Assembly (NCBI GenBank): GCA_021734995.1 | Contig: JAIPHX010000006.1 | Coordinates: 1 to 51,810 of the forward strand | DNA: 51,810 bases | Source: Minisyncoccota bacterium | Lineage (GTDB): Bacteria > Patescibacteriota > Minisyncoccia > Phycocordibacterales > UBA9973 | Reading direction: 5' to 3' | Shown: piece by piece, positions 1-51,810 of the stretch | Position numbering within the stretch: the first letter of the stretch is position 1 | Layout of the letters: the number at the start of each line of letters is the position of its first letter | The notes under the pieces: model-generated | Seen by the model: only the letters and a program-made list of their open reading frames with translations | Databases searched by the model: none | Told to the model about the DNA's origin: nothing | Made by a program: the position numbers and the translations under genes

Positions 1-2
1 TA

Positions 3-2690
3 AAAAATTTAATAAAAAAAGAAACACTCTTAAAGATAGTTTACTCTGTATTCTTGGTTCTTTTCTCCCTCTTTTTTGGAACGAGGGTTTTTGCTGTTGG
101 ACCATTTACTCCAGGAGAAACATTAGATCCATCTTGTAGTCCAGGAGATGTAGATTGTATTGTAAATGTGTTACCTACTCTTACTTCTGGATCTTTAGTT
201 TTCTCTGGTGGTGGAACTACTCTTTCACAAGATAATGCAAATTTGTTTTGGAACAACGACACAAAACAACTTAAAGTTTCAGATATCTCTTCTGTAGACT
301 TTTCTTTATCTGATATTCCAGCATGGCAGATCGGAGGAGATGATGGTACGGGTTATTTTAAATATAATGCAATAACTATAGGGAATAATGATGGAACTAA
401 CGCTTGGATCGCAGAAGATGGTTCTGCTAGATTTTTAAGTATACAAAATGCAGAAGGAATAAAATTCTTAGAAGCTAGTAATACAAATTTTAGATTTGGT
501 AATGAGATTGATTCTCAAGGATATTATATAAATTATAATACAAACAATGATCAAATGGTGGTTAATGGTAATAAAATAATTATTGGAGATATAGAAAATC
601 GTTCAGAAAGATTAAACTTAGAATTAGATAGTGGATATGGAACTGTTAAATTTTTAAAGGGGTCGGATCCTATTGTCTCACTTTTTGTAATAGATTCATC
701 TGGTAATGTAGGAATAGGAACAGATACTCCTGTGGCAAAATTAAGTGTGATTGGAAATTCATATATTAGTGGCAATATCGGTATTGGTGTCACTTCTCCC
801 TCCGCCCGTCTCCACCTACCAGCCGGCACTGCTACCGCTTCTACTGCACCACTAAAGTTCACAAGTGGAACACTCCTTACTACCCCAGAAGCAGGAGCAG
901 TAGAATTTCTAACAGATGCATTCTATGGCACTATCACAACAGGTGGAGCAAGAAAGACTTTTGCTTTTCTTGAGAGTCCAAGCTTTACTACTCCTACTCT
1001 TGGAGTAGCTACTGCTACCTCTCTTGCTAATGGAACATTTACTACTTCATCAGGTGCAATGACCTTTACTCCTGCTTCTGGATCTGGACTAAATATCAAT
1101 CTTGCTACTACAGGGGACTTCGCTGTAAATACCAATCAGCTTTATGTAGATACTTCTACGGGAAATGTGGGGGTGGGGACAAATGATCCAGAAGCACTTT
1201 TCCAAATTCAAGGAACCCATAGATATTTTACAGTTAGTGAAGAGTTTAAAACTGTAAATATTGGAATAGCAGAAACACCTGCACAAGATGGTATAGGTGG
1301 TATTCAAGTAGATGTATCAAATGCGTACACTCCAATTATTAAAATTGGAGATAGTTTTGAGGGTAACAATACACTACTCACCGTAGACGATGTAAATCAA
1401 AAATTCACATTTGAAGGTGGCAACGTCGGCATAGGCACCACTTCCCCTGCATACAATCTACATGTCTCAGGCACAACCGGAGGAGTTAGACTAGATAGAC
1501 TTCTGGATACTTACGGTCCATTCTTTGATTTTCAAAAAGGGGTTACCCCGACGAGAAGATGGATGATCCAAGTAGATCCACAAGGAACCGATATAGGAAG
1601 AATGGGATTTGTAGCTACTACTTTTGGAGAAGCATTTACTTTACTTCAGTCTGGTAACATCGGTATCGGAGCAACCACCCCCTCCACCAAACTAGAAATA
1701 GGCTCTTCTGACTTAGGAGATGGAGTAGCCGGTCCAGTCATTACTCTAGGAAGAAACACTAATGCTACCAATACAGGAGCAGGATCAATCAACTTCTTAG
1801 CTAAAGGTGGTACAGCAGGATATGTCTGGCAAGATGCAGCAGGAAATATGAGAATACACACTAGTGCTCCAAGTAATGCTAATGATACAGCAGGGACTGT
1901 CATAGGAGCCCAGACTTCTACAAGAGATACCAAGCAAGACATAGAAGACTATACAGATTACAATGATGCATTAGATAAAATACTAAATACTCCATTACAT
2001 ACATTTAGATACATCAAAGAAGTAGAAGGATATGGTACTGACTCTCCTCTAGCTAAAACAAGACTTGGATACATTGCAGATGAAGTAGATCCAATCTTCA
2101 TGGTAGGTAATGTCATAGATCAAGTATCAGTCAATGGTATATTGATAGCTTCCATTAAAGCTCTAAATCTAAAATTAAACGATATCAATAATCTAGAAAA
2201 AGAGAACACTTGGAGAGATGCTATTACTGCGTGGCTAGGGAATGCAATGAATGGTATTGGGGACTTTTTTGCGAATAGGGTGAATACAAAAGAGCTTTGT
2301 GTTCAGAAATCGGATGGGCAAAATGTTTGTTTGACAGGGGACCAGCTTGAAAATTTGTTGAATAATATAAATTCTTCCCAAACTATTATTATAAACAACG
2401 GAGGATCTTCCAATACCACAGAAGAGAATACGGATGAAAACATTACTGAAAATAATTCTGAAAACATAGACTCCGCAGAAGAAACTGGTACTTCCACAGA
2501 TACGGAAGATGTTGCAGACGAGACAGATAACACAGAAGAAAATACTGAACAAGCAGAAGAAACAAATACTTTTGTAGAAGATACAGAGACAGAGGTAGAA
2601 GAGACCACTACCAACACAGACAATACAAACTCTGAAGATACTTCTGAGCAGACAGAAGAGACTAATATGATAGAAGAAAATATTAATTAA
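3..2690 (+). CDS. Large secreted/surface protein with GNVGIGT repeats, Peptidase_S74 (intramolecular chaperone) domain and acidic tail; 5'-truncated by window edge
   Basis: The frame is open from base 3 (KNLIKKETLLKIVYSVFLVLFSLFFGTRVFA, signal-peptide-like), so the real start is probably just left of the window rather than at TTG 54. Repeated GNVGIGT/GNIGIG motifs. S74-like segment STRDTKQDI...LGYIADEV...SVNGILIASIKAL at about 1917-2190. E/T/D/N-rich C-terminus. Confidence 0.75.
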   Translation, partial: KNLIKKETLLKIVYSVFLVLFSLFFGTRVFAVGPFTPGETLDPSCSPGDVDCIVNVLPTLTSGSLVFSGGGTTLSQDNANLFWNNDTKQLKVSDISSVDFSLSDIPAWQIGGDDGTGYFKYNAITIGNNDGTNAWIAEDGSARFLSIQNAEGIKFLEASNTNFRFGNEIDSQGYYINYNTNNDQMVVNGNKIIIGDIENRSERLNLELDSGYGTVKFLKGSDPIVSLFVIDSSGNVGIGTDTPVAKLSVIGNSYISGNIGIGVTSPSARLHLPAGTATASTAPLKFTSGTLLTTPEAGAVEFLTDAFYGTITTGGARKTFAFLESPSFTTPTLGVATATSLANGTFTTSSGAMTFTPASGSGLNINLATTGDFAVNTNQLYVDTSTGNVGVGTNDPEALFQIQGTHRYFTVSEEFKTVNIGIAETPAQDGIGGIQVDVSNAYTPIIKIGDSFEGNNTLLTVDDVNQKFTFEGGNVGIGTTSPAYNLHVSGTTGGVRLDRLLDTYGPFFDFQKGVTPTRRWMIQVDPQGTDIGRMGFVATTFGEAFTLLQSGNIGIGATTPSTKLEIGSSDLGDGVAGPVITLGRNTNATNTGAGSINFLAKGGTAGYVWQDAAGNMRIHTSAPSNANDTAGTVIGAQTSTRDTKQDIEDYTDYNDALDKILNTPLHTFRYIKEVEGYGTDSPLAKTRLGYIADEVDPIFMVGNVIDQVSVNGILIASIKALNLKLNDINNLEKENTWRDAITAWLGNAMNGIGDFFANRVNTKELCVQKSDGQNVCLTGDQLENLLNNINSSQTIIINNGGSSNTTEENTDENITENNSENIDSAEETGTSTDTEDVADETDNTEENTEQAEETNTFVEDTETEVEETTTNTDNTNSEDTSEQTEETNMIEENIN

Positions 2691-2748
2691 TGTTTTTAGA
2701 AAATAAACCAATGCAATTATCAACACTATATAGTATAATAAAAATGTT

Positions 2749-3894
2749 ATGAGTTTTAATTTTAAAAAATACTTTTTTCTATTGATATTGTTGTGCTTAC
2801 CTTTTGTGAATGTTTTTGCCTCAGAAACAAATGGTACAATAGATGCTACTGATAAAAGCGCTTTACTTTGCCACAATAATGACTGCTCTACTTCTAGTAG
2901 GATAAATTTTAAGCCGACTAATGGCACACCTGTAGCGGTTACTGATACAGCTTTGACTGGAAATGTATGGTCTGCGAATTATGGTTGGATAAGATTGGAT
3001 CCGACTAATAGTGGAGTTACAAATACAGAAGAAGGAGTGCTTGGTGGATATGCTTGGGGAGAAAATACAGGTTGGATAAATTTTGCTCCAACAAATGGGG
3101 GAGTGACTATTACAGATGAAGGTGAGTTCACTGGCTATGCTTGGTCTCAAAATACAGGTTGGATAAAATTTGATTGTCTTGTAACAAATGCTTGCGTAAA
3201 GACTGATTGGCGTCCAGCTAGTGTCCGTGATGGAGAAGAGGGAGGGGGTAGTGGTGGCGGTTCTGGCGGTGGAGGCAGTAGCGGATCCACTACTAGTGGA
3301 AGTGTAGGAAATGTGTTTATTCCACCAATTATTCCTGCTTTACCGCCTGTAGTAATAACTACTCCAAGCATTCCTCCTGTGTTGCCACCACAAGTGCCTG
3401 TTGTAAGGCCTGCAGAGAAACCAACTGTAAATAATACAAATATAGTCAGTCCAGATAATTCCCAGAGTTCCAATTTTCTTCCAGAAAATATAGAGCCAAA
3501 AAGTCTGCCGATTTCTCAAGAAACAATAAAATTAAACGACCCCAGAGCTTCTGTATTTAGAGAAGTATTAGGGGAAAGTAATTCCGTCACTTTGTTTGTT
3601 GAAACTTTTGTAAATAAAGTAGACAGACTATTCTTAGCAACAGCAAACTACAACAGAAACTTCTTTGAAAAAGTAGCGATCGCTTCAAATACTATTTGGG
3701 ATAATATAAGCAACACTTCAAAAAATATTTTCCAAAAAGTGGCACAAGTATCAACCAATACTTTTGAAAAAATAAAAGATGTTGTGGTCAATACGACGCT
3801 GATTACTATTCCACAAGTGGTAAATACAATAATTGACAGCACTTCTTCTATTTTTCAAAAACTATTTAATTCACTATCTGGGCTCTTTTCATAA
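2749..3894 (+). CDS. Secreted protein with three GxxWxxNxGWIxF/L repeats, Gly/Ser linker and Pro-rich stalk
   Basis: Signal peptide (..VNVFA), then GNVWSANYGWIRL, GYAWGENTGWINF and GYAWSQNTGWIKF, followed by GGGSGGGS and PPIIPALPPVV. Confidence 0.7.
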   Translation: MSFNFKKYFFLLILLCLPFVNVFASETNGTIDATDKSALLCHNNDCSTSSRINFKPTNGTPVAVTDTALTGNVWSANYGWIRLDPTNSGVTNTEEGVLGGYAWGENTGWINFAPTNGGVTITDEGEFTGYAWSQNTGWIKFDCLVTNACVKTDWRPASVRDGEEGGGSGGGSGGGGSSGSTTSGSVGNVFIPPIIPALPPVVITTPSIPPVLPPQVPVVRPAEKPTVNNTNIVSPDNSQSSNFLPENIEPKSLPISQETIKLNDPRASVFREVLGESNSVTLFVETFVNKVDRLFLATANYNRNFFEKVAIASNTIWDNISNTSKNIFQKVAQVSTNTFEKIKDVVVNTTLITIPQVVNTIIDSTSSIFQKLFNSLSGLFS

Positions 3895-3920
3895 AATAAT
3901 TTTATGGTAAGATAGAGCTT

Positions 3921-5318
3921 ATGAAAATATTAAAATATTTGGTCGTTTTTTTGTTTGTTAGTTTAGTTTCATTACCAGTTTTTAATTTATTTGCTAGTGG
4001 AGATGCAGGGGAAGTAGGAGGTCATACTGCTTTTGCATCCACTTTCTTATGGATTGCGGTTATCCTTATTTTTGCCAAAGTAGCTAGTTTGGTAGAAAAA
4101 GTAGGTCAACCAGCAGTGCTTGGAGAGCTTGTAATGGGTGTAGTTCTTGGTAACCTTGGGTTACTTGGAATACACTTTTTAGATCCTATTGGCACTGATA
4201 GTATAATTGCTTTTTTGGCAGAGCTTGGAGTGGTCGTATTGTTGTTCCAGATTGGCTTGGAGTCAAACATCACTGAAATGCGTAAGGTGGGAGCAAAAGC
4301 TTTCATTGTAGCAGTGATTGGTGTCGTGGTTCCTTTTTTGCTTGGAACATACCTTATCGGTCCATGGCTTCTACCTGATTTTGCATTTATCACTCATCTT
4401 TTTGTGGGTGCTACTTTGACGGCTACTTCTGTGGGTATTACAGCTAGAGTATTTAAAGATTTAGGAACACTTAATTCCAAAGAATCTCAGATAGTATTGG
4501 GAGCAGCGGTAATAGACGATGTTCTTGGGCTTATTATCTTAGCTGTCGTGTCTGCTATTGCTACAGTCGGAGCAGTAGGGTTTGGTTTGATCGGATGGAT
4601 TACAGCAAAAGCTGTATTGTTTTTAGTTGGGGCTATTGTGATAGGGCAGTTTGGTGCTCCATATGTAGGAAAAGCATTGTCAAAAATTCACACAGGCCAT
4701 GGAATGAAATTTACTTTCGCAATATCTTTTGGATTATTGCTTGCATATTTAGCTCATTTGATTGGGCTTGCTCCGATCATAGGAGCTTTTGCTGCGGGTC
4801 TTGTGCTTGACGCAGTGCATTTTAAGACTTTCCGCAACCCAAAGATTGCTACTGAAATAGATGAAATTGCAGAAAAATTACCAGAAGAGCCAAAAGGATT
4901 ATTACAAAAAATTTCTCACGAATTTTCACATAAGCATGTAGAAGATTTGATAGAGCCATTATCGTTTTTCTTAGTACCGATCTTCTTCTTGATGACAGGG
5001 TTTAATGTAAAATTAGAATCTTTGTTTTCAGGAGAAGTGCTACTTCTTGCTTTGATTATTACCGTAGTCGCTATTATTGGTAAAGTAGTGGCAGGACTTG
5101 GAGCAGGGAAGGTAAACAAGCTTTTGGTAGGATTTGGTATGGTGCCTAGAGGGGAAGTAGGATTGATCTTCGTGATGATTGGAAGATCTCTAGGAGTGGT
5201 CTCTGATCAGTTGTTCTCTGCAATTGTCGTAATGGTCATTTTGACTACTTTGTGTACTCCTCCAATTTTGACTTATTTGATTAAAAAAGAGAAAAATAAA
5301 AGTTTAGCACAAGCTTAA
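3921..5318 (+). CDS. Cation:proton antiporter (CPA2, KefB/NapA family)
   Basis: About 12 hydrophobic segments; motifs LAELGVVVLLFQIGLE, TATSVGIT, AAVIDDVLG and GMVPRGEVGLI. Confidence 0.92.
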   Translation: MKILKYLVVFLFVSLVSLPVFNLFASGDAGEVGGHTAFASTFLWIAVILIFAKVASLVEKVGQPAVLGELVMGVVLGNLGLLGIHFLDPIGTDSIIAFLAELGVVVLLFQIGLESNITEMRKVGAKAFIVAVIGVVVPFLLGTYLIGPWLLPDFAFITHLFVGATLTATSVGITARVFKDLGTLNSKESQIVLGAAVIDDVLGLIILAVVSAIATVGAVGFGLIGWITAKAVLFLVGAIVIGQFGAPYVGKALSKIHTGHGMKFTFAISFGLLLAYLAHLIGLAPIIGAFAAGLVLDAVHFKTFRNPKIATEIDEIAEKLPEEPKGLLQKISHEFSHKHVEDLIEPLSFFLVPIFFLMTGFNVKLESLFSGEVLLLALIITVVAIIGKVVAGLGAGKVNKLLVGFGMVPRGEVGLIFVMIGRSLGVVSDQLFSAIVVMVILTTLCTPPILTYLIKKEKNKSLAQA

Positions 5319-5333
5319 TATTTGTTTTTCCAC

Positions 5334-5365
5334 AAAAAAAGCACCACGAAAGTGGTGTTTTTTTT
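5334..5365 (+). terminator. Intrinsic terminator (bidirectional type)
   Basis: aaaaaaa-gcaccac-gaaa-gtggtgt-ttttttt immediately after the antiporter gene. Confidence 0.85.
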
Positions 5366-5396
5366 GTTTGAAATTTTAAGATATATATGATAATAT

Positions 5397-5660
5397 ATGA
5401 CAATGGATCCAGATTCAAAAGCTAAACTCGATGAACTTATTCGCTTAGTAGAAGACAACAACAAAGCAATACGAGAAGTAAGGAGATATATAAGAGTAGG
5501 GCATTTTTTGAGGGTAGTGTATTGGATTTTTATCCTAGGTACTGCATTTAGTGCATATTATTTTGCTCAACCTTACTTGGGTCAAGTAAAAAACACTTTT
5601 GAAGATACAAAGAGTGATATAGATGGTATAAGTTCTTTTTTGGAAGGTTTTAAGAAATAG
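5397..5660 (+). CDS. Hypothetical single-TM protein
   Basis: 87 aa with a coiled-coil-like N-terminus and one TM (VVYWIFILGTAFSAYYF); TGATAAT promoter-like element just upstream. Confidence 0.7.
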   Translation: MTMDPDSKAKLDELIRLVEDNNKAIREVRRYIRVGHFLRVVYWIFILGTAFSAYYFAQPYLGQVKNTFEDTKSDIDGISSFLEGFKK

Positions 5661-5664
5661 TAAT

Positions 5665-5737
5665 GCCGAGATAGCTCAGTTGGTAGAGCGCTCCCCTGAA
5701 GAGGGATAGGTCCCCAGTTCAATTCTGGGTCTCGGCA
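5665..5737 (+). tRNA. trnF: tRNA-Phe (GAA)
   Basis: Acceptor gccgaga/tctcggc, D arm gctcagttggtagagc, anticodon loop ctGAAga, T arm cccag-ttcaatt-ctggg; CCA not encoded. Confidence 0.95.
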
Positions 5738-5771
5738 CATAAATGATTAATAAAACTAATTTTGTTAATTT

Positions 5772-6266
5772 ATGAATAAGAAAGGTTTTACTCTGATAGA
5801 ATTGCTAGTTGTTGTTGCAATTATTGGTGTATTGTCTAGTGTTGTTATTGGATCAGTCAATAAATCAAGAGTAAAAGCAAGAGATACACAACGTTGGAAT
5901 GATATTGTCCAAATACAAAATGCACTAGAACTTTATTATTCTGATTTTGGACATTACCCAAAAAGATTTTGGGCACAGACTACAGGTGTTTCAGGTGGAT
6001 GTCTTGACGGAAATTCACAATGGTGTGATTTACAAAATGATTTAACTCCGTATGGATTAAAAAAAATTAGTGACCCGCAAGGTGTTGGTAATTATGATCA
6101 ATATTATTACAGATCAACTGTTGGAGATAACTATCAAACATATGGTTTTATGCTTCGTTTTGAAGATTCGGCAAATATTGCAAAACAAGCTACAGACGGA
6201 GGATATAGTGCCTCTTATTACGAAGTAGGGCAAAGGCCAAGGTTATTGTATGACAAAATATCCTAA
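5772..6266 (+). CDS. Type IV pilin/pseudopilin; C-terminus probably lost through a frameshift (intact end at 6336)
   Basis: KKGFTLIELLVVVAIIGVL class III signal peptide. The +1 frame from about 6241 reads GYCMTKYPKIPPAVSSWWGSSDSFVCLNDGN* with two Cys. Confidence 0.88.
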   Translation: MNKKGFTLIELLVVVAIIGVLSSVVIGSVNKSRVKARDTQRWNDIVQIQNALELYYSDFGHYPKRFWAQTTGVSGGCLDGNSQWCDLQNDLTPYGLKKISDPQGVGNYDQYYYRSTVGDNYQTYGFMLRFEDSANIAKQATDGGYSASYYEVGQRPRLLYDKIS

Positions 6267-6450
6267 GATCCCTCCTGCTGTTTCTAGTTGGTGGGGTAGT
6301 TCAGATAGTTTTGTTTGTCTCAATGATGGCAATTAATAAATTAGTTTTTAAATTCATTAAAAAATGTACAGATATGTTGTTTTTTCTGTTGCTTTTAATT
6401 ATTTAAAAAAGTAGTATAATTTGTGTATTATAATTTAATTTATATTTTAT

Positions 6451-6717
6451 ATGACAATTGATAAAAATGGTATGGAAAATTTTAAGATACCCAATCAAGT
6501 TGCATAAGATGCTCTTACAGAAAGATTTGATCCTAAAACAAATCTTCCTGAGTCTAGATTAATAGAGCTAGAAGCAGATCTAGAACAAAGAAAAGAACAA
6601 GAATCTGGAAAACCTAATGATAATGGGCATTACTTACAAGAATTAGCAGAAAGAGAAGCAAAAATAAAAGAGATTAGGGAGAGAATAGAAGAAAGTTATA
6701 AAAAAGGTACTAATTAA
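6451..6717 (+). pseudogene. 88-codon coiled-coil-like ORF interrupted by an in-frame TAA
   Basis: MTIDKNGMENFKIPNQVA*DALTERFDPKTNLPESRLIELEADLEQRKEQ...KKGTN*. The stop is at 6505-6507 and the reading continues in the same frame. A TAGTATAAT promoter-like element lies upstream. Confidence 0.6.
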
Positions 6718-6723
6718 TTTTTT

Positions 6724-6751
6724 TTGACATTTTTTTATCTTGTGTTATATT
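6724..6751 (+). promoter_or_regulatory. Sigma70 promoter of attenuator leader
   Basis: TTGACA 6724-6729, 16-nt spacer, extended -10 TG-T-TATATT (6746-6751); ATG follows 6 nt later. Confidence 0.7.
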
Positions 6752-6757
6752 CATATT

Positions 6758-6835
6758 ATGATATTAAAAATTAAAAACATAAATAATGTTCGTCGCACAA
6801 TCTCAAAATTTGAGGTTGTCTTCGAGTGTTTCTAA
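6758..6835 (+). CDS. Putative attenuator leader peptide MILKIKNINNVRRTISKFEVVFECF
   Basis: Leaderless ATG. Tandem Arg codons CGT CGC (6791-6796) sit directly before hairpin segment 1. Confidence 0.6.
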   Translation: MILKIKNINNVRRTISKFEVVFECF

Positions 6836-6891
6836 TTTTTTACTATAATAATTAAACTTTCCAAAACAGCCTCAAAAGAGGTTGTTTTTTT
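6797..6891 (+). promoter_or_regulatory. Four-segment transcription attenuator (1:2, 2:3, 3:4 terminator)
   Basis: seg1 acaatctcaa 6797-6806; seg2 ttgaggttgt 6810-6819; seg3 acagcctcaa 6866-6875; seg4 gaggttgt 6878-6885 followed by a T7 tract. Confidence 0.72.
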
Positions 6892-6926
6892 CTGTGTGAT
6901 ATTTAATAGTTAAAAATAAAAATAAA

Positions 6927-8600
6927 ATGAAAAAATTAAAATTAGTTATAGTTGGGGCAGGTCCTAAAGCTCTTAATATTCTAGCTAAGGCCCAAGCTTT
7001 AAAAAATAATGGTTGGGATGTTCCAGAAATTATTGTATTAGAAAAAAATGAAATTGGAGCAAATTGGTCTGGTAATTATGGTTATACTGATGGAAAAGGA
7101 GTCTTGGGTATTTCTCCTCTCAAAGTTTTTAATTACCCATCTAAATCTATTTTTGGAGAAGCAGTTATTTCTGATATGGATAAATATTCTTTTATAAAAT
7201 ATCTTACTCATACTGAAGGTCTTGAAAAGTGGGTTGATGGAGGAATGGGGTGGATCTTACATAAAGAATTTTCTGATTATCTAAAGTGGATAGGAGGATT
7301 TTTCCCTAAGAATATTTGTTTTGGAGAGGTAGTAAAAGTAAATACAAAAAACAAGCAATGGATTGTGACTTATAAAAATAAAAATAACACAAAAGAGATT
7401 GTGTGTGATGGTCTGGTATTTACTGGTCCAGGAGAAATATCAAATCCTTTTCCTATCAAGCCTGATGGTATAAGAGTGTTTGACGCAAAGAATTGGTGGA
7501 AAGATAAAAAAGATATTAATTTCTATGGAAAATTAGCTTTAATAGGAGGTGGAATTTCAGCAGGATCAATATTTGAATCTATCAGTAAAGATATGCTCAC
7601 TTTAGACTGGTATTCGAGGAGAGGATTGTTTACAAGAAGTGAAAATTTTGCTAACAATCAAAGATTCTCTGTCCCTGATTTGTGGCAACAGGTTCCTTTT
7701 TCTGTTAGGAAATCGTTTATATCTGCGACAGATAGAGGTTCTTTGGATTCAACAACACACAATTATATGGTAGCCAGTAGTCATTCTTTCAAGGAAATAA
7801 TTTGCGAGATAAATAAGGTAGAGATAATTGATAAAAAAATTAAAATCTCTTTTAAAGATGGTTTAAATTATAAAGAAAGGATTTATGACCAAATAATTTT
7901 GTGTACTGGTTTTGATAATATGGGTTTTTTAAATCTTTTTGCTGAAAACATAAAAAAAGAACTAAAAGAAAATATTGAAGAAAAAATTGAACCTGATTTA
8001 TCCGTGCTTGGATTAATTCCAAAATTATATTTACCAATGCTTTCTTATTTAAACGTTGGTATAGGATGTGCAACATTAGGTAGCCCATCAATTATGTCAG
8101 ATAGAGTATTGTCTTCTTTGGTTTCCAAGAAATCTAATTGTGAGAAAAATAAAAATGTAAAAGTATTCAAAGGAAGTTTGAAAGGAGATTATTTGATAGC
8201 ACAAAAAACTTTTTCCGCTGGAGAAATTTTAGTAAATGGGTATGCAACAAAAATCAGTACGCAAAGGACTACCACTTCTGTGCAAATAGGTATTGATTTA
8301 CACATGGAACCTTCTTTCTTTTTTGTAAAAGCAAATCATAGTTGTAATCCAAATTGTGGTATAAAATTAAATAATTCTGGTGGTTATTCTTTAGTAGCAA
8401 TGAAGGAAATAAAAAAAGGAGAAGAAATTACTTGGGATTATGCAATGTCAGAATGGGAGTCTATCGCGCTTGAAAATACGAATTGCAAGTGTGGTAGTTC
8501 TATTTGTAGAGGTGCTGTTGGTGGATATAAAGATTTATCACTAAAAATAAAACAAAAATACATTGGTTTCACTGCTCCATATCTAAAATATTTGGAATAA
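6927..8600 (+). CDS. Fusion: MbtG-like (SidA/IucD/PvdA family) flavin-dependent lysine N6-monooxygenase + SET/post-SET methyltransferase
   Basis: N-terminal VIVGAGPKA FAD motif, GANW..GYTDG...SP, IGGG NADPH motif, FTR, TDRG and PKLYLP..SDRVL all match my recollection of mycobacterial MbtG. The C-terminus has NHSCNPN, EEITWDY and CKCGSSICRG, the SET/post-SET signatures. Confidence 0.85.
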   Translation: MKKLKLVIVGAGPKALNILAKAQALKNNGWDVPEIIVLEKNEIGANWSGNYGYTDGKGVLGISPLKVFNYPSKSIFGEAVISDMDKYSFIKYLTHTEGLEKWVDGGMGWILHKEFSDYLKWIGGFFPKNICFGEVVKVNTKNKQWIVTYKNKNNTKEIVCDGLVFTGPGEISNPFPIKPDGIRVFDAKNWWKDKKDINFYGKLALIGGGISAGSIFESISKDMLTLDWYSRRGLFTRSENFANNQRFSVPDLWQQVPFSVRKSFISATDRGSLDSTTHNYMVASSHSFKEIICEINKVEIIDKKIKISFKDGLNYKERIYDQIILCTGFDNMGFLNLFAENIKKELKENIEEKIEPDLSVLGLIPKLYLPMLSYLNVGIGCATLGSPSIMSDRVLSSLVSKKSNCEKNKNVKVFKGSLKGDYLIAQKTFSAGEILVNGYATKISTQRTTTSVQIGIDLHMEPSFFFVKANHSCNPNCGIKLNNSGGYSLVAMKEIKKGEEITWDYAMSEWESIALENTNCKCGSSICRGAVGGYKDLSLKIKQKYIGFTAPYLKYLE

Positions 8601-8628
8601 AAAAAGAGGGGAGTGAACCCTCTTTTTT
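8599..8628. terminator. Bidirectional intrinsic terminator
   Basis: aaaaaaagaggg-gagtgaa-ccctctttttt between convergent genes. Confidence 0.8.
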
Positions 8629-8649
8629 GGAAACCCTATTATATGTGTT

Positions 8650-9138
8650 TTATAGAGATTTAATCTTTACAGTGGACTTCTTGTCTCTATCTATTTTCTT
8701 TAGTTTGATAGTAAGCAAACCATGTTTTTCGGTAGCTTCTGCTTCTTCAGGTTCTACTTCTTGAGGAAGGGAAATGGTACGAGAAAAGCTACCCCAATAT
8801 AGCTCTCTAGTAAAATAGTTGTCATCATCTATAGCTTTACTTTCTTCTCTTTTTCCTTTAATACTGATCAAATCTCTACCAATAGACAGCTCTAAATCTT
8901 CTGGGCGTACTCCTGCTACCATTGTCTGTATTACAATATCAGTATTGGTCTGGTATACATCTACAGCGAGCTCAGCGTCTTCGCTTTCTTCTTCAATCCA
9001 CTCTACGCCGTTCTTCTTATCTTCTTTGGTAAGTTTTACTTCTTCTTCTTCATAATCTTCTTCCATACTACCAATACCCGCTAACTTTTCAAAAAAACTT
9101 CTTTTTTTATTTTGCATTTTATTTTTTGTTGAAAACAT
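8650..9138 (-). CDS. Small heat-shock protein (Hsp20/alpha-crystallin)
   Basis: LAVDVYQT..GVRPEDLELSI..IKGKR..RELYWGSFSRTISLP..GLLTIKL; acidic N-terminal arm. Confidence 0.93.
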   Translation of the reverse strand: MFSTKNKMQNKKRSFFEKLAGIGSMEEDYEEEEVKLTKEDKKNGVEWIEEESEDAELAVDVYQTNTDIVIQTMVAGVRPEDLELSIGRDLISIKGKREESKAIDDDNYFTRELYWGSFSRTISLPQEVEPEEAEATEKHGLLTIKLKKIDRDKKSTVKIKSL

Positions 9139-9162
9139 AATTAATAATATTAAAAATAATTT

Positions 9163-9849
9163 TTATTTCATTCTTCTTAATTTTTCAAAAATGAGCATTA
9201 ACACTACAGCTGATACCCACAAGAATCCGAATGCTTTAAAGATATTTCCTTCTGTATCTTCCATTATAAAAAAATTAAAGACACTATGCAAGATGACAGC
9301 AAGCAAAAGTCCAATTACAAAGTGAATTTTTTTTCCAAAAGGGGTAGAATGCATTGCTAATCCTACAGATAATCCAAAAGCTCCACTAGATACTGTATGT
9401 AGTAAAGTAGAACCCAAAAATCTTAAATGGCCTGTAAGAAGACTTACTGTCGCTTGTTCTAGTTGTAATGGCTTTATCAAAAACATTGCGTTTTCAAGTG
9501 CAGCAAATCCAACAGCTGCGGTGATAAAGTATATGGGCCAATCTACATGTTCATCTATCAGAGCAGTTTTTCTGAGGACAACAATCACTGCAAGATATTT
9601 TACAATTTCTTCCACTGTCGCCCATAACACCACTTGCCATTCATAAGAGGCGATATTTAGCTGGATGAATTGTTGAATAGGTAAAATACATATTACAGAG
9701 AGCATTCCTACCAAAAAAACTCCTGTTAATACCCCTTTGGGTTCTGGCTTATCTCTATCTTCTCGAAGCCAAAACAAAAGCCACACAATAGATGGAATGA
9801 TTCCTCCTAAGAGTGCAAGCAAGAGTATTTTGGGGTCTCCTGTAAACAT
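9163..9849 (-). CDS. prsW: PrsW-family intramembrane metalloprotease
   Basis: VEEIVK, GFAALEN, LLHTV and ILHSVFN motifs; multi-TM. Confidence 0.9.
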   Translation of the reverse strand: MFTGDPKILLLALLGGIIPSIVWLLFWLREDRDKPEPKGVLTGVFLVGMLSVICILPIQQFIQLNIASYEWQVVLWATVEEIVKYLAVIVVLRKTALIDEHVDWPIYFITAAVGFAALENAMFLIKPLQLEQATVSLLTGHLRFLGSTLLHTVSSGAFGLSVGLAMHSTPFGKKIHFVIGLLLAVILHSVFNFFIMEDTEGNIFKAFGFLWVSAVVLMLIFEKLRRMK

Positions 9850-9850
9850 A

Positions 9851-12037
9851 TTATATTGGCCATTTTTGAACTAGTAAGAGATCTTCTTCTGCATGCTTCC
9901 CATTTTTTGTATTTATTATTGACCACACTTCTTCTGTGATAAAAGGAGTAAAGGGATGTAAAACTTTTAGTAAAGAATGTAATTGTAGATAAAGGAGAGC
10001 TTTAGCCGAATCACTATTTTTGTTTTCTTGAATCTTTTTCTTTGAACGCTCTATTAAAATATCAGCAAAAGTGTGCCAAAAGTAATGATATGTTTTTTCA
10101 GCTACTAGAGAGAAACGATACTCATCCATTTCTTTAGTGATTGATTGGATGAGTTGTTCTAGCTCTTGCATGCTTGCACTATCTTCTGTGTCCAAATTTT
10201 CTTTTAATTTTTGTAAATCAGAAGAGTCTATGTCATTTGTATTTTCTAAAACAAATCTACTAGCATTCCATATTTTGTTGGCAAACTTTGCATAGCCTCT
10301 GATGTCGTCTTCATTTAATTTTAAATCATTTCCAGGAGTATTGCCGATAATCATGGCAAGGCGAAGAGCGTCGTTGCCATATTTTCCGATAATATCAAGC
10401 GGATCAATTGCTTGGTCACCCAAAGATTTTGACATTTTTTTGCCGTCTTTGGTGCGGACGATACCATGGAAATATACATTTTGAAAAGGAATTTCCTCTA
10501 ATACATATTGAGAAAAAAGAATCATGCGAGCCACCCAAAAGAAAATAATATCATGAGCGGTCTCTAGCATAGTAGTAGGATGATATGTTCTCATATCTTC
10601 GGTATTATCTGGCCAGCCAAGAGTAGAAAAAGTCCAAAGGCCAGAAGAAAACCAAGTATCAAGAGTATCAAGATCTTGTTCCCATTCTTCGTTGGGAGTA
10701 CTTTCTGGACACACTAGTATTTCTTCGGTATTTTTTTTGTACCATACAGGAATGCGATGTCCATAGATGATCTGCCTACTAATACACCAATCTCTAAGAT
10801 TTTGTACCCAATTGAAATATACTTTCTCAAATCTATCAGGAATGATATTGATTTTTTTCTGAGCAATGGGTTCAAGCATCAATTCTTTTAGATTTTTGTT
10901 TTGTCGATCAGGGATTTTTTTATTTACATCTACAAACCATTGCAATTTTGGTAGTGGCTCAATGATTGCTCCTGTGCGTTCTGCGGTAGATACATTTTGA
11001 GTGATTTCTTCTTCTTTTAATAATAGGTTTTGAGAACGAAGCCACTCTACTACAGCTTCTCTCGCTTCTTCTGTTTTTTTACCTAGAATCTTTTCACCTC
11101 CTACTGTCATTTTGGCATACTCGTTGATTACTATTTTTGTGGGTAAATCATGTCTTTGTGCCAATTCCCAGTCAATCATACTATGTGCAGGGGTAACTCC
11201 TAAAGCTCCTGTTCCAAAATCTTTTTCTACTTCTCTATCTGCAATTATTTTTATATGTATTGGCTCACCACAAAATACAGTGTCGTATTCTTTCCCAACA
11301 TATTCTTGGTATCGTTCATCTTCAGGGTGTACCGCTACTGCAGTATCACCAAACTTTGTTTCAGGTCTGGTAGTAGAAATGGGGATAGGGAAGTCCGCAG
11401 AATATTTGAAAGTATATAGTTTGGCTTTTCTTTCTTCATATACTATCTCATCATCTGAAATGACGGTCTGTCCTTTTGGATCCCAGTTGATAATACGATG
11501 CCCGCGATATATTAGACCATCATCATACATTTTTTTGAAGACAGTATTTACGGCTTTGTTTCTTTGTGCGTCTAGAGTAAAAGCTTCACGAGACCAGTCT
11601 AGAGAAGCTCCCATTTTTTTTGATTGATTGACGATAGTGTCATGTGATTCTAGTGCATAGTCTTCTATTTTTTTTAAAAATTCCTCTCTGCTCAAATCAC
11701 TTTTTTTGATTCCTTTTTTAGAAAGTTCTTTTTCTACTTTTATCTGGGTAGCAATAGCTGCATGATCAGTCCCAGGAAGCCACAGAGTTCTTTTACCTTG
11801 CATCCTTGCATAGCGAGTCATGATATCTTGAGTGATAAGCATTAGAGCATGTCCTGTGTGTAATGTCCCTGTCACATTTGGAGGAGGTAAGACCATAGAA
11901 AAGACAGGAGCGTCTTTTGAGGTAACTCCTTTTTCTATACACACATCAGGATTAAAAAAACCGCTCTCGTCCCATTTTTTTAATATTTGCGGTTCAGTTG
12001 AAGATGCGTCATATGGCTTTTTGATTTTTTCTTCCAT
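9851..12037 (-). CDS. valS: Valine--tRNA ligase (short form, no C-terminal coiled coil)
   Basis: PPPNVTGTLHTGHA (HIGH), WCISRQ, DTWFSSGLW and KMSKS. Confidence 0.97.
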   Translation of the reverse strand: MEEKIKKPYDASSTEPQILKKWDESGFFNPDVCIEKGVTSKDAPVFSMVLPPPNVTGTLHTGHALMLITQDIMTRYARMQGKRTLWLPGTDHAAIATQIKVEKELSKKGIKKSDLSREEFLKKIEDYALESHDTIVNQSKKMGASLDWSREAFTLDAQRNKAVNTVFKKMYDDGLIYRGHRIINWDPKGQTVISDDEIVYEERKAKLYTFKYSADFPIPISTTRPETKFGDTAVAVHPEDERYQEYVGKEYDTVFCGEPIHIKIIADREVEKDFGTGALGVTPAHSMIDWELAQRHDLPTKIVINEYAKMTVGGEKILGKKTEEAREAVVEWLRSQNLLLKEEEITQNVSTAERTGAIIEPLPKLQWFVDVNKKIPDRQNKNLKELMLEPIAQKKINIIPDRFEKVYFNWVQNLRDWCISRQIIYGHRIPVWYKKNTEEILVCPESTPNEEWEQDLDTLDTWFSSGLWTFSTLGWPDNTEDMRTYHPTTMLETAHDIIFFWVARMILFSQYVLEEIPFQNVYFHGIVRTKDGKKMSKSLGDQAIDPLDIIGKYGNDALRLAMIIGNTPGNDLKLNEDDIRGYAKFANKIWNASRFVLENTNDIDSSDLQKLKENLDTEDSASMQELEQLIQSITKEMDEYRFSLVAEKTYHYFWHTFADILIERSKKKIQENKNSDSAKALLYLQLHSLLKVLHPFTPFITEEVWSIINTKNGKHAEEDLLLVQKWPI

Positions 12038-12117
12038 TAGTAAAATATACCATAATATATGGCATATTTACAACGAGAAGTTATTGATATTAAAAGAGTG
12101 AATGGGGGAGAGGTGGA

Positions 12118-13194
12118 TTAGAGACAAAGATTTCCTGTCGCTTTTATTTCTTTCATTGCTGTCGCCTTGTCTGGATTTTTTGCATACTGCAAATATCCCG
12201 CTACTCCTATCATTAGAGCATTGTCTCCAGTCAGTTTTTTTTCTGGTAAAAGTATCTTATCTTTTCCAAAAACTTTTTTTAAGACTTTTTGGATATGCTT
12301 GTTGGCAGAGACACCTCCTGCGATAATTATATTTTTTGTATGATAGATCTCATCTGCTTTTTTTAATTTATATACTAGGGTATCAGTCACTGCGTTTTCA
12401 AATTCCATTGCTAGTTCTCTCTGTACTGCTATATTTATCTTTGGAATCTTTTTAAGGGAGTAAAGCACTGCAGTTTTTAATCCAGCAAAAGAAAAATCTA
12501 AGTTTGGTGACTTTAGCATTGGACGAGGAAGATTGAAATTGTATTTTGTTTTTATGTCTTTCCTACCTTCTTCGGCGAGTTTGGAAATTTTTGGGCCTCC
12601 AGGATATTCTAGACCAAGCATTCTAGCTACCTTGTCAAAAGCTTCTCCCACAGCATCATCTAGTGTTTTGCCAATTATTTCATATTCACCAAAGTTTTTA
12701 ATTAAAACTATCTCTGTGTGTCCACCTGATACGAGCAAAGTGAGCATTGGAAACTTTTTTTCTGAAAGATCTACTTTAAAAGTTCCTTTGCTTTTAGCAA
12801 AGACAGAAACAATATGTCCTTCCATATGATTTACAGGCACAATCGGAATGTTCCACTTTTCAGATAATTCTTTAGCAAAAGTGATACCTGTCCAAAGGCA
12901 AGGTTCTAATCCAGGACCATAAGTGACAGTGATAAGATCAATATGATTTTTTTGTGTTAATTTTTCTTCTGGAATCTTTGCTTTTTTTAGAGCTTCTTTT
13001 AGTAAGAGAGGAAGATTTTTGATGTGTTCTTTTTTTGCCATAGCAGGGAAGACTCCACCATATGCTTTGTGAATACTTTGTGAATTTAAAGTATGAGCCA
13101 AAATCTTAAAAGAAGCGTTTTTTAGACCTCCTTTTGCTTCTAGTATTGTAATGCTTGTATCATCGCAAGATGTCTCTATCGCTAGGATTTTCAT
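12118..13194 (-). CDS. tsaD: tRNA N6-adenosine threonylcarbamoyltransferase
   Basis: LAIETSCDDT, NHMEGH, VSGGHT, DDAVGEAFDKVAR, GGVSAN and DNALMI. Confidence 0.97.
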   Translation of the reverse strand: MKILAIETSCDDTSITILEAKGGLKNASFKILAHTLNSQSIHKAYGGVFPAMAKKEHIKNLPLLLKEALKKAKIPEEKLTQKNHIDLITVTYGPGLEPCLWTGITFAKELSEKWNIPIVPVNHMEGHIVSVFAKSKGTFKVDLSEKKFPMLTLLVSGGHTEIVLIKNFGEYEIIGKTLDDAVGEAFDKVARMLGLEYPGGPKISKLAEEGRKDIKTKYNFNLPRPMLKSPNLDFSFAGLKTAVLYSLKKIPKINIAVQRELAMEFENAVTDTLVYKLKKADEIYHTKNIIIAGGVSANKHIQKVLKKVFGKDKILLPEKKLTGDNALMIGVAGYLQYAKNPDKATAMKEIKATGNLCL

Positions 13195-13904
13195 AGTAGT
13201 AGTGGATTTGTGTTGCCAAATGTCTCTATGTATTTTTCTCTTCCAAAATATTTTTTGGCGTCATCAATAGTTTTAGGATAGTTATTATATGCTGGTAGAT
13301 CTTCTGGTAAGTTTTTGTTTTCTATAAAAGATATTATTTTTGCAATTTCCTCTACAAGTGTTGATCCACCTATTGTATTTCCAATCTTATCTAAAATTAA
13401 TTTCCTTTTTTTTATTATTTCTGTATTGGATTCCATAAAAAATGGAGCGATGATTTGTAATATTATTTCATTTTCTGCTGTGTTGTTACCTTTTTTAAAG
13501 TTTTCAGCTATATTTTTGTCTTGCTGACCGATTCTGATTATGTTGGATATGTTTAATGGAATAGTATCTTCAGATAAATTTATTATTCCTTTTAGGTCAA
13601 TGTTAGTATTTGTGTATTTTTTTAGATTATTTATAACACTATGTTCTATACCGTTAGCTGTGCCTTTTGTGAATATGAACATATCAACATCTGAATCAGA
13701 GTTGGCTAGTCCTTTGGTATGAGATCCTAAAAAGGTGGCTCCAATAATATTTGGATATTTTTCTTTTAATTCATCTATGCCTGCACAAACTTTTTTGAGA
13801 ATAGCAATGGATTCGGGCTTCATTGGCCAGCGCTCTTCCCTATGTTGTTCTTGTTGAGTACCTTGTTGGGTACGTTGACTAACCCCGTCAATTTTATTTG
13901 TCAT
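13191..13904 (-). CDS. Pol-beta superfamily nucleotidyltransferase-domain protein
   Basis: GATFLGSHTKG..SDSDVDM (GS..DxD motif). Confidence 0.65.
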   Translation of the reverse strand: MTNKIDGVSQRTQQGTQQEQHREERWPMKPESIAILKKVCAGIDELKEKYPNIIGATFLGSHTKGLANSDSDVDMFIFTKGTANGIEHSVINNLKKYTNTNIDLKGIINLSEDTIPLNISNIIRIGQQDKNIAENFKKGNNTAENEIILQIIAPFFMESNTEIIKKRKLILDKIGNTIGGSTLVEEIAKIISFIENKNLPEDLPAYNNYPKTIDDAKKYFGREKYIETFGNTNPLLL

Positions 13905-13951
13905 AATATTTATATTGGATTACTTTAATAAATTATATTATAATCTACCAC

Positions 13952-14404
13952 ATGTATATAATTTACGCACTATTAGGAGCTCTCATGGCCAGTCTAGGTA
14001 CCATCTTTGCTAAGATGGGTTTGAAAGGAGTGGATGCCAATCTTTTGACAGCGATAAGGGGAATAGTAATGGCTTTGGTAGTATCTATCGCAGCCTTATC
14101 TTTTGGTAAATTATCTCTTACTGCTTTGAATTCTCTTTCAGGCAAACAATGGCTCTTTGTAGTATTGTCTGGTCTTGGTGGTGCATTGTCTTGGATTTTC
14201 TTTTATCAAGCATTAGCAGGAGGTCCTACGGTCACAGTCACGGTTCTCGATAAATTATCAGTGGTACTCACTGCCATACTTGCAACTTTGATTTTGGCAG
14301 AAAAAATGACTCTACAATCAGGGATCGGTTTATTTTTTGTGTTTTTTGGAACATTGCTCGTGGCTATTCCTCTAGAAAAAATGAAAGAGTGGTTTGGGTT
14401 TTAA
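13952..14404 (+). CDS. EamA/DMT family transporter
   Basis: IFAKMGLKGVD..LTAIR, SWIFFYQAL..V..LDKLSVVL; about 5 TMs. Confidence 0.9.
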   Translation: MYIIYALLGALMASLGTIFAKMGLKGVDANLLTAIRGIVMALVVSIAALSFGKLSLTALNSLSGKQWLFVVLSGLGGALSWIFFYQALAGGPTVTVTVLDKLSVVLTAILATLILAEKMTLQSGIGLFFVFFGTLLVAIPLEKMKEWFGF

Positions 14405-14419
14405 TATTTAGTAAATATT

Positions 14420-14452
14420 AAAATAAAACCCGCCTCTTTGTTGAGACGGGTT
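14420..14452 (-). terminator. Intrinsic terminator of minus-strand small ORF
   Basis: On the minus strand: aacccgtctc-aacaaa-gaggcgggtt-ttatttt. The 10-bp stem is fully paired (one G.U) only on this strand. Confidence 0.75.
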
Positions 14453-14594
14453 AATGGTGATTGCATATTACTGTCGCTATTGAGGCGAACATTAGTGCAA
14501 CCATTAAAAAAATCCCCACTTTTATAATAATTTTTACTATCCCTACAGACAATTTAAAAATTATATAAAAATGGAATTTTGTTTCTTCATCCAA
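14451..14594 (-). CDS. Unannotated 47-aa hydrophobic protein MDEETKFHFYIIFKLSVGIVKIIIKVGIFLMVALMFASIATVICNHH
   Basis: TTG start preceded by AAAGGAGGTGA (14600-14610); the stop codon abuts a strand-specific terminator. Confidence 0.6.
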   Translation of the reverse strand: MDEETKFHFYIIFKLSVGIVKIIIKVGIFLMVALMFASIATVICNHH

Positions 14595-14698
14595 GGCTTT
14601 CACCTCCTTTCTTTTTATACAAAAACATTATTTGTGTTTTATGTCAAATTTAAGAAAAATTATTTTGAAAAAGAAATGAAAAATGTCATAATGTTCCT

Positions 14699-15196
14699 AT
14701 GAAAATATTTGGCACATTAGATCAAAAGTTTATTTATTTCTTGCGTAATTACGCAGACGAGATTTCACGAGGAGCACTCTTTATTCTTTTCTTTTGGTTT
14801 GGTGTTTTGAAAGTTTTAGAGTTGAGCCCTGCTGGACCTTTGGTTGTCAAACTTTTAGATGTTACTTTTCTTGGTTTTTTGCCACCAGATATTTTTGTGA
14901 TATGGTTTGGAGTTTTTGAAGTGATTGTTGGCTTTATGATTCTTTTTCCAAAGTTAGAAAGGATTACTTTTGCTTTGCTTCTTTTCCATTTATCTACCAC
15001 TGTGATGCCTTTGTTTATGATTCCTGAAGAAGTATGGGATGGAATTCTTGTGCCAAATCTTACAGGGCAATACATAATCAAAAATGTAGCATTGCTTTCT
15101 TTGGGGCTTGTGTTGTTTGCTCGCTTGAGGCCAATGTTGCAGACAAATTCAATGGTAGGGGAGGAAGAAGAGATGTATAAAAATAGGGAGTATTGA
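14699..15196 (+). CDS. DoxX/YkgB-like membrane protein
   Basis: SRGALFILFFWFGVLK..SPA, FGVFEVIVG and GQYIIKNVAL. Confidence 0.75.
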   Translation: MKIFGTLDQKFIYFLRNYADEISRGALFILFFWFGVLKVLELSPAGPLVVKLLDVTFLGFLPPDIFVIWFGVFEVIVGFMILFPKLERITFALLLFHLSTTVMPLFMIPEEVWDGILVPNLTGQYIIKNVALLSLGLVLFARLRPMLQTNSMVGEEEEMYKNREY

Positions 15197-15307
15197 TTTT
15201 AAGCAAAAAGTATAAGATTCCCTGTATGATTTTTACCCATTATTTTTTTGCTTTTTTTGTAAAAAATGATATATTAATGGTGCGGTTGTTGAAAATATAA
15301 TATATAT

Positions 15308-15382
15308 GGCCCTATCGTCTAACGGTTAGGACATCGCCTTTTCAAGGCGGTAATCAGAGTTCGATTCTCTGTAGGGTCACCA
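15308..15382 (+). tRNA. trnE: tRNA-Glu (TTC)
   Basis: ggcccta/tagggtc acceptor, anticodon loop ttTTCaa, T arm cagag-ttcgatt-ctctg; CCA encoded. Confidence 0.95.
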
Positions 15383-15407
15383 TCAACAGCTATCACAAAT
15401 AGCTTAC

Positions 15408-15433
15408 AAAAAACCTCCTTTCGGAGTTTTTTT
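15408..15433 (+). terminator. Probable terminator after tRNA-Glu
   Basis: aaaaaac-ctcc-tttc-ggag-ttttttt; short stem. Confidence 0.55.
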
Positions 15434-15447
15434 GTTATAATTAATAT

Positions 15448-16092
15448 ATGTCTAATATCTCAGAAATTAAACCAAGTAAAAAAGAGAGAATCGCCCTTGA
15501 ACTATTTTATAATAGATTTTACGATCTTTACGACGAGCTATCTAAAAAAGAATTTTTTAAAGAGAAACCTGAATATCGATTCTATAAAATAAGAGAAATT
15601 TTTTCAATATACAAAGAACTCGTAGGGTACGAGCCAATTCAACATTATATTAAATACGTTAAGAGTGGTGGCAGGCCACCACTTGAAGGATTAGTTATTG
15701 ATGATTTATTTAGTTTTGTTAGAAACCTACTTTTGCATTTCCCAATTTTTGATGACTGGGATAGTGTTTATATAAACAAGGATTTAGCTACTTGGAATAA
15801 AGCAGCAACGATTCATAAGTTTTTACAAAAAAGTAGTCAAATAAAAATTGACGACGAAGGAATCATAAAATATAGGATATGGGAAAAAGATAAGAAATTA
15901 ATGACATATATCCAATTTCATTTACCAGAAGAATATAGCAATAATAATATCTTTCTTAAAGATATTATTTCAGAAAAAGAAGGAGTTAAACTTAGCATCT
16001 CTTTCATGAGGCAGGTTCTAGATACTCAGGTCTATTCCGATAAAAAAGAAGATATTACAATAATGTCCCAAGTTTGTCTACCAAAACAGTAA
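15448..16092 (+). CDS. Hypothetical protein with RxxxxH (possible HEPN) motif
   Basis: RNLLLH at 15721-15738; predominantly helical-looking; first gene of the tRNA-Glu island. Confidence 0.6.
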   Translation: MSNISEIKPSKKERIALELFYNRFYDLYDELSKKEFFKEKPEYRFYKIREIFSIYKELVGYEPIQHYIKYVKSGGRPPLEGLVIDDLFSFVRNLLLHFPIFDDWDSVYINKDLATWNKAATIHKFLQKSSQIKIDDEGIIKYRIWEKDKKLMTYIQFHLPEEYSNNNIFLKDIISEKEGVKLSISFMRQVLDTQVYSDKKEDITIMSQVCLPKQ

Positions 16093-16096
16093 AAAT

Positions 16097-16663
16097 ATGA
16101 ATACATCTTTACAAAAGATACGTCTTTATATAAAAACAGTCAGCGCTTTAAAGAAATCAAGGTTTTATTTATCAACTTCTACTGTTGGGGTAAAAAGTGT
16201 TAAACGTAAAGACAAGAAGACACAATTAAAAACTTTCGGTTTTGATGAAGATTTTTTACGTTCTGCCTTAATTGATTTTAGAAAAATTATTTTAAATGGA
16301 GAACCAACAAACTTTTTTGTAATTTGTAATATAATTGAAAAAGGTAGTTTCTCAGATATTTTAAAAAGAAAAGTGCGAACCATAAGAAAAGAATTCTCTG
16401 AAACATTAAATAAGGACGTAACCCTGTATGATCGTCAAACAAACGATAAACCAAAAGACGTTTTAGATAAATGGCTTAATGGAAAATATTTTCATCAAGA
16501 AAAAGATAAACGTCAAAGTATTAATAAAATGAGTTTTATAGTGCATGTCCATAAATTAGTATTTGTTGCCACAGTATTGGATTTAAGTAAAATAGCTGTT
16601 AAATTATCAGATATTCTTGACTTATATCTAAAAAACAATAAAGCACGAGAAAGGTCGCTGTGA
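16097..16663 (+). CDS. Hypothetical protein
   Basis: 188-aa ORF 4 nt after the previous gene; contains WLNGKYFH. Confidence 0.6.
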   Translation: MNTSLQKIRLYIKTVSALKKSRFYLSTSTVGVKSVKRKDKKTQLKTFGFDEDFLRSALIDFRKIILNGEPTNFFVICNIIEKGSFSDILKRKVRTIRKEFSETLNKDVTLYDRQTNDKPKDVLDKWLNGKYFHQEKDKRQSINKMSFIVHVHKLVFVATVLDLSKIAVKLSDILDLYLKNNKARERSL

Positions 16664-16798
16664 TATTATAAAGTTAGTAAACAAGCTTTACGGGGTAATG
16701 AACTATCTGGTTCTATCTGTTAAAGGCTCACTTTTAAGAGCGCGCACGAGAAGCATACAAATCTCCTTGTTTTTTGAGTTTTGTGATAAAATCACTAT

Positions 16799-17488
16799 AT
16801 GGAATTAAAAGATAAAATTATAGTAGTAACTGGTGGAAGTCAGGGTTTTGGTAAAGAACTTGCTAGGTCATTTATAAATAACGGATCTAAGGTTATTATC
16901 TCCAGTCATGGAAAAGAAAGTTTAGAATTAACAGCTAATGAATTATCTACCGATAGTTTTATTGCTGATGTTACTTCCTTTGATGATATTAAAAAACTTG
17001 GTGAATATGTTGTTCAAAAATACGGAAAAATAGATATTTGGATTAATAATGCAGGTATTCAGATTGCTCCAAGTTTAATTGAAGAAGTAGATATTAAAAA
17101 ATTACATCATTTATTCGATGTAAACTTTTTTGGATATTTTTATGGATGTCAGGTTGCGCTTACTCAAATGAAAAAACAAAACAGTGGATTAATAATAAAT
17201 ATTAATTCAACTGCTGGACTTGATGGTAAACCAGAAATATCAGCTTACTCTTCTTCTAAGTTTGCGATTAAGGGGTTAACAGAATCAATCAGGAAAGAGG
17301 TTAAAGATTTTAATATTCAAGTTTATGGAATATTCCCTGGTGGAATGCAAACAGATATTTATAAAGAAAAATACCCAGAGGATATAAAAGAATATATGGA
17401 AATTGATACTGTTGCAGAGAAAGTTATAAATAATTTAAAATCAGATAACCCAGAAATTGATTTTATTATTAAACGACCAGTAAAATAA
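16799..17488 (+). CDS. Short-chain dehydrogenase/reductase
   Basis: TGGSQGFG, NNAG and YSSSK (YxxxK). Confidence 0.95.
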   Translation: MELKDKIIVVTGGSQGFGKELARSFINNGSKVIISSHGKESLELTANELSTDSFIADVTSFDDIKKLGEYVVQKYGKIDIWINNAGIQIAPSLIEEVDIKKLHHLFDVNFFGYFYGCQVALTQMKKQNSGLIININSTAGLDGKPEISAYSSSKFAIKGLTESIRKEVKDFNIQVYGIFPGGMQTDIYKEKYPEDIKEYMEIDTVAEKVINNLKSDNPEIDFIIKRPVK

Positions 17489-17565
17489 TGTTATGGAGAA
17501 ATTCGAGATTAAAAACATAGTTAGCTCACATATTAAAATTTCTTGACCAGCAAGATGCATATAAC

Positions 17566-18039
17566 ATGATAAGAAAACGGGAAGAGAAAGACAATGATGC
17601 AATAATGAGTGTTTGGTGTGAAGCTTCAAATTTGGCACATCCTTTTTTGAGTGCTGATTTTGCAGAGAAAGCAAAAAAAGACATGCGAAATATTTATATT
17701 CCTAATACTGAAACTTGGGTTTTTGAAGATAATAATATTGTTATCGGTTTTATTAGTATGCTTGGGAATGAGATAGGAGGACTTTTTGTGTCACCTGATA
17801 ATCATTTTAAGGGCATTGGAACACAGTTAGTGAATTTTGTTAAAGAATTTAACAGCGAGTTGGAGGTAGAAGTTTTTGAGAAGAATACTATTGGGAGAGC
17901 TTTCTACAAGAAATATGGTTTTACTCTAATTAAACAGTTTCATCATACAGAAAGTGGCAATGATGTATTAAGATTGGGTTTAAAGACAGAAAGAGGTGCA
18001 ACATCGAATGGTCGCGCAAGAAGAGTCGACTTAATATAG
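17566..18039 (+). CDS. GNAT family N-acetyltransferase (YiaC/YjaB-like)
   Basis: GFISML..IGGLFV...KGIGTQLV..N..GRAFYKKYGF. Confidence 0.9.
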   Translation: MIRKREEKDNDAIMSVWCEASNLAHPFLSADFAEKAKKDMRNIYIPNTETWVFEDNNIVIGFISMLGNEIGGLFVSPDNHFKGIGTQLVNFVKEFNSELEVEVFEKNTIGRAFYKKYGFTLIKQFHHTESGNDVLRLGLKTERGATSNGRARRVDLI

Positions 18040-18124
18040 TGAAATTATTAGAAAAAGCATTGCAGAGTAGGGTAATATTACTTCCAATGAAGTGTATTTT
18101 AAATTGTGTCTAAGTTCAGATACA

Positions 18125-18158
18125 TATCACATTCTTTAGAAAACCAAAGAATGTGATA
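18125..18158. repeat. Perfect 13-bp inverted repeat (terminator or operator)
   Basis: tatcacattcttt-N8-aaagaatgtgata, upstream of the NUDIX -10 element. Confidence 0.6.
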
Positions 18159-18186
18159 ACTCAACAAATCTGGTATAATAAACTCC

Positions 18187-18645
18187 ATGCCACACATCAA
18201 TGAAAAAATAGATTTTGCTGTAGAAGTCTTTGTGGTATATAAAAATAAAGTGTTGCTTCGTCTGCATGATAAATATAAGATCTGGCTTAGTGTTGGGGGT
18301 CATGTTGATTTAGACGAAGACCCAAATCAAACTGCTCTACGAGAAGTAAAAGAAGAAGTAGGTTTGGATGTTTCTTTATACGATAAAAATCTGATATTTA
18401 AATATGAAGAAAAAGGGAATAGGCAACTCATTCCACCAATTGCATTAGGAAGACATAATATTTCAGAGATGCATGAGCATGTAGTTTTTATATATTTTGC
18501 TACATCTAATACAGATGAAGTAATTCCAGAAAAAGAAACTGATCAATGGAAATGGGTAGGAATGGAAGAGTTGGATAGTATGGATTTAAGACCTGACATA
18601 GCTTTTTATGCCAAAGAGGCATTAATACGCCTTGGCTCTGCTTGA
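18187..18645 (+). CDS. NUDIX hydrolase
   Basis: GGHVDLDEDPNQTALREVKEEVGL Nudix box. Confidence 0.93.
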   Translation: MPHINEKIDFAVEVFVVYKNKVLLRLHDKYKIWLSVGGHVDLDEDPNQTALREVKEEVGLDVSLYDKNLIFKYEEKGNRQLIPPIALGRHNISEMHEHVVFIYFATSNTDEVIPEKETDQWKWVGMEELDSMDLRPDIAFYAKEALIRLGSA

Positions 18646-18662
18646 TTTATTTCCTTTTGTTT
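18621..18662 (+). repeat. 42-bp direct repeat, copy 1 (3' end of NUDIX gene)
   Basis: attaatacgccttggctctgcttgatttatttccttttgttt; 41/42 identical to 19454-19495. Confidence 0.9.
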
Positions 18663-18771
18663 AGAAAACAAAAAGGTTACGATTATTTCACCACAGTTTA
18701 GCTATTGAGGAGTTTTAAAATAATATAAATTCACAGCCTCGCAATAAATGCTCATATGATATACTTCAAAT

Positions 18772-19419
18772 ATGTATTTTCATGGAGATAGGAATAAAAA
18801 TAATATTGCAATAACTTTTGATGATGGGCCTTCTGAAGAAACTTTAAATGTGCTAGCAGTTTTAAAAAAATATAATATTAAAGCCACTTTTTTTGTTGTG
18901 GGTAAAATGATTAAAAACAGAGAATCTATTATCCAAGCCATAAAAAAAGATGGCCATGAATTTGGTAATCACACTTTTTCACATAAAAGATTGTGGTTTA
19001 AGTCAAAGAAATTTATAGAAGAAGATATTCAAAGATGTGATAATGAACTGAAAAAAGTTGGTGTAGTGACTAATCTTGTTCGTTTCCCTGGGTTAAAATA
19101 TGGACTTAACACTATTAAAATCTGCAAGCTTTTAAATAAAAAGATTATTGCTATAGATTTGATAACTTTGAATCAATTTGCTATGGACTGGTTTAACCCA
19201 TGGCTAAAAAAAATAGGATTAATTAAAAATGAAATCAAAATTGATGATGTTGTAAAAACAACAATAAAAAATACTAAAAACGGTTCAATTTTAGTTTTTC
19301 ATGATTATTTGCAAGAAATAGGTCCACATAAAGAGTTGTCTTCTATTTTAGAAATTATTTTACCAGAATTAAAAAAGAAAGGTTTTAATTTTGTAACTGT
19401 TTCTGAATTGTTAAATTGA
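18772..19419 (+). CDS. Polysaccharide deacetylase (NodB/CE4)
   Basis: TFDDGP, ATFFVVG, HEFGNHTFSH, RFPG and ILVFHD. Confidence 0.93.
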   Translation: MYFHGDRNKNNIAITFDDGPSEETLNVLAVLKKYNIKATFFVVGKMIKNRESIIQAIKKDGHEFGNHTFSHKRLWFKSKKFIEEDIQRCDNELKKVGVVTNLVRFPGLKYGLNTIKICKLLNKKIIAIDLITLNQFAMDWFNPWLKKIGLIKNEIKIDDVVKTTIKNTKNGSILVFHDYLQEIGPHKELSSILEIILPELKKKGFNFVTVSELLN

Positions 19420-19453
19420 ATTGTTTTGAGCTAGGCGTGACAAGTATCCCAAA

Positions 19454-19495
19454 ATTAATACACCTTGGCTCTGCTTGATTTATTTCCTTTTGTTT
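19454..19495 (+). repeat. 42-bp direct repeat, copy 2
   Basis: attaatacaccttggctctgcttgatttatttccttttgttt. Confidence 0.9.
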
Positions 19496-19525
19496 TTCTA
19501 AAAAAAGGCATATAATATATATTAT

Positions 19526-19954
19526 ATGAACAAAAAAGTATATATAGCATTGATAATATGCATTATTTTAGCTTTTGCAGGTTTTTATCTTTTTAATAAT
19601 AAAACACAAAATACTGAGCAAGTAGATAATAATTCAAAAGAAATATCTGCTGATAGTATAAATTCTAATGTTTCTGAAAATAGTAATCCTAGCATTTCTA
19701 CTGATAGTAATGTGTCTAAGACTTTCACTATTGAAGAAGTAGCTACTTACAACACAGAAGCCAATTGTTATTCCGCTATAAATGGCGTAGTGTATGACCT
19801 TACTAAATGGATCAACAAACATCCAGGAGGGGATAGAAATATTCTACGGATTTGTGGGCTAGACGGCTCGGAAACTTTCAATGGTCAACATGGAGAAAGT
19901 AAAAAGGTTGGCAACATATTAGCAGGATTTGAGGTCGGAGTGTTGAGTAATTAG
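19526..19954 (+). CDS. Membrane-anchored cytochrome b5-like heme/steroid-binding protein
   Basis: N-terminal TM; FTIEEVATYN...VYDLT.WINKHPGG...F..QH. Confidence 0.9.
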   Translation: MNKKVYIALIICIILAFAGFYLFNNKTQNTEQVDNNSKEISADSINSNVSENSNPSISTDSNVSKTFTIEEVATYNTEANCYSAINGVVYDLTKWINKHPGGDRNILRICGLDGSETFNGQHGESKKVGNILAGFEVGVLSN

Positions 19955-19977
19955 ATTATAAATAAAATATAAAGATA

Positions 19978-20346
19978 ATGAATGGCATTGAAAATAGTTT
20001 TTTACCAAAAGGAGAAGAAATAGAAATAATGGAGCCAGAAGATTTAGCTATACAGCTTAAATTATTAGAAGAGCAAATTAAGGCTTTAGAAGCACAACTA
20101 AGTTTTGCAGTTGGACAAAAGTACGATGATGTTTCAAAAGAATTAACAGAATTAATTCTTTTGATTAATGAAGTATCTATACAAAGTACTTTTTCAAATA
20201 TTTTAAAGATTTTCCAGGACAAATTGGATGCTATAAATAAACAACTAGCAGATGGTGTTCCTGATGTAATAAAAGATAAGCTAGAAAAAGAACGACAAAT
20301 ATTAGAAGAGCACATAAAGCTTTGGAGCCAAAAAAGACCTTCTTAA
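19978..20346 (+). CDS. Hypothetical coiled-coil protein
   Basis: L/E/K heptad-rich 122-aa ORF in operon-like arrangement. Confidence 0.6.
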   Translation: MNGIENSFLPKGEEIEIMEPEDLAIQLKLLEEQIKALEAQLSFAVGQKYDDVSKELTELILLINEVSIQSTFSNILKIFQDKLDAINKQLADGVPDVIKDKLEKERQILEEHIKLWSQKRPS

Positions 20347-20352
20347 TAACCA

Positions 20353-21369
20353 ATGCAAGCACAAGAATCTTTTTCTCTTTCTAAATTGTTACAAAAGCTA
20401 GCTCCTAAAGTAGGAGCTAAGGTTCTTTTGGAGCCAAAATGGAAAATGGCAGGTCAGATTGTATTTAGAAATAACAGGCATTCTTTTTTTAAATATAATG
20501 TTTTTGGCTTAAATTTGCATGGTTCAGCAAAAATTGCTCGAGATAAAGATAATGCTGATTATTTTATGCGTAAAATGGGCTACAGAGTTGTCAAAAATTC
20601 TAAAGTTTTTTTGTCTGATTCTTGGGCAGATACCATTCAATCAAAAAAAAATAGAATAGATGATGCATATACATATGCTTTAAAAATAGGTTTTCCGGTA
20701 GTAGTAAAGCCCAACGACGCCTCTCATGGGGAGGGAATGTTTTTAGCTCACAACAAAAAAGAATTATATTATGGCTTAAGAGAAGTTTTTAAAATTACAA
20801 AAGTAGCCATTGTGCAGGAGTATATTTTAGGTAAAGATTATAGAGTTGTTGTCCTAGACAATGAAATGGTCTCAGCTTATGAAAGAATTTCTTTAAATAT
20901 TGTTGGAGATGGAAAATCCACTGTCTTAAAATTATTAAAAAATAAATTAAAAAAAATACAAAAAGATGGCAGGAGTGTGAATATAGATGAAAAAGATCCA
21001 AGAATTTTGATGAATCTAAAAAGTTTGTCTTTGTCTTTTGGTTCTGTGTTAGAAAAGAACCAAAAAGTATTTATTTTAAATAATGCCAATCTTTCTGCAG
21101 GTGGAGAATCAGTAGATGTAAGTGATACCATCCATCCATTTTTTAAAGATTTAGCGATAAGACTAACAAAAGATATGGGACTTCGTTTATCTGGAGTAGA
21201 TTTAATTATTGATGGTGATATCTCAAAAAAGACTGATAAGTATTATATATTAGAAATCAATGCTTCTCCTGGGTTAAATCACTATGCTTCTATGGGTCTA
21301 AAGCAAAGAAAGATAGTAGAAGATATGTACTTGAAAATATTACAAAAAATCAGTATTATTAAAGGATGA
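20353..21369 (+). CDS. ATP-grasp protein (cyanophycin synthetase/RimK-like, no Mur domain)
   Basis: ARDKDNA, FPVVVKP..SHGEG, VQEYI.GKDYRV, ANLSAGG, GVDLI and LEINASPG. Confidence 0.85.
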   Translation: MQAQESFSLSKLLQKLAPKVGAKVLLEPKWKMAGQIVFRNNRHSFFKYNVFGLNLHGSAKIARDKDNADYFMRKMGYRVVKNSKVFLSDSWADTIQSKKNRIDDAYTYALKIGFPVVVKPNDASHGEGMFLAHNKKELYYGLREVFKITKVAIVQEYILGKDYRVVVLDNEMVSAYERISLNIVGDGKSTVLKLLKNKLKKIQKDGRSVNIDEKDPRILMNLKSLSLSFGSVLEKNQKVFILNNANLSAGGESVDVSDTIHPFFKDLAIRLTKDMGLRLSGVDLIIDGDISKKTDKYYILEINASPGLNHYASMGLKQRKIVEDMYLKILQKISIIKG

Positions 21370-21782
21370 CAGAGAGAACACCATGTAAATTGGGAGAAAA
21401 GGAAAAATTAATGCTTAGTTTGGAAAAATTTGCTAAGTATTTTGTTTTTTTTAAAGGGCAGGTCGCTTCTTTAAGTTCTGTGCTAAATAGTTCAGTTTTA
21501 GATAAGATAACAAATATTACAAACAATACAGATACTAAAGGTTTTAAAATTGATGGTTTGGTTATTACAATAGAAGAAATTTTAAAAATATACGAAAGCA
21601 GATTGGAAGAATTATCAAAGACTCTATATTATTCAGAAGAAGAAAAGAATAAATCAAATAAACTTTCCATAAAATCCGAAAAGGTTTTTTTAGAGAGTAG
21701 GATTAAAGAAATAAAAAATTTTTTAGAAAAGAATGTAGGTAAAAAAGATGCAGAAAAACAAGATATTACAGGAGTTAAATAA
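21366..21782 (+). CDS. Hypothetical protein
   Basis: 138-aa ORF overlapping both neighbours in operon fashion. Confidence 0.5.
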   Translation: MTERTPCKLGEKEKLMLSLEKFAKYFVFFKGQVASLSSVLNSSVLDKITNITNNTDTKGFKIDGLVITIEEILKIYESRLEELSKTLYYSEEEKNKSNKLSIKSEKVFLESRIKEIKNFLEKNVGKKDAEKQDITGVK

Positions 21783-23079
21783 AAAGTGGCATAAAAAGTG
21801 TGAGTGTGATTTAAAGAAAACTGCGACTAAAGCAGTTTTTGGTTATGGTAATCCAAACGCCGATATTGTGTTTATTGGAGAAGCTCCTGGGAAGAATGAA
21901 GATAATAAGGGGAAACCTTTTGTCGGAGCTTCAGGTAAGATTTTGACAGAAATGCTTTCTATGATAGGTTTAAAGAGGGAAGATGTGTATATTACCAATA
22001 TTGTAAAATATCGTCCACTTGAAAATAGAGATCCGACGCCAAAAGAAAAAGAAGACTGTAAAGAATGGCTTTCCGAAGAGTTGAATGTAATCAATCCAAA
22101 AATGATAGTTTTGTTGGGTCGGCATTCATTGAATACTTTTTTTTCAGAATACAATATTTCAAAAGTGCGGGGGAGAGTTTTCAAAAAAACTTTTCTCAAT
22201 CTAAATACAAAATATTTTTACCCTATATATCATCCAAGTGCTACGATTTACAATCGTTCACTATTGATTGATTTAAAAAAAGATTTTAAAAAGATACCAA
22301 AAATTTTAGAAAAAATAAAAAAAGAAAAAATGAATATTAAAAAGAAAACTCAAATAGTGATTTTGGCAGGTGGACGTGGAAAAAGAATGAAAAGCCATTT
22401 ACCTAAAGCAATTGTTCCTCTCAAAGGTAGACCAATGCTTCATCATCTGGTAGATATATCAGCAAAGATTGGGATACCCAAACCTATAATTATTGTTGGC
22501 CATAAAGCAGAAAAAGTAAAAAAAGAAATTGGTAAAAATAATAATTTTGTTTTGCAAAAAGAATCGCTTGGCACAGCTCATGCCGTACTTTGCGCTAAAC
22601 AAAAATGCAAAACCTACGATACTATTGTAGTTCTTTCTAGTGATCAACCCAATGTAAGGCCTGAAAGTATTTTGGAATCAATCGCTCAACACGATAAATT
22701 AAAATCAAAAATTACTCTTACTACTACACTTGTACCAAATTTTAAAGATTGGCGTCAATATTTTCTGGTTCACGGTAGAATTTTAAGAAAAGGGAATAAT
22801 ATTGTAGGAATTAAAGAATACAAAGATGCCGATGAAATAGAAAGAAAGATAAAAGAAGTAAATACAGGGTGTTGTTATGTTTTTGATGCGAAGTGGCTTT
22901 GGCAAAATTTGAATAAAGTAAAAAACAAAAATGTTCAAAAAGAGTATTATCTTACTGATTTGGTAAAAATAGCTAATGATCAAAAAGAAAAGATTGGTAA
23001 CTACAAGATAGACAATAGAGAAGCTTTGGGGGCAAATTCTAAAGAAGAACTTGAAGTGTTAGAAAAATTTGTTGTATAA
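21748..23079 (+). CDS. Fusion: family-4 uracil-DNA glycosylase + GlmU-like N-terminal nucleotidyltransferase
   Basis: UDG: FIGEAPG..E..G.PFVG, YITNIVKYRP..NR.P and YHPSA. From Met at 22330: VILAGGRGKRMKSHLPK, QKESLGTAHA and YYLTDLV. Confidence 0.85.
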   Translation: MQKNKILQELNKKWHKKCECDLKKTATKAVFGYGNPNADIVFIGEAPGKNEDNKGKPFVGASGKILTEMLSMIGLKREDVYITNIVKYRPLENRDPTPKEKEDCKEWLSEELNVINPKMIVLLGRHSLNTFFSEYNISKVRGRVFKKTFLNLNTKYFYPIYHPSATIYNRSLLIDLKKDFKKIPKILEKIKKEKMNIKKKTQIVILAGGRGKRMKSHLPKAIVPLKGRPMLHHLVDISAKIGIPKPIIIVGHKAEKVKKEIGKNNNFVLQKESLGTAHAVLCAKQKCKTYDTIVVLSSDQPNVRPESILESIAQHDKLKSKITLTTTLVPNFKDWRQYFLVHGRILRKGNNIVGIKEYKDADEIERKIKEVNTGCCYVFDAKWLWQNLNKVKNKNVQKEYYLTDLVKIANDQKEKIGNYKIDNREALGANSKEELEVLEKFVV

Positions 23080-23086
23080 TATATAC

Positions 23087-24316
23087 ATGTCCAATCCTTT
23101 CGATAACGCTATGGCTCAGCTTGAAAAAGCTTTGCAAATAAAAAGTATAAATACCAATTTAGCTCAAAAATTACATTATCCAGATAGAGATATACGTATT
23201 CATATACCAATCAGCATGGATGATGGCTCTACGCGCATTTTTGAGGGTTACAGGGTGCAATATGACAACACTCTCGGACCATATAAAGGGGGAATAAGAT
23301 ATCATCAAGATGCTGATATAAACGAAGTAAAAGCTTTAGCTTTTTGGATGACTATCAAGTGCGCTATTGCTGGTATTCCAATGGGTGGAGGAAAGGGTGG
23401 AATAAAAGTTAACCCAAAAGATTTGTCCGAAAAAGAAATAGAAAGACTTTCTAGAGGATGGGTGCAGAAGCTTTCTGATGTCATTGGTCCACACAAAGAT
23501 GTTCCTGCTCCAGATGTAAACACCACTCCTCTTATTATGTCTTATATGGTAGATGAATATGAAAAAATTACAGGAGATACAAGCGGAGCAGTAATTACAG
23601 GGAAACCTATAGACAAAGGAGGATCAGAGGGTAGAGGTCCAGCTACAGGTCTTGGTGGTTTTTATGTGTTTGAAACATTACGAGGAAAGATTGGTTTGCC
23701 AGAAAAATGCAAAGTGGTGGTACAAGGATTTGGAAATGTTGGTTTTAATGGAGCAAAAATATTTGCACAACACGGTCATTCAATCATCGCTGTTTCTGAT
23801 TCTAAAGGGGGAGTTTACAATGAAAATGGTTTGGATTTAGAAAAACTTGCTGATCATAAAAAAAATACTGGCAGTCTGGCTGATTTTGAAGGTTCTAAAA
23901 ATATTTCAAATGAAGAGTTGCTTGCTCTTCCATGTGATGTATTGGCACCTTCTGCTTTTGAAAATGTAATTACAAAAGAGAATGTACATAGCATACAAGC
24001 AAAAGTAATTTTAGAACTTGCTAATGGCCCCGTTACTCCAGAAGCTGATGATATTTTATTTTCTAAAAATATTGCGGTAATACCAGATGTGTTGGCAAAT
24101 TCTGGAGGCGTAACAGTTTCATTTTTTGAATGGGATCAAAATCTAAAAAATGAACATTGGACAGAGAAAGATGTATTTGATAAGCTCCAAGAGTATATGC
24201 AAAGTGCTAGTCTAGCAGTATGGCAAAAAAAGGAGGAGTACAATACTTCTCTACGTGTCGGAGCTTTCTTGTTGGCACTAGAAAGAATTGGAGAAAAAAT
24301 GAAAGTTTTGAAATAA
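23087..24316 (+). CDS. gdhA: Glu/Leu/Phe/Val dehydrogenase (glutamate dehydrogenase)
   Basis: GPYKGGIRYH, GGGKGG, DVPAPD, TGK, QGFGNVG and PDVLANSGGV. ATG 23087 is preferred over TTG 23069. Confidence 0.95.
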   Translation: MSNPFDNAMAQLEKALQIKSINTNLAQKLHYPDRDIRIHIPISMDDGSTRIFEGYRVQYDNTLGPYKGGIRYHQDADINEVKALAFWMTIKCAIAGIPMGGGKGGIKVNPKDLSEKEIERLSRGWVQKLSDVIGPHKDVPAPDVNTTPLIMSYMVDEYEKITGDTSGAVITGKPIDKGGSEGRGPATGLGGFYVFETLRGKIGLPEKCKVVVQGFGNVGFNGAKIFAQHGHSIIAVSDSKGGVYNENGLDLEKLADHKKNTGSLADFEGSKNISNEELLALPCDVLAPSAFENVITKENVHSIQAKVILELANGPVTPEADDILFSKNIAVIPDVLANSGGVTVSFFEWDQNLKNEHWTEKDVFDKLQEYMQSASLAVWQKKEEYNTSLRVGAFLLALERIGEKMKVLK

Positions 24317-24325
24317 ATTAAAAAT

Positions 24326-24398
24326 GCGCGGTTAGCTCAGTTGGTAGAGCGACCCCTTGACGTGGGGTAGGCCAGGGGTTCGAATCCCTTATCGCGCA
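24326..24398 (+). tRNA. trnV: tRNA-Val (GAC)
   Basis: gcgcggt/atcgcgc acceptor, anticodon arm acccc-ttGACgt-ggggt, T arm agggg-ttcgaat-ccctt. Confidence 0.95.
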
Positions 24399-24495
24399 CT
24401 ATATTAATATCTAACTGTTTCCCTCTAGGTAATAGTATTTTTTATCTAAAAGGGCTTCTACTTTTTTATTGTTTTTTATGATAATATACAGAAAT

Positions 24496-27396
24496 ATGGA
24501 AAAGCCACAGTTTGAAGCAAAATTTAAAAAAACAAAAAAAACACTTGAATCTTCAGAAGCAAAAATTATTGAATTTTTAAAAGACAAGACCATTAATGAA
24601 AAGGATAGAATTCGCTTAACTCGAGTTCTTCAGTTGGTAGAGCGTTATCAACCAACAAGAAGTACCAAAGAATTAAAACTTGATAAATGGTTAAAATATC
24701 TTGAAACCATTTATCGTTCTTTGCCAAATATCAAGAAAGATCAAAAAGAAATTGAGAATATTTCTGCTAACTCATATCTTCTTGCTGAAAAAACAATTGC
24801 TTCACTTCGTGAACTTAGACACATAGATTTAAATCTTGAAAAAGAGAATGAATTCTCTGAAGATGAAATTTTAAATCAGAAAAGATCTTCTGAAGTTAAG
24901 GAAGAAGAGATACTAGATACTTCGCTTACCCTTGAATATGAAAAAAAGAACTGGGGAGTAGAAAGAGTTTGTCTTGATGGAATACAAAATCATTTACCTT
25001 CAGATTCAAAAGGAGAACATGTTTGGGTTATGTGTTTAATTAATGGTAAATGGGTTTCTCTTTTAGAAGCAACCCAAAATAAAAATAAAATAGAAGCAGT
25101 CAGATTTGCTGATGATGGTGTTGGTTTTGATGTAAAAAATTTGTCTCTTTTGTATTCAACAAAAGCTGAAGAAAAAGATTCTAGGGGACAATTTGGAGAA
25201 GGTATGAAAATGATGGCTGCCGCTGCCTTACGTGAGGGATTGAAACCAGAAATGGAATCACAAGATTGGAAAGCAACACCAATATCAAAAGAAGTAAAAT
25301 TATACGATACTAGAAATGAAAAAAATCAAACCATTCAACAGTTATCATTTAAGGTTGATTATTTGGAGGGAAAACCTATGATCGGATCTCGAACAACTTT
25401 CTATAAACCAACAAAAGCTTTTGTTGATGAATTAATGCAAATTGAAAATAAAATATTAGCTTTACATGATAATTACCGTCCTCTTTTTGTTGGGAGTGTT
25501 GGTGAAATAGTAGATAGTGAATCCGGTAATTTATTTGTAAAAGGAATCTATGTGAATAGCCAAAATACCTTGCTTTCATATAATTTTGAAGATGTAGAAA
25601 CAAATAGAGATCGTAATAGTATTGTTTCGAATGGATGGGAAAGAAGAATTCAAAAAATAATTGAAGAAATTCCTAACAAAAGGTTGGCTAAAACAATTAT
25701 TCAAAAAAGTATTTTAAATACAAGAGCAATTGAAAGTTCTTTTTATGATTTAAACCCTAAACATCCAAGTATATGGACAGAAGGATTTTATGAAGCATTT
25801 GGGAAAGACGCAGTTTTAGATACTGGATTTAGAATTCCAGATACTTTTAAAAATAATAATATCAATAAGATTAAGGTGCCTTATGGTATCTCTAATTTAC
25901 TTTTAAAGGCAGGAATAAAAACCGATCGAGAAGCAACCCCAGATTTTTGGGAAGAGATAATTCCAACTTCCTTAACTCTTGAATATGGAAAAGATATTTG
26001 GGGTGAAGAAAGAATTTTACTTGACGCGGTGCAAAACCATTTACCAAATGATTCTGGGGGTTCAAGTATTGGGTTGCGTTTTAAAACAAAAGATGGAGGA
26101 TGGCATTCGTTCCAAGATTTATTAGATATAAAGAATGAAGACATAGAAGCAATTAAAATTTATGATAATGGGCGTGGATATGATTCACGTTTGCTTGGAT
26201 TTTTTTATTCCACAAAAGGAGAGCAAGAAAGTACTGGGAAATTTGGGGAAGGTTTAAAAATGCTTTGTGTGGCTTCTATTCGTAAGGGTATTGATATAAC
26301 CTTACGTTCGCAAAACTGGTCAGCAAAACCAAGAACACTAAGACAAGATATTGATGGAAAACAAATTGACCAACTTGTGTTTGATGTTACGCATACCGCC
26401 AAAAAACAAGGAATGGATGATGATAATGGGGTTTATCAAAAAAGCTCAACAACATTTTCAAATCTTACGCCAGAACTATTGGAAGAGTTTAGACAGATTA
26501 ATAAAAAAGTTCTTGCTATAGAAGAAAAAAAGCCAGTAGAAAGTACTATAAACGGGGATATTCTTTCACTTGATGGTGGAATGGTTTATGTGCGGGAACT
26601 TTTGATCCCTGGAGATCATGACTTGCTTTTTACTTATCATTTACCAAAGTTAGAAATAAAAAACAGAGATAGAAGTTTTATTGACCAACAAGAGCTTGTT
26701 CCTCAGATTGCGAAAGTATGGTCACAAGTTGAAAGTCCTGAAGTTATTAGAAGTTTTTTATTTAAAGCAAATTTGGAAGCACAAAAAGTTGAAGGGAATG
26801 ATAAATTAGAATTTGCGATGGATTTTACACCTAAAGACACAGAGGGTTGGAAAAAGATTTTTGAGGAAGTTTTCGGGAAAAACACTGCTATCCGTGATAT
26901 GCGTTCTGAAGATTATGATGCTATGCAACAAAATATGCACGTTGGATTAGAACTTGTATCTTTCCCGTCCGCTGTTTATAGAGTTTTACAAAGAATAGGG
27001 TTGCCGACATATGAATCTCGTATAAGAGAAATGAGTGATGTTGAGGATGTTCCCAACGAAGAACTTACAGTAGAAGAAAAAAAAATGATTGAAATTTTAA
27101 CAGCAATTGATGAATATTTACCAAACAATAAACCATCTCAGATTAAAATCTACGAACCAAAATATAATGATCAAAAAGTGGCAGAAGGTTTTTCTAATGG
27201 AACAGATATCTATTTACGTCGCGGAGTCCTTTCTAATTTTCTACATGCTGCTGATGTTTATGTTCACGAAAAAACTCACCATAACACTAATGGTGCGCAA
27301 GACGCGAGTTCAGGTTTTAGAAATTATCTTACCTTAGCTCTTGCTAACATGGCATTAGATCAATTAAAAAAGGTTAGACCAGATTTAATAAATTAG
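24496..27396 (+). CDS. Protein with two tandem GHKL (HATPase_c-like) ATPase modules and a C-terminal HExxH motif
   Basis: Module 1: TSLTLEY..WG..LDGIQNHL, FADDGVGFD, GQFGEGMK. Module 2: TSLTLEY..WG..LDAVQNHL, YDNGRGYD, GKFGEGLK. HEKTH at 27265-27279. ATG 24496 is preferred. Confidence 0.78.
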   Translation: MEKPQFEAKFKKTKKTLESSEAKIIEFLKDKTINEKDRIRLTRVLQLVERYQPTRSTKELKLDKWLKYLETIYRSLPNIKKDQKEIENISANSYLLAEKTIASLRELRHIDLNLEKENEFSEDEILNQKRSSEVKEEEILDTSLTLEYEKKNWGVERVCLDGIQNHLPSDSKGEHVWVMCLINGKWVSLLEATQNKNKIEAVRFADDGVGFDVKNLSLLYSTKAEEKDSRGQFGEGMKMMAAAALREGLKPEMESQDWKATPISKEVKLYDTRNEKNQTIQQLSFKVDYLEGKPMIGSRTTFYKPTKAFVDELMQIENKILALHDNYRPLFVGSVGEIVDSESGNLFVKGIYVNSQNTLLSYNFEDVETNRDRNSIVSNGWERRIQKIIEEIPNKRLAKTIIQKSILNTRAIESSFYDLNPKHPSIWTEGFYEAFGKDAVLDTGFRIPDTFKNNNINKIKVPYGISNLLLKAGIKTDREATPDFWEEIIPTSLTLEYGKDIWGEERILLDAVQNHLPNDSGGSSIGLRFKTKDGGWHSFQDLLDIKNEDIEAIKIYDNGRGYDSRLLGFFYSTKGEQESTGKFGEGLKMLCVASIRKGIDITLRSQNWSAKPRTLRQDIDGKQIDQLVFDVTHTAKKQGMDDDNGVYQKSSTTFSNLTPELLEEFRQINKKVLAIEEKKPVESTINGDILSLDGGMVYVRELLIPGDHDLLFTYHLPKLEIKNRDRSFIDQQELVPQIAKVWSQVESPEVIRSFLFKANLEAQKVEGNDKLEFAMDFTPKDTEGWKKIFEEVFGKNTAIRDMRSEDYDAMQQNMHVGLELVSFPSAVYRVLQRIGLPTYESRIREMSDVEDVPNEELTVEEKKMIEILTAIDEYLPNNKPSQIKIYEPKYNDQKVAEGFSNGTDIYLRRGVLSNFLHAADVYVHEKTHHNTNGAQDASSGFRNYLTLALANMALDQLKKVRPDLIN

Positions 27397-27413
27397 AGTA
27401 AAGTAGTATTCAA

Positions 27414-28301
27414 ATGAAAACACCAGATAATAGAAAATCAAACAAAATTGAATCAATACCAGTAGATCTAGTAAAAGACTTAGAAATATTAGATCAAAGG
27501 CATAAATTAAAAGATTTGAATAATCTTTATATTGAATTTAAAGAAAAATATTCAAGTGTTTTGGAAAATATTGGTATGATAATAGAAACACCACCACTTG
27601 TTTATGCAGATACAAAAAAGCCAATAAAAAAAGACGATCCATTTTTAGAAGAAGAGGTATCTGGTTTTTGTTATCTACATATTGCTAATCCGGAATTATT
27701 TAAAGAATATTTAACGTCTTTAAATAAAGAAAACTTAGATAAAGATACTAAGTTTTTCTTGGTTTTCTTTTTAAAAAAAATGTCGGAGCAAGTAATTTAT
27801 TTGTACAATACATCTAGAATGCGTACAGCAAAAGATGTTGATGATGTTGATAGTAATTTTGTTAACTTTTTAGGAGTTATGGGGAGCATGTCAAAACAGT
27901 ATGAATTGATTGGTCTAGATAAAGAGATAGAATTAAAAAAATATATTGATATTTTAAAAAAATTAGCATTACATAAGGAAATAGGTTCCTTGTCTGAGTA
28001 TATTTTATTTTACAAATTACTTGAAGAAAATATTGAAGATTCTTATCTAGTTGGTTGTTTTTATGTTTCTTATATAAAAGATAAAGAAAAATTTTGGGGA
28101 GATAATTTTTTTAGCCCACTAGAAGATATCGCTCAATTTGTAAAAGAAAATAAAATAGTAAAAGAATTGTATCAAGAGGTTTTGAATTATGGTTTAAAAT
28201 GTATTAATATTGTAATGGCAGATAAAAAAAATTTTCATTATAATAAAGAAGAGTGTCAAGATATTAAAATGAAAATTGAAAACTTGTTAAAAATTTTTTA
28301 G
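27414..28301 (+). CDS. Hypothetical protein
   Basis: 295-aa ORF, very AT-rich, 17 nt downstream of the GHKL gene. Confidence 0.6.
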   Translation: MKTPDNRKSNKIESIPVDLVKDLEILDQRHKLKDLNNLYIEFKEKYSSVLENIGMIIETPPLVYADTKKPIKKDDPFLEEEVSGFCYLHIANPELFKEYLTSLNKENLDKDTKFFLVFFLKKMSEQVIYLYNTSRMRTAKDVDDVDSNFVNFLGVMGSMSKQYELIGLDKEIELKKYIDILKKLALHKEIGSLSEYILFYKLLEENIEDSYLVGCFYVSYIKDKEKFWGDNFFSPLEDIAQFVKENKIVKELYQEVLNYGLKCINIVMADKKNFHYNKEECQDIKMKIENLLKIF

Positions 28302-28335
28302 TTAGGGGGTTTATTATTAAATTAAATTAAAAAAT

Positions 28336-28758
28336 ATGGATATTCAACAAATAAAAAGAGAAGTAGAGCATTATAAAAACCAAGTACAAATTGTTACAAG
28401 CAAGATTAGTACTTTAAAAAGAAAAGTTGAAGATGTTAAAAGGAAAATATCTACGGAAGAAAATTCTGTTAATTCTGCAAAAAGGGAAATGGATGGTAAA
28501 AAAAGAGAATTAGAACAGAAAGAAAGAGAATTAGAAAGTACTAAAAGGGATTTGGAATCAAAACAAAGAGATTCAAGATCCAAAGAAGTTAGTTTGGAAA
28601 ATGCAAAAAGAGAATTGAGTACAGTAGAAAATGAAATAAAAGCAGAAGAAAATCAATTAAATGGTAGAAAGGGTAGTTTGTCTATGTATGAAAATCAATT
28701 AGTGCAAGCAGAAGCAGAAGAAAAAAGAAAAACAGCAAATACTAGTGTCAGAAAATGA
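28336..28758 (+). CDS. Hypothetical long coiled-coil protein
   Basis: Heptads such as KKRELEQKERELESTKRDLESKQRD. Confidence 0.7.
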   Translation: MDIQQIKREVEHYKNQVQIVTSKISTLKRKVEDVKRKISTEENSVNSAKREMDGKKRELEQKERELESTKRDLESKQRDSRSKEVSLENAKRELSTVENEIKAEENQLNGRKGSLSMYENQLVQAEAEEKRKTANTSVRK

Positions 28759-28794
28759 TTTATATAGTTAAATTGGGTATTTAAATATAATTTT

Positions 28795-29736
28795 TTACTT
28801 CGCATGCAAATGAATATAGATATCTTCTAGTGCTTTGACTCCATCACCTGCCGCGATGTTATTTTGATGATAAAGCACATTGGTGCAATCTCCTGCAGCC
28901 CAGATACCCTCTGTCTCTGTCTTGCTTGTCCAAGGATCTATTTTGATTCTACCTATTTGATCAAGTGGAACAATATCTTTTGCAAAGCTAGTAGCGGGGA
29001 TTTGACCGATCTCTACAAATATTCCTGAAACTTTTAATTCTTTCTCTACATTTTCTTTTTTGTCTTTGTATTTGATACCTTCTACAAATTTTTCTCCAAG
29101 CACTTCTAAAATGTCTGCATTTTTTACAACATTCATTTTTGGATTTTTTAATACTTTTTCTACAGTAACTTCATCTGCACGAAAAGTCTCTTCACGGATA
29201 AAAAGGGTGACAGATTTGCAGTAAGCAAGGAGCTGGGAAGCACTTTCAAAAGCAGCATTTCCTCCACCAATCACAGCCACATCCATATCAGCAAAAATAG
29301 GACCGTCGCAAGAAGCACAGTATGTAAGTCCTTTGTGTTCAAGCTTATCTGCATTTTTGGCAGGGAGTTTGCGTCTTGCGCTACCTGTGGATATTAATAT
29401 AGTCTTTGTAAGATATTCTTGACCGTCATCAGTAGATACTTTGAAAAGATGCTTCTCATCTTTGTCTTCTTCTTTTTGGATATTTTGTACTCGAGATCCT
29501 TCTTTCACTTCCAAAGTGTCACCACTATTGGCTAGAACGTGTTTTTTAAAGTTTTCAGCAAGATCTGCACCAGAAAGGGAAGTTGTCCCAACCCAGTTGT
29601 ATATTTGCTCTGATACAGTACTTTGACCACCCCACTCAGCAGTGATAAAAAGAGTCCGCATTTTTTTGCGAGCAGCATATACAGATGCAGCAGTACCAGC
29701 AGGACCACCACCTAAAATAATTAAATCATATGTCAT
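28795..29736 (-). CDS. trxB: Thioredoxin reductase (TrxB/AhpF-like)
   Basis: LIILGGGPAG, YCASCDG, VIGGGNAA and GIWAAGDCT. ATG 29736 is preferred. Confidence 0.92.
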   Translation of the reverse strand: MTYDLIILGGGPAGTAASVYAARKKMRTLFITAEWGGQSTVSEQIYNWVGTTSLSGADLAENFKKHVLANSGDTLEVKEGSRVQNIQKEEDKDEKHLFKVSTDDGQEYLTKTILISTGSARRKLPAKNADKLEHKGLTYCASCDGPIFADMDVAVIGGGNAAFESASQLLAYCKSVTLFIREETFRADEVTVEKVLKNPKMNVVKNADILEVLGEKFVEGIKYKDKKENVEKELKVSGIFVEIGQIPATSFAKDIVPLDQIGRIKIDPWTSKTETEGIWAAGDCTNVLYHQNNIAAGDGVKALEDIYIHLHAK

Positions 29737-29809
29737 TTTCATATTATACACTAAAAATTATTTTTTTAAATGATCTAAAAAATAGACTTATTTTACTTTT
29801 TAGGATTTA

Positions 29810-29840
29810 AAATCAAACAGCTCTTTTGATAGAGCTGTTG
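29810..29840 (-). terminator. Terminator after ftsZ
   Basis: aacagctct-N6-agagctgtt 9-bp stem with a weak T-tract on the minus strand. Confidence 0.6.
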
Positions 29841-29852
29841 AGGGAAGAGTTT

Positions 29853-31073
29853 TTATTTTTTATTTTTTCTTAAAAAAGCAGGGATTGCACTCCAATCGTC
29901 ACCATCATCTTCAATAACAATTTCTTCAGGTTCTGCTTTCTTTTCAATTACTTTTTCAGTTCTCTCTTGACGCTCTATTCTTTTTGGAAATTCTGGCGCA
30001 TTTTGATTTGCTAAAATACTATTGTGTATTTCTTTTTTTACAATAGCAGGACTTTCATCTTTGACTAAAGTTTTATCTACAGAAGAAGAGGCAGAGAAAA
30101 GAGTCTTACGAGGCATTTCTCCAGCAAAATTTGTAGCGATAACTGTTACTTTTAATTCTCCTTTTTTAGCTTTTTCATCTCTGATTGTTCCAAAGATAAC
30201 TTTTGCATCTTTGTCTATGGATTCTGTGATAACCTTTGCAGCTTCTTTGATTTCGTGAATTGTGATATCGTCTCCACCTGATATAGCAAATAGTACTCCT
30301 TTTGCACCATTGATTGCTACTTCTAATAGGGGGGAATTGATAGCCTGCATTGCTGCGATTTCAGCTCTTTTTTCTCCACCAGCTGTACCAATACCCATAA
30401 GAGCACTACCAGCATTGGACATTACAGCCTTGATGTCTGCAAAGTCTACGTTGATAATCCCAGGAGTTGTGATAAGGTCTGAGATACCTTCTACTGCTTG
30501 TCTTAGGACATTGTCACACTGATTGAAGGCATCTTTTAGATTTACATTTACATCAGAAAGTTCTAGTAACTTGTCGTTGGGGATGACAATAATAGCGTCC
30601 ACTTCACTTGCCAATTCTTCAATGCCTTTCTCAGCAATCTTCATTCTCTGAGCACCTTCAAAGAAAAATGGTTTTGTGGTCACAGCGACAGTAAGTATTC
30701 CTTGCTCTCTTGCAGCTCTAGCTACGATAGGGGCTGCACCTGTGCCAGTACCACCTCCCATACCACATGCGATAAAAAGCATATCAGCACCCTTGATGAC
30801 ATCTTGAATTTCTGCTTTAGTTTCTTCTGCAGCTTTTCTTCCAACTTCTGGATCCATTCCTGCTCCAAGTCCTTTGGTTAGATTTTTTCCAATATGGATT
30901 TTTTTCTCAGCAAGAGAATGATGTAAATCTTGAGTATCAGTATTCATTGCAATGAAAGATACTCCTTTTACTTTAGAGTTGATCATATGGTTCACGGCAT
31001 TTTTACCAGAACCTCCTACGCCCACCACAACTATGCGGGCAAAACTTTCTATTTCAGGGTTTACTTTTGGCAT
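29853..31073 (-). CDS. ftsZ: Cell division protein FtsZ
   Basis: GVGGSG, GGGTGTG tubulin signature, INVDFAD and IPAFLR tail. Confidence 0.99.
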   Translation of the reverse strand: MPKVNPEIESFARIVVVGVGGSGKNAVNHMINSKVKGVSFIAMNTDTQDLHHSLAEKKIHIGKNLTKGLGAGMDPEVGRKAAEETKAEIQDVIKGADMLFIACGMGGGTGTGAAPIVARAAREQGILTVAVTTKPFFFEGAQRMKIAEKGIEELASEVDAIIVIPNDKLLELSDVNVNLKDAFNQCDNVLRQAVEGISDLITTPGIINVDFADIKAVMSNAGSALMGIGTAGGEKRAEIAAMQAINSPLLEVAINGAKGVLFAISGGDDITIHEIKEAAKVITESIDKDAKVIFGTIRDEKAKKGELKVTVIATNFAGEMPRKTLFSASSSVDKTLVKDESPAIVKKEIHNSILANQNAPEFPKRIERQERTEKVIEKKAEPEEIVIEDDGDDWSAIPAFLRKNKK

Positions 31074-31167
31074 ATTTGATTTATCCGCTTTTTGCTTTAT
31101 TGAAGCGAATTTATGATTATTACTTGTATAACCTTTATCATAGCAGAAAAAGCAAAAAAGGGAAGTT

Positions 31168-32331
31168 TTAAGGCATTAGCTGTTTGATACTTGATTTTAT
31201 TGTATTTTTTATATTTTTCCAAAGTCCTGCATAGGAGTTGTTGGAATAGTCATAATTATCTTTTTCTGCATTTAATAAACCAAGAACACAAAACCAAGAA
31301 GGATCTCTGAGCTTTGTTTTGGTGGAGCTATTAAACATTTCTGTGATACCAATACGAGAAGGAAGAGATAATGTATCAGTAGACATTTTTTCTAAATTAT
31401 TTATTTTTGATCCACCTCCAATAAATACAGCTCCAGCAGGAAGAACTTCGTTTCTGTTTACTTTTCTTAAATGTTTGGTTACTACTGTAAAAAAATCAGA
31501 AACTCTCGCTTCTATAATCTCTTCCAATTTTTTTCTTGTTTGGCTGGAGTCCACTCCATTAAAAAGAAAATCTTCTGCTTTTTCTAAAGAGACTTTCATC
31601 CCAAGAGCGATGTCATTTATGACACTAGAAGAGCCAATAGGAAATGTTTGCAAAGAAATCATTTTTTCATTTTCAAAAACACTTACAGTAAGAGTGTGTG
31701 ATCCTATGTTTACTAGTACAGCACCAAGCATTTTGTCTTTTTTGCTTAATACGATATCTGATGCGGAATAGTTTGCAGGTATTATTTCTATAGGTTCAAC
31801 ACCAATCTCAGTCAAAGCATCAAGCAACTTTTCAAAATGTTGACTTGAATAAGTAATAAACAAAGTATCTATTTCAAGCTTAGTACCTTTCATCCCTTCA
31901 GGATCGCCAAGGACTTCCTGCCCATCTAGTTTGAACAAAAGGGGAATAGTCTTGATAATTTTCTTGTTATCAGATTTTAGATTGTTTTCTGCGTCTTCAA
32001 TAGCTTTCTCTATATCTAAAAAAGTAACTTCGCCATCAGCTTTAGATACGATACTGCTTCCAGAACTCTTTTCTCCAAGGAGTGTAAAACCACCAAGAGC
32101 AATAGAAGCTTTTTTAATTTTTAACTCAGAACTTTTTTCTGCCATTTCTACGGCCTTACGAATAGATTCTGAAGCAAGAGAAACATTGGTTATGTATCCG
32201 TGTTTTATTCCTTCGGTATCACTTTCACCCACACCAATAATCTTAGGATTTTTTTCTCCTTTTAATATTTCTGCCACCAGTACTCTGGTCTTGGCTGAGC
32301 CCACTTCTATTCCAATGGAAATATTTCTCAT
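31168..32331 (-). CDS. ftsA: Cell division protein FtsA
   Basis: IGIEVGSAKT, GIKHGYI, VLVNIGS.T, PAGAVFIGGG and C-terminal amphipathic helix; start at MRNISIG (32331). Confidence 0.93.
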   Translation of the reverse strand: MRNISIGIEVGSAKTRVLVAEILKGEKNPKIIGVGESDTEGIKHGYITNVSLASESIRKAVEMAEKSSELKIKKASIALGGFTLLGEKSSGSSIVSKADGEVTFLDIEKAIEDAENNLKSDNKKIIKTIPLLFKLDGQEVLGDPEGMKGTKLEIDTLFITYSSQHFEKLLDALTEIGVEPIEIIPANYSASDIVLSKKDKMLGAVLVNIGSHTLTVSVFENEKMISLQTFPIGSSSVINDIALGMKVSLEKAEDFLFNGVDSSQTRKKLEEIIEARVSDFFTVVTKHLRKVNRNEVLPAGAVFIGGGSKINNLEKMSTDTLSLPSRIGITEMFNSSTKTKLRDPSWFCVLGLLNAEKDNYDYSNNSYAGLWKNIKNTIKSSIKQLMP

Positions 32332-32701
32332 AATATTTTTTTTCCTCTGCTTCCATTCTAGCACTATGTTGCATTCCTTTCAAATGCAACATTCCGTGAA
32401 TAACTAAAAAAAGCAAAAGCTCAGAGTATGTCTTACCAAATTTTTCAGTTTCTGATTTAATTTTTTTTGGACATAGGACAAGTTCTCCATTATTTTTAGA
32501 GAGAGAAAAAGATAAAACATTGGTTGGATTATTTTTCTCTCTATATAGGTAATTTATTTTTTGAGATTCTTTTTCTCCTACAAAAGCAACAGAGAGGGAG
32601 TATTCCTTTCCAAGAATATCTTTTTTTAAAAGCTCAAAAGGCAAGCTTGGGAGCCTGCCTTTTGTTTTGTTTATGATATCTATAGTATCTTCTGAGTACA
32701 T
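32243..32701 (-). CDS. ybeY: rRNA maturation endoribonuclease YbeY
   Basis: YREKNNPTNVLSF and IHGMLHLKGMQH (HxxxHxxGxxH). Confidence 0.92.
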   Translation of the reverse strand: MYSEDTIDIINKTKGRLPSLPFELLKKDILGKEYSLSVAFVGEKESQKINYLYREKNNPTNVLSFSLSKNNGELVLCPKKIKSETEKFGKTYSELLLFLVIHGMLHLKGMQHSARMEAEEKKYYEKYFHWNRSGLSQDQSTGGRNIKRRKKS

Positions 32702-32929
32702 TTAACGAATTTTTCCAAGTTTTCTTAATTTTTCATTTTCTGCTCTTTTCTTTAGATATTTCATTTTGCTTTTCTTTACTTTTAGCTTTGAATCTTTTCT
32801 GACTGCATACCTGTTATTTTTTACTTTTGGAATTACACTGGATTCTTGCATTTTGCGAGAAAAACGACGCAAAATACCCGCGTTGTTTTCATTCCCATTT
32901 TTTGTAACTTCTATTATTACTTTTGCCAT
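32702..32929 (-). CDS. rpsU: 30S ribosomal protein S21 (CPR-type)
   Basis: IEVTKNGNEN..GILRRFSRKMQES; highly basic. Confidence 0.75.
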   Translation of the reverse strand: MAKVIIEVTKNGNENNAGILRRFSRKMQESSVIPKVKNNRYAVRKDSKLKVKKSKMKYLKKRAENEKLRKLGKIR

Positions 32930-33099
32930 ATAGGATATACAATATCATAAAATATATATATAGCAAGAGGGGGGAGTTGTATTCTGCTTCGTGTCTATGT
33001 ATCAGTATATATATAACATGATGTATAGAATTAGAAACTTTTATATTTCTCCCCAAATATTGTGGACTTTTTCTTAAAAAGAATATAAGATAGGCGTAT

Positions 33100-33567
33100 A
33101 TGGATAAAACAGGAAATTATATTACAGCTGAGAAAAAAGAAGCTTTAGAAATAGAGCTTAAAGATCTCAAAGGTGCAAAAAGAAAAGAAATTCTTGATGC
33201 TTTAGAATACGCAAAATCTTTAGGAGACTTATCTGAAAATGCAGAATATCATCAAGCTAGAGAAGACCAAGGAAAGCTTGAAGCTAAGATTGCACACATT
33301 GAATCAGTATTACAATCCGCTATTGTGGTTTCCGGTGGAGGTGGAGATATTGTACAGATTGGTTCAAAAATAGTAGTTAAAAAAACAGGCGACAAAGAAG
33401 ATAAAAATTACATGATCGTCGGTTCAGAAGAAGCAGATATGTCACTAGGAAAGATATCAAACCAATCTCCTCTCGGTACAGCTTTTTTTGGTAAGAAAAA
33501 AGGTGATACTGTAAAAGTAACTACTCCAGGAGGTGAAGTTTCATACAAAATAGTAGAAGTAGCTTAG
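33100..33567 (+). CDS. greA: Transcription elongation factor GreA
   Basis: LGDLSENAEYHQAR and ISNQSPLG. Confidence 0.96.
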   Translation: MDKTGNYITAEKKEALEIELKDLKGAKRKEILDALEYAKSLGDLSENAEYHQAREDQGKLEAKIAHIESVLQSAIVVSGGGGDIVQIGSKIVVKKTGDKEDKNYMIVGSEEADMSLGKISNQSPLGTAFFGKKKGDTVKVTTPGGEVSYKIVEVA

Positions 33568-33590
33568 TTTGTTAACTTGTGTATTTTAAA

Positions 33591-35054
33591 ATGTCATCTA
33601 TAGAAGAAATCAAAGATATTAGATTGAAGAAATTGGAACTTTTAAAAGAAAAGGGTATTAATCCTTTTCCAGCTGAATCTTTTAGAGAGCTTTCTTTAAA
33701 AGAAGTAATTGATTCTTTTGAAAGTCTTCAATCAAGTAGTACACAAAAATGGATTGCTGGAAGAATAATGTCTATCAGAGGACAAGGAGCTATTTTGTTT
33801 GTTACTCTTTTTGATGGCACTGCTTCTTTTCAAGGATTGTTGAAAAAAGATGTATTAGGAGAAGAGACTTTTTCTCTTTTTAACGATACAGTAGATATTG
33901 GAGACTTTGTAGAAATTAAAGGAACTTTTTTTGTTACAAACAGAGGAGAAAAAACAGCAGAGGCACAAGAATGGAGAATGCTGACAAAAACCCTGCTTCC
34001 ACTTCCAGAAAAATGGCATGGTCTTAAAGATATTGAAGAAAGATTTCGTAAAAGATATTTAGATATTTTAGTAGATGGAGAGGTGAGAGATTTACTTGAT
34101 AAAAAAATGAAATTCTGGGAGGTGACTAGAAATTTTATGAAAGAAAAAGGTTTTGTGGAAGTGGAAACTCCTACTTTGGAAGTGACCACAGGTGGAGCAG
34201 AGGCCACTCCTTTTAAGACATACAATGAAGATTTTAAACTTCCAGTATATTTACGAATTTCAGTAGGGGAACTTTGGCAAAAAAGATTGATGTCTGCTGG
34301 TTTTTCAAAAATTTTTGAAATTGGAAAAGTATATAGAAATGAAGGATCAGACCAAAATCATTTACAAGAATTTACCAATATGGAATTTTACTGGGCTTAT
34401 GCAAACTACAAAGACGGTATGGTATTGTCCGAAGAACTTTACCGCACTATTGCTCTCCAAGTATTTGGCAAGACTGATTTTGAAACTCGCGGACATAAGT
34501 TTGACCTTGGAAAAAAATGGGAAGTGATAGATTATAGAGACACCATTAAAAAAGAAACGGGGATAGACGTACTTGATACTACCTATGATGAGATAAAGAA
34601 AAAACTGGATGCCCTAGAGGTGGTATATGATGGTAACACTATGGAAAGACTTGTGGATACTCTTTGGAAATATTGTAGAAGAAAGATTTCAGGTCCTGTC
34701 TTTCTTACAGGACATCCAAAGCTTGTTTCTCCACTTTCTAAATCAATGCCAAGTAATGAAGAATTGACTGAAAGATTCCAGATAATTATTGGAGGGACAG
34801 AGGTAGGAAATGGTTTTTCTGAGTTAAATGATCCTATTGATCAAGCGCAAAGATTTAATGCCCAGCAAGAACTTTTGAAAGCAGGAGACAAAGAAGCAAT
34901 GATGCCTGATTGGGAATTCGTAGAAATGCTAGAGCATGGAATGCCACCTACTTGTGGTTTTGGTTTTGGTGAGATGCTTTTTGCTTTTATGGCTGATAAA
35001 CCAATAAGGGAGACTCAGTTTTTCCCACTAATGAGACCCAAGGGGATAGAATAA
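33591..35054 (+). CDS. lysS: Lysine--tRNA ligase (class II)
   Basis: GGAEATPF, YLRIS.EL, YRNEG..HLQEFT, ERFQ..E.GNGFSELND and GMPPTCGFG. Confidence 0.97.
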   Translation: MSSIEEIKDIRLKKLELLKEKGINPFPAESFRELSLKEVIDSFESLQSSSTQKWIAGRIMSIRGQGAILFVTLFDGTASFQGLLKKDVLGEETFSLFNDTVDIGDFVEIKGTFFVTNRGEKTAEAQEWRMLTKTLLPLPEKWHGLKDIEERFRKRYLDILVDGEVRDLLDKKMKFWEVTRNFMKEKGFVEVETPTLEVTTGGAEATPFKTYNEDFKLPVYLRISVGELWQKRLMSAGFSKIFEIGKVYRNEGSDQNHLQEFTNMEFYWAYANYKDGMVLSEELYRTIALQVFGKTDFETRGHKFDLGKKWEVIDYRDTIKKETGIDVLDTTYDEIKKKLDALEVVYDGNTMERLVDTLWKYCRRKISGPVFLTGHPKLVSPLSKSMPSNEELTERFQIIIGGTEVGNGFSELNDPIDQAQRFNAQQELLKAGDKEAMMPDWEFVEMLEHGMPPTCGFGFGEMLFAFMADKPIRETQFFPLMRPKGIE

Positions 35055-35071
35055 AAAATAGATTTAAAGAC

Positions 35072-35104
35072 AAAAAAAGACTTCATGAAAATGAAGTTTT
35101 TTTT
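35072..35104 (+). terminator. Intrinsic terminator after lysS
   Basis: aaaaaaag-acttcat-gaaa-atgaagt-ttttttt. Confidence 0.8.
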
Positions 35105-35134
35105 GTTTTATATTCATTCGATATGTTTCAATAG

Positions 35135-35143
35135 TTATCCACA
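35135..35143 (+). promoter_or_regulatory. Consensus DnaA box
   Basis: TTATCCACA upstream of mraZ. Confidence 0.55.
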
Positions 35144-35169
35144 CTTTGTGTTTGGCTATATTTTTCAAA

Positions 35170-35205
35170 GTGGTTTATAATGTTAACTAGGTGGGAAAAA
35201 GTGGG
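35170..35205 (+). promoter_or_regulatory. MraZ operator (GTGG repeats, 10-bp period) and -10 element
   Basis: GTGG at 35170 and GTGGG at 35191 and 35201; TATAAT at 35176-35181. Confidence 0.75.
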
Positions 35206-35226
35206 AAATAAATAAAAAACAAAATT

Positions 35227-35673
35227 ATGCTAATCGGAGAATACATTCACACAGTGGACGAAAAAAATAGGATTTCTTTACCGTCCAAATTCAGAAAAGA
35301 AATGGGGAAGTCTGTAGTGATCACTCCTGGGTTAGATAAATGTTTGTTTGTTTTCACTTTAAAAGAATGGGGGAAAGTTTCCAAAAGACTTTCAGACTCT
35401 GATTCAGATTTATCATTCTTATCTGCTGATAAAAGAACATTCAATAGATTTATGTTCGGTAGAGCAGTAGAGGTAGATGTGGATTCAATCGGGAGAGTTT
35501 TAATTCCAGATTTTTTAAAAGAAAGAGCAGGACTTGAAGCAAAAGCAGCTGTAGTGGGAGTAGAAGACAGAGTAGAAATATGGAATGAAAAGGCATGGCT
35601 TGTGTACAGACAAAAAGCAGAAAAAGAAGCTGATGCTTTAGCAGAAAAATTGGCAAATGAAAAAAGAATGTAA
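35227..35673 (+). CDS. mraZ: Transcriptional regulator MraZ
   Basis: MLIGEYIHTVDEKNRISLP..DSIGRVLIP..RVEIW. Confidence 0.97.
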   Translation: MLIGEYIHTVDEKNRISLPSKFRKEMGKSVVITPGLDKCLFVFTLKEWGKVSKRLSDSDSDLSFLSADKRTFNRFMFGRAVEVDVDSIGRVLIPDFLKERAGLEAKAAVVGVEDRVEIWNEKAWLVYRQKAEKEADALAEKLANEKRM

Positions 35674-36620
35674 TGAAAAAAACGATAAAAAAGGATGAGC
35701 AGAAAGAAACAGAGGGTAATGTGCAGGGCAGTGTGTTGGGCGGGGTGCATAAGACAGTTCTTTTAAAAGAAACAATAGACGGTCTAAATCTTTCAGGAAA
35801 TGAAATTGTGCTTGATGCTACTTTTGGAGGTGGTGGACACGCAAAAGAAGCATTAAATAGATTTCCAAAGATAAAATGTATAGCTTTAGACCAAGACATA
35901 GATGCATGGCGTAGATTTGAAAATAAAAGCTTAGATATATCTTTTCATAATCTAAATTTTAGATATTTAGATGAAGCTTTAAAGAAAGAAGAAGTTCGCC
36001 AAGTAGATGGAGTGATATTTGATTTTGGACTTAGTTCAGATCAATTTGAAACTTCTGGTAGAGGATTTTCTTTTATGAAAAATGAACCACTTTTCATGAC
36101 AATGAAAGAAAATCCTTCCTCGGAAGATTTAACCGCTGAGGATGTAGTCAATGATTGGAGTGAAGAAAGCCTTACCAAGATAATCTTTGGTTATGGTGAA
36201 GAAAAATTTGCTCGAAGAATTGCTAGGGGGATTGTACAAGCAAGAGAAAAAGGAAGATTAAAAAATACCTTTGATCTTGTCCAAGCAATAGAGGAATCAG
36301 TGCCTGCTATATACAAGAAAGGAAGATTACATTTTGCTACCCGTACATTTCAAGCAATCAGAATAGCAGTCAATGATGAACTTGGAGCTATTAGTGAGGC
36401 ATTACCAAAAGCCTTTGATGCTTTAAAAAGAGAAGGCAGAATGTCAGTTATAAGTTTTCATAGTTTGGAAGATAGAATTGTAAAAAGATTTTTTAAGAAA
36501 ATGGCAGAGGATGGTCTTGCAAAGATAATTACAAAAAAGCCATTATCTGCAAGTGAAATAGAATTAAAAGAAAATCCAAGAGCAAGAAGTGCAAAATTAA
36601 GAATAATTGAAAAAATATAA
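35673..36620 (+). CDS. rsmH: 16S rRNA m4C1402 methyltransferase RsmH
   Basis: HKTVLL, DATFGGGGH, DFGLSSDQ, RGFSF, SFHSLEDR and NPRARSAKLR. An alternative GTG start lies at 35745. Confidence 0.97.
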   Translation: MKKTIKKDEQKETEGNVQGSVLGGVHKTVLLKETIDGLNLSGNEIVLDATFGGGGHAKEALNRFPKIKCIALDQDIDAWRRFENKSLDISFHNLNFRYLDEALKKEEVRQVDGVIFDFGLSSDQFETSGRGFSFMKNEPLFMTMKENPSSEDLTAEDVVNDWSEESLTKIIFGYGEEKFARRIARGIVQAREKGRLKNTFDLVQAIEESVPAIYKKGRLHFATRTFQAIRIAVNDELGAISEALPKAFDALKREGRMSVISFHSLEDRIVKRFFKKMAEDGLAKIITKKPLSASEIELKENPRARSAKLRIIEKI

Positions 36621-36974
36621 ATGAAAAAAACCAGCTTAAAAATAAAAAGAGAATTCGCTACAGCTACCGCTATTACCAACGGCGATTTGCAAGGCAGAAT
36701 TTTAAAATCTCTTCTAGCTGGTATATGTATTTTAGTTGTCTGCTATGTATTTTTTGTTAGTAAGGTAGTTTTTAATATAGCTGAAAGAAAATCTTTAGAG
36801 GCTGAAGCTAGGATGTTGGCAAATGAAGTAAGCGAGCTTGAATTGGTATATTTACAAGAATCAGAAAAAATAGATTTAACATATTCACTATCAATGAATT
36901 TCAAAGAAGCTTTTCCTGAATACGTAACTCGAAAACCTCTTGGTAGTATAGCTCTTTTGAAAAATGAAATTTAA
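36621..36974 (+). CDS. ftsL: FtsL-like cell division protein
   Basis: Lies between rsmH and ftsI; one TM followed by a coiled coil. Confidence 0.65.
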   Translation: MKKTSLKIKREFATATAITNGDLQGRILKSLLAGICILVVCYVFFVSKVVFNIAERKSLEAEARMLANEVSELELVYLQESEKIDLTYSLSMNFKEAFPEYVTRKPLGSIALLKNEI

Positions 36975-38679
36975 AAATCTTTTTCCAAGAGAAAGAATAA
37001 TTATTTTTGTTATTTTAATTGCTTCGGCAGTACTCCTGTCCAAGCTTTTTTTGTTGCAGATAGTGCATTCTGAGTCTTATATAGAAAAAGCAGATAGGCA
37101 ATACCTTACCCCTTCTACAAATATTTTTGAACGAGGAACTATTTATTTTTCTAGAAAAGATGGAGAATTAGTCTCGGCTGCGATTCAAAATACTGGATAC
37201 AAGCTAGCAGTAAATCCAAATATTGTCTCAGTCAATAGTGCTGAGGTATATAAAAAATTATCTTCTATTATATTATTAGACGAAAAATCTTTTTTAGAAA
37301 AAGCAAATAAAAAAAATGATCCATATGAAGAGATTGCCAATCGCTTGAACAAAAAAGAAGCAGACGCTATTTCAGAATTGAAGATTTCAGGAGTGCATTT
37401 ATCTAGAGAAAAATGGAGATTTTATCCAGCAAATGAATTGTCTGCTCAAACTCTTGGTCTTGTAGGATACAAAGGAGATGAGCTTGGGGGTAGATATGGG
37501 CTTGAAAGAGAATATGAAGATGTTTTGACCAGAAAAGAAGATAATACATACAACAATTTTTTTGCAGAAGTTTTTTCAGGTCTTAGTGAAACCCTTTTTT
37601 CAGATGAGAAAAAAAATGGAGATATTGTCACTACTATAGAGCCTATAGTACAAGGTTTAATAGAAAAAACTTTATCAGAAGTAAAAGAAAAATACAGAGT
37701 TGATTCTATCGGTGGAATAATAATGGATCCTAAGACTGGAGCAATCTATGCAATGGCGACACTTCCTTCTTTTGATCCAAATAATTTTTCTAAAACTGGT
37801 TCTAATGATGTGTATGGTAACCCTTTAGTTGAAAATGTCCTTGAGTTTGGCTCAGTTATAAAGCCTTTAGTAGTAGCAGCTGGTCTTGATACCGGAGTGA
37901 TTAAAGCAGATACAAAATATGATGATAAAGGATCTGTATGGGTGGAAAAAAAAGAAATTTTTAATTTTGATAAAAAAGCTAGAGGGGTAGTCACTATGCA
38001 AGAAGTATTAAATCAATCTTTGAATACAGGTATGGTTTTTATTTATAAAAAGTTAGGTAAAAATAATATTCGCGACTATCTTTTATCATATGGAATTAAA
38101 GAAAAGACAAATATAGATTTACCAAATGAAACGAGTGGTCTTGTATCCAATCTAAATAGTCCAAGAGATATTGAATATGCGAACGCTTCTTTTGGGCAAG
38201 GTATTGCCCTTACCCCCGTAGAGCTAATACGAGCGTTAGCATCGTTATCAAATGATGGAATACTTGTAACACCTCATCTTGTAGACAGGATAAGATATGA
38301 AGGTGGTAGGGAAGAAAAGCTTCAATATCCTACAGTTAAGTCCAAAATCAGTCTAGAAACCTCTGAAGAAATAAGTAGAATGCTTGTAGGGGTAATGGAT
38401 CAGGCCTTGAAAAGTGGAAATGCAAAATTGGATAGATATAGTATTGCAGTAAAAACAGGAACTGCTCAGGTTGCAGATAATAAAAATGGAGGTTATTATA
38501 AGGATAGGCATACACATTCGTTTTTTGGTTATTTCCCTGCATATGATCCAAAGTTTATAATATTGTTGTATGCAACAAATCCAAAAGGTTCGCCATATGC
38601 TTCTACTACTTGGGCTGATCCATTTATGAGTATGGCAAAATTTTTAATTAATTATTATGATGTCCCACCAGACAGATAA
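36964..38679 (+). CDS. ftsI: Class B penicillin-binding protein
   Basis: RGTIY, RFYP, FGSVIK (SxxK), SLN, FGQG and KTGTAQ. Confidence 0.92.
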   Translation: MKFKNLFPRERIIIFVILIASAVLLSKLFLLQIVHSESYIEKADRQYLTPSTNIFERGTIYFSRKDGELVSAAIQNTGYKLAVNPNIVSVNSAEVYKKLSSIILLDEKSFLEKANKKNDPYEEIANRLNKKEADAISELKISGVHLSREKWRFYPANELSAQTLGLVGYKGDELGGRYGLEREYEDVLTRKEDNTYNNFFAEVFSGLSETLFSDEKKNGDIVTTIEPIVQGLIEKTLSEVKEKYRVDSIGGIIMDPKTGAIYAMATLPSFDPNNFSKTGSNDVYGNPLVENVLEFGSVIKPLVVAAGLDTGVIKADTKYDDKGSVWVEKKEIFNFDKKARGVVTMQEVLNQSLNTGMVFIYKKLGKNNIRDYLLSYGIKEKTNIDLPNETSGLVSNLNSPRDIEYANASFGQGIALTPVELIRALASLSNDGILVTPHLVDRIRYEGGREEKLQYPTVKSKISLETSEEISRMLVGVMDQALKSGNAKLDRYSIAVKTGTAQVADNKNGGYYKDRHTHSFFGYFPAYDPKFIILLYATNPKGSPYASTTWADPFMSMAKFLINYYDVPPDR

Positions 38680-38693
38680 GATATAAATAAAAC

Positions 38694-39989
38694 ATGAGAT
38701 TGATTTTCAAAAAAACATTAGCTTTAGTTTTAAAAGCAGAATCCACCTTAGTACTATCTAAATATAAACCCAAAATAATAGCGATCACTGGATCGGTTGG
38801 GAAAACTTCTACCAAAGATGCGATATATGCTACTTTGGTGGGTACATATCACGTGCGTAAAAGTGAAAAGAGTTACAATAGTGAGCTTGGGCTACCTCTC
38901 ACTATTCTTGGATTACCAAATGGGTGGAATGACCCATTGCTCTGGATTAAAAATATTTTTAAGGGATTGTGGCTTTTTATATGGCCTCATAAATATCCAA
39001 AATGGCTTGTGCTTGAAGTAGGAATCGGCAAACCAGGGGATATGAAGAAAACAGCAGGCTGGCTCAAATCTGATGCTGTGGTGATTACTGCTATTACTGA
39101 GACACCTCCTCATGTTGAGTTTTTTGAATCACGGAAACATCTCATTGAAGAAAAAGCGGGCTTAATAAAAACTTTAAAAAAAGACGGTATTTTAATATTA
39201 AATGCAGACAATAAAGATGTTCTTGATTTAAAAAGTAGAACAAAGAGTAGAGTCTTAACTTTTGGTTTTTCAGAGAAGGCGGATATTAGAGGATCTTCCG
39301 AACAGATTTTCTATAATGAAAAAAATATCCCAACAGGTATAATATTTAGAGTAGATGAAAAAGATAGAAGTGTGCCTGTGGTAGTAGAAGGAGTTTTTGG
39401 TAAAAATCATATCTATGCTTCTTTGATTGCACTCACTGTATCTTCTGGTCTTAAGTTAAATATGATTGAATCCGCTGGAAAACTTAAAAATTACGAAGTT
39501 CCTCCTGGACGCATGCGTTTACTTGAAGGGATTAAAGATTCTTTTATCATAGATGATACTTACAATTCATCTCCATTTGCTTGTGAAAGTGCATTAAATA
39601 CATTAGAGCAAATAAAATCTTCAGGAAGAAAGATTGCTATCTTGGGAGACATGCTTGAACTTGGGAAACACACAGAAGAGTCTCATAAGCAGATAGGGCA
39701 AATAGCTTCTACTTTTGTAGATATGCTAGTAGTAGTAGGCCCAAGAGCAGAACATATCAAAAACGGTGCTTTGGAAAATGGATTTAGTGATGACAAAATA
39801 TTTTCTTTTGCTAACTCTTATGAGGCAGGAGACTTTATTAAAAATGAATTAAAAGAAGGAGATTTTATATTAGTGAAAGGTTCACAAGGGGTACGAATGG
39901 AGAGAATAGTAGGGGAGATTCTCTTAGATCAAGCAAACAAAAGTAAGTTGGTGGTAAGGCAAGATAAAGAATGGTTGGAGAAAAGGTAA
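38694..39989 (+). CDS. murF: UDP-MurNAc-tripeptide--D-Ala-D-Ala ligase
   Basis: ITGSVGKTSTK, YNSELGLPLT, DDTYNSSP, LGDMLELG and VKGSQG. Confidence 0.93.
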   Translation: MRLIFKKTLALVLKAESTLVLSKYKPKIIAITGSVGKTSTKDAIYATLVGTYHVRKSEKSYNSELGLPLTILGLPNGWNDPLLWIKNIFKGLWLFIWPHKYPKWLVLEVGIGKPGDMKKTAGWLKSDAVVITAITETPPHVEFFESRKHLIEEKAGLIKTLKKDGILILNADNKDVLDLKSRTKSRVLTFGFSEKADIRGSSEQIFYNEKNIPTGIIFRVDEKDRSVPVVVEGVFGKNHIYASLIALTVSSGLKLNMIESAGKLKNYEVPPGRMRLLEGIKDSFIIDDTYNSSPFACESALNTLEQIKSSGRKIAILGDMLELGKHTEESHKQIGQIASTFVDMLVVVGPRAEHIKNGALENGFSDDKIFSFANSYEAGDFIKNELKEGDFILVKGSQGVRMERIVGEILLDQANKSKLVVRQDKEWLEKR

Positions 39990-40025
39990 TATTTTTTAAT
40001 TTATTTAATATATATATATATATAA

Positions 40026-40850
40026 ATGAAGATGAAAGAAAACATAGAAACTAAAGAAAAGTTAGAAGGGAATTTTGTAAGTGTTGTTTTTGTACGCCAC
40101 GGAGAAACTACTTATCAAGAGCATGTTACTCCAGATGAAGAAAAAATTATTATTAAAAAGAACGGAACAACCCCAACTGATTTAACAGAAAAAGGTGTTA
40201 AGACAATGGGAAATACTGCGAAACAAATAATAAATACATTGATTGATAAAGAAAGAGATGTGATTGTTTTTTGGGGTTCTCCTGCTTGGCGAGCTCAGGG
40301 TTCAAAGGATATTATTAAAAAGACGTTTGAAGAATCAAAAGTTCAAATTTTGAAAGACAAAGAAATTGATTATTTAAAATATGCTACTCATCATGATAAT
40401 GATTCTATGGTGAAATTTTGGGAAGATGTTAGAATGTTAGGTAAATCAACAGATTTGATCTATGCTTACGATGAAGAACTGCAAAAAAAGACAGATAAAT
40501 TAGAAGTAGCAAGTGAAACACGGAAAAGAGCAGAATCTTTTATAAATTATATTCATCTTGTTATGAAAAAAGTTTCTAAAGGAGATATTAAATTAGAAAA
40601 AAACAAAAGACTTGTATTTTTAAGTGTAAGTCATTTTGAAATCTTAAATCCAATTGTCCAGGACATATTTGGTGTAGACCTAGCATATGGTGATAGAGAT
40701 TTAATTAAAAAGGGAGAAGTTGTGGCACTAGATTTTGTCTATGATGAAAAAACAGATCAAATTAAAATCAATGCTCAATTTCGTGGTATAAAAAAAGAAA
40801 ATATTGTTTTTGATAGAACCAGTAGGAAATTTATTTTGGAGAAGAAATAG
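40026..40850 (+). CDS. Histidine phosphatase superfamily protein
   Basis: FVRHGET motif, SPAWRA and SVSHFE. Confidence 0.8.
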   Translation: MKMKENIETKEKLEGNFVSVVFVRHGETTYQEHVTPDEEKIIIKKNGTTPTDLTEKGVKTMGNTAKQIINTLIDKERDVIVFWGSPAWRAQGSKDIIKKTFEESKVQILKDKEIDYLKYATHHDNDSMVKFWEDVRMLGKSTDLIYAYDEELQKKTDKLEVASETRKRAESFINYIHLVMKKVSKGDIKLEKNKRLVFLSVSHFEILNPIVQDIFGVDLAYGDRDLIKKGEVVALDFVYDEKTDQIKINAQFRGIKKENIVFDRTSRKFILEKK

Positions 40851-40853
40851 TAT

Positions 40854-41531
40854 CTAAAGATGTTTTAAAACTTCTTTAAATATTTTTTTAGTTTCTTCAG
40901 GAGTTAAAGGGATATTTTCTATAGTATCATTTCCTTCAATATCTATTGAATCTGATGGTTTTTTATACACAAAAGATCCTTTTTTTTGAGTATTATATGT
41001 TAAAACAATAGTTGACGCAGGATATGTTGAAGCTTCATAATAGTGTATTTCTCCCATATCACAGGAGTAAAGGTTTCCTTTTTCTCTAATATATTCACCT
41101 ATCTGTATTAATTTACTCTCACTTCCTCCTTTTATTTCTTTACTCTTAGAAGAAAAATCATATTTATATACGTTGTGTACACCTTCAAGATCAGTTTGAA
41201 TTTCTTTAAATCTTAATTCTCTAAATTCCCCAAATAAAGGAATTGATACAAAAGACCATCTATGGTCGTGAACATCAGAAAGAGAAAATTTATCATTTTT
41301 TGGTAAGTTCTCTTTTTCCCAAACATGTAGACGAAGTGTGGCATTGTTAAAATTCTTCAGAATAATTTTAAAAAAATTATTTGGATGACGATAACTTGCC
41401 TCGGATACTCTTTCTAAAAGGTCTTTATTATTAATTATATTCTCTAGTTCATTTCTAATCTTCTCGTAATACTTATTTAGAAATGCACCAGCTTGTTCTT
41501 TGTTTTCAATTCCTAATATTGGTTTTTCCAT
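40854..41531 (-). CDS. Cupin/cysteine-dioxygenase-like protein
   Basis: LRLHVW, VHDHRWSFVS and GEIHY metal-binding-like histidines. Confidence 0.6.
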   Translation of the reverse strand: MEKPILGIENKEQAGAFLNKYYEKIRNELENIINNKDLLERVSEASYRHPNNFFKIILKNFNNATLRLHVWEKENLPKNDKFSLSDVHDHRWSFVSIPLFGEFRELRFKEIQTDLEGVHNVYKYDFSSKSKEIKGGSESKLIQIGEYIREKGNLYSCDMGEIHYYEASTYPASTIVLTYNTQKKGSFVYKKPSDSIDIEGNDTIENIPLTPEETKKIFKEVLKHL

Positions 41532-41570
41532 ATAATTATATTATACAACACTTTTTTTATACATGTCTAT

Positions 41571-42149
41571 CTAACTTTTATGTTTTAAAACTTTGTTCCC
41601 AAAATATCCAGAAATAACGATAGAGTAGTTTAATATAAATATCCATATTGGAAATACTAATAGGGAAAAATTTAGTTCTCCTACTGAAAAGGCACTCAAT
41701 AGCCCGCCGACAGCACACAAAACATAAGCACTCAAAGTTTCAGTATGTGGTTTTTTGTATGTTTTGATTATCGTTGGTAATGCTGCGCATATATCAATTG
41801 CTATGGTAATAAGCAACGCAAGTAATGGTTCTTTTGTGAGATACCAAATAATTAACCCAACACCTGCACCCACAATAGCGAAGATGTCTAATTTAGTAGC
41901 CCCACCTACTCCATATTTTAGAGATAAAATAAAAATTATTATTATAGCTATACAGTCAACCCCAGTAGCCAAAAGAGACCAAGATGCGCCTTCAGCAAGC
42001 TGTGCAAAAAATGCAATCAAAAGTAAAATACTCCAAATAAACCAAGTCATACGTTCTGGCTTAGTTTTTTTAAGTAAAATATCTCTAATATAGGGGATAG
42101 TGGAAGCAGTAATAAAAATTGCAGAGCTGTATCCTAAAATTTCTTGCAT
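41571..42149 (-). CDS. PQ-loop-like multi-TM protein
   Basis: Two repeats: IPYIRDIL..TKPERMTW and LPTIIKTYKKPHTE; about 7 TMs. Confidence 0.65.
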   Translation of the reverse strand: MQEILGYSSAIFITASTIPYIRDILLKKTKPERMTWFIWSILLLIAFFAQLAEGASWSLLATGVDCIAIIIIFILSLKYGVGGATKLDIFAIVGAGVGLIIWYLTKEPLLALLITIAIDICAALPTIIKTYKKPHTETLSAYVLCAVGGLLSAFSVGELNFSLLVFPIWIFILNYSIVISGYFGNKVLKHKS

Positions 42150-42264
42150 TAATATATCATATTATAGCGTAAATAGTTTGTCTATATTTTGTATGCAGTA
42201 TTAGTTTGAGTTTTGATGTTTTCGGTATGGTAAATTAAATAGTAGTGTAATATAATTATTATTC

Positions 42265-42846
42265 ATGACAAGCATTGCTTTAATTTTAACAGTTTTAAGC
42301 TCGTTAATTTTTCTGACATTTTTTGTTCTGTACAACAAAAATATTATAAGTGGTTCTGGTAAACCTAACATTGTTAGTTGGGGATTATTTAGTTTGATTA
42401 CCTTAATCAATGCGATCACTTATATGGCTTTTACCAACGACATACTGAAAGGGGCTTTGGCTTTTACAGACTTCTTTACTTGTATTGTTATAACTTTTTT
42501 AATTCTTTCCAAGGGGCAATATTTCAAATTAAATATTTCAGAAAAAATTATAATTGTTTTAGCTATAATTTCTATTTTGGTATGGTGGGTATTGCACTCC
42601 GCTGTCTATGCAAATTTATTATTACAACCAGCTTATATTTTAGCTTTCATTCCAACTATTAAAAACGCGTGGATAAATCCTAAAAATGAAAGTTCGCTTG
42701 TGTGGTTTATGTGGGCTTTTTCTTTCTTTCTGACAATAGTTGTAATTATTATTCGTTGGGATAATAATTTTGTAGATATTGTAAATTCACTAATAGCTTT
42801 TTCTCTACACTTTACAGTTGGGTTGATTGCTTTGCGTAAAGTTTGA
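42265..42846 (+). CDS. PQ-loop-like multi-TM protein (distant paralogue of 41571..42149)
   Basis: GKPNIVSWGLF and FIPTIKNAWINPKNE; about 7 TMs. Confidence 0.65.
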   Translation: MTSIALILTVLSSLIFLTFFVLYNKNIISGSGKPNIVSWGLFSLITLINAITYMAFTNDILKGALAFTDFFTCIVITFLILSKGQYFKLNISEKIIIVLAIISILVWWVLHSAVYANLLLQPAYILAFIPTIKNAWINPKNESSLVWFMWAFSFFLTIVVIIIRWDNNFVDIVNSLIAFSLHFTVGLIALRKV

Positions 42847-42870
42847 TTTTGGTCTAATTCTTAGAGGTGA

Positions 42871-42919
42871 ATGAATATATATTAACATATTTTAGTATAT
42901 TTTTTATCTATAAACCTGT
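42871..42919. repeat. 49-bp direct repeat, copy 1 (orphan promoter copy)
   Basis: 47/49 identical to 43764-43812. Confidence 0.9.
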
Positions 42920-43000
42920 TTAATGTATTGTATTTTGCACGATAATATAAGTATATATTACTTATTGGGTGGTGGGAGAAAAATAATAACAGACTAAAAA

Positions 43001-43765
43001 TTAATATTCTCTAAACCAAGGTACAGCAGTGACATCTCGTTTTGTCGTGTATAGATAAAGAGTAGGCATATCAGGTAAAAAAGCGTGAGCAGTTGCATCA
43101 GTAAAACTAAAAAGAATTGAGCCGGCAAAGGTTTTTTTTATAAACAAAGCTTCGGTTTTCCTCATTATGTAGTAAACTTTTGCTCCTAAAACTTTATCAC
43201 TACCTTGGAAATGTTTTGTGGCCTGTTTCAGTAATTTTTCTTTTAAAACAGAATCACTCAAATCAAACGAATCAACTTGATTTAAAATAGTTTCTGTCGA
43301 TAACCCCCATTCTTTCCAAAGGTCACTGAGAAGAATTGTCTTTATGCCCACGTTTTCTAGATTTCTCTTAACCAAAGACAGGTATGTTTCAATCTTTTCT
43401 TTTTTATATCTATTCATAAGTGCATGCATATCGGAAAGTATGAATGTAAAAGAAACAACCCCTAAAAGATCTTCTTGGAAGCGAAGCATATTTTTTATTA
43501 GTTGTTCCTCACTATATTCAAATATTTCTTTCTCAGAAGCACCCCAAAACCCCACAAGATTGGTCTTCTTGTTATTTATTATATTATCCTTAACTATCTT
43601 TAACATTCCATGGGAATCATACGGATAATCTCGAGAATATTTTTTTGAGGTCAAGATTTTTAACATCTCTTCTCCTTTTTTTAAGCCGATTTTTTTAATT
43701 AAATCTTCCCCAGAGTTATCTTGATTTTTGATATCATTTAAAATTTTGTTAAAATTGTCATCCAT
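43001..43765 (-). CDS. Hypothetical protein, possible truncated class Ic aaRS-like Rossmann fold
   Basis: LVGFWGAS and FTFILSDMHALMN resemble TyrRS/TrpRS strands; no HIGH or KMSKS motif; ends in PWF. Confidence 0.55.
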   Translation of the reverse strand: MDDNFNKILNDIKNQDNSGEDLIKKIGLKKGEEMLKILTSKKYSRDYPYDSHGMLKIVKDNIINNKKTNLVGFWGASEKEIFEYSEEQLIKNMLRFQEDLLGVVSFTFILSDMHALMNRYKKEKIETYLSLVKRNLENVGIKTILLSDLWKEWGLSTETILNQVDSFDLSDSVLKEKLLKQATKHFQGSDKVLGAKVYYIMRKTEALFIKKTFAGSILFSFTDATAHAFLPDMPTLYLYTTKRDVTAVPWFREY

Positions 43766-43812
43766 GAATATATATTAACATATCTTAGTATATTTTTTAT
43801 CTATAAACTTGT
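43764..43812. repeat. 49-bp direct repeat, copy 2 (promoter of 43001..43765)
   Basis: atgaatatatattaacatatcttagtatattttttatctataaacttgt; overlaps the start codon of the minus-strand gene. Confidence 0.9.
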
Positions 43813-43940
43813 ATTGGATCTCTTGGGTTGCTTTAAGATACATTTATAAAATAAGGCTTAAAAATCTGTGATTCTTCAGCTAATCAAGATTCCTCGTGCC
43901 ACTCCTAGAAGACCTGATTAAACTATGTTATCATTTAAAT

Positions 43941-44936
43941 ATGAAATTGGAAGTAATAAAGGAAGACCCTTTTAATATATTAAGCACTACAAGAGGTGTT
44001 CTAGAAAATGCACAGTATGTGTCTATTGATGAAAACAAGATTAATGATGATATTTCAAATAAAATATCAGAGAGATTTAAAAAGGGGATATATGATGAAT
44101 ATGAATTAGGTATTAATCTAACTGATAAATTAGAAGATAATTTACAAATAATTTTTATTGAAAATTCAGTTAATTTTTGTTTTTGGCCAACTAAAGGAGA
44201 ACCCAAATGGGAAGTTGAATGGCCGATTGGAGGAAAGATTTTTGGGGGATGGTTTGGTCTGGTAAACTGTTTTAAAAGAGCGATGGAAGAAAACATTCCA
44301 ATTTTAGATCCAAAATATTTAAGCAGTATTACATTAGAAGACGCTCGTAAAATCTTTCGAGGTAAAAATAATATAGATATACCTTTACTTGAAAAACGAG
44401 TAGAAAATTTAAGAGAAGTGGGAAATATTTTACAAGAAAAATTTGACGGTAAAATCATTAATTTATTGAAAGAAAGTAATTTTGATGCAATTAAAATAGT
44501 AAAAAGTATTTTAGAAAATTTTCCTTGTTATAAAGACGTTTCAATTTTAGATAATAAGAAAGTTGTCTTTTTGAAACGTGCACAAATTTGTGCCAATGAT
44601 TTTTCTTATGTTTTAAAAAATAGTGAAAATAAAATAACTAGTTTAGATAAATTAACCGCATATGCTGATTACAAATTACCACAATTATTGAGAATGTCTG
44701 GAGTAATTAATTATGAGGAATCTTTGGCAAATAAAATTGATACATTAACAGAATTAGCTCATGATAGTAGAGAAGAAATAGAAATTCGTTCTGCAACAAT
44801 ATGGGCTGTGGAATTACTAAGACAACGCATTGGTATTCTTTCCTCTGGAGAAATTGATAATACAATATGGTTGTTAAGTCAGGGAATTCAAAAGGAATCA
44901 AAACCATATCATCGTTCGAGAACAATTTTTTATTAA
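43941..44936 (+). CDS. Queuosine salvage protein (Q_salvage/DUF2419, QNG1-like glycosylase)
   Basis: NFCFWP..KW, KRAQI, LTAYADYKLPQLLR..GVI.Y, EIEIRSATIWAVE and D..IW. ATG 43941 is preferred. Confidence 0.88.
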   Translation: MKLEVIKEDPFNILSTTRGVLENAQYVSIDENKINDDISNKISERFKKGIYDEYELGINLTDKLEDNLQIIFIENSVNFCFWPTKGEPKWEVEWPIGGKIFGGWFGLVNCFKRAMEENIPILDPKYLSSITLEDARKIFRGKNNIDIPLLEKRVENLREVGNILQEKFDGKIINLLKESNFDAIKIVKSILENFPCYKDVSILDNKKVVFLKRAQICANDFSYVLKNSENKITSLDKLTAYADYKLPQLLRMSGVINYEESLANKIDTLTELAHDSREEIEIRSATIWAVELLRQRIGILSSGEIDNTIWLLSQGIQKESKPYHRSRTIFY

Positions 44937-44945
44937 ATGTTAGTT

Positions 44946-45044
44946 CGATTCCTAAAAGGGTGTTGATTTTCACAAACGAAAAAAGCCTTAAAATTAAGGC
45001 TTCTCGTGCTAGCACGTGATGGTGACCTTTCCAGGAATCTAACC
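44946..45044 (-). repeat. Degenerate copy of tRNA-Glu(CTC) 3' end plus downstream flank (att-like)
   Basis: aaaagccttaaaattaaggcttctcgtgctagcacgtgatggtgacc..ggaatctaacc matches about 46604-46702, including the acceptor and T arm. Confidence 0.85.
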
Positions 45045-45084
45045 TTCTCGTGCTAGCTCTAGAAGGGTGCTCTTATTAGGGGTC

Positions 45085-45113
45085 TTGTAACTTAGCAATA
45101 TCTGAATTATAAT
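45085..45113 (+). promoter_or_regulatory. Sigma70 promoter of trp leader
   Basis: TTGTAA 45085-45090, 17-nt spacer, TATAAT 45108-45113; ATG 6 nt later. Confidence 0.8.
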
Positions 45114-45119
45114 AAAAAT

Positions 45120-45179
45120 ATGTTAAGAAAAAGCAATTATATCAATATAGCATGGTGGACAGCTCACATAAGTGGGTAG
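45120..45179 (+). CDS. trpL: trp leader peptide MLRKSNYINIAWWTAHISG
   Basis: Tandem TGG TGG at 45153-45158, upstream of trpB. Confidence 0.88.
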   Translation: MLRKSNYINIAWWTAHISG

Positions 45180-45244
45180 TCTTTGTTGTATTTATAATTA
45201 TTTTTAAGTAATACATGACAACCCACATAATTGTGGGCTTTTTT
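45158..45244 (+). promoter_or_regulatory. trp attenuator
   Basis: seg1 gacagctcac 45158-45167; seg2 gtgggtagtc 45172-45181; seg3 gacaacccac 45217-45226; terminator cccaca-taat-tgtggg followed by T6. Confidence 0.88.
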
Positions 45245-45365
45245 ATTTTCTAATTAAACCTATATGAATAAATTTATTTTTAAACAACATTGTACTGAAT
45301 TCTGGCGTAATTAAGAAACGTTTAGTTTTTACATTACTATTTTAAAAAATAAAAATATAAATTAT

Positions 45366-46571
45366 ATGAAAACAGAAATAAAATCATTAAAAAATTTACC
45401 AGATGAAAATGGGTATTACGGAAAATTTGGAGGAAGTTTTATTCCTCCTCAATTAGTGGAACCATTAAAAGAAATAGAACGAGAATATTTAAAAGCGAAA
45501 AATGATCCAGAATTTCAAAAAGAATATGCTGATTTACTAAAGAATTATGTTGGCCGTCCTTCACCACTTTATTTTGCAAAAAATATAACAGAAAAATTAG
45601 GTGGAGCAAAAGTATATTTAAAACGTGAAGATTTAAACCATACTGGCGCCCATAAAATAAATCACTGTCTAGGGGAAGTACTTCTTGCTAAAAGAATGGG
45701 GAAGAAAAAGGTTTTAGCTGAAACTGGAGCAGGGCAACATGGAGTTGCTTTGGCTACAGCTGCAGCCTTACTTGGTCTTGAGTGTGAAATTCATATGGGT
45801 TCTATTGATATAGAAAAACAACAACCAAATGTTATTCGTATGAAATTACTCGGAGCAAAAGTTGTAGAAGTTAATACAGGGGGTAAATGTCTTAAGGATG
45901 CAGTGGATAGTGCTTTTGCAACATTTATAGAAGAATACAAGACTACATTTTTTGCAATTGGTTCTGTAGTGGGACCTCATCCATATCCGATGATAGTGAG
46001 AGATTTTCAATCTATTGTAGGGAAAGAAGCCAAAAAACAAATATTGGAACAAGAAAAAAGATTACCAGATTATATAATCGGTTGTGTTGGTGGTGGATCA
46101 AATGCGATTGGATTATTTAATGAATTTCTTGATGATGAAGTTAGCCTTATCGGAGTGGAGCCAGCAGGCAGGGGTTCAGGTATTGGTGAACATGCTGCTA
46201 CTATTACATATGGAACAGAGGGTGTAATACATGGTATGAAGACTATTGTATTGCAAGATGAAAAAGGAGAGCCAAATAGTGTTCACTCTATTGCATCAGG
46301 GTTAGATTATCCTGGTGTTGGACCTATTCATGCTTACCTCAAAGCTATTGGAAGAGTCGAATATACTTATGCAAGTGATGATGAAACGATAAAAGCATTT
46401 TTGGAATTATCTAAGGTTGAGGGAATTATTCCAGCTCTTGAAAGTGCTCATGCAGTAGCGTATGCGTTGAAACTAGCTTCAACTCTAAGTAAAGATAAAA
46501 TCATAATAGTTAATCTTTCTGGTCGTGGAGATAAAGATATTGATTATGTAGCTTCATTATTAAAAATATAA
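45366..46571 (+). CDS. trpB: Tryptophan synthase beta chain (stand-alone in window)
   Basis: [10 protein letters not shown] (PLP Lys), [30 protein letters not shown] and NLSGRGDKD. Confidence 0.98.
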
Positions 46572-46676
46572 TAATTCTATCAAATAATAAAATTGAATAA
46601 GTTTGATTCTCATAAGGGTGCTAATTTTTACACACACAAAAAGCCTTAAAATAAGGCTTCTCGTGCTAGCACTTGA

Positions 46677-46751
46677 TGGTGACCCTACCGGGAATCGAAC
46701 CCGGATTACCGCCTTGAGAAGGCGATGTCCTAACCGTTAGACGATAGGGCC
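46677..46751 (-). tRNA. trnE: tRNA-Glu (CTC)
   Basis: Reverse complement is ggccctatcgtctaacggttaggacatcgcc-ttCTCaa-ggcggtaatccgggttcgattcccggtagggtcacca; CCA encoded. Confidence 0.96.
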
Positions 46752-46797
46752 AAAATATACCAACATAAAGATATTAGCATTTTTGGAGAAAAATAAA

Positions 46798-46827
46798 AAC
46801 GTGTATGCCTAGATAGGCATACACGTT
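46798..46827. repeat. Perfect 13-bp inverted repeat between divergent tRNA-Glu and ACT gene
   Basis: aacgtgtatgcct-agat-aggcatacacgtt; T-rich tail on the minus strand. Confidence 0.75.
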
Positions 46828-46935
46828 AATACATGTTAATTGAATAAAGTAAAGTTTATAAAAATAAGAAAAGAAAAATTATAAGCATAGACTAAGATTA
46901 GACAAGGATACATGCTTTTGATAATATATCAACAT

Positions 46936-47340
46936 ATGGAAGGAGAAAGAGATTTACATAAAATATTAAAGACAATGAACCCCAAGCTTAATACTGGAGA
47001 TTATGTTTTTTGTTCAGTAAAGAATTTAAAATTGATAGATGTGCAAGATACAAAAAATGTAATTATGACTTTTATAGAAAAAGAAGGATTTACTATTATT
47101 TTAAAAAAAGAAATTGCTGATAAACTTAATTTAAAGTATTATCTAGTTACTTCTTGGATTACTCTAACAGTCCATTCATCTTTAGAAGCAATAGGTCTTA
47201 CTTCTACTTTTTCAAAAGCGCTTGCAGAGAAAGAAGTGGGTTGCAATGTTGTGGCTGCTTTTTACCATGATCATATTTTTGTACCTAAAAAAGATGCTAA
47301 AAAAGCAATGAATATTTTAAAAGGGCTTACAAAACAATAA
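46936..47340 (+). CDS. ACT-domain protein (DUF2241/ACT_7 type)
   Basis: GERDL..IL..M.P.L..GDYVF, F.EKEGFT and ITLTVHSSLEAIGLT..CNVVAAFYHDHIFV. Confidence 0.88.
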   Translation: MEGERDLHKILKTMNPKLNTGDYVFCSVKNLKLIDVQDTKNVIMTFIEKEGFTIILKKEIADKLNLKYYLVTSWITLTVHSSLEAIGLTSTFSKALAEKEVGCNVVAAFYHDHIFVPKKDAKKAMNILKGLTKQ

Positions 47341-47370
47341 TAAAAATTTAAGTTTTTTTAGAAAAAAGAC

Positions 47371-47412
47371 AAAAAAATAACCCCCTAAGCATGTCAGCTT
47401 GCTTGAGGGGGT
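47371..47412. terminator. Terminator between convergent ACT gene and rmuC
   Basis: accccct-aagca..tgctt-g-agggggt hairpin with a T-tract on the minus strand. Confidence 0.7.
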
Positions 47413-47456
47413 GTAAGGAGAGAATGATACCTGACTTATGTTTTATCTACCATTTG

Positions 47457-48509
47457 TCAATCCTCGCTCCTCGGCTTATCTATCATTATACTAGAAAGCT
47501 CTGGGGACACTCCTCCGATCTTTAGCACATCTTTGTCTATTTTTTTGAGTTCTTTGCCTGATAGATTGTATTGATTGACCACCGTAGAGAGAGAGTTGCC
47601 AAGCTTCTCATGGTATTCATCATAAGATTTCAAATGCTTTCCTAGATCTCCGACTTTTTTAATGATGTCTTTGGCGGATTCTTCTATTTGTAAAGCTCTT
47701 AGTCCTTGCAAGACTGTCTGTAGATATGCCAAAAAAGAAGTAGGGGAGGTGATGATTACTTTGTATTTTCCAGAAGATCTTTCTATCAGACTTTCTTTGT
47801 TTTCTTCTGCTCCACCGATTTTGTTTATCAAAAGATCATAGTATATAGCTTCGTGGGGGATAAACATAAAGGCAAAGTCTGTAGTGCCATTTTCTGGCTG
47901 AATATATTTTGAAGTTTCTACAATCCTATTTTTTAAATCATTTACAAAGATTACTTCTAGCTTCTTTTTTTCATTTGGGTCTTTTTCTTCTACTATGCGA
48001 TTGTAATTTTCTAAAGAAAATTTTGAATCTATGGGGATGATTTTATCTTTTACAAAGACCACTGCATCCACAATACTTCCATCAGGAAAAGTGTATTGCA
48101 TTTGGTAGCTTCCTGTAGGTAAGACGTTTTTTAGAACAGTCTCAAGATAGTATTCTCCAAGGATTCCTCTTTGCTTTGGATTTTTTAAGATGTCTTGCAA
48201 GCTTTGAAGCTGGTCAGCAAAAGAAATGACTTGTTTGTTGGTCTCATCTAGGCGAGTCAGTCTTTCTGTAATATTTCGTATAATTTCATTTGATTGAGAT
48301 GAATGGAATTTTATGTTTTCATTCATCTGCTTTGTGGTTTCTCCTATTTTTGAATCTACAGATCTAGACATCTCATTTAGTTGTTGCAAGATGAGTTGTA
48401 GTCCTGTATCTTTTTCTGGGTTTTCTTCTTTTTTATTTTTAAAGATAAAATAACTAACGACACCTCCCACTAGTATTGCTATAAATATAGTTAAGATATT
48501 GTTTTCCAT
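47457..48509 (-). CDS. rmuC: DNA recombination protein RmuC
   Basis: N-terminal TM, coiled coil, KQRGILGE, VDAVV..PIDSKF, TDFAFMFIP.E and TSPTS. Confidence 0.95.
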   Translation of the reverse strand: MENNILTIFIAILVGGVVSYFIFKNKKEENPEKDTGLQLILQQLNEMSRSVDSKIGETTKQMNENIKFHSSQSNEIIRNITERLTRLDETNKQVISFADQLQSLQDILKNPKQRGILGEYYLETVLKNVLPTGSYQMQYTFPDGSIVDAVVFVKDKIIPIDSKFSLENYNRIVEEKDPNEKKKLEVIFVNDLKNRIVETSKYIQPENGTTDFAFMFIPHEAIYYDLLINKIGGAEENKESLIERSSGKYKVIITSPTSFLAYLQTVLQGLRALQIEESAKDIIKKVGDLGKHLKSYDEYHEKLGNSLSTVVNQYNLSGKELKKIDKDVLKIGGVSPELSSIMIDKPRSED

Positions 48510-48524
48510 TTTTAGATTATAACA

Positions 48525-49244
48525 TTATTTTTTTAAGACAGTCTTTAGGGTGTATATCCAGTCTTCGTCTAGCTGTCCATTCTTTTCTTTTTGAGCCAGA
48601 AGCCACTCCAAGTATGCTTGGTCTTTTTGTGCGATTTCTTCCAAAGGCATATCTTTATACTTTCCAAAAGGTAGAGTTTTAAACAAGAAAGGTACAGAAG
48701 ATATTTCAATCATTTTTTGGATTGCTGTGTTTTCGTCTGTGTTTTCTTCTGTCATTATTTTCTTCTTCAATCTTTCAAAAAGTTTTTCTAGGACCAATAC
48801 ATCTCCCAAAGCATCATGCGCTGTCGCTTCTATTTCTATTCCTAGAGCGTAACGCAAGTATTGTAGATTGTATTTTTGAAGTTTTTGTTCAGGGTCTAGT
48901 TTTTTGGCAACTCGTAGAGTGCAGATAAATTGGGAAGGGACAATATTTTCTTTTTTAATCATAAACAAATCAAACATTGCATTATGAGCGACAGGAATTG
49001 AATTTTCATTTTCAAATAGATTTTTAATAGTTTCAAAATCCTTGCTTTCTTGAAAAATTGGCTTGTCTTTGATCATATCGTTTGAAATATGATGTACCGC
49101 CGATGCTTCTGGAGGGATCGTTTTGGGTGGTTTATACATTTCAGAAAAAGAAGTGTCCTCTGTCTTATACGCGATTTGGCATAGGAAATCTTCCTCTGTG
49201 TTTCCTGTGGTCTCGGTATCAAAGAAAATAATTTGTTTACTCAT
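48525..49244 (-). CDS. DEDDh 3'-5' exonuclease (ExoX/DnaQ-like) with C-terminal PFGKY domain
   Basis: FFDTETTG, VAHNAMFD, AHDALGDV and LPFGKYK. Confidence 0.9.
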   Translation of the reverse strand: MSKQIIFFDTETTGNTEEDFLCQIAYKTEDTSFSEMYKPPKTIPPEASAVHHISNDMIKDKPIFQESKDFETIKNLFENENSIPVAHNAMFDLFMIKKENIVPSQFICTLRVAKKLDPEQKLQKYNLQYLRYALGIEIEATAHDALGDVLVLEKLFERLKKKIMTEENTDENTAIQKMIEISSVPFLFKTLPFGKYKDMPLEEIAQKDQAYLEWLLAQKEKNGQLDEDWIYTLKTVLKK

Positions 49245-49307
49245 TTGAGTATTTTAACACAAAAATGATATACTGTGTTAAGTTTAATTTTTAATTTAAA
49301 TTATTTT

Positions 49308-51810
49308 ATGTATAAAAAAGCAATTATTTACTTTTTAACTTTTGTTTTTTTCTTTGTTTCCTTTGGGCAGGTTAATGGGAATCCTTTAGATACATCAAAT
49401 GATTCTTTTCTTATGACGAATGGTACGATTACTTCTATCGTAGAGGATTCTGAAAATGATATTGCGTATATTGGTGGGGATTTTACTTATGTTGGTACTT
49501 ACACTGAGGGTCTACTTAATGTGAGTACTGATGGTACTGTTAATAAATCTTTTCCAAAAACAAATGGCATTGTGCGCGTTATCATTTCTGATGGTGATGA
49601 TGGATGGTATATTGGTGGAGATTTTACTCAAGTAAATGGAATAACCAGAAATAGAATTGCTCACATATTATCTGATTATAGTGTTGATCCAGATTGGAAT
49701 GCTAATGTGGGTGGTGTTGTATATGATTTATTGATTCACGGTTCCTATCTTTATATAGCAGGTGATTATGGATCTGTTGGGGGAAGTTCTAGGACAGGTA
49801 TTGCCGCTGTTTCTTTGACTGATGGTTCTCTTAATAGTTCATGGGATAAAAGTGTCGCTGGTTTTATTGGTTCACCTTATGTTGATAGCATGGCTTTAGA
49901 TGGAGATATTTTATATATAGGTGGTACATTTATGGAAGTAGGAGATACATCTAGAAACAATCTTGCTTCTATTGATTTAACTACTGGGAATGTAACTAGC
50001 TGGAATCCAAATGTGGGTCTTTTTTCTATATCTGATTTACTGGTTAATGATTCTATTTTGTACATAGGTGGAGACTTTACTTCAGTTAGTGGTCAAACTC
50101 GAAACAGAATTGCCTCATTTGATTTAGGTACGGGTAATTTAACAGATTGGGATCCAAATGCTAATAACGATGTCAGTACTTTAGTAATAAATGGAAGTAG
50201 TATATATGTAGGTGGATATTTCACTACTATTGGTGGCCAATCAAGAAACAGAATTGCCTCATTTGATTTAGGTACGGGTAATTTAACTGAATGGGACCCG
50301 GACGCAGATGGTATTGTTAGAACTTTAGCAATAAATGGAAGTAGTATATATGTAGGGGGCTCATTTACTACGATTGGTGGTCAGTCAAGAAATTACATTG
50401 CAGAACTTAGTTTAAGTACGGGTCTTGCAGATAATTTTGAATTAACTTTAGACGATACTGTTTATAGTATTTATTTAGATAATAACAATATTATTATTGG
50501 TGGATTTTTTAATTTCATTAATGGAGGAACAAGAAATAGAATTGCAGCTATTAATATAAGTGACGGGACATTAACAGACTGGAATCCAAATGCTAATAAT
50601 TCAGTGCATATATTATTATTAAATAATGACACCCTGTATGTAGGTGGAAATTTTACTACAATTGGTGGTCAAACTAGAAACAGAATTGCAAGATTAAGCA
50701 CAAGTACAGGACTAGCTACAGATTGGAATCCAAATTCTGATAACATCGTTAGAACTTTAGCAATAAATGGAAGTAGTATATACGCAGGAGGAGATTTTAC
50801 TTCCATTGGTGGTCAAACAAGGAACAGAATTGCAAACTTAAGTACAAGTACAGGACTAGCTACAGATTGGAATCCAAATGCAAATGGAGCAGTGTATTCT
50901 TTAGTTGTGGATGGAAGCAGTATCTATGCAGGAGGTTTGTTTACTACTATCAGTGGTCAAACTAGAAACAGAATTGCAGAGTTAAATTTAAGTGATGCCA
51001 CAGTTACAGCTTGGGATCCAAATGCAAATGGACAAGTGGCGACTTTGGCAATCAATGGAAGTAATATATACGCAGGAGGTGCATTTACTAACATCGGTGG
51101 TCAAACTAGAAACAGAATTGCAGGACTTAGTATGGCAGATGGTACAGCTACAGCTTGGAATCCGAATGCAAATGGGACATTGCACTCACTATCAGTTTAC
51201 GGAGATTACATATATGCAGGTGGAGAGTTTACTACAATCGGTGGTCAAACAAGAAACAGAATTGCAGGATTAAAGTTGAGTGATGGTACAGCTACAGATT
51301 GGAATCCGAATTTAAATAGTACTGCAAGAGTAGTATTAGTAGGTGAAGACAATATTTACTTTGGTGGAGACTTTTCTACGGTAGGAGGAGATGTATCGTA
51401 CCCCTACCTCGCCTCCTTCCCCCTCCAAAAAATCTCCTTCCCATCTTCCATCACCACAGTAAGTGAAAGCACTGCTTCAGTAACCCCTACACTTACATTA
51501 ACCCAATCAAACACCAGAACCGTTACACTAAACATAGCCCTCTCTGGTACAGCAGTAGAAAACACAGACTACACCATAGCTGATACCACTCTAGAACTAA
51601 CAACAGGAGTAAATTCAATAGATATCCCAATTACTATCATCAATAACGACATAGACGACACAAATAAAACCATCATCCTCACCTTAGAAGATCCAATCAA
51701 CACAGATCTTGGAACATATAGTACATATACCATTACCATTACAGATGACGATACAGCAGGCTACACCAAATCAAAATCATCTCTTGAAATCAATAGAGGA
51801 TATAGAGCAT
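49308..51810 (+). CDS. Large secreted beta-propeller repeat protein with Calx-beta-like domain; runs off the window (absent from ORF track)
   Basis: Translated by hand: the frame is open from ATG 49308 to the end. It has a signal-like N-terminus, about 12-14 repeats of about 48 aa (YxGGxFTxIGGQTRNRIAxLxxxxGxxTxWNPNAN), then TVSES..GTA...DY..TITITDDD. Confidence 0.9.
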   Translation, partial: MYKKAIIYFLTFVFFFVSFGQVNGNPLDTSNDSFLMTNGTITSIVEDSENDIAYIGGDFTYVGTYTEGLLNVSTDGTVNKSFPKTNGIVRVIISDGDDGWYIGGDFTQVNGITRNRIAHILSDYSVDPDWNANVGGVVYDLLIHGSYLYIAGDYGSVGGSSRTGIAAVSLTDGSLNSSWDKSVAGFIGSPYVDSMALDGDILYIGGTFMEVGDTSRNNLASIDLTTGNVTSWNPNVGLFSISDLLVNDSILYIGGDFTSVSGQTRNRIASFDLGTGNLTDWDPNANNDVSTLVINGSSIYVGGYFTTIGGQSRNRIASFDLGTGNLTEWDPDADGIVRTLAINGSSIYVGGSFTTIGGQSRNYIAELSLSTGLADNFELTLDDTVYSIYLDNNNIIIGGFFNFINGGTRNRIAAINISDGTLTDWNPNANNSVHILLLNNDTLYVGGNFTTIGGQTRNRIARLSTSTGLATDWNPNSDNIVRTLAINGSSIYAGGDFTSIGGQTRNRIANLSTSTGLATDWNPNANGAVYSLVVDGSSIYAGGLFTTISGQTRNRIAELNLSDATVTAWDPNANGQVATLAINGSNIYAGGAFTNIGGQTRNRIAGLSMADGTATAWNPNANGTLHSLSVYGDYIYAGGEFTTIGGQTRNRIAGLKLSDGTATDWNPNLNSTARVVLVGEDNIYFGGDFSTVGGDVSYPYLASFPLQKISFPSSITTVSESTASVTPTLTLTQSNTRTVTLNIALSGTAVENTDYTIADTTLELTTGVNSIDIPITIINNDIDDTNKTIILTLEDPINTDLGTYSTYTITITDDDTAGYTKSKSSLEINRGYRA
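50040..51330 (+). repeat. Intragenic 144-bp tandem repeats
   Basis: agaaacagaattgc-type motif recurs at about 50100, 50244, 50388, 50532, 50676, 50820, 50964, 51108 and 51252. Confidence 0.85.

Follow-up and report, generated by a model that had tools for sequence, protein, structure and literature searches.

Ribosome-mediated attenuation is textbook material: trpL, hisL, leuL, thrL, pheL and ilvL are the leader-peptide transcription attenuators of enterobacterial amino-acid operons. T-box riboswitches (RF00230), arginine-specific ones included, sense uncharged tRNA and switch between a terminator and an antiterminator. To our knowledge, almost nothing is known of gene regulation in CPR bacteria. 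Arginine codons in leader ORFs have been described in other settings. The Salmonella speF leader orf34 carries two consecutive Arg codons, at which pausing under low arginine selects an alternative mRNA structure and raises expression; the read-out there involves Rho-dependent termination, unfolding of the RBS and sensitivity to RNase G, and speFL also senses ornithine through its nascent peptide (PMC6386406). The rbfL leader of S. aureus relies on rare AGA/AGG codons and a scarce tRNA-Arg, and its paused ribosome occludes the downstream RBS, which results in translational repression (PMC13009471). In mycobacteria, leaderless short ORFs with poly-cysteine runs are reported in a preprint to act as Cys-responsive attenuators (bioRxiv 10.1101/834739). 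We found no arginine-keyed terminator/antiterminator leader in the published literature that we searched, nor any attenuator in Saccharibacteria or Patescibacteria. A first-pass annotation of the DNA studied here had called its Arg-codon leader undescribed, and for the literature searched this holds, as both an arginine terminator/antiterminator leader and a CPR case are new relative to it; the label goes too far for Arg-codon leaders in general, since speF orf34 and rbfL exist with other read-outs.

The leader in question lies in a 51,810-nt stretch of DNA from a Minisyncoccota bacterium (hereafter the window), directly upstream of a gene encoding a monooxygenase-SET fusion (Table 1). In our view it is very probably a class I ribosome-mediated transcription attenuator on a leaderless mRNA, reporting the charging of the tRNA-Arg that reads CGN codons. 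This reading builds on what can be observed directly, namely the anatomy of the sequence, its conservation, the covariation of its stems, the preservation of its reading frame, a bias towards CGN codons, and the link of the same scaffold to argS and to other codon-matched genes.

Table 1. Parts of the arginine leader and the gene behind it, in window coordinates
Feature	Positions	Strand	Sequence	Basis or remark
-35 hexamer	6724..6729	+	TTGACA	sequence read
-10 hexamer	6746..6751	+	TATATT	11/12 match; upstream TG (extended -10); 16-nt spacer
Leader ORF	6758..6835	+	MILKIKNINNVRRTISKFEVVFECF	25 codons + stop; ATG 6758-6760, stop 6833-6835
Outer helix P0, 5' arm	6766..6780	+		codons 4-8; MFE fold
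Control codons (Arg-Arg)	6791..6796	+	CGT CGC	abut segment 1 directly
Segment 1	6797..6806	+	ACAATCTCAA	pairs with 6810-6819 (10 bp, 3-nt loop); covariation
Segment 2	6810..6819	+	TTGAGGTTGT	common to 1:2 hairpin and 2:3 antiterminator
Outer helix P0, 3' arm	6826..6840	+		stop codon included; MFE fold
Segment 3	6866..6875	+	ACAGCCTCAA	antiterminator 3' arm = terminator 5' arm
Segment 4 and T7 tract	6880..6891	+		segment 4 = 6880-6888; intrinsic terminator 6863-6888 + T run
Regulated gene	6927..8600	+		557 aa; flavin N-hydroxylating monooxygenase (Lys/Orn oxygenase family)-SET methyltransferase fusion; Pfam

A scan of positions 6300-7100 returned the promoter at 6724-6751 as its top promoter-like site (score 11/12) and the terminator at 6863-6891 as the sole terminator-like site of the region, where 0.1 would be expected by chance. 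The leader ATG lies exactly 6 nt 3' of the -10 box and has no Shine-Dalgarno sequence before it in the window; the leader mRNA is probably leaderless. Folded by itself, RNA 6758-6895 reaches an MFE of -33.3 kcal/mol (z = -5.39), a value matched by none of 200 shuffles, and in this ribosome-free fold P0 closes one long hairpin that carries the Arg codons in an internal loop. Masking segment 1 turns the MFE of the remaining RNA into the 2:3 antiterminator, with the terminator gone, both in the window and in four homologous leaders (L122, L024, L124 and L021). The predicted antiterminator exceeds its 10-bp core, with 6821-6830 also pairing with 6855-6864; in the stalled state, the P0 3' arm up to 6830 is predicted to join this extension. 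The leader ORF runs on past segment 2, and its stop codon follows 14 nt later. The promoter, the start codon, the 25-codon ORF, the Arg pair immediately before segment 1 and the mutually exclusive stems with their T7 terminator are all present as the first-pass annotation had described them, and its proposed folding check, together with the covariation reported below, bears the stems out. It had also named a start further downstream, from the TATAAT at 6844, as the alternative to be considered; that hexamer has no -35 partner, is absent from the scan list and absent from the homologous leaders, and is ruled out as a promoter.

The element matched no Rfam family at the gathering threshold, and across 6267-6930 Rfam gave matches at chance level only (E > 0.08), with no curated leader family (Trp_leader, His_leader, Leu_leader, Thr_leader, Phe_leader and the like) among them. 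The window likewise contains neither a T-box sequence nor a stem I specifier. A covariance-model search of the rest of the genome recovered no second copy of the leader.

The full-length monooxygenase-SET gene was absent in 60 of the 60 close relatives that we searched, and it is therefore patchily distributed; for the same reason, metagenomic homologues were used for comparison. A protein search returned six full-length homologues, further loci came from scans of the collection, and upstream DNA was taken for all of them. The same leader device stands before the gene at all eight distinct loci, whose proteins are 50-65% identical. These loci share a -35/-10 promoter, a start codon that follows the -10 box by 6 nt (except in L022) and an ORF of 25-33 codons, in which an in-frame CGN CGN (CGN) run at codons 11-13 (17-19 in L022) falls directly 5' of segment 1; they also share a TTGAG-type segment 2, a CCTCAA-type segment 3 and the terminator. 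The leader peptides MVSKITNAQNRRRTISRFEVVLERL and MNTFHAQINNRRRATYNLRALESVCVKK are examples from among the homologues. A TTGAC(A/T/G) hexamer occurs at the same distance in L122, L024, L124, L018, L020, L021, L131, L132, L134, L135 and L144, several of which belong to the wider family discussed below. Upstream of a homologue of the monooxygenase part alone (L125), there is no leader.

A helix equivalent to P0 is predicted in L122, L024, L124, L020, L021, L130 and L142. Its register in the L020 group is offset by 2 columns from that in the window group, and for this reason we do not count P0 as covariation support. In L020, L021, L132 and L134, the ribosome-free MFE structure already is the antiterminator, and the default state may differ between members of the family.

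The alternative stems themselves covary. In a MAFFT alignment of 8 sequences, the 2:3 antiterminator is 93.8% paired with 3 pairs changed on both sides, as against 29-48% in slid controls, in which the partners were moved by 1-3 columns; the 1:2 and 3:4 stems together are 81% paired with 7 doubly changed pairs, and 0 of 500 shuffles reached their covariation score. An alignment of 16 sequences was built with a covariance model that does not contain the 2:3 helix, and there 2:3 is 95.2% paired, compared with 28-46% in slid controls, with 1:2 and 3:4 at 85% and 9 doubly changed pairs; again, 0 of 500 shuffles gave so high a covariation score for these two stems. In the 8-sequence alignment, U/C changes at column 62 are accompanied by A/G changes at columns 40 and 132, and those at column 60 by A/G changes at columns 42 and 134; a segment 2 that covaries with both of its partners, as these alignments indicate, is the signature of a strand shared by alternative helices. 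These figures come from a small sample of 8-16 related sequences, for which the shuffles ignore relatedness and the slid controls, which gave clearly lower values, retain it; together the controls remove phylogenetic relatedness incompletely. At every homologue with upstream DNA, we found the leader ORF, the in-frame Arg run, the alternative stems and the compensatory changes.

Several features indicate that the ORF is read as codons. Across homologues, the CG of each codon in the Arg run is invariant and the third base alone varies, and 41 of the 45 Arg-run codons are CGN, even though AGA dominates in the organism's own genome (56% of Arg codons, compared with 17% for CGT and 6% for CGC). One tRNA-Arg(GCG) gene reads both CGT and CGC. 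The distance from the start codon to the Arg run differs between aligned loci by multiples of three (+6 in L142, -3 in L131 and L143), and in L022 the run comes six codons later. Compared with its nearest relative, the window leader shows an in-frame replacement, reading AAT GTT CGT CGC ACA where the relative has AAT CGT CGC CGA ACA. Where the promoter was checked, most loci have a recognisable -10 box 6-7 nt ahead of the start codon. The run is two to four CGN codons long in the relatives; the window leader has its two Arg codons only, where most relatives have three. The control motif had originally been proposed as (NNV)RR: the Arg run proved to be universal, and the Asn and Val codons before it are not general.

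From sequence we infer where transcription starts, that translation is leaderless and how efficient termination would be, and from the arrangement as a whole also the stalling, the switch itself and the induction of the monooxygenase-SET enzyme by arginine shortage. Transcription would begin on the ATG at 6758 or right beside it, and translation of the 25-codon leader by a 70S ribosome would follow at once. With ample charged tRNA-Arg, the ribosome would reach the stop at 6833 and the 1:2 hairpin (10 bp with a triloop) and P0 would re-form behind it; segment 3 would then pair with segment 4, and transcription would end at the T7 tract near 6891, leaving an RNA of ~134 nt. With charged tRNA-Arg scarce, the ribosome would stall with CGT or CGC in its A site, and its footprint would melt P0 and segment 1. 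Because it would also hold the P0 5' arm, segment 2 and the P0 3' arm could capture the emerging segment 3 and its upstream flank. The resulting 2:3 helix (10 bp plus the extension) would preclude the terminator, and polymerase would read into the monooxygenase-SET gene. Were the leader not translated at all, the long hairpin would sequester segment 2 and the terminator would form.

The geometry fits this scheme. A ribosome reaches ~13 nt downstream of its P site, so one with CGC in the A site would cover 6797-6806 and leave 6810-6819 free. With the stop codon at the other end of the leader placed 14 nt past segment 2, the off state would depend on the kinetics of 1:2 refolding and not on masking by the ribosome. 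The first-pass proposal that translation to the stop leads to termination thus stands in amended form: it needs 1:2, with P0, to re-form behind the ribosome, and segment 2 would not be covered.

Covariance models (R1 and R2), run on samples of ~400 genomes each at the phylum, class and order levels, found further copies of the scaffold in other Patescibacteria at all three levels. An Arg run (RRR, MKTIQTILLIRRRNSESISGIVC) precedes the arginyl-tRNA synthetase gene argS at L144. Arg runs also occur before seven genes for GNAT acetyltransferases (L135, L143, L149, L150, L151, L154 and L156), before two for homologous PLP enzymes (L132 and L134), before one for an AstE/AspA-like enzyme adjoining an arginase-family gene (L142/L147), and before genes for a 181-aa protein to which no family was assigned (L131) and for one of 188 aa for which no Pfam family reached significance (L153). 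Similar scaffolds carry other codons: PSPTP before an amino-acid kinase that looks ProB-like (L158), FIYYFF before prephenate dehydratase (pheA; L146) and WW before trpB in the same window, the last being the Trp-Trp leader to which the arginine leader had initially been likened. Judged from these sequences, codon identity tracks cargo wherever the function of the cargo is known. Such a match fits a hungry-codon sensor, and neither an arrest peptide nor an RNA-only switch would predict it; in this respect, the comparison supports the Arg-stalling switch that the first-pass annotation had put forward for the window leader. Seven other covariance-model matches (L133, L136-L140 and L145) were discarded as terminator-only or coding-sequence false positives by appearance.

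Two loci of the family have unusual surroundings. At L022, a T-box lies directly upstream of the Arg leader, with 49 bits (E 9e-10) against a gathering score of 93. In the Rfam alignment its stem I is collapsed to a mini-hairpin with the loop AAUAAGCGCG, in which a CGC with G after it would be consistent with Arg; its UGGU bulge fits discriminator A, and its free fold has z = -1.6. In G343, a genome of the same genus as the window, the leader L130 is complete (104 bits) and has no protein gene behind it. A 1-nt deletion gives its ORF an earlier stop, and the stretch that follows it neither matches Rfam nor retains any trace of the enzyme gene.

It is possible that what stalls the ribosome is not a hungry codon but the nascent leader peptide acting with free arginine or ornithine, or with a metabolite related to them, in which case the gene would be switched on by abundance and not by shortage. 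There are precedents for this in speFL with ornithine and in the fungal arginine attenuator peptide with arginine. In the monooxygenase-SET group, moreover, the Arg run does sit in a partly conserved peptide context (QINNRRRAT, NAQNRRRT), and the gene adjoins polyamine genes in relatives, as speF does. Across the cargo groups, however, little is shared outside the Arg run, and the RNA stems determine which residues come after the run. The Pro, Phe/Tyr and Trp versions before matching biosynthetic genes, and the Arg run before argS, speak for the sensing of starvation, and the preference for CGN in 41 of 45 codons points to a particular tRNA and not to a residue. On balance, we consider arrest by the peptide very unlikely.

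Two further explanations would give the ORF or the switch a lesser role. If a protein or small ligand bound the RNA itself, for instance at its CGNCGNCGN triplets, the ORF would be incidental; triplet repeats can be protein-binding sites, as they are in TRAP-type regulation, and translation of the ORF is itself a prediction. Yet the distance from the -10 box to the start codon is constant at 6-7 nt, leaders that differ in length by 3, 6 and 18 nt keep the frame, variation within the Arg codons is confined to their third positions, and a stop codon is found in every case. Codon identity matches cargo across the Arg, Pro, Phe and Trp versions, and the element matches no Rfam family; an RNA-only switch seems to us scarcely credible. 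Alternatively, the terminated leader RNA or the 25-aa peptide may also, or mainly, work in trans, the former as a small RNA or the latter as a small protein, in the way that the leader RNA rnTrpL and the peptide peTrpL of Sinorhizobium reportedly do. That the orphan leader of G343 has been kept complete is what such a role would lead one to expect, but the orphan could equally be the remnant of a locus whose cargo was deleted, its ORF has an earlier stop, and every other copy of the element stands in tight linkage with a co-oriented gene downstream. We regard action in trans as highly improbable, and retain ribosome-mediated attenuation as the preferred reading.

What the attenuated enzyme does is suggested by its two parts. 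The best PDB match of the monooxygenase part is the L-lysine N6-monooxygenase NbtG (4d7e, 5.6e-42), and that of the SET part is BurB (9l4t, 1.8e-8), which ranks above histone methyltransferases. By similarity, a BurB-like SET domain joined to an NbtG-like hydroxylase suggests that the enzyme may act on a small molecule, an amine of the lysine, ornithine or diamine type. At three homologous loci, dnaK-dnaJ is followed by the monooxygenase-SET gene and then by genes for an Orn/Arg decarboxylase and a deoxyhypusine-synthase-like protein; at one locus (L020), the monooxygenase-SET and decarboxylase units are set apart by a strong terminator and a site resembling a promoter. A homologue search of the organism's own genome found a 67%-identical Orn/Arg decarboxylase on another contig, without a leader, and no deoxyhypusine-synthase-like, arginase, AstE-like, PLP-type or GNAT homologue; no leader precedes its argS. 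The cargo and the sensed amino acid are less plainly matched in the window, where the gene is monooxygenase-SET, than in those Arg-run relatives that precede argS or an AstE-like gene beside an arginase-family gene. The monooxygenase-SET enzyme has no established link to arginine, and what the relatives contribute is the placement of polyamine genes nearby.

The assembly amounts to 789 kb in 10 contigs (97% complete by estimate, 32.9% G+C). The genomes of relatives, from genus to phylum level, all measure 0.4-1.1 Mb. Searches of the genome returned neither argininosuccinate synthase (argG) nor arginine deiminase, and control genomes answered the same searches; the charging of tRNA-Arg should therefore mirror imported arginine. 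If the switch works as proposed, these reduced, arginine-auxotrophic cells would monitor Arg-tRNA charging directly and respond to it at the level of transcription, and translation of leaderless mRNA would be integral to their regulation. The control codons would then serve as a functional label, tying the monooxygenase-SET enzyme, the recurrent GNAT proteins and several PLP enzymes to arginine shortage.

A broader and more speculative possibility, which we hold tentatively and at somewhat less than even odds, is that this modular leaderless scaffold is the chief means by which Saccharibacteria and other Patescibacteria sense amino acids, with codon swaps re-targeting one fold to Arg, Pro, Phe/Tyr or Trp, and that its arginine version defines an arginine-starvation regulon comprising argS, the recurrent GNAT genes, the PLP enzymes, the AstE-like gene and monooxygenase-SET. 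Were this so, a lysine/ornithine-type N-hydroxylase with a BurB-like SET domain would join the response of arginine-auxotrophic episymbionts to the loss of host arginine, and its product might, for example, be a modified polyamine or amino acid by which arginine is spared, salvaged or elicited. Within the family, a single RNA scaffold re-targeted to different amino acids forms a natural series.

Set against the described systems, the window leader differs from T-boxes in having neither the T-box sequence nor the tRNA-binding stem I; sensing would instead proceed through translation of the ORF. With rbfL it shares a leader peptide whose Arg codons sense arginine limitation, but its codons are CGN, and stalling is predicted to activate transcriptional read-through. 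With Salmonella speF orf34 and E. coli speFL it shares paired Arg codons in an upstream ORF and, at some homologous loci, a polyamine-related neighbourhood, although there is no sequence similarity and the competition here is between an intrinsic terminator and an antiterminator. As reported for the mycobacterial poly-Cys ORFs, a sensing ORF would stand at a leaderless 5' end and runs of a single codon type would report amino-acid supply; the amino acid and the phylum are different, and an intrinsic terminator/antiterminator pair is present here. The closest likeness is to attenuators of the trpL type, which have in common with this leader a short ORF with tandem control codons just 5' of or within segment 1, mutually exclusive 1:2, 2:3 and 3:4 stems, an intrinsic terminator before the structural gene and read-through when the cognate charged tRNA is scarce, the last being predicted here. 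Unlike those attenuators, it lacks a match to any Rfam leader family and a Shine-Dalgarno sequence, is apparently leaderless, and has its stop codon 3' of segment 2 inside the additional helix P0; the amino acid sensed is arginine, the cargo is a monooxygenase-SET fusion and not a biosynthetic operon, and the host is a CPR bacterium.

A second predicted sensor accompanies the Arg leader (the proposed Arg-tRNA-charging attenuator) at one of the loci with a monooxygenase-SET homologue. In L022, the Arg leader peptide is directly preceded by a T-box leader, which matches RF00230 at 49 bits (E 9e-10) and contains AGGGUGGUACCGCG plus a terminator of its own; given this arrangement, the two are predicted to form a tandem pair of tRNA-charging sensors. 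Stem I of this T-box is reduced to a mini-hairpin with the loop AAUAAGCGCG, and its specifier is possibly CGC (Arg). As to the tRNAs that such codons would call upon in the genome of the window, ARAGORN found no ACG (inosine-type) tRNA-Arg among 35 tRNAs, and since only GCG and UCG anticodons serve CGN codons, a single GCG tRNA is predicted to read both the CGT and the CGC of the Arg leader.

The same scaffold was seen with other control codons at four loci (L158, L146, L157, and L155; genomes G860, G795, G1135, and G1152). There, PSPTP precedes an amino-acid kinase of ProB-like appearance (L158) and FIYYFF precedes prephenate dehydratase (L146), while elsewhere among the four, S-P-R-P stands upstream of a short AA-kinase-like protein and a leader that lacks an Arg run and reads QINIFMRYNT stands upstream of an asparaginase.

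A complete leader copy (104 bits; VKNMITNFQNRRRTISKFEVV*) is retained in the same-genus genome G343 with no protein gene behind it (L130, L148). It is followed 3′ by a roughly 300-nt, G+C-richer noncoding stretch, which has no Rfam match and ends in its own terminator, and then by a toxin-antitoxin-like pair on the opposite strand. For this orphan there are two readings, namely a remnant or an RNA acting in trans.

Between the terminator and the monooxygenase-SET start, the homologues share the motif (T)TCTTTAACAATTAAAA, and no Shine-Dalgarno sequence is present in this gap in L024, L124, or L122. The window carries the motif in degenerate form, TTTAATAGTTAAAA. It may serve as an unstructured landing region or in the initiation of translation. 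At the other end of the gene, the closest solved structure to the SET domain is BurB (9l4t, 1.8e-8), with histone lysine methyltransferases ranking behind. BurB is a small-molecule methyltransferase, which hints at a small-molecule substrate for the SET domain, and not a protein one.

Adjoining the Arg-leader promoter on its upstream side is an 88-codon frame (6451-6717; MTIDKNGMENFKIPNQVA*DALTERF...KKGTN*) that an in-frame stop codon (TAA, 6505-6507) interrupts. It has the look of a decayed gene, and for this reason the leader-gene unit may lie in degraded or inserted sequence between the pilin-like gene and hsp20. A perfect match to the DnaA-box consensus, TTATNCACA, lies just 5′ of the leader promoter in L018, L020, L021, and L142, following the dnaJ terminator in the first three; in L125, a monooxygenase-only locus, the box comes immediately after dnaJ. 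No DnaA box lies near the Arg leader of the window, which has only two in all (35135 and 40963).

Coordinates of features in the window and in related loci
Feature	Location	Remark
Pilin-like gene	window 5772-6266	
hsp20	window 8650-9138	minus strand
SET domain	window 8190-8600	residues 426-545 of 557
Gap region	window 6892-6926; L024 337-360; L124 241-268; L122 277-307	
DnaA box	L018 3651-3659; L020 3745-3753; L021 2136-2144; L125 270-278	
DnaA box	L142	about 45 nt upstream of leader ATG
T-box leader, then Arg leader	L022 1793-2050 and 2066-2228	
Orphan-leader locus	L130 1441-1640 (G343:C1:145078-145215); L148 4217-4560	
CGN-reading tRNA-Arg genes	C5:64950-65023 and C6:140415-140487	anticodons GCG and UCG
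Candidate second leaderless leader-peptide attenuator	window 45075-45250	upstream of trpB (45366-46571)

The window also holds a candidate trp leader, in which TATAAT is followed after 6 nt by the ATG (45122) of an open reading frame, MLRKSNYINIAWWTAHISG*, that contains Trp-Trp; its terminator is CCCACATAATTGTGGGCTTTTTT. The trpB leader and the Arg leader share the same geometry.

Follow-up and report, generated by a model that had tools for sequence, protein, structure and literature searches.

The window analyzed here, 51,810 nt in all, comprises positions 1 to 51,810 of contig JAIPHX010000006.1 (assembly GCA_021734995.1), from the Patescibacteria (Paceibacteria/Nomurabacteria-like) genome of a Minisyncoccota bacterium. 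At 6927..8600 on its forward (+) strand is a gene encoding 557 amino acids, without an internal stop or frameshift, in which two domains follow each other in frame, as an initial annotation of the window had stated. A flavin N-hydroxylase domain (residues 1 to ∼403; 6927..8135, +) was assigned from Pfam, PDB sequence matches, alignment, and Foldseek. It is joined via a linker of about 10 residues to a minimal SET plus post-SET methyltransferase domain (residues ∼408 to 557; 8148..8597, +), assigned from Pfam, PDB matches, and alignments; the onset near 8148 agrees with the earlier estimate of about 8155. The flavin monooxygenase and the SET and Cys post-SET motifs reported earlier were borne out. 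Both Pfam families scored above their cut-offs (Lys_Orn_oxgnase PF13434, 56.5 bits versus 21.3; SET PF00856, 40.3 bits versus 22.4), and the motifs were located, all on the + strand: in the hydroxylase, the FAD motif GAGPKA (residues 10 to 15; 6954-6971), the NADPH motif GGGISAG (residues 207 to 213; 7545-7565), and CTGF (7902-7913); in the SET domain, NHSCNPNC (residues 470 to 477; 8334-8357), EEITWDY (residues 499 to 505; 8421-8441), and the post-SET motif CKCGSSIC (8484-8507). As far as the sequence can be read, the cofactor and catalytic motifs checked are intact in both halves. Both domain families canonically target a Lys-type epsilon-amine.

A mis-assembly or a sequencing frameshift could have joined two separate genes, a possibility that has only its prior in its favor. 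No stop or frameshift was found near 8110-8160, the stretch in which one would have spoken against the fusion; the junction is continuous and is conserved in six other fusions. An AF2 model of the whole protein was confident for both domains (pLDDT 92, pTM 0.91), with a pLDDT of ≥82 at the domain junction. (This model was made from a 97-row alignment; a 10-sequence alignment gave a pLDDT of 55 and was set aside.) The fusion also occurs elsewhere: the same continuous architecture was found in six further proteins, 50 to 65% identical, from independent metagenomes, and the seven proteins, including that of the window, come from at least eight independent datasets. An artefactual fusion is thus effectively refuted, and we consider its probability negligible.

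Although both halves belong to well-known families, their combination is very rare. Among 1.84 billion representatives, the fusion accounts for a single 50%-identity cluster, and it is absent from about 24 congeners and from 400 genomes of the class; a single-sequence scan of genome contigs also gave no match. The hydroxylase domains of the fusions form one clade (100/99). A search for a split version, with a standalone SET gene beside a hydroxylase gene, lent the pairing no Rosetta-stone support: on long contigs, the two nearest standalone SETs turned out to be orphans. The architecture does not appear to have been characterized already, since our literature search yielded no description combining the two domains and no source that names any of the fusion proteins.

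The gene lies in a strain-specific islet of ∼2.9 kb (5739..8628) that tRNA-Phe (5665-5738) borders on one side and the 3′ end of hsp20 on the other. Besides the cassette made up of a leader and the fusion gene, the islet contains a pilin-like gene and an interrupted small ORF. Four congeners without the islet have orf87, tRNA-Phe, hsp20, prsW, and valS in this order, with ∼45 to 130 nt in the islet's place. Around the islet there was no att-like repeat or insertion footprint, only AT-rich chance repeats. The cassette is closed by a bidirectional intrinsic terminator, AAAAAGAGGG-GAGTGAA-CCCTCTTTTTT (8601..8628), on which hsp20 converges. Of the seven loci read, six have a terminator-like hairpin after the fusion stop codon and one, L005, has none that is evident; in L018, the contig stops short of any T tract downstream of the gene. 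Across the loci, the cassette is found in four or five unrelated neighborhoods. The fusion gene is a horizontally acquired monocistronic cassette with its own promoter, leader, and terminator. The small ORFs downstream of the fusion in its relatives were considered as partners and rejected, because they are not conserved, belong to no family, and have no homologue in the window's genome.

The initial annotation had called the first half an MbtG-like lysine N-hydroxylase. The likeness to NbtG and MbtG stands. Among PDB sequences, the L-Lys monooxygenase NbtG matched residues 6 to 397 with an E value of 5.6e-42, and with the family profile NbtG was by far the best match (1e-76, versus 4e-11 for PvdA, 1e-9 for FbsI, 6e-6 for DfoA, and 2e-5 for KtzI). 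The modeled hydroxylase has the three-domain NMO fold; its best 50 Foldseek matches were all N-hydroxylases, with a TM score of 0.87 to NbtG (4d7e). Neither the FAD nor the NADPH motif varies within the family, the key glycines being kept in 10 of 10 members; the unusual GAGPKA is identical to the motif in NbtG, and the NADPH motif has the same GGGxxAG form. The specificity for lysine, in contrast, is not established. The fusion hydroxylase is only ∼27 to 31% identical to NbtG/MbtG, and in our tree the CPR hydroxylases form a separate long branch (1.38) that is not nested with NbtG, so that the substrate may have changed. Further differences from NbtG and MbtG are the fused SET domain, the control by an Arg attenuator, and the lack of an NRPS or siderophore context.

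The known characterized enzymes of the NbtG/MbtG clade feed hydroxamate siderophore or N-N-bond (hydrazine or azoxy) pathways (PMC7347517), and the remaining genes of such a pathway could have been elsewhere in the genome. The earlier observation that no siderophore synthetase, NRPS, or acyltransferase gene is adjacent holds, and can be extended to the whole 0.79-Mb genome, which is 97% complete: searches for IucA/IucC, the NRPS C domain, and Acetyltransf_8 (PF04183, PF00668, and PF13523) were negative genome-wide, whereas control genomes were positive. Because this genome has no NIS synthetase, NRPS condensation domain, or IucB-type acyltransferase, and because the cassette is monocistronic and mobile, we regard a siderophore or N-N-bond role as very improbable.

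The standalone hydroxylases that are the sister clade to the fusion hydroxylases offer a parallel. In one member, P0008, the hydroxylase gene is followed in a tight array by genes for a formyltransferase and an arginine decarboxylase (ADC)-like enzyme, an arrangement in keeping with the common pairing of a hydroxylase and a C1 or acyl transferase that acts on the hydroxylamine. Hydroxamate systems of the DesA/DesB/DesC type (decarboxylase, N-hydroxylase, and acyl or formyl transferase), along with PvdA/PvdF and CchB/CchA, are built similarly: the hydroxylase works with a partner that adds a one-carbon or acyl cap to the hydroxylamine nitrogen. The fusion differs from these systems in that the putative capping module is a SAM-dependent SET domain in the same chain, no assembling synthetase accompanies it, and the proposed product would be N-methylated, not a metal-chelating hydroxamate.

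To our knowledge, only one SET enzyme, BurB, acts on a small molecule, and we know of no precedent for the methylation of a hydroxylamine by a SET domain. Residues 426 to 545 of the fusion matched SET proteins in the PDB, best of all BurB (1.8e-8) and then ASH1L, KMT2A, and SETD2. The similarity is weak (E values for BurB of about 1e-8 to 1e-11), and in a profile search BurB was barely ahead of ASH1L (9e-12 versus 2.8e-11). BurB, the methionine S-methyltransferase of Burkholderia thailandensis (PDB 9l4t), is likewise a minimal bacterial SET protein of ∼150 to 180 amino acids with the NHSC...DY...CxCx4C core, and it provides the precedent for a SET pocket that methylates a free amino acid, namely, methionine (PMC12542666). 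It differs in methylating sulfur, in being standalone, and in serving a polyketide/DMSP pathway. Since BurB binds Met through main-chain atoms (PMC12542666), conservation of side chains is uninformative, and its specificity cannot be transferred to the fusion.

NHSCNPNC and EEITWDY are invariant in all seven fusions and 96 to 100% conserved in 69 standalone relatives; the catalytic-site Tyr of EEITWDY aligns with Tyr124 of BurB. Also invariant are C473, C520, C522, and C527, which correspond to the Zn cluster formed by the post-SET CxCx4C and the Cys of NHSC. The positions that are highly conserved in standalone SETs are all kept, namely, G420, E433, G438, Q453, NHSCxPNCG, E500/T502/D504/Y505, C520/C522/C527, and R528. 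In the GxG-type SAM motif, however, only G420 is kept; the second Gly is replaced in the fusion clade (KGD[S/Y]L), where D421 and S/Y422 stand in for the K/R and G of the standalone relatives. The catalytic sites of both halves look intact, but the replaced Gly counts against our main reading. Some 20-odd SET positions are specific to the fusions, and at several of these (T441, H459, K468, A514, D421, R447, E461, and E511) an aromatic or aliphatic residue has become polar or charged. From these alignments, the catalytic core of the SET domain appears to be intact and its substrate pocket remodeled.

The closest standalone SETs, which are common in CPR bacteria and DPANN archaea, have the same length and the same motifs as the fused domain and are 38 to 46% identical to it across its full extent. 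Their genes are orphans, without a hydroxylase gene in the vicinity. Such small prokaryotic SETs are the probable evolutionary source of the fused domain. They are annotated as protein-lysine N-methyltransferases, a point against a small-molecule substrate, and SET domains in general are overwhelmingly enzymes of this kind. The fusion might accordingly act on a lysine side chain of a cellular protein or peptide, which the SET domain would methylate and the hydroxylase oxidize. MbtG, moreover, is reportedly active on acylated lysine in mycobactin intermediates. Its substrate is listed as "lysine or acyl-lysine" (PMC7347517). Yet no partner or target gene is conserved with the cassette, and many pocket positions have changed in the fusion clade, among them those that form the peptide groove and the aromatic channel of the standalone SETs. 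The two halves are tightly packed in the AF2 model, in which the very short linker and the high pTM suggest the hand-over of a small intermediate. We also know of no flavin N-hydroxylase that acts on a folded protein. A protein or peptide substrate thus seems unlikely to us. A host protein, one of the substrates that the initial annotation had put forward, is unsupported because no signal peptide or secretion context was seen.

Upstream of the gene, where an attenuator had already been noted, the device can be described more precisely. A σ70-type promoter (TTGACA, 16 nt, TATATT; 6724..6751, +) matches the consensus at 11 of 12 positions and is TG-extended; an equivalent promoter with the same spacing precedes the leader in the other loci for which upstream sequence was read. 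The leader ORF, MILKIKNINNVRRTISKFEVVFECF followed by a stop codon (6758..6835, +), begins 6 nt past the −10 box and is probably leaderless, judging from that spacing. Codons 12 and 13 are the tandem Arg control codons CGT CGC (6791..6796, +). They are followed by segment 1, ACAATCTCAAA (6797-6807, +), which forms a pause or anti-antiterminator hairpin with segment 2, TTTGAGGTTGT (6809-6819, +); segment 2 can pair alternatively with segment 3. Segments 3 and 4 form the intrinsic terminator, AAAACAGCCTC-AAAA-GAGGTTGTTTT plus a T tract (6863..6895, +). The calculated energies in the window are −11.9 (1:2), −13.9 (2:3), and −14.0 (3:4) kcal/mol; across the loci they range from −12 to −17 for 2:3 and from −10.6 to −19 for 3:4.

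A homologous leader of 25 to 33 codons, with two or three tandem Arg codons (CGN; RR or RRR) at the same place, is present in all seven distinct loci, and nhmmer found exactly one copy per locus, always ahead of the fusion gene. Because MAFFT misaligned the 3′ arms of the leader terminators, the segments were analyzed locus by locus. Double compensatory changes occur at three positions of the 2:3 helix (GC to AT once and TA to CG twice); in L018, the paired segments GAGG/CCTC have become GAGA/TCTC. In masked folds with the ribosome set at the leader stop codon, the 3:4 terminator formed in all seven loci. The folds switched by minimum energy alone in four of the seven. In the other three, the terminator stayed in the minimum-energy fold despite the stalled ribosome, so that a co-transcriptional (kinetic) argument is needed for these. 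From its anatomy and covariation, the device reads as a tandem-Arg-codon leader-peptide attenuator like that of the trp operon.

The amino acid leader families that we know in Rfam are Trp, His, Leu, Thr, and Phe. At both thresholds, Rfam assigned the leader to no known family (Trp_leader scored 18.5 bits versus a gathering score of 41). With trpL, hisL, and leuL it shares the short ORF, the tandem control codons, the 1:2, 2:3, and 3:4 helices, and the intrinsic terminator, but its control codons are for arginine, its ORF is apparently leaderless, and it controls a tailoring enzyme, not the biosynthetic operon of the amino acid that is sensed. Salmonella orf34 (SpeFL) also has consecutive Arg codons at positions 12 and 13, which sense arginine for speF (PMC6386406); here, in contrast, there is no DUF2618 match and no Rho dependence.

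The resemblance to SpeFL suggests another possibility, an arrest peptide of the SpeFL/TnaC type that would sense a metabolite such as ornithine, arginine, or lysine in the exit tunnel instead of the charging of tRNA-Arg. If so, abundance of the substrate would induce the enzyme. Classical attenuators need no selection on the peptide sequence, and here the Q/N-I-N-N that precedes the Arg pair is kept by synonymous third-position changes (ATC/ATA and AAC/AAT) in five of the seven loci, which hints at selection on the leader peptide. The RR at codons 12 and 13 is followed by T, as in HIRRT of SpeFL. However, His10 and His16, which SpeFL requires in its HIRRXXH sensor motif, are absent from the leaders, and the seven leader peptides gave no Pfam match to DUF2618 (PF10940) at E values up to 10. 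Past the Arg codons, the reading frames vary between loci while the RNA segments are conserved. Furthermore, the leader has an intrinsic terminator with the full 1:2/2:3/3:4 geometry and no Rho site, and the identical design with Trp codons serves trpB in the same genome. We therefore consider an arrest peptide not very likely.

At three of the other loci (L001/L022, L002, and L004), the cassette lies one to three small genes upstream of genes for a SpeA-like decarboxylase, a DHS/homospermidine-synthase-like protein, and an agmatinase (220 bits versus a cut-off of 174). These neighbors raise the possibility that the fusion is a polyamine-tailoring enzyme that belongs with this module, with an arginine-derived amine (agmatine, putrescine, or homospermidine), not lysine, as its substrate. 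The array of P0008 contains the same decarboxylase, a SpeA/ADC-like decarboxylase is retained in the window's genome on contig C2, and diamine N-hydroxylases exist (FbsI, DesB, and DfoA). In enterobacteria, polyamine synthesis is under the control of Arg-codon leaders (PMC6386406). On the other side, the three syntenic loci, being from related genomes, do not count as independent; the cassette ends in a terminator of its own; and the intervening small ORFs are unconserved. There is no polyamine gene near the cassette in the window, in L005, or in L046/L021, and tblastn of the window's genome gave no match to the DHS-like or agmatinase proteins. In sequence, the hydroxylase also resembles the lysine enzyme NbtG far more than it does the diamine hydroxylases. 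A polyamine substrate is thus, in our estimation, unlikely. The DHS-like neighbor had also suggested a lysine modification of the EF-P/hypusine type; this was dropped because the window's genome lacks that gene, which is also not cotranscribed with the fusion.

With slightly less than even confidence, we propose that the fusion is a self-sufficient small-molecule enzyme that first N-hydroxylates a terminal amine and then methylates it, and that it is made when charged tRNA-Arg is scarce. That the cassette carries its own terminator and occurs in unrelated neighborhoods supports its self-sufficiency. The steps below, from substrate to product and in this sequence, are inferred, as is any physiological role of the arginine control. 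The hydroxylase half, a class B flavoprotein, would use FAD, NADPH, and O2 to hydroxylate a small basic metabolite at the nitrogen of its terminal primary amine, most likely L-lysine at N6, with ornithine or an Arg-derived diamine or polyamine as alternatives. The SET half would then use SAM to methylate the same nitrogen, or its oxygen, giving an amine of the N-hydroxy-N-methyl or N-methoxy type. With charged tRNA-Arg in short supply, the ribosome would stall at the tandem Arg codons and cover segment 1, so that segments 2 and 3 would form the antiterminator and the enzyme would be made; when arginine is plentiful, the ribosome would reach the leader stop codon, the 3:4 terminator would form, and transcription would end. 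In addition to the points already mentioned, two facts count against this proposal: a lysine-type tailoring enzyme is under arginine control, and no SAM synthetase of either type was found in the window's genome, so that SAM must be imported.

A more specific version of the proposal brings in the arginine control, but we regard it as a long shot. In it, the SET domain is a recruited small-molecule N-methyltransferase that caps the handed-over hydroxylamine, and the product is free N6-hydroxy-N6-methyl-lysine, an arginine look-alike that acts as an antimetabolite or signal. The side chain of this compound would share the heavy-atom length and the Y-shaped end of that of arginine. An arginine-auxotrophic episymbiont would make it only when its own tRNA-Arg ran short, and the compound would perturb the use or regulation of arginine in the host or in competitors. 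If true, the enzyme chemistry and the natural product would both be new, as would the nutrient-acquisition tactic for CPR bacteria, and the attenuator would be the first of the arginine-codon terminator/antiterminator kind to be described.

Should the SET domain methylate a free hydroxylamine or amine at all, it would join BurB as only the second SET enzyme with a small-molecule substrate and would be the first whose target is a nitrogen outside proteins, and the N-hydroxy group would have a new cap, methyl instead of acyl or formyl. Because the cassette is a single 2-kb unit that should need only FAD, NADPH, O2, and SAM, both its chemistry and its regulation are directly testable in E. coli. 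It further lends itself to clean tests of gene regulation in CPR bacteria, which are not culturable alone, as it combines a putatively leaderless Arg-codon leader, a textbook terminator/antiterminator arrangement, covariation, and a Trp-codon twin in the same genome. That twin, a WW-codon leader of the same design, lies within the window and drives a lone trpB.

The open reading frame (ORF) at 6927-8600 on the forward strand encodes 557 amino acids (aa) without interruption. It matches the Pfam families Lys_Orn_oxgnase (56.5 bits; cut-off, 21.3) and SET (40.3 bits; cut-off, 22.4). In a search of PDB sequences, residues 6 to 397 resembled the L-lysine N6-monooxygenase NbtG (4d7e; E = 5.6e-42), and residues 426 to 545 resembled SET proteins, of which BurB, a methionine S-methyltransferase of Burkholderia thailandensis, was the top match (9l4t; 1.8e-8), followed by ASH1L, KMT2A, and SETD2. 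The hydroxylase half has an FAD-site motif, GAGPKA, identical to that of NbtG, and an NADPH-site motif, GGGISAG; all features that define N-hydroxylating monooxygenases and could be tested here are present. The SET half carries, on the same strand, NHSCNPNC (8334-8357), EEITWDY (8421-8441), and the post-SET motif CKCGSSIC (8484-8507), and has four of the five testable SET features, the altered N-terminal GxG motif being the atypical one. The ORF and motifs described in the initial annotation are thus confirmed.

When 5.8 billion protein clusters were searched by word index, six further proteins with both domains (50 to 65% identity) were returned, along with three standalone hydroxylases (43 to 46%). 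At least eight independent datasets contributed copies of the fusion. Among 1.84 billion 50%-identity representatives scanned, it was found as only one cluster and one fragment and is therefore very rare. An assembly artefact is untenable as its source because the same architecture recurs in other proteins. The domain junction is conserved among the fusion proteins, and an AlphaFold2 model built from a 97-row alignment had a mean pLDDT of 92 and a pTM of 0.91, the ∼10-residue linker included, which implies that the two domains would be packed in a fixed arrangement. With the N-terminal 400 residues, Foldseek gave NbtG as the best match (target-normalised TM, 0.87), then PvdA, FbsI, SidA, DesB, and KtzI; it found no solved structure spanning both domains. 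No paper in the literature searched combines the N-hydroxylase and SET enzyme families, and no source gives the fusion proteins a name. The domain architecture is new, a new reaction is probable, and the arginine-type attenuator is itself a new member of its class. The finding is real, it is both rare and undescribed, and testing it would be cheap.

An equivalent 5′ unit precedes the fusion gene in all seven distinct loci, and nhmmer found no further copies elsewhere in the genome or the retrieved loci. In the window, a forward-strand promoter, TTGACA-16-TATATT (6724-6751), is followed 6 nucleotides (nt) past the −10 box by the ATG of a 25-codon leader ORF, MILKIKNINNVRRTISKFEVVFECF (6758-6835), which implies that the leader message would be leaderless. 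Codons 12 and 13 are CGT CGC, and RR or RRR occupies the corresponding position in the remaining loci. Segments 1 (6797-6807) and 2 (6809-6819) and the leader terminator (6863-6895) lie on the same strand. Pairing of segment 2 with the 5′ arm of the terminator is worth −12 to −17 kcal/mol, similar to the terminator's own arms (−10.6 to −19), and double compensatory changes occur at three positions of this pairing; at locus L018, from a relative, GAGG/CCTC in the paired segments is GAGA/TCTC. When each of the seven leaders was folded under an imposed ribosome footprint, a ribosome stalled at the Arg codons made the antiterminator (2:3) the minimum-energy structure in four, and a ribosome at the leader stop codon gave the terminator in all seven; the other three leaders would need a kinetic argument for switching. 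The leader has all the sequence-level features of a ribosome-mediated attenuator. The attenuator initially proposed upstream of the fusion gene is borne out at the sequence level by the tandem-Arg leader, by segments 1 and 2 with the terminator, by recurrence at every locus, and by covariation. No Rfam family was found for it.

The same window holds a twin leaderless attenuator (45109-46571), with TATAAT, an ATG 6 nt on at 45121, the peptide MLRKSNYINIAWWTAHISG ending at a stop codon, WW codons, and a terminator (CCCACA...TGTGGG-T6); inspection of the sequence and family scans confirmed it. Because the gene behind it is a lone trpB (TIGR00263, 583 bits; cut-off, 392), the organism employs such attenuators in the classical sense. 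In Salmonella, the consecutive Arg codons 12 and 13 of orf34 (SpeFL) sense arginine (PMC6386406). The fusion leaders have a comparable Arg run but neither match DUF2618 nor have the His residues that SpeFL requires. This failed family test argues against an arrest peptide of the SpeFL type; that the leader is some metabolite-sensing arrest peptide rather than a pure codon sensor is a rival reading, hinted at by the Q/N-I-N-N ahead of the Arg run, which is kept through synonymous changes.

After the attenuator terminator, ∼15 to 30 nt 5′ of the fusion start, loci L001, L002, L004, L005, L018, and L019 share a conserved GTTCTTTAA(A/C)AAT, with no Shine-Dalgarno sequence visible between terminator and start. 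The motif is only degenerate in the window, and in L046 ∼170 nt are inserted between it and the terminator.

The hydroxylase family profile matched NbtG at 1e-76, compared with 4e-11 for PvdA, 1e-9 for the putrescine hydroxylase FbsI, 6e-6 for DfoA, and 2e-5 for KtzI. In a maximum-likelihood tree, the hydroxylases of CPR (Patescibacteria-type) bacteria form a single clade (100/100), not nested with NbtG, on a long stem of 1.38 substitutions per site, which divides into the seven fusion proteins (100/99) and three standalone enzymes; the monophyly of the former argues for a single fusion event. Other NbtG-like hydroxylases are fused differently: the partner is a C-terminal LPG_synthase_C (aminoacyl-transferase-like) domain in P0091 and an N-terminal DnaA_N domain in P0150, and both P0038 and P0048 end in ∼200 residues without an assigned domain.

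The SET half is 38 to 46% identical to many standalone 150- to 165-aa SET proteins of CPR bacteria and DPANN archaea, annotated at source as protein-lysine methyltransferases. Of those located on long contigs, the two most similar are orphans that lack a neighboring hydroxylase. We compared 7 fusion SET domains with 69 standalone SETs column by column. All highly conserved standalone positions are kept (G420, E433, G438, Q453, NHSCxPNCG, E500/T502/D504/Y505, C520/C522/C527, and R528), and one block of positions is invariant in the fusions only. Among several fusion-specific changes are swaps from aromatic or aliphatic to polar or charged residues (Y→T441, W→H459, Y→K468, W→A514, and K→D421, plus R447, E461, and E511). 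This pattern suggests that the catalytic core is intact and the substrate pocket re-specified. The minimal SET pocket of BurB methylates a free amino acid, which it binds mainly via main-chain hydrogen bonds (PMC12542666). Judged by sequence, the fusion SET domain may be BurB-like or protein-directed. Three proteins of ∼1400 to 1480 aa (P0035, P0037, and P0074) each contain five to seven separate SET-matching stretches and are tandem multi-SET proteins.

The relatives are Patescibacteria, named at source Ca. Nomurabacteria or Paceibacterota. The hydroxylase is absent from ∼24 congeners, some of which have small standalone SET genes only, and from 400 other genomes of the class (282 genera). 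Four congeners have the order orf87, tRNA-Phe, hsp20, prsW, valS, with only ∼45 to 130 nt from tRNA-Phe or orf87 to the hsp20 terminator versus 2.9 kb in the window; thus, 5739-8628 is a strain-specific islet beside tRNA-Phe. It holds a pilin-like gene (5772-6266), an interrupted small ORF, and the cassette of leader and fusion gene; no integrase was found in it and no att-like repeat around it. In the interval from the pilin-like gene to the leader promoter, an 88-codon frame (6451-6717; MTIDKNGMENFKIPNQVA-stop-DALTERFDPKTNLPESRLIELEADLEQRKEQ...KKGTN-stop) has one in-frame TAA at codon 19 and may represent either gene decay or a short gene with a downstream start. In other genomes the surroundings of the cassette are unrelated. 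The cassette lies between DUF3048 and TrmB genes at L005 and between a large secreted protein gene and rplS at L046/L021. In six of the seven loci read, the fusion stop codon runs straight into a terminator-like hairpin, beyond which the small ORFs are not conserved; the cassette is a monocistronic, self-contained unit. At L006 (325-3857), a standalone sister hydroxylase, P0008 (∼46% identical), directly follows dnaJ without an Arg leader, closely packed with genes for a formyltransferase-like protein and a SpeA-like decarboxylase; such an array could be a minimal route to N-formyl-N-hydroxy amines in a CPR bacterium.

The absence of siderophore synthetase, NRPS, or acyltransferase genes next to the fusion, noted initially, extends genome-wide: the 0.79-Mb, 97%-complete genome has no IucA/IucC, NRPS condensation, or IucB-type acyltransferase domains (positive controls matched), which excludes a siderophore role. 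Both catalytic modules are intact by sequence, and both families target a lysine-type terminal amine. From this, the rigid short-linker fusion, the remodelled SET pocket, the lack of partner genes, and the sister lineage with formyltransferase and decarboxylase, we infer a two-step small-molecule enzyme. The terminal amine would be N-hydroxylated, using FAD, NADPH, and O2, and the same nitrogen (or its oxygen) would then undergo SAM-dependent methylation within the SET pocket. The N-hydroxy/N-methyl amine modification proposed initially is partly supported, by the intact modules and the kind of amine that their families act on, and is a candidate reaction. The caveats are the altered GxG motif, the long stem of the hydroxylase clade, and a missing SAM synthetase: neither the bacterial (PF02773) nor the archaeal (PF01941) form is in this 97%-complete genome, and SAM is presumably imported. 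The genome also has neither argininosuccinate synthase nor arginine deiminase, and so the organism probably has to import its arginine.

The leading candidate for the substrate is lysine N6, since NbtG is by far the nearest characterized relative and since SET channels are shaped to take a lysine side chain. The arginine control and the partial synteny with polyamine genes make ornithine or an Arg-derived polyamine real alternatives. At L001/L022, L002, and L004, the cassette follows dnaK-dnaJ and precedes genes for a SpeA-like decarboxylase, a DHS/homospermidine-synthase-like protein, and agmatinase. The enzyme would be made under shortage of charged tRNA-Arg; speculatively, this control may serve production of an arginine-shaped lysine derivative, or may parallel the low-arginine induction of speF in polyamine economy.

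The Paceibacteria module of short SpeA-like decarboxylase, DHS-like gene, and agmatinase is conserved at L001 (12419-19759), L002 (10846-15785), and L004 (4788-9988). In the window's genome, a SpeA-like decarboxylase on contig C2 (51430-52809) is flanked by an ORF resembling tgt (by eye) and a ribonucleotide-reductase-like gene and is thus unlinked to any polyamine partner; a 420-aa ORF without an assigned family (43350-44612) lies ∼7 kb upstream. The best NCBIfam matches of the DHS-like gene are homospermidine biosynthesis protein, deoxyhypusine synthase, and 1,9-bis(guanidino)-5-aza-nonane synthase, and the module probably leads from arginine to homospermidine. Its DHS-like protein is abundant, with 183 members in its 90% cluster.

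Follow-up and report, generated by a model that had tools for sequence, protein, structure and literature searches.

A conserved box marks the boundaries of gene cassettes, probably small integrative elements, at tRNA 3′ ends in Paceibacteria

Introduction

In the SCC/SCCmec system, composite islands with CcrAB or CcrC large serine recombinases line up cassettes in tandem at the 3′ end of the housekeeping gene rlmH, while Xer-dependent modules include the pdif modules of Acinetobacter plasmids and the IMEX elements. The ssrA-specific islands of Dehalococcoides, which McMurdie et al. are said to have described in 2011, reportedly involve serine recombinases and large rdh cargo. Among the tycheposons of Prochlorococcus, a minority use large serine recombinases (LSRs) (bioRxiv 10.1101/2020.12.28.424599). 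Here, we describe a 51,810-nt stretch of DNA (the window, in its entirety) that contains one cassette at a tRNA-Glu(UUC) gene and two stacked single-gene cassettes at a tRNA-Glu(CUC) gene. Their insertion boundaries are marked by a short sequence, the M box, which we consider rather likely to be a fixed part of both arms of small integrative elements, or cassettes, that insert at tRNA 3′ ends in the ultra-small Paceibacteria (CPR).

The M box and its copies

The 9-mer GCACGAGAA occurs five times in the window, at 16643-16651 and 16744-16752 on the plus strand and at 45001-45009, 45045-45053 and 46658-46666 on the minus strand. This recurrence is real and non-random, as dinucleotide shuffles predict 0.08 copies and none of 100 shuffles of the window reached five. 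A variant M box, GCACGAGGA, lies at 43891-43899 on the minus strand, and every copy, the variant included, lies on the sense strand of the tRNA-Glu next to it, as the original prediction had it; the 13-bp match TAAAATAAGGCTT that it reported between 43847-43859 and 46647-46659 is likewise exact. The accompanying claim that copies sit at or between gene ends needs one amendment, as the copy at 16643 runs into the final codons of ORF 16097-16663. The whole genome (789 kb, 10 contigs; two matches for a reversed control pattern) holds one additional copy, within a coding region at C6:120375.

The 9-mer, first taken as the unit, does recur but forms only the invariant core of the longer M box (consensus GCTAGCACGAG-RNG, i.e. 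GC[TA]GCACGAG-R-N-G; ~14-20 bp), and through it the core of a 103-nt direct repeat (44942-45044 versus 46600-46701, 81-84% identity) and of a 90-nt module of M box and pseudo-tRNA (16642-16731). The centre of the box is a palindromic GCTAGC, the right arm is conserved and the left arm variable, and some copies are 16-22-bp palindromes (CTCGTGCTAGCACGAG in genomes G138 and G178; CTTCTAGAGCTAGCACGAGAAG at 45065-45044). Contrary to the original reading, association with tRNA-Glu is not exclusive: in the genus, the box begins 6-8 nt past the 3′ ends of tRNA genes for Glu, Trp, Ser, Asn and Gln, whether intact or decayed, and in the same genome as the window the 11-mer GCTAGCACGAG lies downstream of tRNA-Trp on contig C1 (21901-21891).

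Cassettes at the two tRNA-Glu genes

Besides following tRNAs, the M box opens a conserved module of 90-93 nt in which a pseudo-tRNA comes next, and every inserted cassette is closed by such a module. The first junction at a tRNA has the form tRNA-N6-M, internal junctions read M-pseudo-tRNA-N6-M, alike in the window, G138 and G177, and at the last, M-pseudo-tRNA adjoins a native trailer that has no M (G002, G189 and window 43841-43866). Each cassette is flanked by two M boxes in direct orientation, and its boundaries on both sides map to the 3′ part of the tRNA (T-loop to ..CAC), with the box inside both arms.

At the UUC locus, all on the plus strand, docking site 1 is an intact tRNA-Glu(UUC) gene with encoded CCA (15308..15382; ARAGORN; Rfam RF00005, 61.7 bits). 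It is followed by the tRNA-proximal arm (P′) of the resident cassette (15383..15402), a homolog of the G002 trailer TCAACAGCTAGCACGAGTAGCATACAAAAA in which the spacer TCAACA precedes a decayed M box, GCTATCACAAATAG, and by a cassette-supplied replacement trailer with a terminator hairpin (CCTCCTTTCGGAG plus a T run; 15403..15433). The cargo (15448..16663) consists of two ORFs of 214 and 188 aa, for which a Pfam search found no significant family, and is unrelated to the three genes that occupy the same position in G002. The distal arm (P; 16642..16731) fuses an M box (AGCACGAGAAAGG) to a full-length pseudo-tRNA-Glu ending in GGCTCAC; its whole length can be aligned to 12 further modules and to genuine tRNA-Glu, and its 22-mer GTTCTATCTGTTAAAGGCTCAC recurs identically in G045. 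Beyond it stands a displaced older trailer (16732..16763; a 12-nt spacer, M box GCACGAGAAG and CATACAAATC), which matches trailers of tRNA-Glu(UUC) in G071, G126 and G002 (GCACGAG-AAGCATACAAA) and is either a trailer that was already there or a proximal arm left by an earlier insertion.

The CUC locus lies on the minus strand, with both cargo regions on the plus strand, and its docking site 2 is an intact tRNA-Glu(CUC) gene with encoded CCA (46677..46751; ARAGORN; Rfam). The proximal arm of the trpB cassette (46641..46676), made up of TCAAGT, M box GCTAGCACGAGAAG (46670-46657) and the terminator hairpin AAGCCTTATTTTAAGGCTT, is also found in the Paceibacterota MAG L168, while a conserved arm block, the pseudo-tRNA-derived remnant AGCACCCTTATGAGAATCAAAC (46601..46622), recurs at 44943-44964 and in L168 and L177. 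The presumably younger cargo 2 (45085..46571) pairs a Trp-leader-like attenuator (RF00513, E = 0.084) with a lone trpB-like PLP enzyme (PF00291, 3.1e-41), whose gene is present in only 5 of 60 other sampled genus genomes; in four of these a tRNA-Glu lies no more than ~0.6 kb away. The distal arm of this cassette (45044..45071) comprises the vestigial tRNA end AGCACC, CTTCTAGA and M box GCTAGCACGAGAAG; a 27-nt part of it, CCCTTCTAGAGCTAGCACGAGAAGGTT, is identical in L168, and in L177 its spacer and box are located after a pseudo-tRNA. Next come a displaced 3′ fragment of tRNA-Glu(CUC), from T-loop to CCA (45020..45044; 21/25 identical to the intact gene), and the proximal arm of the Q-salvage cassette (44983..45019; TCACGT, an M box at 45013-45000 and a terminator hairpin). 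The presumably older cargo 1 (43941..44936) encodes a queuosine-salvage protein (DUF2419/Q_salvage; PF10343, 1.9e-74), and in a three-way alignment its distal arm (43867..43911) consists of CTTCTAGGAGTG, the variant box and a decayed tRNA 3′ fragment. The array ends, by alignment, in an apparently ancestral tRNA trailer without M box and a terminator remnant (43841..43866), which lacks the box block GCTAGCACGAGA that the two younger copies have. In agreement with the stepwise accretion first proposed, the motif lies at boundaries of horizontally acquired modules that have accumulated behind both tRNA-Glu genes.

Distribution among relatives

Of 212 genus genomes, 41 contain the 11-mer GCTAGCACGAG (58 matches versus ~22 for a reversed control). 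Thirty loci were inspected, and at 23 of them it starts 6-8 nt past the end of an intact tRNA, whether Glu, Trp, Ser, Asn or Gln, or of a decayed remnant of a tRNA 3′ part. The module of M box and pseudo-tRNA-Glu (90-93 nt) has 13 copies in 11 genus genomes; more widely, 36 GTDB contig stretches from about 35 species representatives contain the pseudo-tRNA-Glu module, and the ~33 of these that have an M box ~70 nt upstream are all Patescibacteria. Flanking DNA on either side is unrelated between module copies, the cargo is different each time, and identical pseudo-tRNA 22-mers are found in different species at both UUC and CUC loci, the sequence beyond them differing. At 17 loci a distal arm, of one type or the other, has a tRNA-Glu upstream, and at 16 of them an M box or close variant starts 6-8 nt past the 3′ end of that tRNA. 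The arms remain constant while cargo ranges from trpB and Q-salvage to a 671-aa PEP-utilising-like gene in L168 and, elsewhere, to HD, Schlafen-like helicase and methyltransferase genes.

A hotspot exists at tRNA-Glu(CUC), where a core gene and the tRNA are separated from a core operon by a variable segment of 0.2 kb (empty, as in G005) to 7.8 kb across relatives. Gene-content differences between species break at the motif, as had been predicted: two box copies delimit the variable segment in G189, and between the window and G002 the cargo is wholly different, homology restarting exactly at GCAC[G/A]AGAA, the first base of the distal box. This restart, the two direct boxes around every cassette, the clean absence of GCTAGCACGAGA from the oldest junctions, and the GCTAGC centre, unequally conserved arms and 16-22-bp palindromes, which recall 11-6-11 dif-type sites, would all suit a box that is itself the recombination core. 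In that case, a tyrosine (Xer-like) or small serine recombinase would join one-box circles to a chromosomal box in a lox/dif-like M x M reaction, and the tRNA-N6-M-pseudo-tRNA platform would stay fixed as the cargo between two boxes is swapped. We regard such an exchange as unlikely. The pseudo-tRNA to the right of the distal box is conserved and the sequence beyond it differs, so the mobile unit reaches past the box to ..CAC, and an empty platform (tRNA-N6-M directly followed by pseudo-tRNA) was not seen among 47 loci. The boxes around one cassette can also differ (GCTCGAG versus GCACGAG), even within the putative overlap (GCGCTCGAG versus GCACGAG in L137 and L158), the box is missing from 171 of 212 genomes, and the only tyrosine recombinase of the source genome, the type of enzyme originally expected, is unlinked. 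With the box inside both arms and the boundaries in the tRNA 3′ part, the motif is probably not the crossover that it was first taken for, and DNA exchange probably takes place within the end of the tRNA gene.

Association with a large serine recombinase

The recombinase to which the box is linked is an LSR. In the same genome, a 440-aa recombinase of Resolvase type is encoded by an element at tRNA-Trp (C1:19403-21907) that carries an M box within each end. Four homologs in other genomes share at least 84% identity; upstream, the box precedes the LSR start by 141-142 nt in three of these and by 1077 nt in the fourth, while at the corresponding position upstream of homologs of at most 81% identity it was found in 0 of 25; the M box is tied to one LSR clade (LSR1) only. 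The proximal arm TTGACAGCTAGCACGAGATGTGTTGT stands 3′ of tRNA-Trp here and of tRNA-Ser(UGA) in G122, beside a 95%-identical LSR. This tie is observed, and from it we infer the catalyst: no recombinase gene was found in the window cassettes of either tRNA-Glu array, which were most likely moved in trans by LSR1-clade enzymes, the probable catalyst being a serine recombinase whose gene lies elsewhere in the genome.

A constant distance from the tRNA 3′ end, often with a terminator hairpin next, might also be expected of a functional host trailer element (3′ processing, termination or operator), copied by local duplication of tRNA-Glu and its trailer. That origin is highly improbable, given that the box follows 3 of 35 tRNAs here and is confined to 41 of the 212 genomes, that tRNA-Glu(CUC) orthologs without adjacent M-type cassettes are also without the box (G005, G012, G055), and that near-identical trailers occur on different tRNAs in different species beside the same LSR. 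Furthermore, some copies head a pseudo-tRNA module without tRNA-like sequence upstream, and no conserved RNA fold was found for the M box repeat (RNAalifold, -0.55 kcal/mol).

The direct repeats of 22-103 nt that flank cassettes, and the displaced tRNA fragment of L168, which is identical to the resident tRNA end (a 22-nt perfect direct repeat), could alternatively reflect no dedicated site-specific system at all. One-gene circles or fragments with a tRNA 3′ end and trailer would integrate by homologous (Campbell-type) recombination, the M box being simply a conserved portion of the shared trailer. We find this improbable, as the long pseudo-tRNA arm has ~4 nt (TCAC) in common with the resident tRNA at the junction, far below RecA-type needs, the arms are kept across species and different tRNAs with unrelated cargo, and presence of the box goes together with one LSR clade. 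In the short arm of the CUC type, the fragment that was displaced follows the host tRNA sequence, so there the crossover could be at the T-loop beside the box, or integration could be homology-driven.

Model of integration

For small integrative elements moved by an LSR, the reading that we prefer, the free (joined) form would be M box-pseudo-tRNA/CA-6-nt spacer-M box-replacement terminator, with a pseudo-tRNA of ~76 nt or of the T-arm/acceptor part only, and with the M box as a putative protein-binding site. Strand exchange would occur inside the final ~25 nt of the tRNA gene, after which the tRNA would retain a functional 3′ end and gain the proximal arm (spacer, M box, terminator), while the distal arm (M box and pseudo-tRNA) would adjoin the old trailer. 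Further insertions at one tRNA would displace older cassettes outward, and such repetition would generate the grammar tRNA-N6-M ... M-pseudo-tRNA-N6-M ... M-pseudo-tRNA-native trailer. The CUC gene has probably received at least two insertions, Q-salvage first and trpB second, and the UUC gene one cassette in front of an older M-bearing trailer.

Some features stand against the LSR model. The M boxes of one element are direct rather than inverted repeats, and no significant dyad symmetry relates the M-box half of the junction to the T-arm half (p = 0.05-0.76), both of which differ from a textbook serine-integrase attP. Serial insertion would require that an attL-type site serve again as a target, which canonical serine integrases do not allow; the long module puts the distal M box ~90 nt from the presumed crossover, too distant for a simple half-site; and neither window tRNA-Glu array has its own recombinase.

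Comparison with known systems

As in mobile and chromosomal integrons (IntI, attI, attC), mostly single-gene, recombinase-less cassettes share one docking site with a repeat between genes. Here, however, there is no linked IntI-type tyrosine recombinase, the repeat has neither a conserved hairpin nor a RYYYAAC...GTTRRRY pair, and cargo lies in either orientation, some of it with its own leader/attenuator (the trpB cassette). Short sites around discrete gene modules, with one arm conserved, the other variable and a 6-bp palindromic centre, are shared with pdif and IMEX modules, but the M box has no likeness to the dif consensus arm, is in direct rather than alternating orientation, and is tied to tRNA ends and an LSR clade. 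The Dehalococcoides ssrA islands are likewise reported to stand in tandem in a streamlined genome, delimited by several direct repeats that derive from a tRNA-like gene's 3′ end; their serine recombinases and large rdh cargo set them apart, and they are not known to have a double-box or pseudo-tRNA arm. SCC/SCCmec offers tandem arrays bounded by short direct repeats, many units that have no recombinase and depend on an LSR in trans, and reused junction sites; in contrast to it, with Ccr compared at the family level, the target here is a tRNA gene, the arms hold a tRNA mimic and the M box is double. With Islander-type islands and tycheposons, the cassettes share insertion in a tRNA gene with its restoration, displaced partial tRNAs at boundaries, newcomers that push older units outward, persisting degenerate remnants, and metabolic or defence cargo. 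They depart from both in that most units hold a single gene and no recombinase and live in CPR bacteria. Instead of being just a host remnant, the distal arm is a pseudo-tRNA that is conserved and borne by the element, and a short box in both arms is common to elements with different target tRNAs.

Copies of the motif and their setting at two tRNA-Glu loci

The original prediction held that a 9-mer, GCACGAGAA, marks module boundaries downstream of both tRNA-Glu genes and records stepwise gene accretion, and this picture of true boundaries and serial addition stands. Exact copies are present at 16643 and 16744 on the plus strand and at 45001, 45045 and 46658 on the minus strand, with the variant GCACGAGGA at 43891 (minus), and all are on the sense strand of the neighboring tRNA-Glu, UUC or CUC. 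Dinucleotide-preserving shuffles yield 0.08 copies per window vs. the five observed, and the rest of the host genome (789 kb, 33% G+C, 97% complete, with the window as contig C4) holds only one further copy, within a coding region on contig C6. In 40 relatives, 9-mer counts were close to those of the reversed control and uninformative, the motif being too short, and searches were moved to an 11-mer and to longer modules. The 9-mer forms the core of a conserved box of 14–20 bases, hereafter the M box.

At tRNA-Glu(CUC) (46677–46751, minus), a 103-nt segment is repeated at 44942–45044 (minus) with 81–84% identity. It runs from the final 25 nt of the tRNA through the spacer TCAAGT, GCTAGCACGAGAAG and a hairpin terminator to a block reading AGCACCCTT..GAATC.AAC. 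A third copy, now decayed, occupies 43841–43911, where the proposed 13-bp match to the tRNA flank proved exact. The repeats are separated by single genes on the opposite strand, namely one for a trpB-like PLP enzyme, preceded by a Trp-leader-like attenuator (45085–46571), and one for queuosine salvage (43941–44936), and boxes at 45057–45044 and 43900–43890 lie 5′ of the displaced tRNA fragments. The leader of the lone trpB-like gene (45085–45365, plus) contains UGG-UGG and a terminator, is a weak match to Trp_leader (Rfam RF00513, E = 0.084), and is conserved 5′ of trpB in three relatives (G068, G072 and G055).

At tRNA-Glu(UUC) (15308–15382, plus), the tRNA is followed by a decayed box (15389–15402) and then a terminator, two ORFs of unknown function, and a 90-nt unit (16642–16731) in which a box precedes a full-length decayed tRNA-Glu. 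Beyond this unit come a 12-nt spacer, another box and then CATACAAATC. Both loci show the signature used by Islander, an intact tRNA with a displaced fragment, here in direct orientation at CUC (46677–46751 vs. 45020–45044, 21/25 identical, and 43867–43889) and represented at UUC by the pseudo-tRNA (15308–15382 vs. 16652–16731). As for the integrase that Islander also looks for, no serine or tyrosine recombinase lies within the window arrays, while related elements, at tRNA-Trp on contig C1 and at locus L165, do encode one.

The older part of the variable region (39990–43840) lacks M boxes. A promoter-like sequence of ~46 nt, GTTTATAGATAAAAAATATACTAA.ATATGTTAATATATATTCAT, is present there twice on the minus strand, at 43763–43808, 5′ of the gene at 43001–43765, and at 42868–42915, ~0.9 kb further on, a duplication that suggests further self-promoted units in 39990–43840.

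An insertion hotspot with accessory cargo

The CUC site is a hotspot and its cargo is accessory. Its flanks are orthologous and conserved, with the gene at 47457–48509 on one side and an operon ending at 39989 on the other, and the distance from tRNA-Glu(CUC) to the core gene is 215 bp in G005, 2.1 kb in G189, 2.3 kb in G123, 3.3 kb in G055, 6.7 kb in this genome, 7.4 kb in G109 and 7.8 kb in G012. The insert is missing from the orthologous G005 site, while the other species hold 2.1–7.8 kb of different content, a further Islander feature. Comparison of empty and filled sites bears out the boundary role, as the empty G005 site has no box and the variable segment of G189 is bounded by two. At UUC, the G002 locus carries three genes unrelated to the window cargo, and homology between the two genomes stops ~12 nt past the proximal (tRNA-side) box and resumes only where the distal box begins.

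Of 60 other genus genomes sampled, only 5 have the trpB-like gene. Four of these carry it within ~0.6 kb of tRNA-Glu, in two arrangements that are both unlike that of the window; the 4-kb locus of the fifth, G076, shows no tRNA-Glu. Genes beside other modules encode HD, Schlafen-like helicase, HEPN-like, nucleotidyltransferase-like and EgtD-type methyltransferase proteins. An array of two module-bounded cassettes in another relative (L129/L130, G177:C12 ~109900–111100) has one cassette with an EgtD-type methyltransferase gene followed by a QueD-like gene, so queuosine-related cargo recurs in these arrays.

The M box lies behind several tRNAs

The 11-mer GCTAGCACGAG has 58 matches in 41 of 212 genus genomes, against ~22 for its reversed control. 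In 23 of 30 inspected loci the box starts 6–8 nt past the 3′ end of an intact tRNA or of a decayed remnant, the latter reading ..GGnTCACCA-N6-box. Since these remnants have decayed and the box is exact, the box must be under constraint or frequently renewed. The expectation of a motif confined to tRNA-Glu does not survive, as the intact tRNAs ahead of the box comprise Glu-UUC, Glu-CUC, Trp, four Ser isoacceptors, Asn and Gln, with the tRNA-Trp on contig C1 an example from the same genome. A possible promoter, with TTGACA in the spacer and TGnTATACT within the module, was set aside, as no −10/−35 geometry common to the copies was apparent, and a role in host tRNA processing fits the data poorly.

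Other sequences are also linked to these tRNAs. A GC-rich element of ~60 nt, GTGAAGGC..hairpin..GAGCCGGGGTCGCGA.CACTTA, lies 3′ of tRNA-Glu in many relatives without an M box (L002, L009, L011, L017, L030, L043 and L143), and in other families of the order, 5′ tRNA-Glu fragments ~150–200 nt upstream of the intact gene (G027:C2:139742–139787, G027:C1:70380–70414 and G037:C21:30380–30418) form a different tRNA-linked scar. Three contigs of G016 (C30, C42 and C54; L031–L033) have one end that falls within the tRNA-Glu 3′ terminus or M-box trailer, which indicates that the repeats break metagenome assemblies at these arrays.

Two types of distal arm

A pattern drawn from the unit at 16642–16731, GTTCTATCTGNTNAANGCTCAC, has 13 matches in 11 genus genomes, and its exact version has 38 matches in 36 GTDB contig stretches. 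Three of the GTDB matches, in records outside Patescibacteria, lack the rest of the module and were discarded as chance; an upstream M box is visible in ~33 of the remainder, all from Patescibacteria (labeled Nomurabacteria, Paceibacterota, Parcubacteria and Kaiserbacteria). Nearly all true matches share one layout of 90–92 nt, (C)GCACGAGAAGGGTCG, a variable center, ACCTTACnGGGCAAnGAATC and GGTTCTATCTGCTGAACGCTCAC. Real tRNA-Glu aligns with the module end to end, with the box directly 5′ of tRNA position 1, and the flanks are unrelated between copies on both sides. Wherever tRNA-Glu is in view, it lies 0.7–3.4 kb upstream in the same orientation, and the box or a close variant starts 6–8 nt past its 3′ end in 16 of the 17 loci where it lies upstream of a distal arm (15 with the long module, the window UUC locus and the short-arm locus L168). 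Identical 22-mers of the module occur in different species and at UUC as well as CUC loci, which argues that the pseudo-tRNA is carried by a mobile unit rather than being an independently decaying host copy.

RNAalifold on 19 aligned modules gave no conserved structure (3 pairs, −0.55 kcal/mol, no covariation), which argues against a structured RNA or attC-like folded DNA. Rfam over the window returned only four tRNAs at gathering score; the repeats match no family, the pseudo-tRNA module not even at E ≤ 10. We read the module as a DNA-level site.

In the CUC cassettes the arm is shorter: a vestigial tRNA end, CTTCTAGA and the box lead into the T-loop. An unrelated Paceibacterota MAG (L168) has this arm too, with 27 identical nt spanning the junction and a matching terminator and AGCACCCTT..GAATC block. 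Its cargo differs (a 671-aa PEP-utilising-type gene), and a perfect direct repeat of 22 nt, covering T-loop to ..CAC, lies on either side of the cassette. A GTDB scan for the short junction GCACGAGRAGGTTNGATTCC gave 10 matches, L168 being the only true homolog; the other nine are in taxa outside Patescibacteria and probably arise by chance. At L177, a long module has CTTCTAGA and a box after it and GTGTCACTTTTGTCACTTTTT before it, the latter a sequence otherwise found upstream of an LSR1-clade recombinase gene (LSR1 is the large serine recombinase of the C1 element).

Order of junctions and proposed order of insertions

The junctions follow a regular order. The first reads tRNA-N6-box, internal ones read box-pseudo-tRNA-N6-box (window 16642–16763 and 45071–45000, the G138 tRNA-Ser array and G177), and at the last one box-pseudo-tRNA gives way to a box-less trailer (G002, G189 and window 43841–43911, the last lacking the box block GCTAGCACGAGA of younger copies). 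In the proposed mechanism, each element would have two arms, a proximal one made up of CA, spacer, box and replacement terminator, and a distal one made up of box and pseudo-tRNA, and serial insertion of such elements at the tRNA end would give rise to the observed order. At tRNA-Glu(CUC), the queuosine-salvage cassette would have entered a naive tRNA first and the trpB cassette afterwards, while the UUC cassette would have entered a tRNA whose trailer already had a box. Homology-driven integration fits the data poorly.

Link to one clade of large serine recombinases

The search for a tyrosine recombinase, suggested by the original prediction, returned a single PF00589 gene (C6:134948–135541), unlinked to either array. 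The genome also encodes four serine recombinases, of which LSR1 (C1:19560–20882, 440 aa) lies within a 2.5-kb element at tRNA-Trp (C1:19403–21981) with an M box internal to each end and a pseudo-tRNA arm of 91 nt. On the tRNA side, the order is tRNA-Trp, TTGACA, GCTAGCACGAGATGTGTTGTC, ORF299 and then LSR1, reading towards the tRNA; on the far side, GTGTCACTTTTGTCACTTTTTAGTTC-GCACGAGGAGCGTTGTT is followed by the 91-nt module ending CTCCGCA, and the genes downstream are themselves accessory. This protein with Resolvase and Recombinase domains (catalytic YARKSTESEERQ..SIDSQ) is encoded inside the C1 element and in 84–95% identical homologs, and is absent from the window's own cassettes. One proximal arm is common to the tRNA-Trp of this genome and to tRNA-Ser(UGA) in G122, beside a 95% identical recombinase, and distal-side homology of LSR1-type elements stops right after ..CCGCA; together, these place the element ends at the 3′ terminus of the tRNA and the boxes internal to the element.

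Relatives of LSR1 are present in 120 of the 212 genomes of the genus, and the association with the box is confined to close ones. Among the four homologs of at least 84% identity in other genomes, the box lies 141–142 nt upstream of the start codon in three and 1077 nt upstream in the fourth, while none of 25 homologs at ≤81% identity has it upstream, other repeated motifs being found instead. Nor is an M box found upstream of the three LSR paralogs of this genome (C8:21096–22412, C8:~79970 and C6:~36123). At L165, an LSR1-like gene (62% identity) sits in a Glu-type element. In G022, tRNA-Glu has been taken by a different LSR family with no box in its own arms, leaving behind the displaced old trailer, ..AGGTCACCA-tttcgt-GCTAGCACGAGAAG.

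The G022 island (L039, G022:C1:192500–207000) spans 12 kb at tRNA-Glu(UUC). The ORF of its 574-aa serine recombinase extends in antisense into the tRNA gene, which supplies the last ~20 codons; among the cargo are three Por_Secre_tail surface proteins, one of which has a CHAP domain, and an opposite-strand tRNA fragment, and a DUF5677 gene follows the displaced trailer. Elsewhere in the window's genome, fragments resembling the LSR1 C-terminus (C6:24825–25055, 64% identity; C2:159–326, 43%) are probably remnants of decayed elements.

Where strand exchange may occur

The motif was originally put forward as a short recombination or core site. Its role as a boundary marker holds, while strand exchange itself would instead fall within the tRNA 3′ segment, with LSR1-type enzymes acting in trans, as we infer from arm and junction sequences. 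Several features sit uneasily with large serine recombinase exchange at the tRNA 3′ end. The boxes are repeated in direct orientation, and dyad symmetry between the two halves of a junction is not significant (six reconstructed junctions, permutation test p = 0.05–0.76). Canonical serine integrases do not use an attL-type site a second time, and in the short arm the box is immediately adjacent to the repeated stretch of tRNA. An inverted T-arm mimic in the M box, a dyad partner with shared TTCT..TGCT words, was likewise dropped on non-significant permutation tests. The main rival is strand exchange within the box itself, box against box, which we disfavor given the conserved pseudo-tRNA beyond the box, the fact that no empty platforms were seen among 47 loci, and two boxes of one cassette that are not always identical.

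We suggest, as a tentative and rather doubtful proposal, that the M box and tRNA-like segment form the recognition signature of one LSR clade, for capturing, stacking and re-mobilizing recombinase-less single-gene cassettes at several tRNAs. This would be a serine-recombinase, tRNA-anchored analogue of the integron in CPR bacteria, with a two-box site of ~113 bp unlike described serine-integrase sites.

Implications and comparison with known systems

CPR bacteria (Patescibacteria) have tiny genomes, and the routes by which they gain accessory genes are poorly understood; to our knowledge, few mobile elements have been recognized in them. Our literature search found no paper on such cassettes or on the box in CPR bacteria. 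New here are the box common to these elements, its occurrence in the two arms alike, a pseudo-tRNA-Glu module that the element itself carries, and the link to one LSR clade. The motif provides a sequence handle, tRNA end-N6-GCTAGCACGAG and M box plus pseudo-tRNA, by which cassette boundaries in metagenome-assembled genomes can be set with single-base precision and the cargo cataloged, from a tryptophan synthase beta subunit with its own attenuator to queuosine salvage, HD, HEPN and helicase-type genes, and the elements also account for contig breaks. Serine integrases are in wide use as genome-engineering tools; should a two-box, tRNA-mimicking site and mobilization in trans prove true, they would represent a new architecture for these enzymes and an integron-like gene-capture system made of different parts.

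The loci are functionally similar to tycheposon-type tRNA islands, in their serial integration at a tRNA, and to SCC-type composite islands moved by large serine recombinases. Their likeness to integron cassette arrays is in layout only: nothing matches an IntI next to attI/Pc, the PF00589 gene being on a different contig from both arrays, and unlike attC the repeats have no conserved fold, nor was the RYYYAAC...GTTRRRY arrangement found on reading those of the window. Textbook serine-integrase att sites (~40–50 bp) have an imperfect dyad around a central dinucleotide, whereas no significant dyad is present here. The 28-bp Xer/dif site has an 11-6-11 arrangement with two inverted arms bound by Xer recombinases; the M box combines a GCTAGC center and a conserved right arm with a left arm that is usually unrelated, and is palindromic in some copies only.

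Follow-up and report, generated by a model that had tools for sequence, protein, structure and literature searches.

A putative leaderless trp attenuator and a second conserved small ORF in front of an orphan trpB of CPR bacteria

In the 51,810 nt analysed here as a whole (the window), a lone trpB is preceded by a promoter, a short leader ORF with tandem Trp codons (leader-1) and three mutually exclusive RNA stems. This arrangement very probably constitutes a ribosome-mediated trp attenuator on a leaderless mRNA, by which trpB would be controlled for the salvage of indole. We favor this reading because the layout recurs in 28 variants, the leader folds in three states, trpA, trpC and trpE are absent, and the relatives of TrpB are titled as CPR bacteria; the same lines of evidence speak for the regulated indole scavenging by a lone trpB that a previous sequence-only reading had proposed. 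The trp leader is a variant of classical attenuation which, as far as the literature we found extends, is undescribed in CPR bacteria.

Results

The features mapped between 44942 and 46751 lie on the forward strand, except for the direct repeats, for which no strand is given, and one tRNA gene. The promoter (45085..45113) comprises a -35 box TTGTAA (45085-45090) and a -10 box TATAAT (45108-45113), separated by a 17-nt spacer. Since a promoter-like pair of hexamers on its own does not exceed the level of chance in AT-rich DNA (18 observed versus 17.9 expected), weight was placed on conservation: a TTGnnn -35 box with a spacing of 16-17 nt occurs in 24 of the 28 variants, and a TAnnnT box precedes the start codon of the leader by exactly 6 nt in 25 of them. 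In the window, these 6 nt (AAAAAT) are followed by the ATG at 45120, a geometry according to which transcription most likely starts at or adjoining the A of this codon. The leader peptide ORF (45120..45179) encodes MLRKSNYINIAWWTAHISG in 19 codons, with W12 and W13 specified by TGG TGG at 45153-45158, and ends with TAG at 45177-45179. Its Trp codons are retained in all 28 leader variants, in the form of WW, WWW or a single W, and one relative (L005) reveals ATA where the ATG of the leader is expected.

The genome, with a size of 789 kb and a completeness of 97%, displays no Shine-Dalgarno signal genome-wide, and a TAnnnT box is found exactly at -12..-7 of 24.5% of its crude gene starts, versus 3-10% at other offsets. 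Given the missing Shine-Dalgarno signal and this -10/6-nt geometry at a quarter of the starts, a leaderless leader ORF is normal in this genome, and the leaderless nature assigned to the leader earlier is in line with TATAAT-6 nt-ATG in the window, with the same geometry in 25 of the 28 variants and with the genome-wide peak. The leaderless attenuator with Arg codons at 6758 of the same window exhibits the same succession of -10 box, 6 nt and ATG as the trp leader, and the support for the Arg-Arg leader suggested before is borne out by this shared geometry, the two leaders lending support to each other.

It is hardly credible that the leader ORF is untranslated, its WW incidental, and trpB controlled by a protein or by RNA alone, be it a TrpR-like repressor, a TRAP-like protein or a T-box. 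TrpR-family genes do adjoin trpB in four relatives (L013, L015, L094, and L192), and GTACTAGTAC-like palindromes overlap the promoter there, but these TrpR-carrying cassettes also keep the W leader, and the TrpR family was not matched in the genome studied here. Neither a T-box riboswitch, searched for in Rfam at E ≤ 10 within 44500-47000, nor another Rfam match points to such control, and while the flanks change, 25-28 of the 28 variants keep the WW in frame, the length of the ORF and the spacing between the -10 box and the ATG.

Turning to the leader RNA, stem 1:2, an anti-antiterminator or pause hairpin, spans about 45135..45199 in the minimum-energy fold, with a core of GCTCAC-ATAA-GTGGGT at 45162-45177. 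The antiterminator 2:3 (45172..45226) pairs GTGGGTAGTC (45172-45181) with GACAACCCAC (45217-45226), and the intrinsic terminator 3:4 (45222..45244) is composed of CCCACA-TAAT-TGTGGG (45222-45237), a C and six T residues (45239-45244), its stem having a length of 6 bp only. Thus, the promoter, the ATG spacing, the WW leader, the three stems, and the T6 tail of the sequence-only reading were all recovered at the same positions. The 136-nt leader folded better than 200/200 dinucleotide shuffles (z = -3.4). When a ribosome was masked at the Trp codons, the antiterminator appeared in the folding and the terminator was lost in 21 of 27 variants, with the remaining 6/27 showing no switch in this simple equilibrium fold; when the ribosome was masked at the stop codon, the terminator was intact in 27/27.

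In the alignment of 16 leaders, 92% of cells were paired for stem 1:2 of the terminator state (36-46% with the partner slid) and 88.6% for the antiterminator (37-56% in the slid control); the antiterminator also reached a covariation score that exceeded 499 of 500 shuffles. Formal covariation within the close clade was modest, with four double changes in 32 pairs and observed values matched by 26-63 of 500 shuffles. This is due to the stems being nearly invariant in the 16 close leaders, and we relied instead on diverged variants that rebuild the same stem logic. Regions 2, 3, and 4 vary in sequence between leaders while the pairing logic persists, as seen from GTGGGT/ACCCAC in the window, GCGGG/CCCGT in L012, GCAGGCGG/CCGCCTGC in L101, GGGCAGT/ACTGCCC in L190, and CACGGGT/GCCCGTG in L194. 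The leader model R1 recovered 16 full-length leaders with 97-151 bits; its match at 5277-5369 of the window was discarded as a leader, being an ordinary terminator after a gene. Altogether, the layout of promoter, leader, stems, and trpB was found in 28 sequence-distinct relatives from Paceibacteria, Nomurabacteria, and Magasanikbacteria, so that the conservation of the leader upstream of CPR trpB genes, which had been proposed as a check, is given. Judged from these sequences, chance is excluded as an explanation for the recurrence.

The controlled gene (45366..46571) encodes a tryptophan synthase beta subunit of the TrpB1 type with a length of 401 aa, which is 53% identical to E. coli TrpB and matches Pfam PALP at 3e-41. 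It retains K87, E109, and D305 (E. coli numbering) together with the GGGSN phosphate loop, as expected for TrpB1, and all its PDB matches are TrpB, the best being the LBCA TrpB 5ey5_B. The Res6 residues of stand-alone TrpB are E36, E42, T53, S187, A279, and M280 in LBCA numbering (PMC11917138). Only two of these six (E36 and S187) match in the TrpB of the window, the remaining four positions being A, S, M, and K; with 2/6 positions, we set the signature aside as an uninformative guide to stand-alone TrpB. The protein contains no Trp at all, versus 3.6 residues expected, and Trp is likewise absent in 120/120 members of its clade; therefore, it can be made during starvation.

Searches by tblastn and Pfam profiles revealed no match to trpA, trpC or trpE in the genome, with positive controls detected in 14/14 genomes. 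The statement that other trp genes are missing from the window is correct, and it extends to the 789-kb genome, in which trpB is the sole trp gene and no full trp operon was found elsewhere. One tRNA-Trp(CCA) is present. Phylogenetically, trpB groups with strong support in a clade that comprises 21 sequences, the majority bearing CPR titles, with relatives named Paceibacterota or Nomurabacteria. The search for a donor by TrpB phylogeny, as suggested earlier, thus placed the gene within a mostly CPR clade and revealed no donor from outside the CPR.

Between the terminator and trpB we identified a second conserved small ORF, uORF2 (45264..45314), which had been overlooked in the sequence-only reading. 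It encodes MNKFIFKQHCTEFWRN with a single Trp codon at 45303-45305, and its entropies of 0.20/0.32/0.69 for the three codon positions indicate substitutions of the coding type. The consensus reads x-K-[FY]-I-F-K-x-[HR]-C-T-E-[FY]-W-R, of which the core [HR]-C-[TN]-E-[FY]-W-R is retained from Paceibacteria to Magasanikbacteria, the conserved part ending one or two residues after the W. Wherever a uORF2 match has a short-ORF context, trpB follows downstream. In 19 of 24 variants, a local hairpin has a 5' arm whose first bases are the GG of the UGG codon; in the window, the 5' arm of this hairpin 2 (45304..45330) begins within the Trp codon, GGCGT (45304-45308) pairing with ACGTT (45318-45322), and a TTTTT run comes after it at 45326-45330. 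Hairpin 2 is weak (mean z = -0.9), and the minimum-energy fold of the window prefers another structure. A T-run follows it in most close variants and is missing in L190, L192, and L194; owing to this loss and the modest stability, hairpin 2 was rejected as a clear terminator.

That uORF2 acts as a second, multiplicative gate for charged tRNA-Trp, which would lower leaky expression, is a plausible role, though it falls somewhat short of probable. As a ribosome at the uORF2 stop also covers hairpin 2, a purely kinetic Trp gate would need pausing of the RNA polymerase. Simple codon sensing leaves the conserved peptide of uORF2 unexplained. A function as stand-in for a TrpR-type repressor was dismissed: L192 combines leader, uORF2, and trpB with a Trp_repressor gene, and two genomes of the uORF2 type have TrpR elsewhere.

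Less likely, uORF2 could be a ligand-sensing arrest peptide, whose [HR]CTE[FY]WR chain would stall the ribosome from within the exit tunnel, remodel hairpin 2 and gate trpB, with free Trp (as in TnaC) or indole, the substrate of TrpB, as ligands that could be envisaged. Across the same divergences, leader-1 keeps only its WW while uORF2 keeps a motif of about ten residues ending in W-R, followed by 0-17 unconstrained residues, a pattern also seen in arrest peptides that are already known. Moreover, the ribosome would be stalled on the 5' arm of hairpin 2, which corresponds to the geometry of inducible leaders of the ermC, cat, and tnaC type. However, uORF2 does not resemble the W12-D16-P24-stop spacing of TnaC and neither D nor P is conserved in it, sensing of charged tRNA would account just as well for a Trp codon where the stall is presumed, and repression by free Trp needs a stall that lowers expression, which is not obvious from the geometry of hairpin 2. 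To the same low degree of likelihood, the sequence patterns may hint at an undescribed family of regulatory nascent peptides that extends across CPR classes, occurs only in front of the orphan trpB clade and undergoes small-molecule arrest on hairpin 2. In this family, indole would be a ligand by analogy with leaders that are induced by a substrate. If the arrest reading were true, expression of trpB would require both a demand for Trp and a supply of indole.

The relation of uORF2 to the start of trpB bears on another role, namely that it mainly delivers ribosomes to trpB by termination-reinitiation or direct read-in, the Trp codon and the hairpin being secondary. The genome is devoid of a Shine-Dalgarno signal, the uORF2 stop overlaps or runs into the trpB start in L009, L014, L169, and L194, and in-frame fusions of uORF2 to TrpB occur in L006 and P0082. 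We nevertheless consider this role improbable: a distance of 42-54 nt separates the stop from the ATG of trpB in the window and in most of its close relatives, uORF2 itself would need internal initiation without a Shine-Dalgarno site, and delivery alone leaves the conserved peptide and the invariant Trp codon unexplained. Very improbable is a stable micro-protein acting on TrpB, for instance in place of the missing activator TrpA. The strict co-occurrence of uORF2 with lone trpB, the conservation of a peptide that includes His and Cys, and the existence of natural in-frame fusions to TrpB would suit such a partner, but a C-terminal length of 0-17 unconstrained residues would not usually be expected of a peptide that folds or binds, and cassettes of the L013/L015 type carry no uORF2.

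The unit from the promoter to the trpB stop forms a 1.5-kb cassette that occurs in unrelated contexts, and DNA similarity to other cassettes starts at the promoter (45085..45113). In this genome, it is bracketed by direct repeats. The left repeat of 103 nt (44942..45044), also recovered by a DNA search of the window's own genome, consists of a decayed 3' end of tRNA-Glu plus the downstream terminator hairpin and is 81-84% identical to 46600-46701 (repeat families D1 and D2). The latter, the right repeat (46600..46701), overlaps the true 3' end of tRNA-Glu with the anticodon CTC (46677..46751, reverse strand; predicted by ARAGORN, Rfam tRNA match of 62 bits), which is apparently the integration site of the cassette. 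In the search for an empty site in genomes of the same genus, DNA matches were limited to the tRNA itself and synteny was poor; on one same-genus contig, RmuC adjoins tRNA-Glu and the contig ends at the tRNA. The cassette is absent from 36 genomes of the same genus, and the evidence hence speaks more of a cassette circulating among CPR bacteria than of this lineage alone. Accordingly, the claim that attenuation operates in the lineage is supported for CPR cassettes, while it says less about the lineage by itself.

Discussion

CPR bacteria (Patescibacteria) are largely uncultured, and our literature search found no paper on attenuators or an orphan trpB in these organisms. The cassette provides comparative evidence for classical transcription-translation-coupled attenuation in the CPR, here on mRNAs predicted to be leaderless and in genomes without Shine-Dalgarno sites. 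It also points to a metabolic dependence, with Trp being obtained from indole released by neighbors or hosts, and to an indole-to-Trp function that rides on a self-regulating unit of 1.5 kb moving between CPR genomes. To judge from its conservation pattern, uORF2 is a candidate for a new nascent-peptide regulator.

From the sequence elements, their conservation, the folding behavior, the lack of other trp genes and the limits of the cassette, all of which are seen in the data, we infer the site of transcription start, stalling on leader-1, a response to Trp in vivo and the whole mechanism of uORF2. The cassette would let a Trp auxotroph build Trp from scavenged indole and serine only at a shortage of charged tRNA-Trp. 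A 70S ribosome would translate the 19-codon leader without any 5' UTR and, if Trp-tRNA is scarce, would stall at the two UGG codons, so that GTGGGTAGTC is freed to pair with GACAACCCAC; owing to this antiterminator pairing, the CCCACA/TGTGGG-T6 terminator could not form and RNA polymerase would read on. With ample Trp-tRNA, the ribosome would reach the UAG and cover region 2, the terminator would form, and termination at 3:4 would halt transcription ahead of uORF2 and trpB. Transcripts that read through would meet uORF2 as a second checkpoint, where a ribosome held on the Trp codon would keep hairpin 2 open.

With an ORF carrying clustered Trp codons, mutually exclusive structures and an intrinsic terminator, the element has the sequence and structural features of the functional class of leader-peptide attenuators. 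As in enterobacterial trpL, a short leader peptide carrying Trp codons in tandem is combined with exclusive 1:2, 2:3, and 3:4 stems and a U-tract terminator before a biosynthetic gene, and a ribosome at the stop would favor termination, one at the Trp codons read-through. The mechanism of the E. coli trpL type put forward earlier is therefore retained insofar as the element works alike, as judged from the layout in 28 variants and the three-state folding, but not in terms of family: Rfam RF00513 (Trp_leader) yielded 22.9 bits at 45151-45246 (E = 0.13) versus a gathering score of 41, aligning to UGGUGG and the terminator only. In contrast to enterobacterial trpL, the leader mRNA of the CPR element has neither a 5' UTR (predicted) nor a Shine-Dalgarno site, a single salvage gene is controlled instead of a pathway operon, and a second conserved uORF and a mobile cassette are added.

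In mycobacteria, leaderless short ORFs encoding polycysteine are reported to attenuate the operons behind them (Canestrari et al., bioRxiv 10.1101/834739). Both systems share a leaderless mRNA (predicted for the CPR element) whose first ORF specifies a very small peptide with many residues of the regulatory amino acid, and in both, stalled ribosomes on such codons would control downstream expression; the mycobacterial system belongs to Actinobacteria and involves Cys, whereas the CPR element displays an explicit terminator/antiterminator pair and a second uORF. Salvage of indole is also known from trpRBA of Chlamydia trachomatis, which combines TrpR with an attenuator located between trpR and trpB, and where a host-dependent organism with a truncated pathway likewise gains Trp from scavenged indole. 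Chlamydia retains TrpA as allosteric partner (PMC8376405), unlike these CPR genomes, which lack it. Related CPR cassettes pair trpB with a TrpR-family gene as in Chlamydia, whereas the genome of the window has no TrpR.

With regard to uORF2, B. subtilis rtpLP (the anti-TRAP leader peptide) and E. coli pyrBI may be compared as second-stage leader ORFs, in which expression depends on where the ribosome stands with respect to a hairpin or start site further downstream. The pyrBI leader ORF reads through the terminator hairpin, and the long uORF2 forms of L010-L012 and L166 do likewise. The leader peptides of rtpLP and pyrBI are not known to be conserved, in contrast to that of uORF2. uORF2 is also reminiscent of TnaC and SpeFL, being a short uORF whose peptide is conserved up to a defined point and contains a critical Trp, and whose stalling would remodel the downstream RNA. 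It differs in the absence of the W12-x3-D16-x7-P24-stop spacing of TnaC, and in that its Trp adjoins the presumed stall site and that the downstream gene is biosynthetic rather than catabolic.

Architecture of the trp leader

Sequence reading, together with consensus scans for the promoter and the terminator, located every element that the sequence-only reading had listed for the trp leader, namely the promoter, its spacing, the ATG, the Trp-Trp leader, the three stems and the T6 tail. On the forward strand, TTGTAA (45085-45090) is followed by a 17-nt spacer and TATAAT (45108-45113), and an ATG six bases past TATAAT (45120) opens the leader 1 ORF, MLRKSNYINIAWWTAHISG (45120-45179), which contains two Trp codons, TGG TGG (45153-45158), and ends at TAG (45177-45179). 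The remaining elements lie on the same strand. The core of stem 1:2 is GCTCAC-ATAA-GTGGGT (45162-45177); in the minimum-energy fold, codons 6-11 pair with bases past the stop and lengthen this stem (to about 45135-45199). The alternative stem 2:3 pairs GTGGGTAGTC (45172-45181) with GACAACCCAC (45217-45226) and overlaps the 5' arm of terminator 3:4, CCCACA-TAAT-TGTGGG (45222-45237), after which come a C and six T (45239-45244).

The 136-nt leader has a folding energy of -32.5 kcal/mol, a value reached by 0 of 200 dinucleotide shuffles (z = -3.4). Promoter-like hexamer pairs are not enriched (18 observed, 17.9 expected from shuffled sequence), and because they are no commoner than in shuffles, the case for the leader rests on comparison and not on the motif. 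The Rfam family Trp_leader scored 22.9 bits, below its gathering score of 41, with UGGUGG and the terminator aligned; no T-box or other regulatory family matched.

Conservation of the leader upstream of CPR trpB

Leaders gathered from a genome collection, a metagenome collection, pattern scans and exact-protein look-ups amounted to 28 distinct sequences upstream of this trpB clade. The leader is conserved: all 28 consist of a short ORF whose Trp codons (WW, but WWW in two and one W in two others) lie 5-12 codons ahead of the stop, and then a hairpin and T-run. A TAnnnT box stands exactly 6 nt ahead of the start codon in 25 of them, and 24 have a TTGnnn box 16-17 nt further upstream.

A covariance model recovered the 16 closest leaders at 97-151 bits. 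In their alignment, terminator-state pairs were formed in 92% of cells, compared with 36-46% when the partner was slid, and antiterminator pairs in 89%, compared with 37-56%; the antiterminator covariation score exceeded that of 499 of 500 shuffles. Formal covariation is modest in this close group since the stems are nearly invariant there. Stronger evidence is offered by deeper relatives, which rebuild the three-stem logic from different sequence. The regions read GCGGG/CCCGT in L012, GCAGGCGG/CCGCCTGC in L101 and L102, GGGCAGT/ACTGCCC in L190, CACGGGT/GCCCGTG in L194, and ACTGC.../GGGCAGT in L226, a Magasanikbacteria bin. The model also gave a weak match (33.9 bits) at 5277-5369, and this candidate second trp-type leader was rejected as an ordinary post-gene terminator, GCACCACGAAAGTGGTG followed by T8.

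Each leader was folded in three ways: free, with the last Trp codon plus 13 nt masked by a ribosome, and with the stop codon plus 12 nt masked instead. With the mask at the Trp codons, the antiterminator replaced the terminator in 21/27 variants; with the mask at the stop codon, the terminator formed in all 27. The conserved layout and the masked folding thus support the earlier interpretation of a ribosome-mediated trp attenuator ahead of a lone trpB that would serve indole scavenging, and leader 1 is best described as a putative Trp attenuator of the leaderless kind, carried in CPR bacteria by a mobile one-gene cassette with an orphan trpB. We infer its start site, stalling and Trp response alike.

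Leaderless starts in the genome

Upstream of 621 crude gene starts in the genome that contains the window, Shine-Dalgarno sequences showed no enrichment, SD-like words at -20 to -5 numbering 22 compared with 43 in a control window. TAnnnT lies exactly at -12 to -7 in 24.5% of these starts and at 3-10% for every other offset, and G is more frequent at -14 and -16, as in an extended -10 box. From these start-site patterns, first genes in this CPR genome seem by default to be transcribed as leaderless mRNAs. Given the TAnnnT peak without SD enrichment, leader 1 has the standard first-gene geometry, which supports its translation.

The sequence-only reading had taken the trp leader as support for an Arg-Arg leader at 6758. 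This separate putative leader (6726-6900) has the same layout as the trp leader (TTGACA, 17 nt, TATATT, 6 nt, ATG), and alternative hairpins, TTTGAGGTTGTC and ACAGCCTCAAA, precede a terminator, CCTCAAAAGAGG, with a T-run.

A lone trpB without Trp residues

The genome comprises 789 kb in 10 contigs (33% G+C, 97% complete), the window being contig 4. As had been presumed from the window, trpB stands alone in it: by tblastn, E. coli TrpB matched the window gene at 53% identity, and TrpA, TrpC, TrpD and TrpE gave nothing beyond faint matches of the TrpD amidotransferase half. Among Pfam profiles, Trp_syntA was absent from this genome and from eight other genomes with the cassette (this search was positive in 14/14 control genomes), and IGPS and Chorismate_bind were absent as well; nothing reached the family cut-off for tryptophanase. 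There is one tRNA-Trp(CCA), and TGA serves as a stop codon.

At 82-96% identity, the nearest relatives of this TrpB belong to metagenome bins with the titles Candidatus Paceibacterota, Nomurabacteria or 'Saccharibacteria', and the organism is a CPR (Patescibacteria) bacterium. Lys87, Glu109, Asp305, the GGGSN loop and other catalytic positions are kept, and all strong PDB matches are TrpB, the best being the reconstructed ancestral LBCA TrpB (5ey5_B). Two of the six residues published for stand-alone TrpB (PMC11917138) are present, and TrpA-independent activity is therefore only putative. Neither this TrpB (45366-46571) nor any of the 120 clade homologues retrieved contains a single Trp, where about 3.6 would be expected from the 0.89% Trp of the genome. 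Lacking its own product, the enzyme can be made during starvation, which fits the proposed control.

A second conserved uORF

Between terminator 3:4 and trpB, the cassette also carries an additional conserved uORF that is absent from the sequence-only reading. This uORF2, MNKFIFKQHCTEFWRN, runs on the forward strand from ATG 45264 to TAA 45314 and was recognized by codon-position entropy and peptide conservation. Across 18 close cassettes, the three codon positions have entropies of 0.20, 0.32 and 0.69, and the changes are synonymous (CAT/CAC, TGT/TGC, GAA/GAG, TTC/TTT, CGT/CGC/CGA), as expected if the ORF is translated. Deeper relatives keep the peptide despite diverged DNA, as in MDHFIFKHRCTEFWR..., MPHYIFYNRCTEYWR..., MTKYFFYNRCTEYWRK (Magasanikbacteria) and MKNCLKHYYFQNRCTEFWR... 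(a bin labelled Bdellovibrionales), whereas leader 1 keeps little besides WW over the same divergences. Past W-R, the ORF runs on for 0 to 17 unconstrained residues and in some relatives overlaps the trpB start. In two independent cases, L006 (3905-5207) and the protein P0082 (7 member sequences), it forms an in-frame fusion with TrpB, whose N-terminal extension reads MNKFIFKQHCTEFWR... or MKHFKFKNHCTEFWR....

A strict back-translated pattern of uORF2 matched 15 times in 596 Gb; with the exception of L174, for which no downstream trpB was confirmed, all matches examined precede a trpB of this clade. A looser pattern gave 57 matches, about 35 being expected by chance; trpB followed at 13 loci known from the strict scan and at 3 of 44 newly fetched ones, and the other 41 had no trpB downstream. 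At L174 (a Doudnabacteria bin, about 7788-7816, minus strand), the layout differs: downstream of the uORF2-like ORF MTRYFFKDHCTETWRSLLAT, a long GC-rich structured stretch takes the place of the usual short AT-rich spacer.

In 19/24 variants, the 5' arm of a local hairpin begins with the GG of the sole uORF2 Trp codon, and a T-run usually comes next. In the window, this hairpin 2 would pair GGCGT (45304-45308) with ACGTT (45318-45322) ahead of TTTTT (45326-45330), all on the forward strand; it is weak (mean z = -0.9) and differs from the minimum-energy fold in the window itself. Since TrpB has no Trp, no Trp codon other than the uORF2 UGG occurs downstream of the attenuator. We favour the reading that uORF2 is a second gate responding to Trp-tRNA, where a ribosome waiting at this UGG would keep hairpin 2 open. 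This reading leaves the conserved peptide unexplained, and an arrest-peptide mechanism is a live alternative to the gate.

Mobility of the cassette

The window is 72-88% identical in DNA to 16 close-leader loci (L004-L012, L084, L090, L165, L166, L168, L169, L171). Where a locus extends so far, similarity begins at 45083-45108, at the -35 or -10 box, and it stops at 46537-46592, no more than about 35 nt from the trpB stop; outside these limits the sequences are unrelated, with different neighbour genes from locus to locus. The gene was absent in 36 same-genus genomes. A quick FastTree phylogeny gave strong support to a TrpB clade of 21, most titled as CPR bacteria, and no non-CPR donor was identifiable.

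A 103-nt direct repeat brackets the cassette (44942-45044 and 46600-46701, 81-84% identical). Its left copy is decayed and its right copy holds the real 3' end of tRNA-Glu(CTC) with its terminator, a pattern suggesting that the unit entered at the tRNA through recombination with a segment that was homologous but had diverged. No integrase was found near the cassette, and no empty site was recovered in same-genus genomes. Just upstream lies a queuosine-salvage gene (Q_salvage, PF10343; 43896-44936) absent in 40 same-genus genomes; the neighbourhood of the cassette collects horizontally acquired salvage genes.

Variants with a TrpR-family gene

Some cassettes contain an added TrpR-family gene (Pfam Trp_repressor; L013, L015, L094), which in L192 lies downstream of trpB; none is found in the genome of the window. 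Upstream of the ATG in L013, L015, L094 and L096, palindromes similar to the trp operator of E. coli, such as ATACTAGCATACTAGTAT and GTACTAGTAC, overlap the -10 box and the leader start. As they adjoin a Trp_repressor-family gene, repression and attenuation would be combined in these CPR cassettes.

A different arrangement was seen in L018, L019 and L020 (Gracilibacteria and Peribacteria bins), where a TrpR/YerC-like gene lies about 150-250 nt upstream of trpB, its ORF ends in ...P(R/S)WWKDFKSW with a hairpin and T-run terminator directly after, and no leader peptide is encoded separately. The tail of this repressor-like ORF may itself be the Trp-codon sensor.

Relation to known systems

The literature searched gave no description of attenuators or of orphan trpB regulation in CPR bacteria. 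By mechanism, leader 1 belongs with the trpL attenuator of enterobacteria. As a precedent for leader peptides on leaderless mRNA, the mycobacterial polycysteine uORFs (bioRxiv 10.1101/834739) come closest, and in its biology the cassette is most like the trpRBA genes with which Chlamydia salvages indole (PMC8376405).
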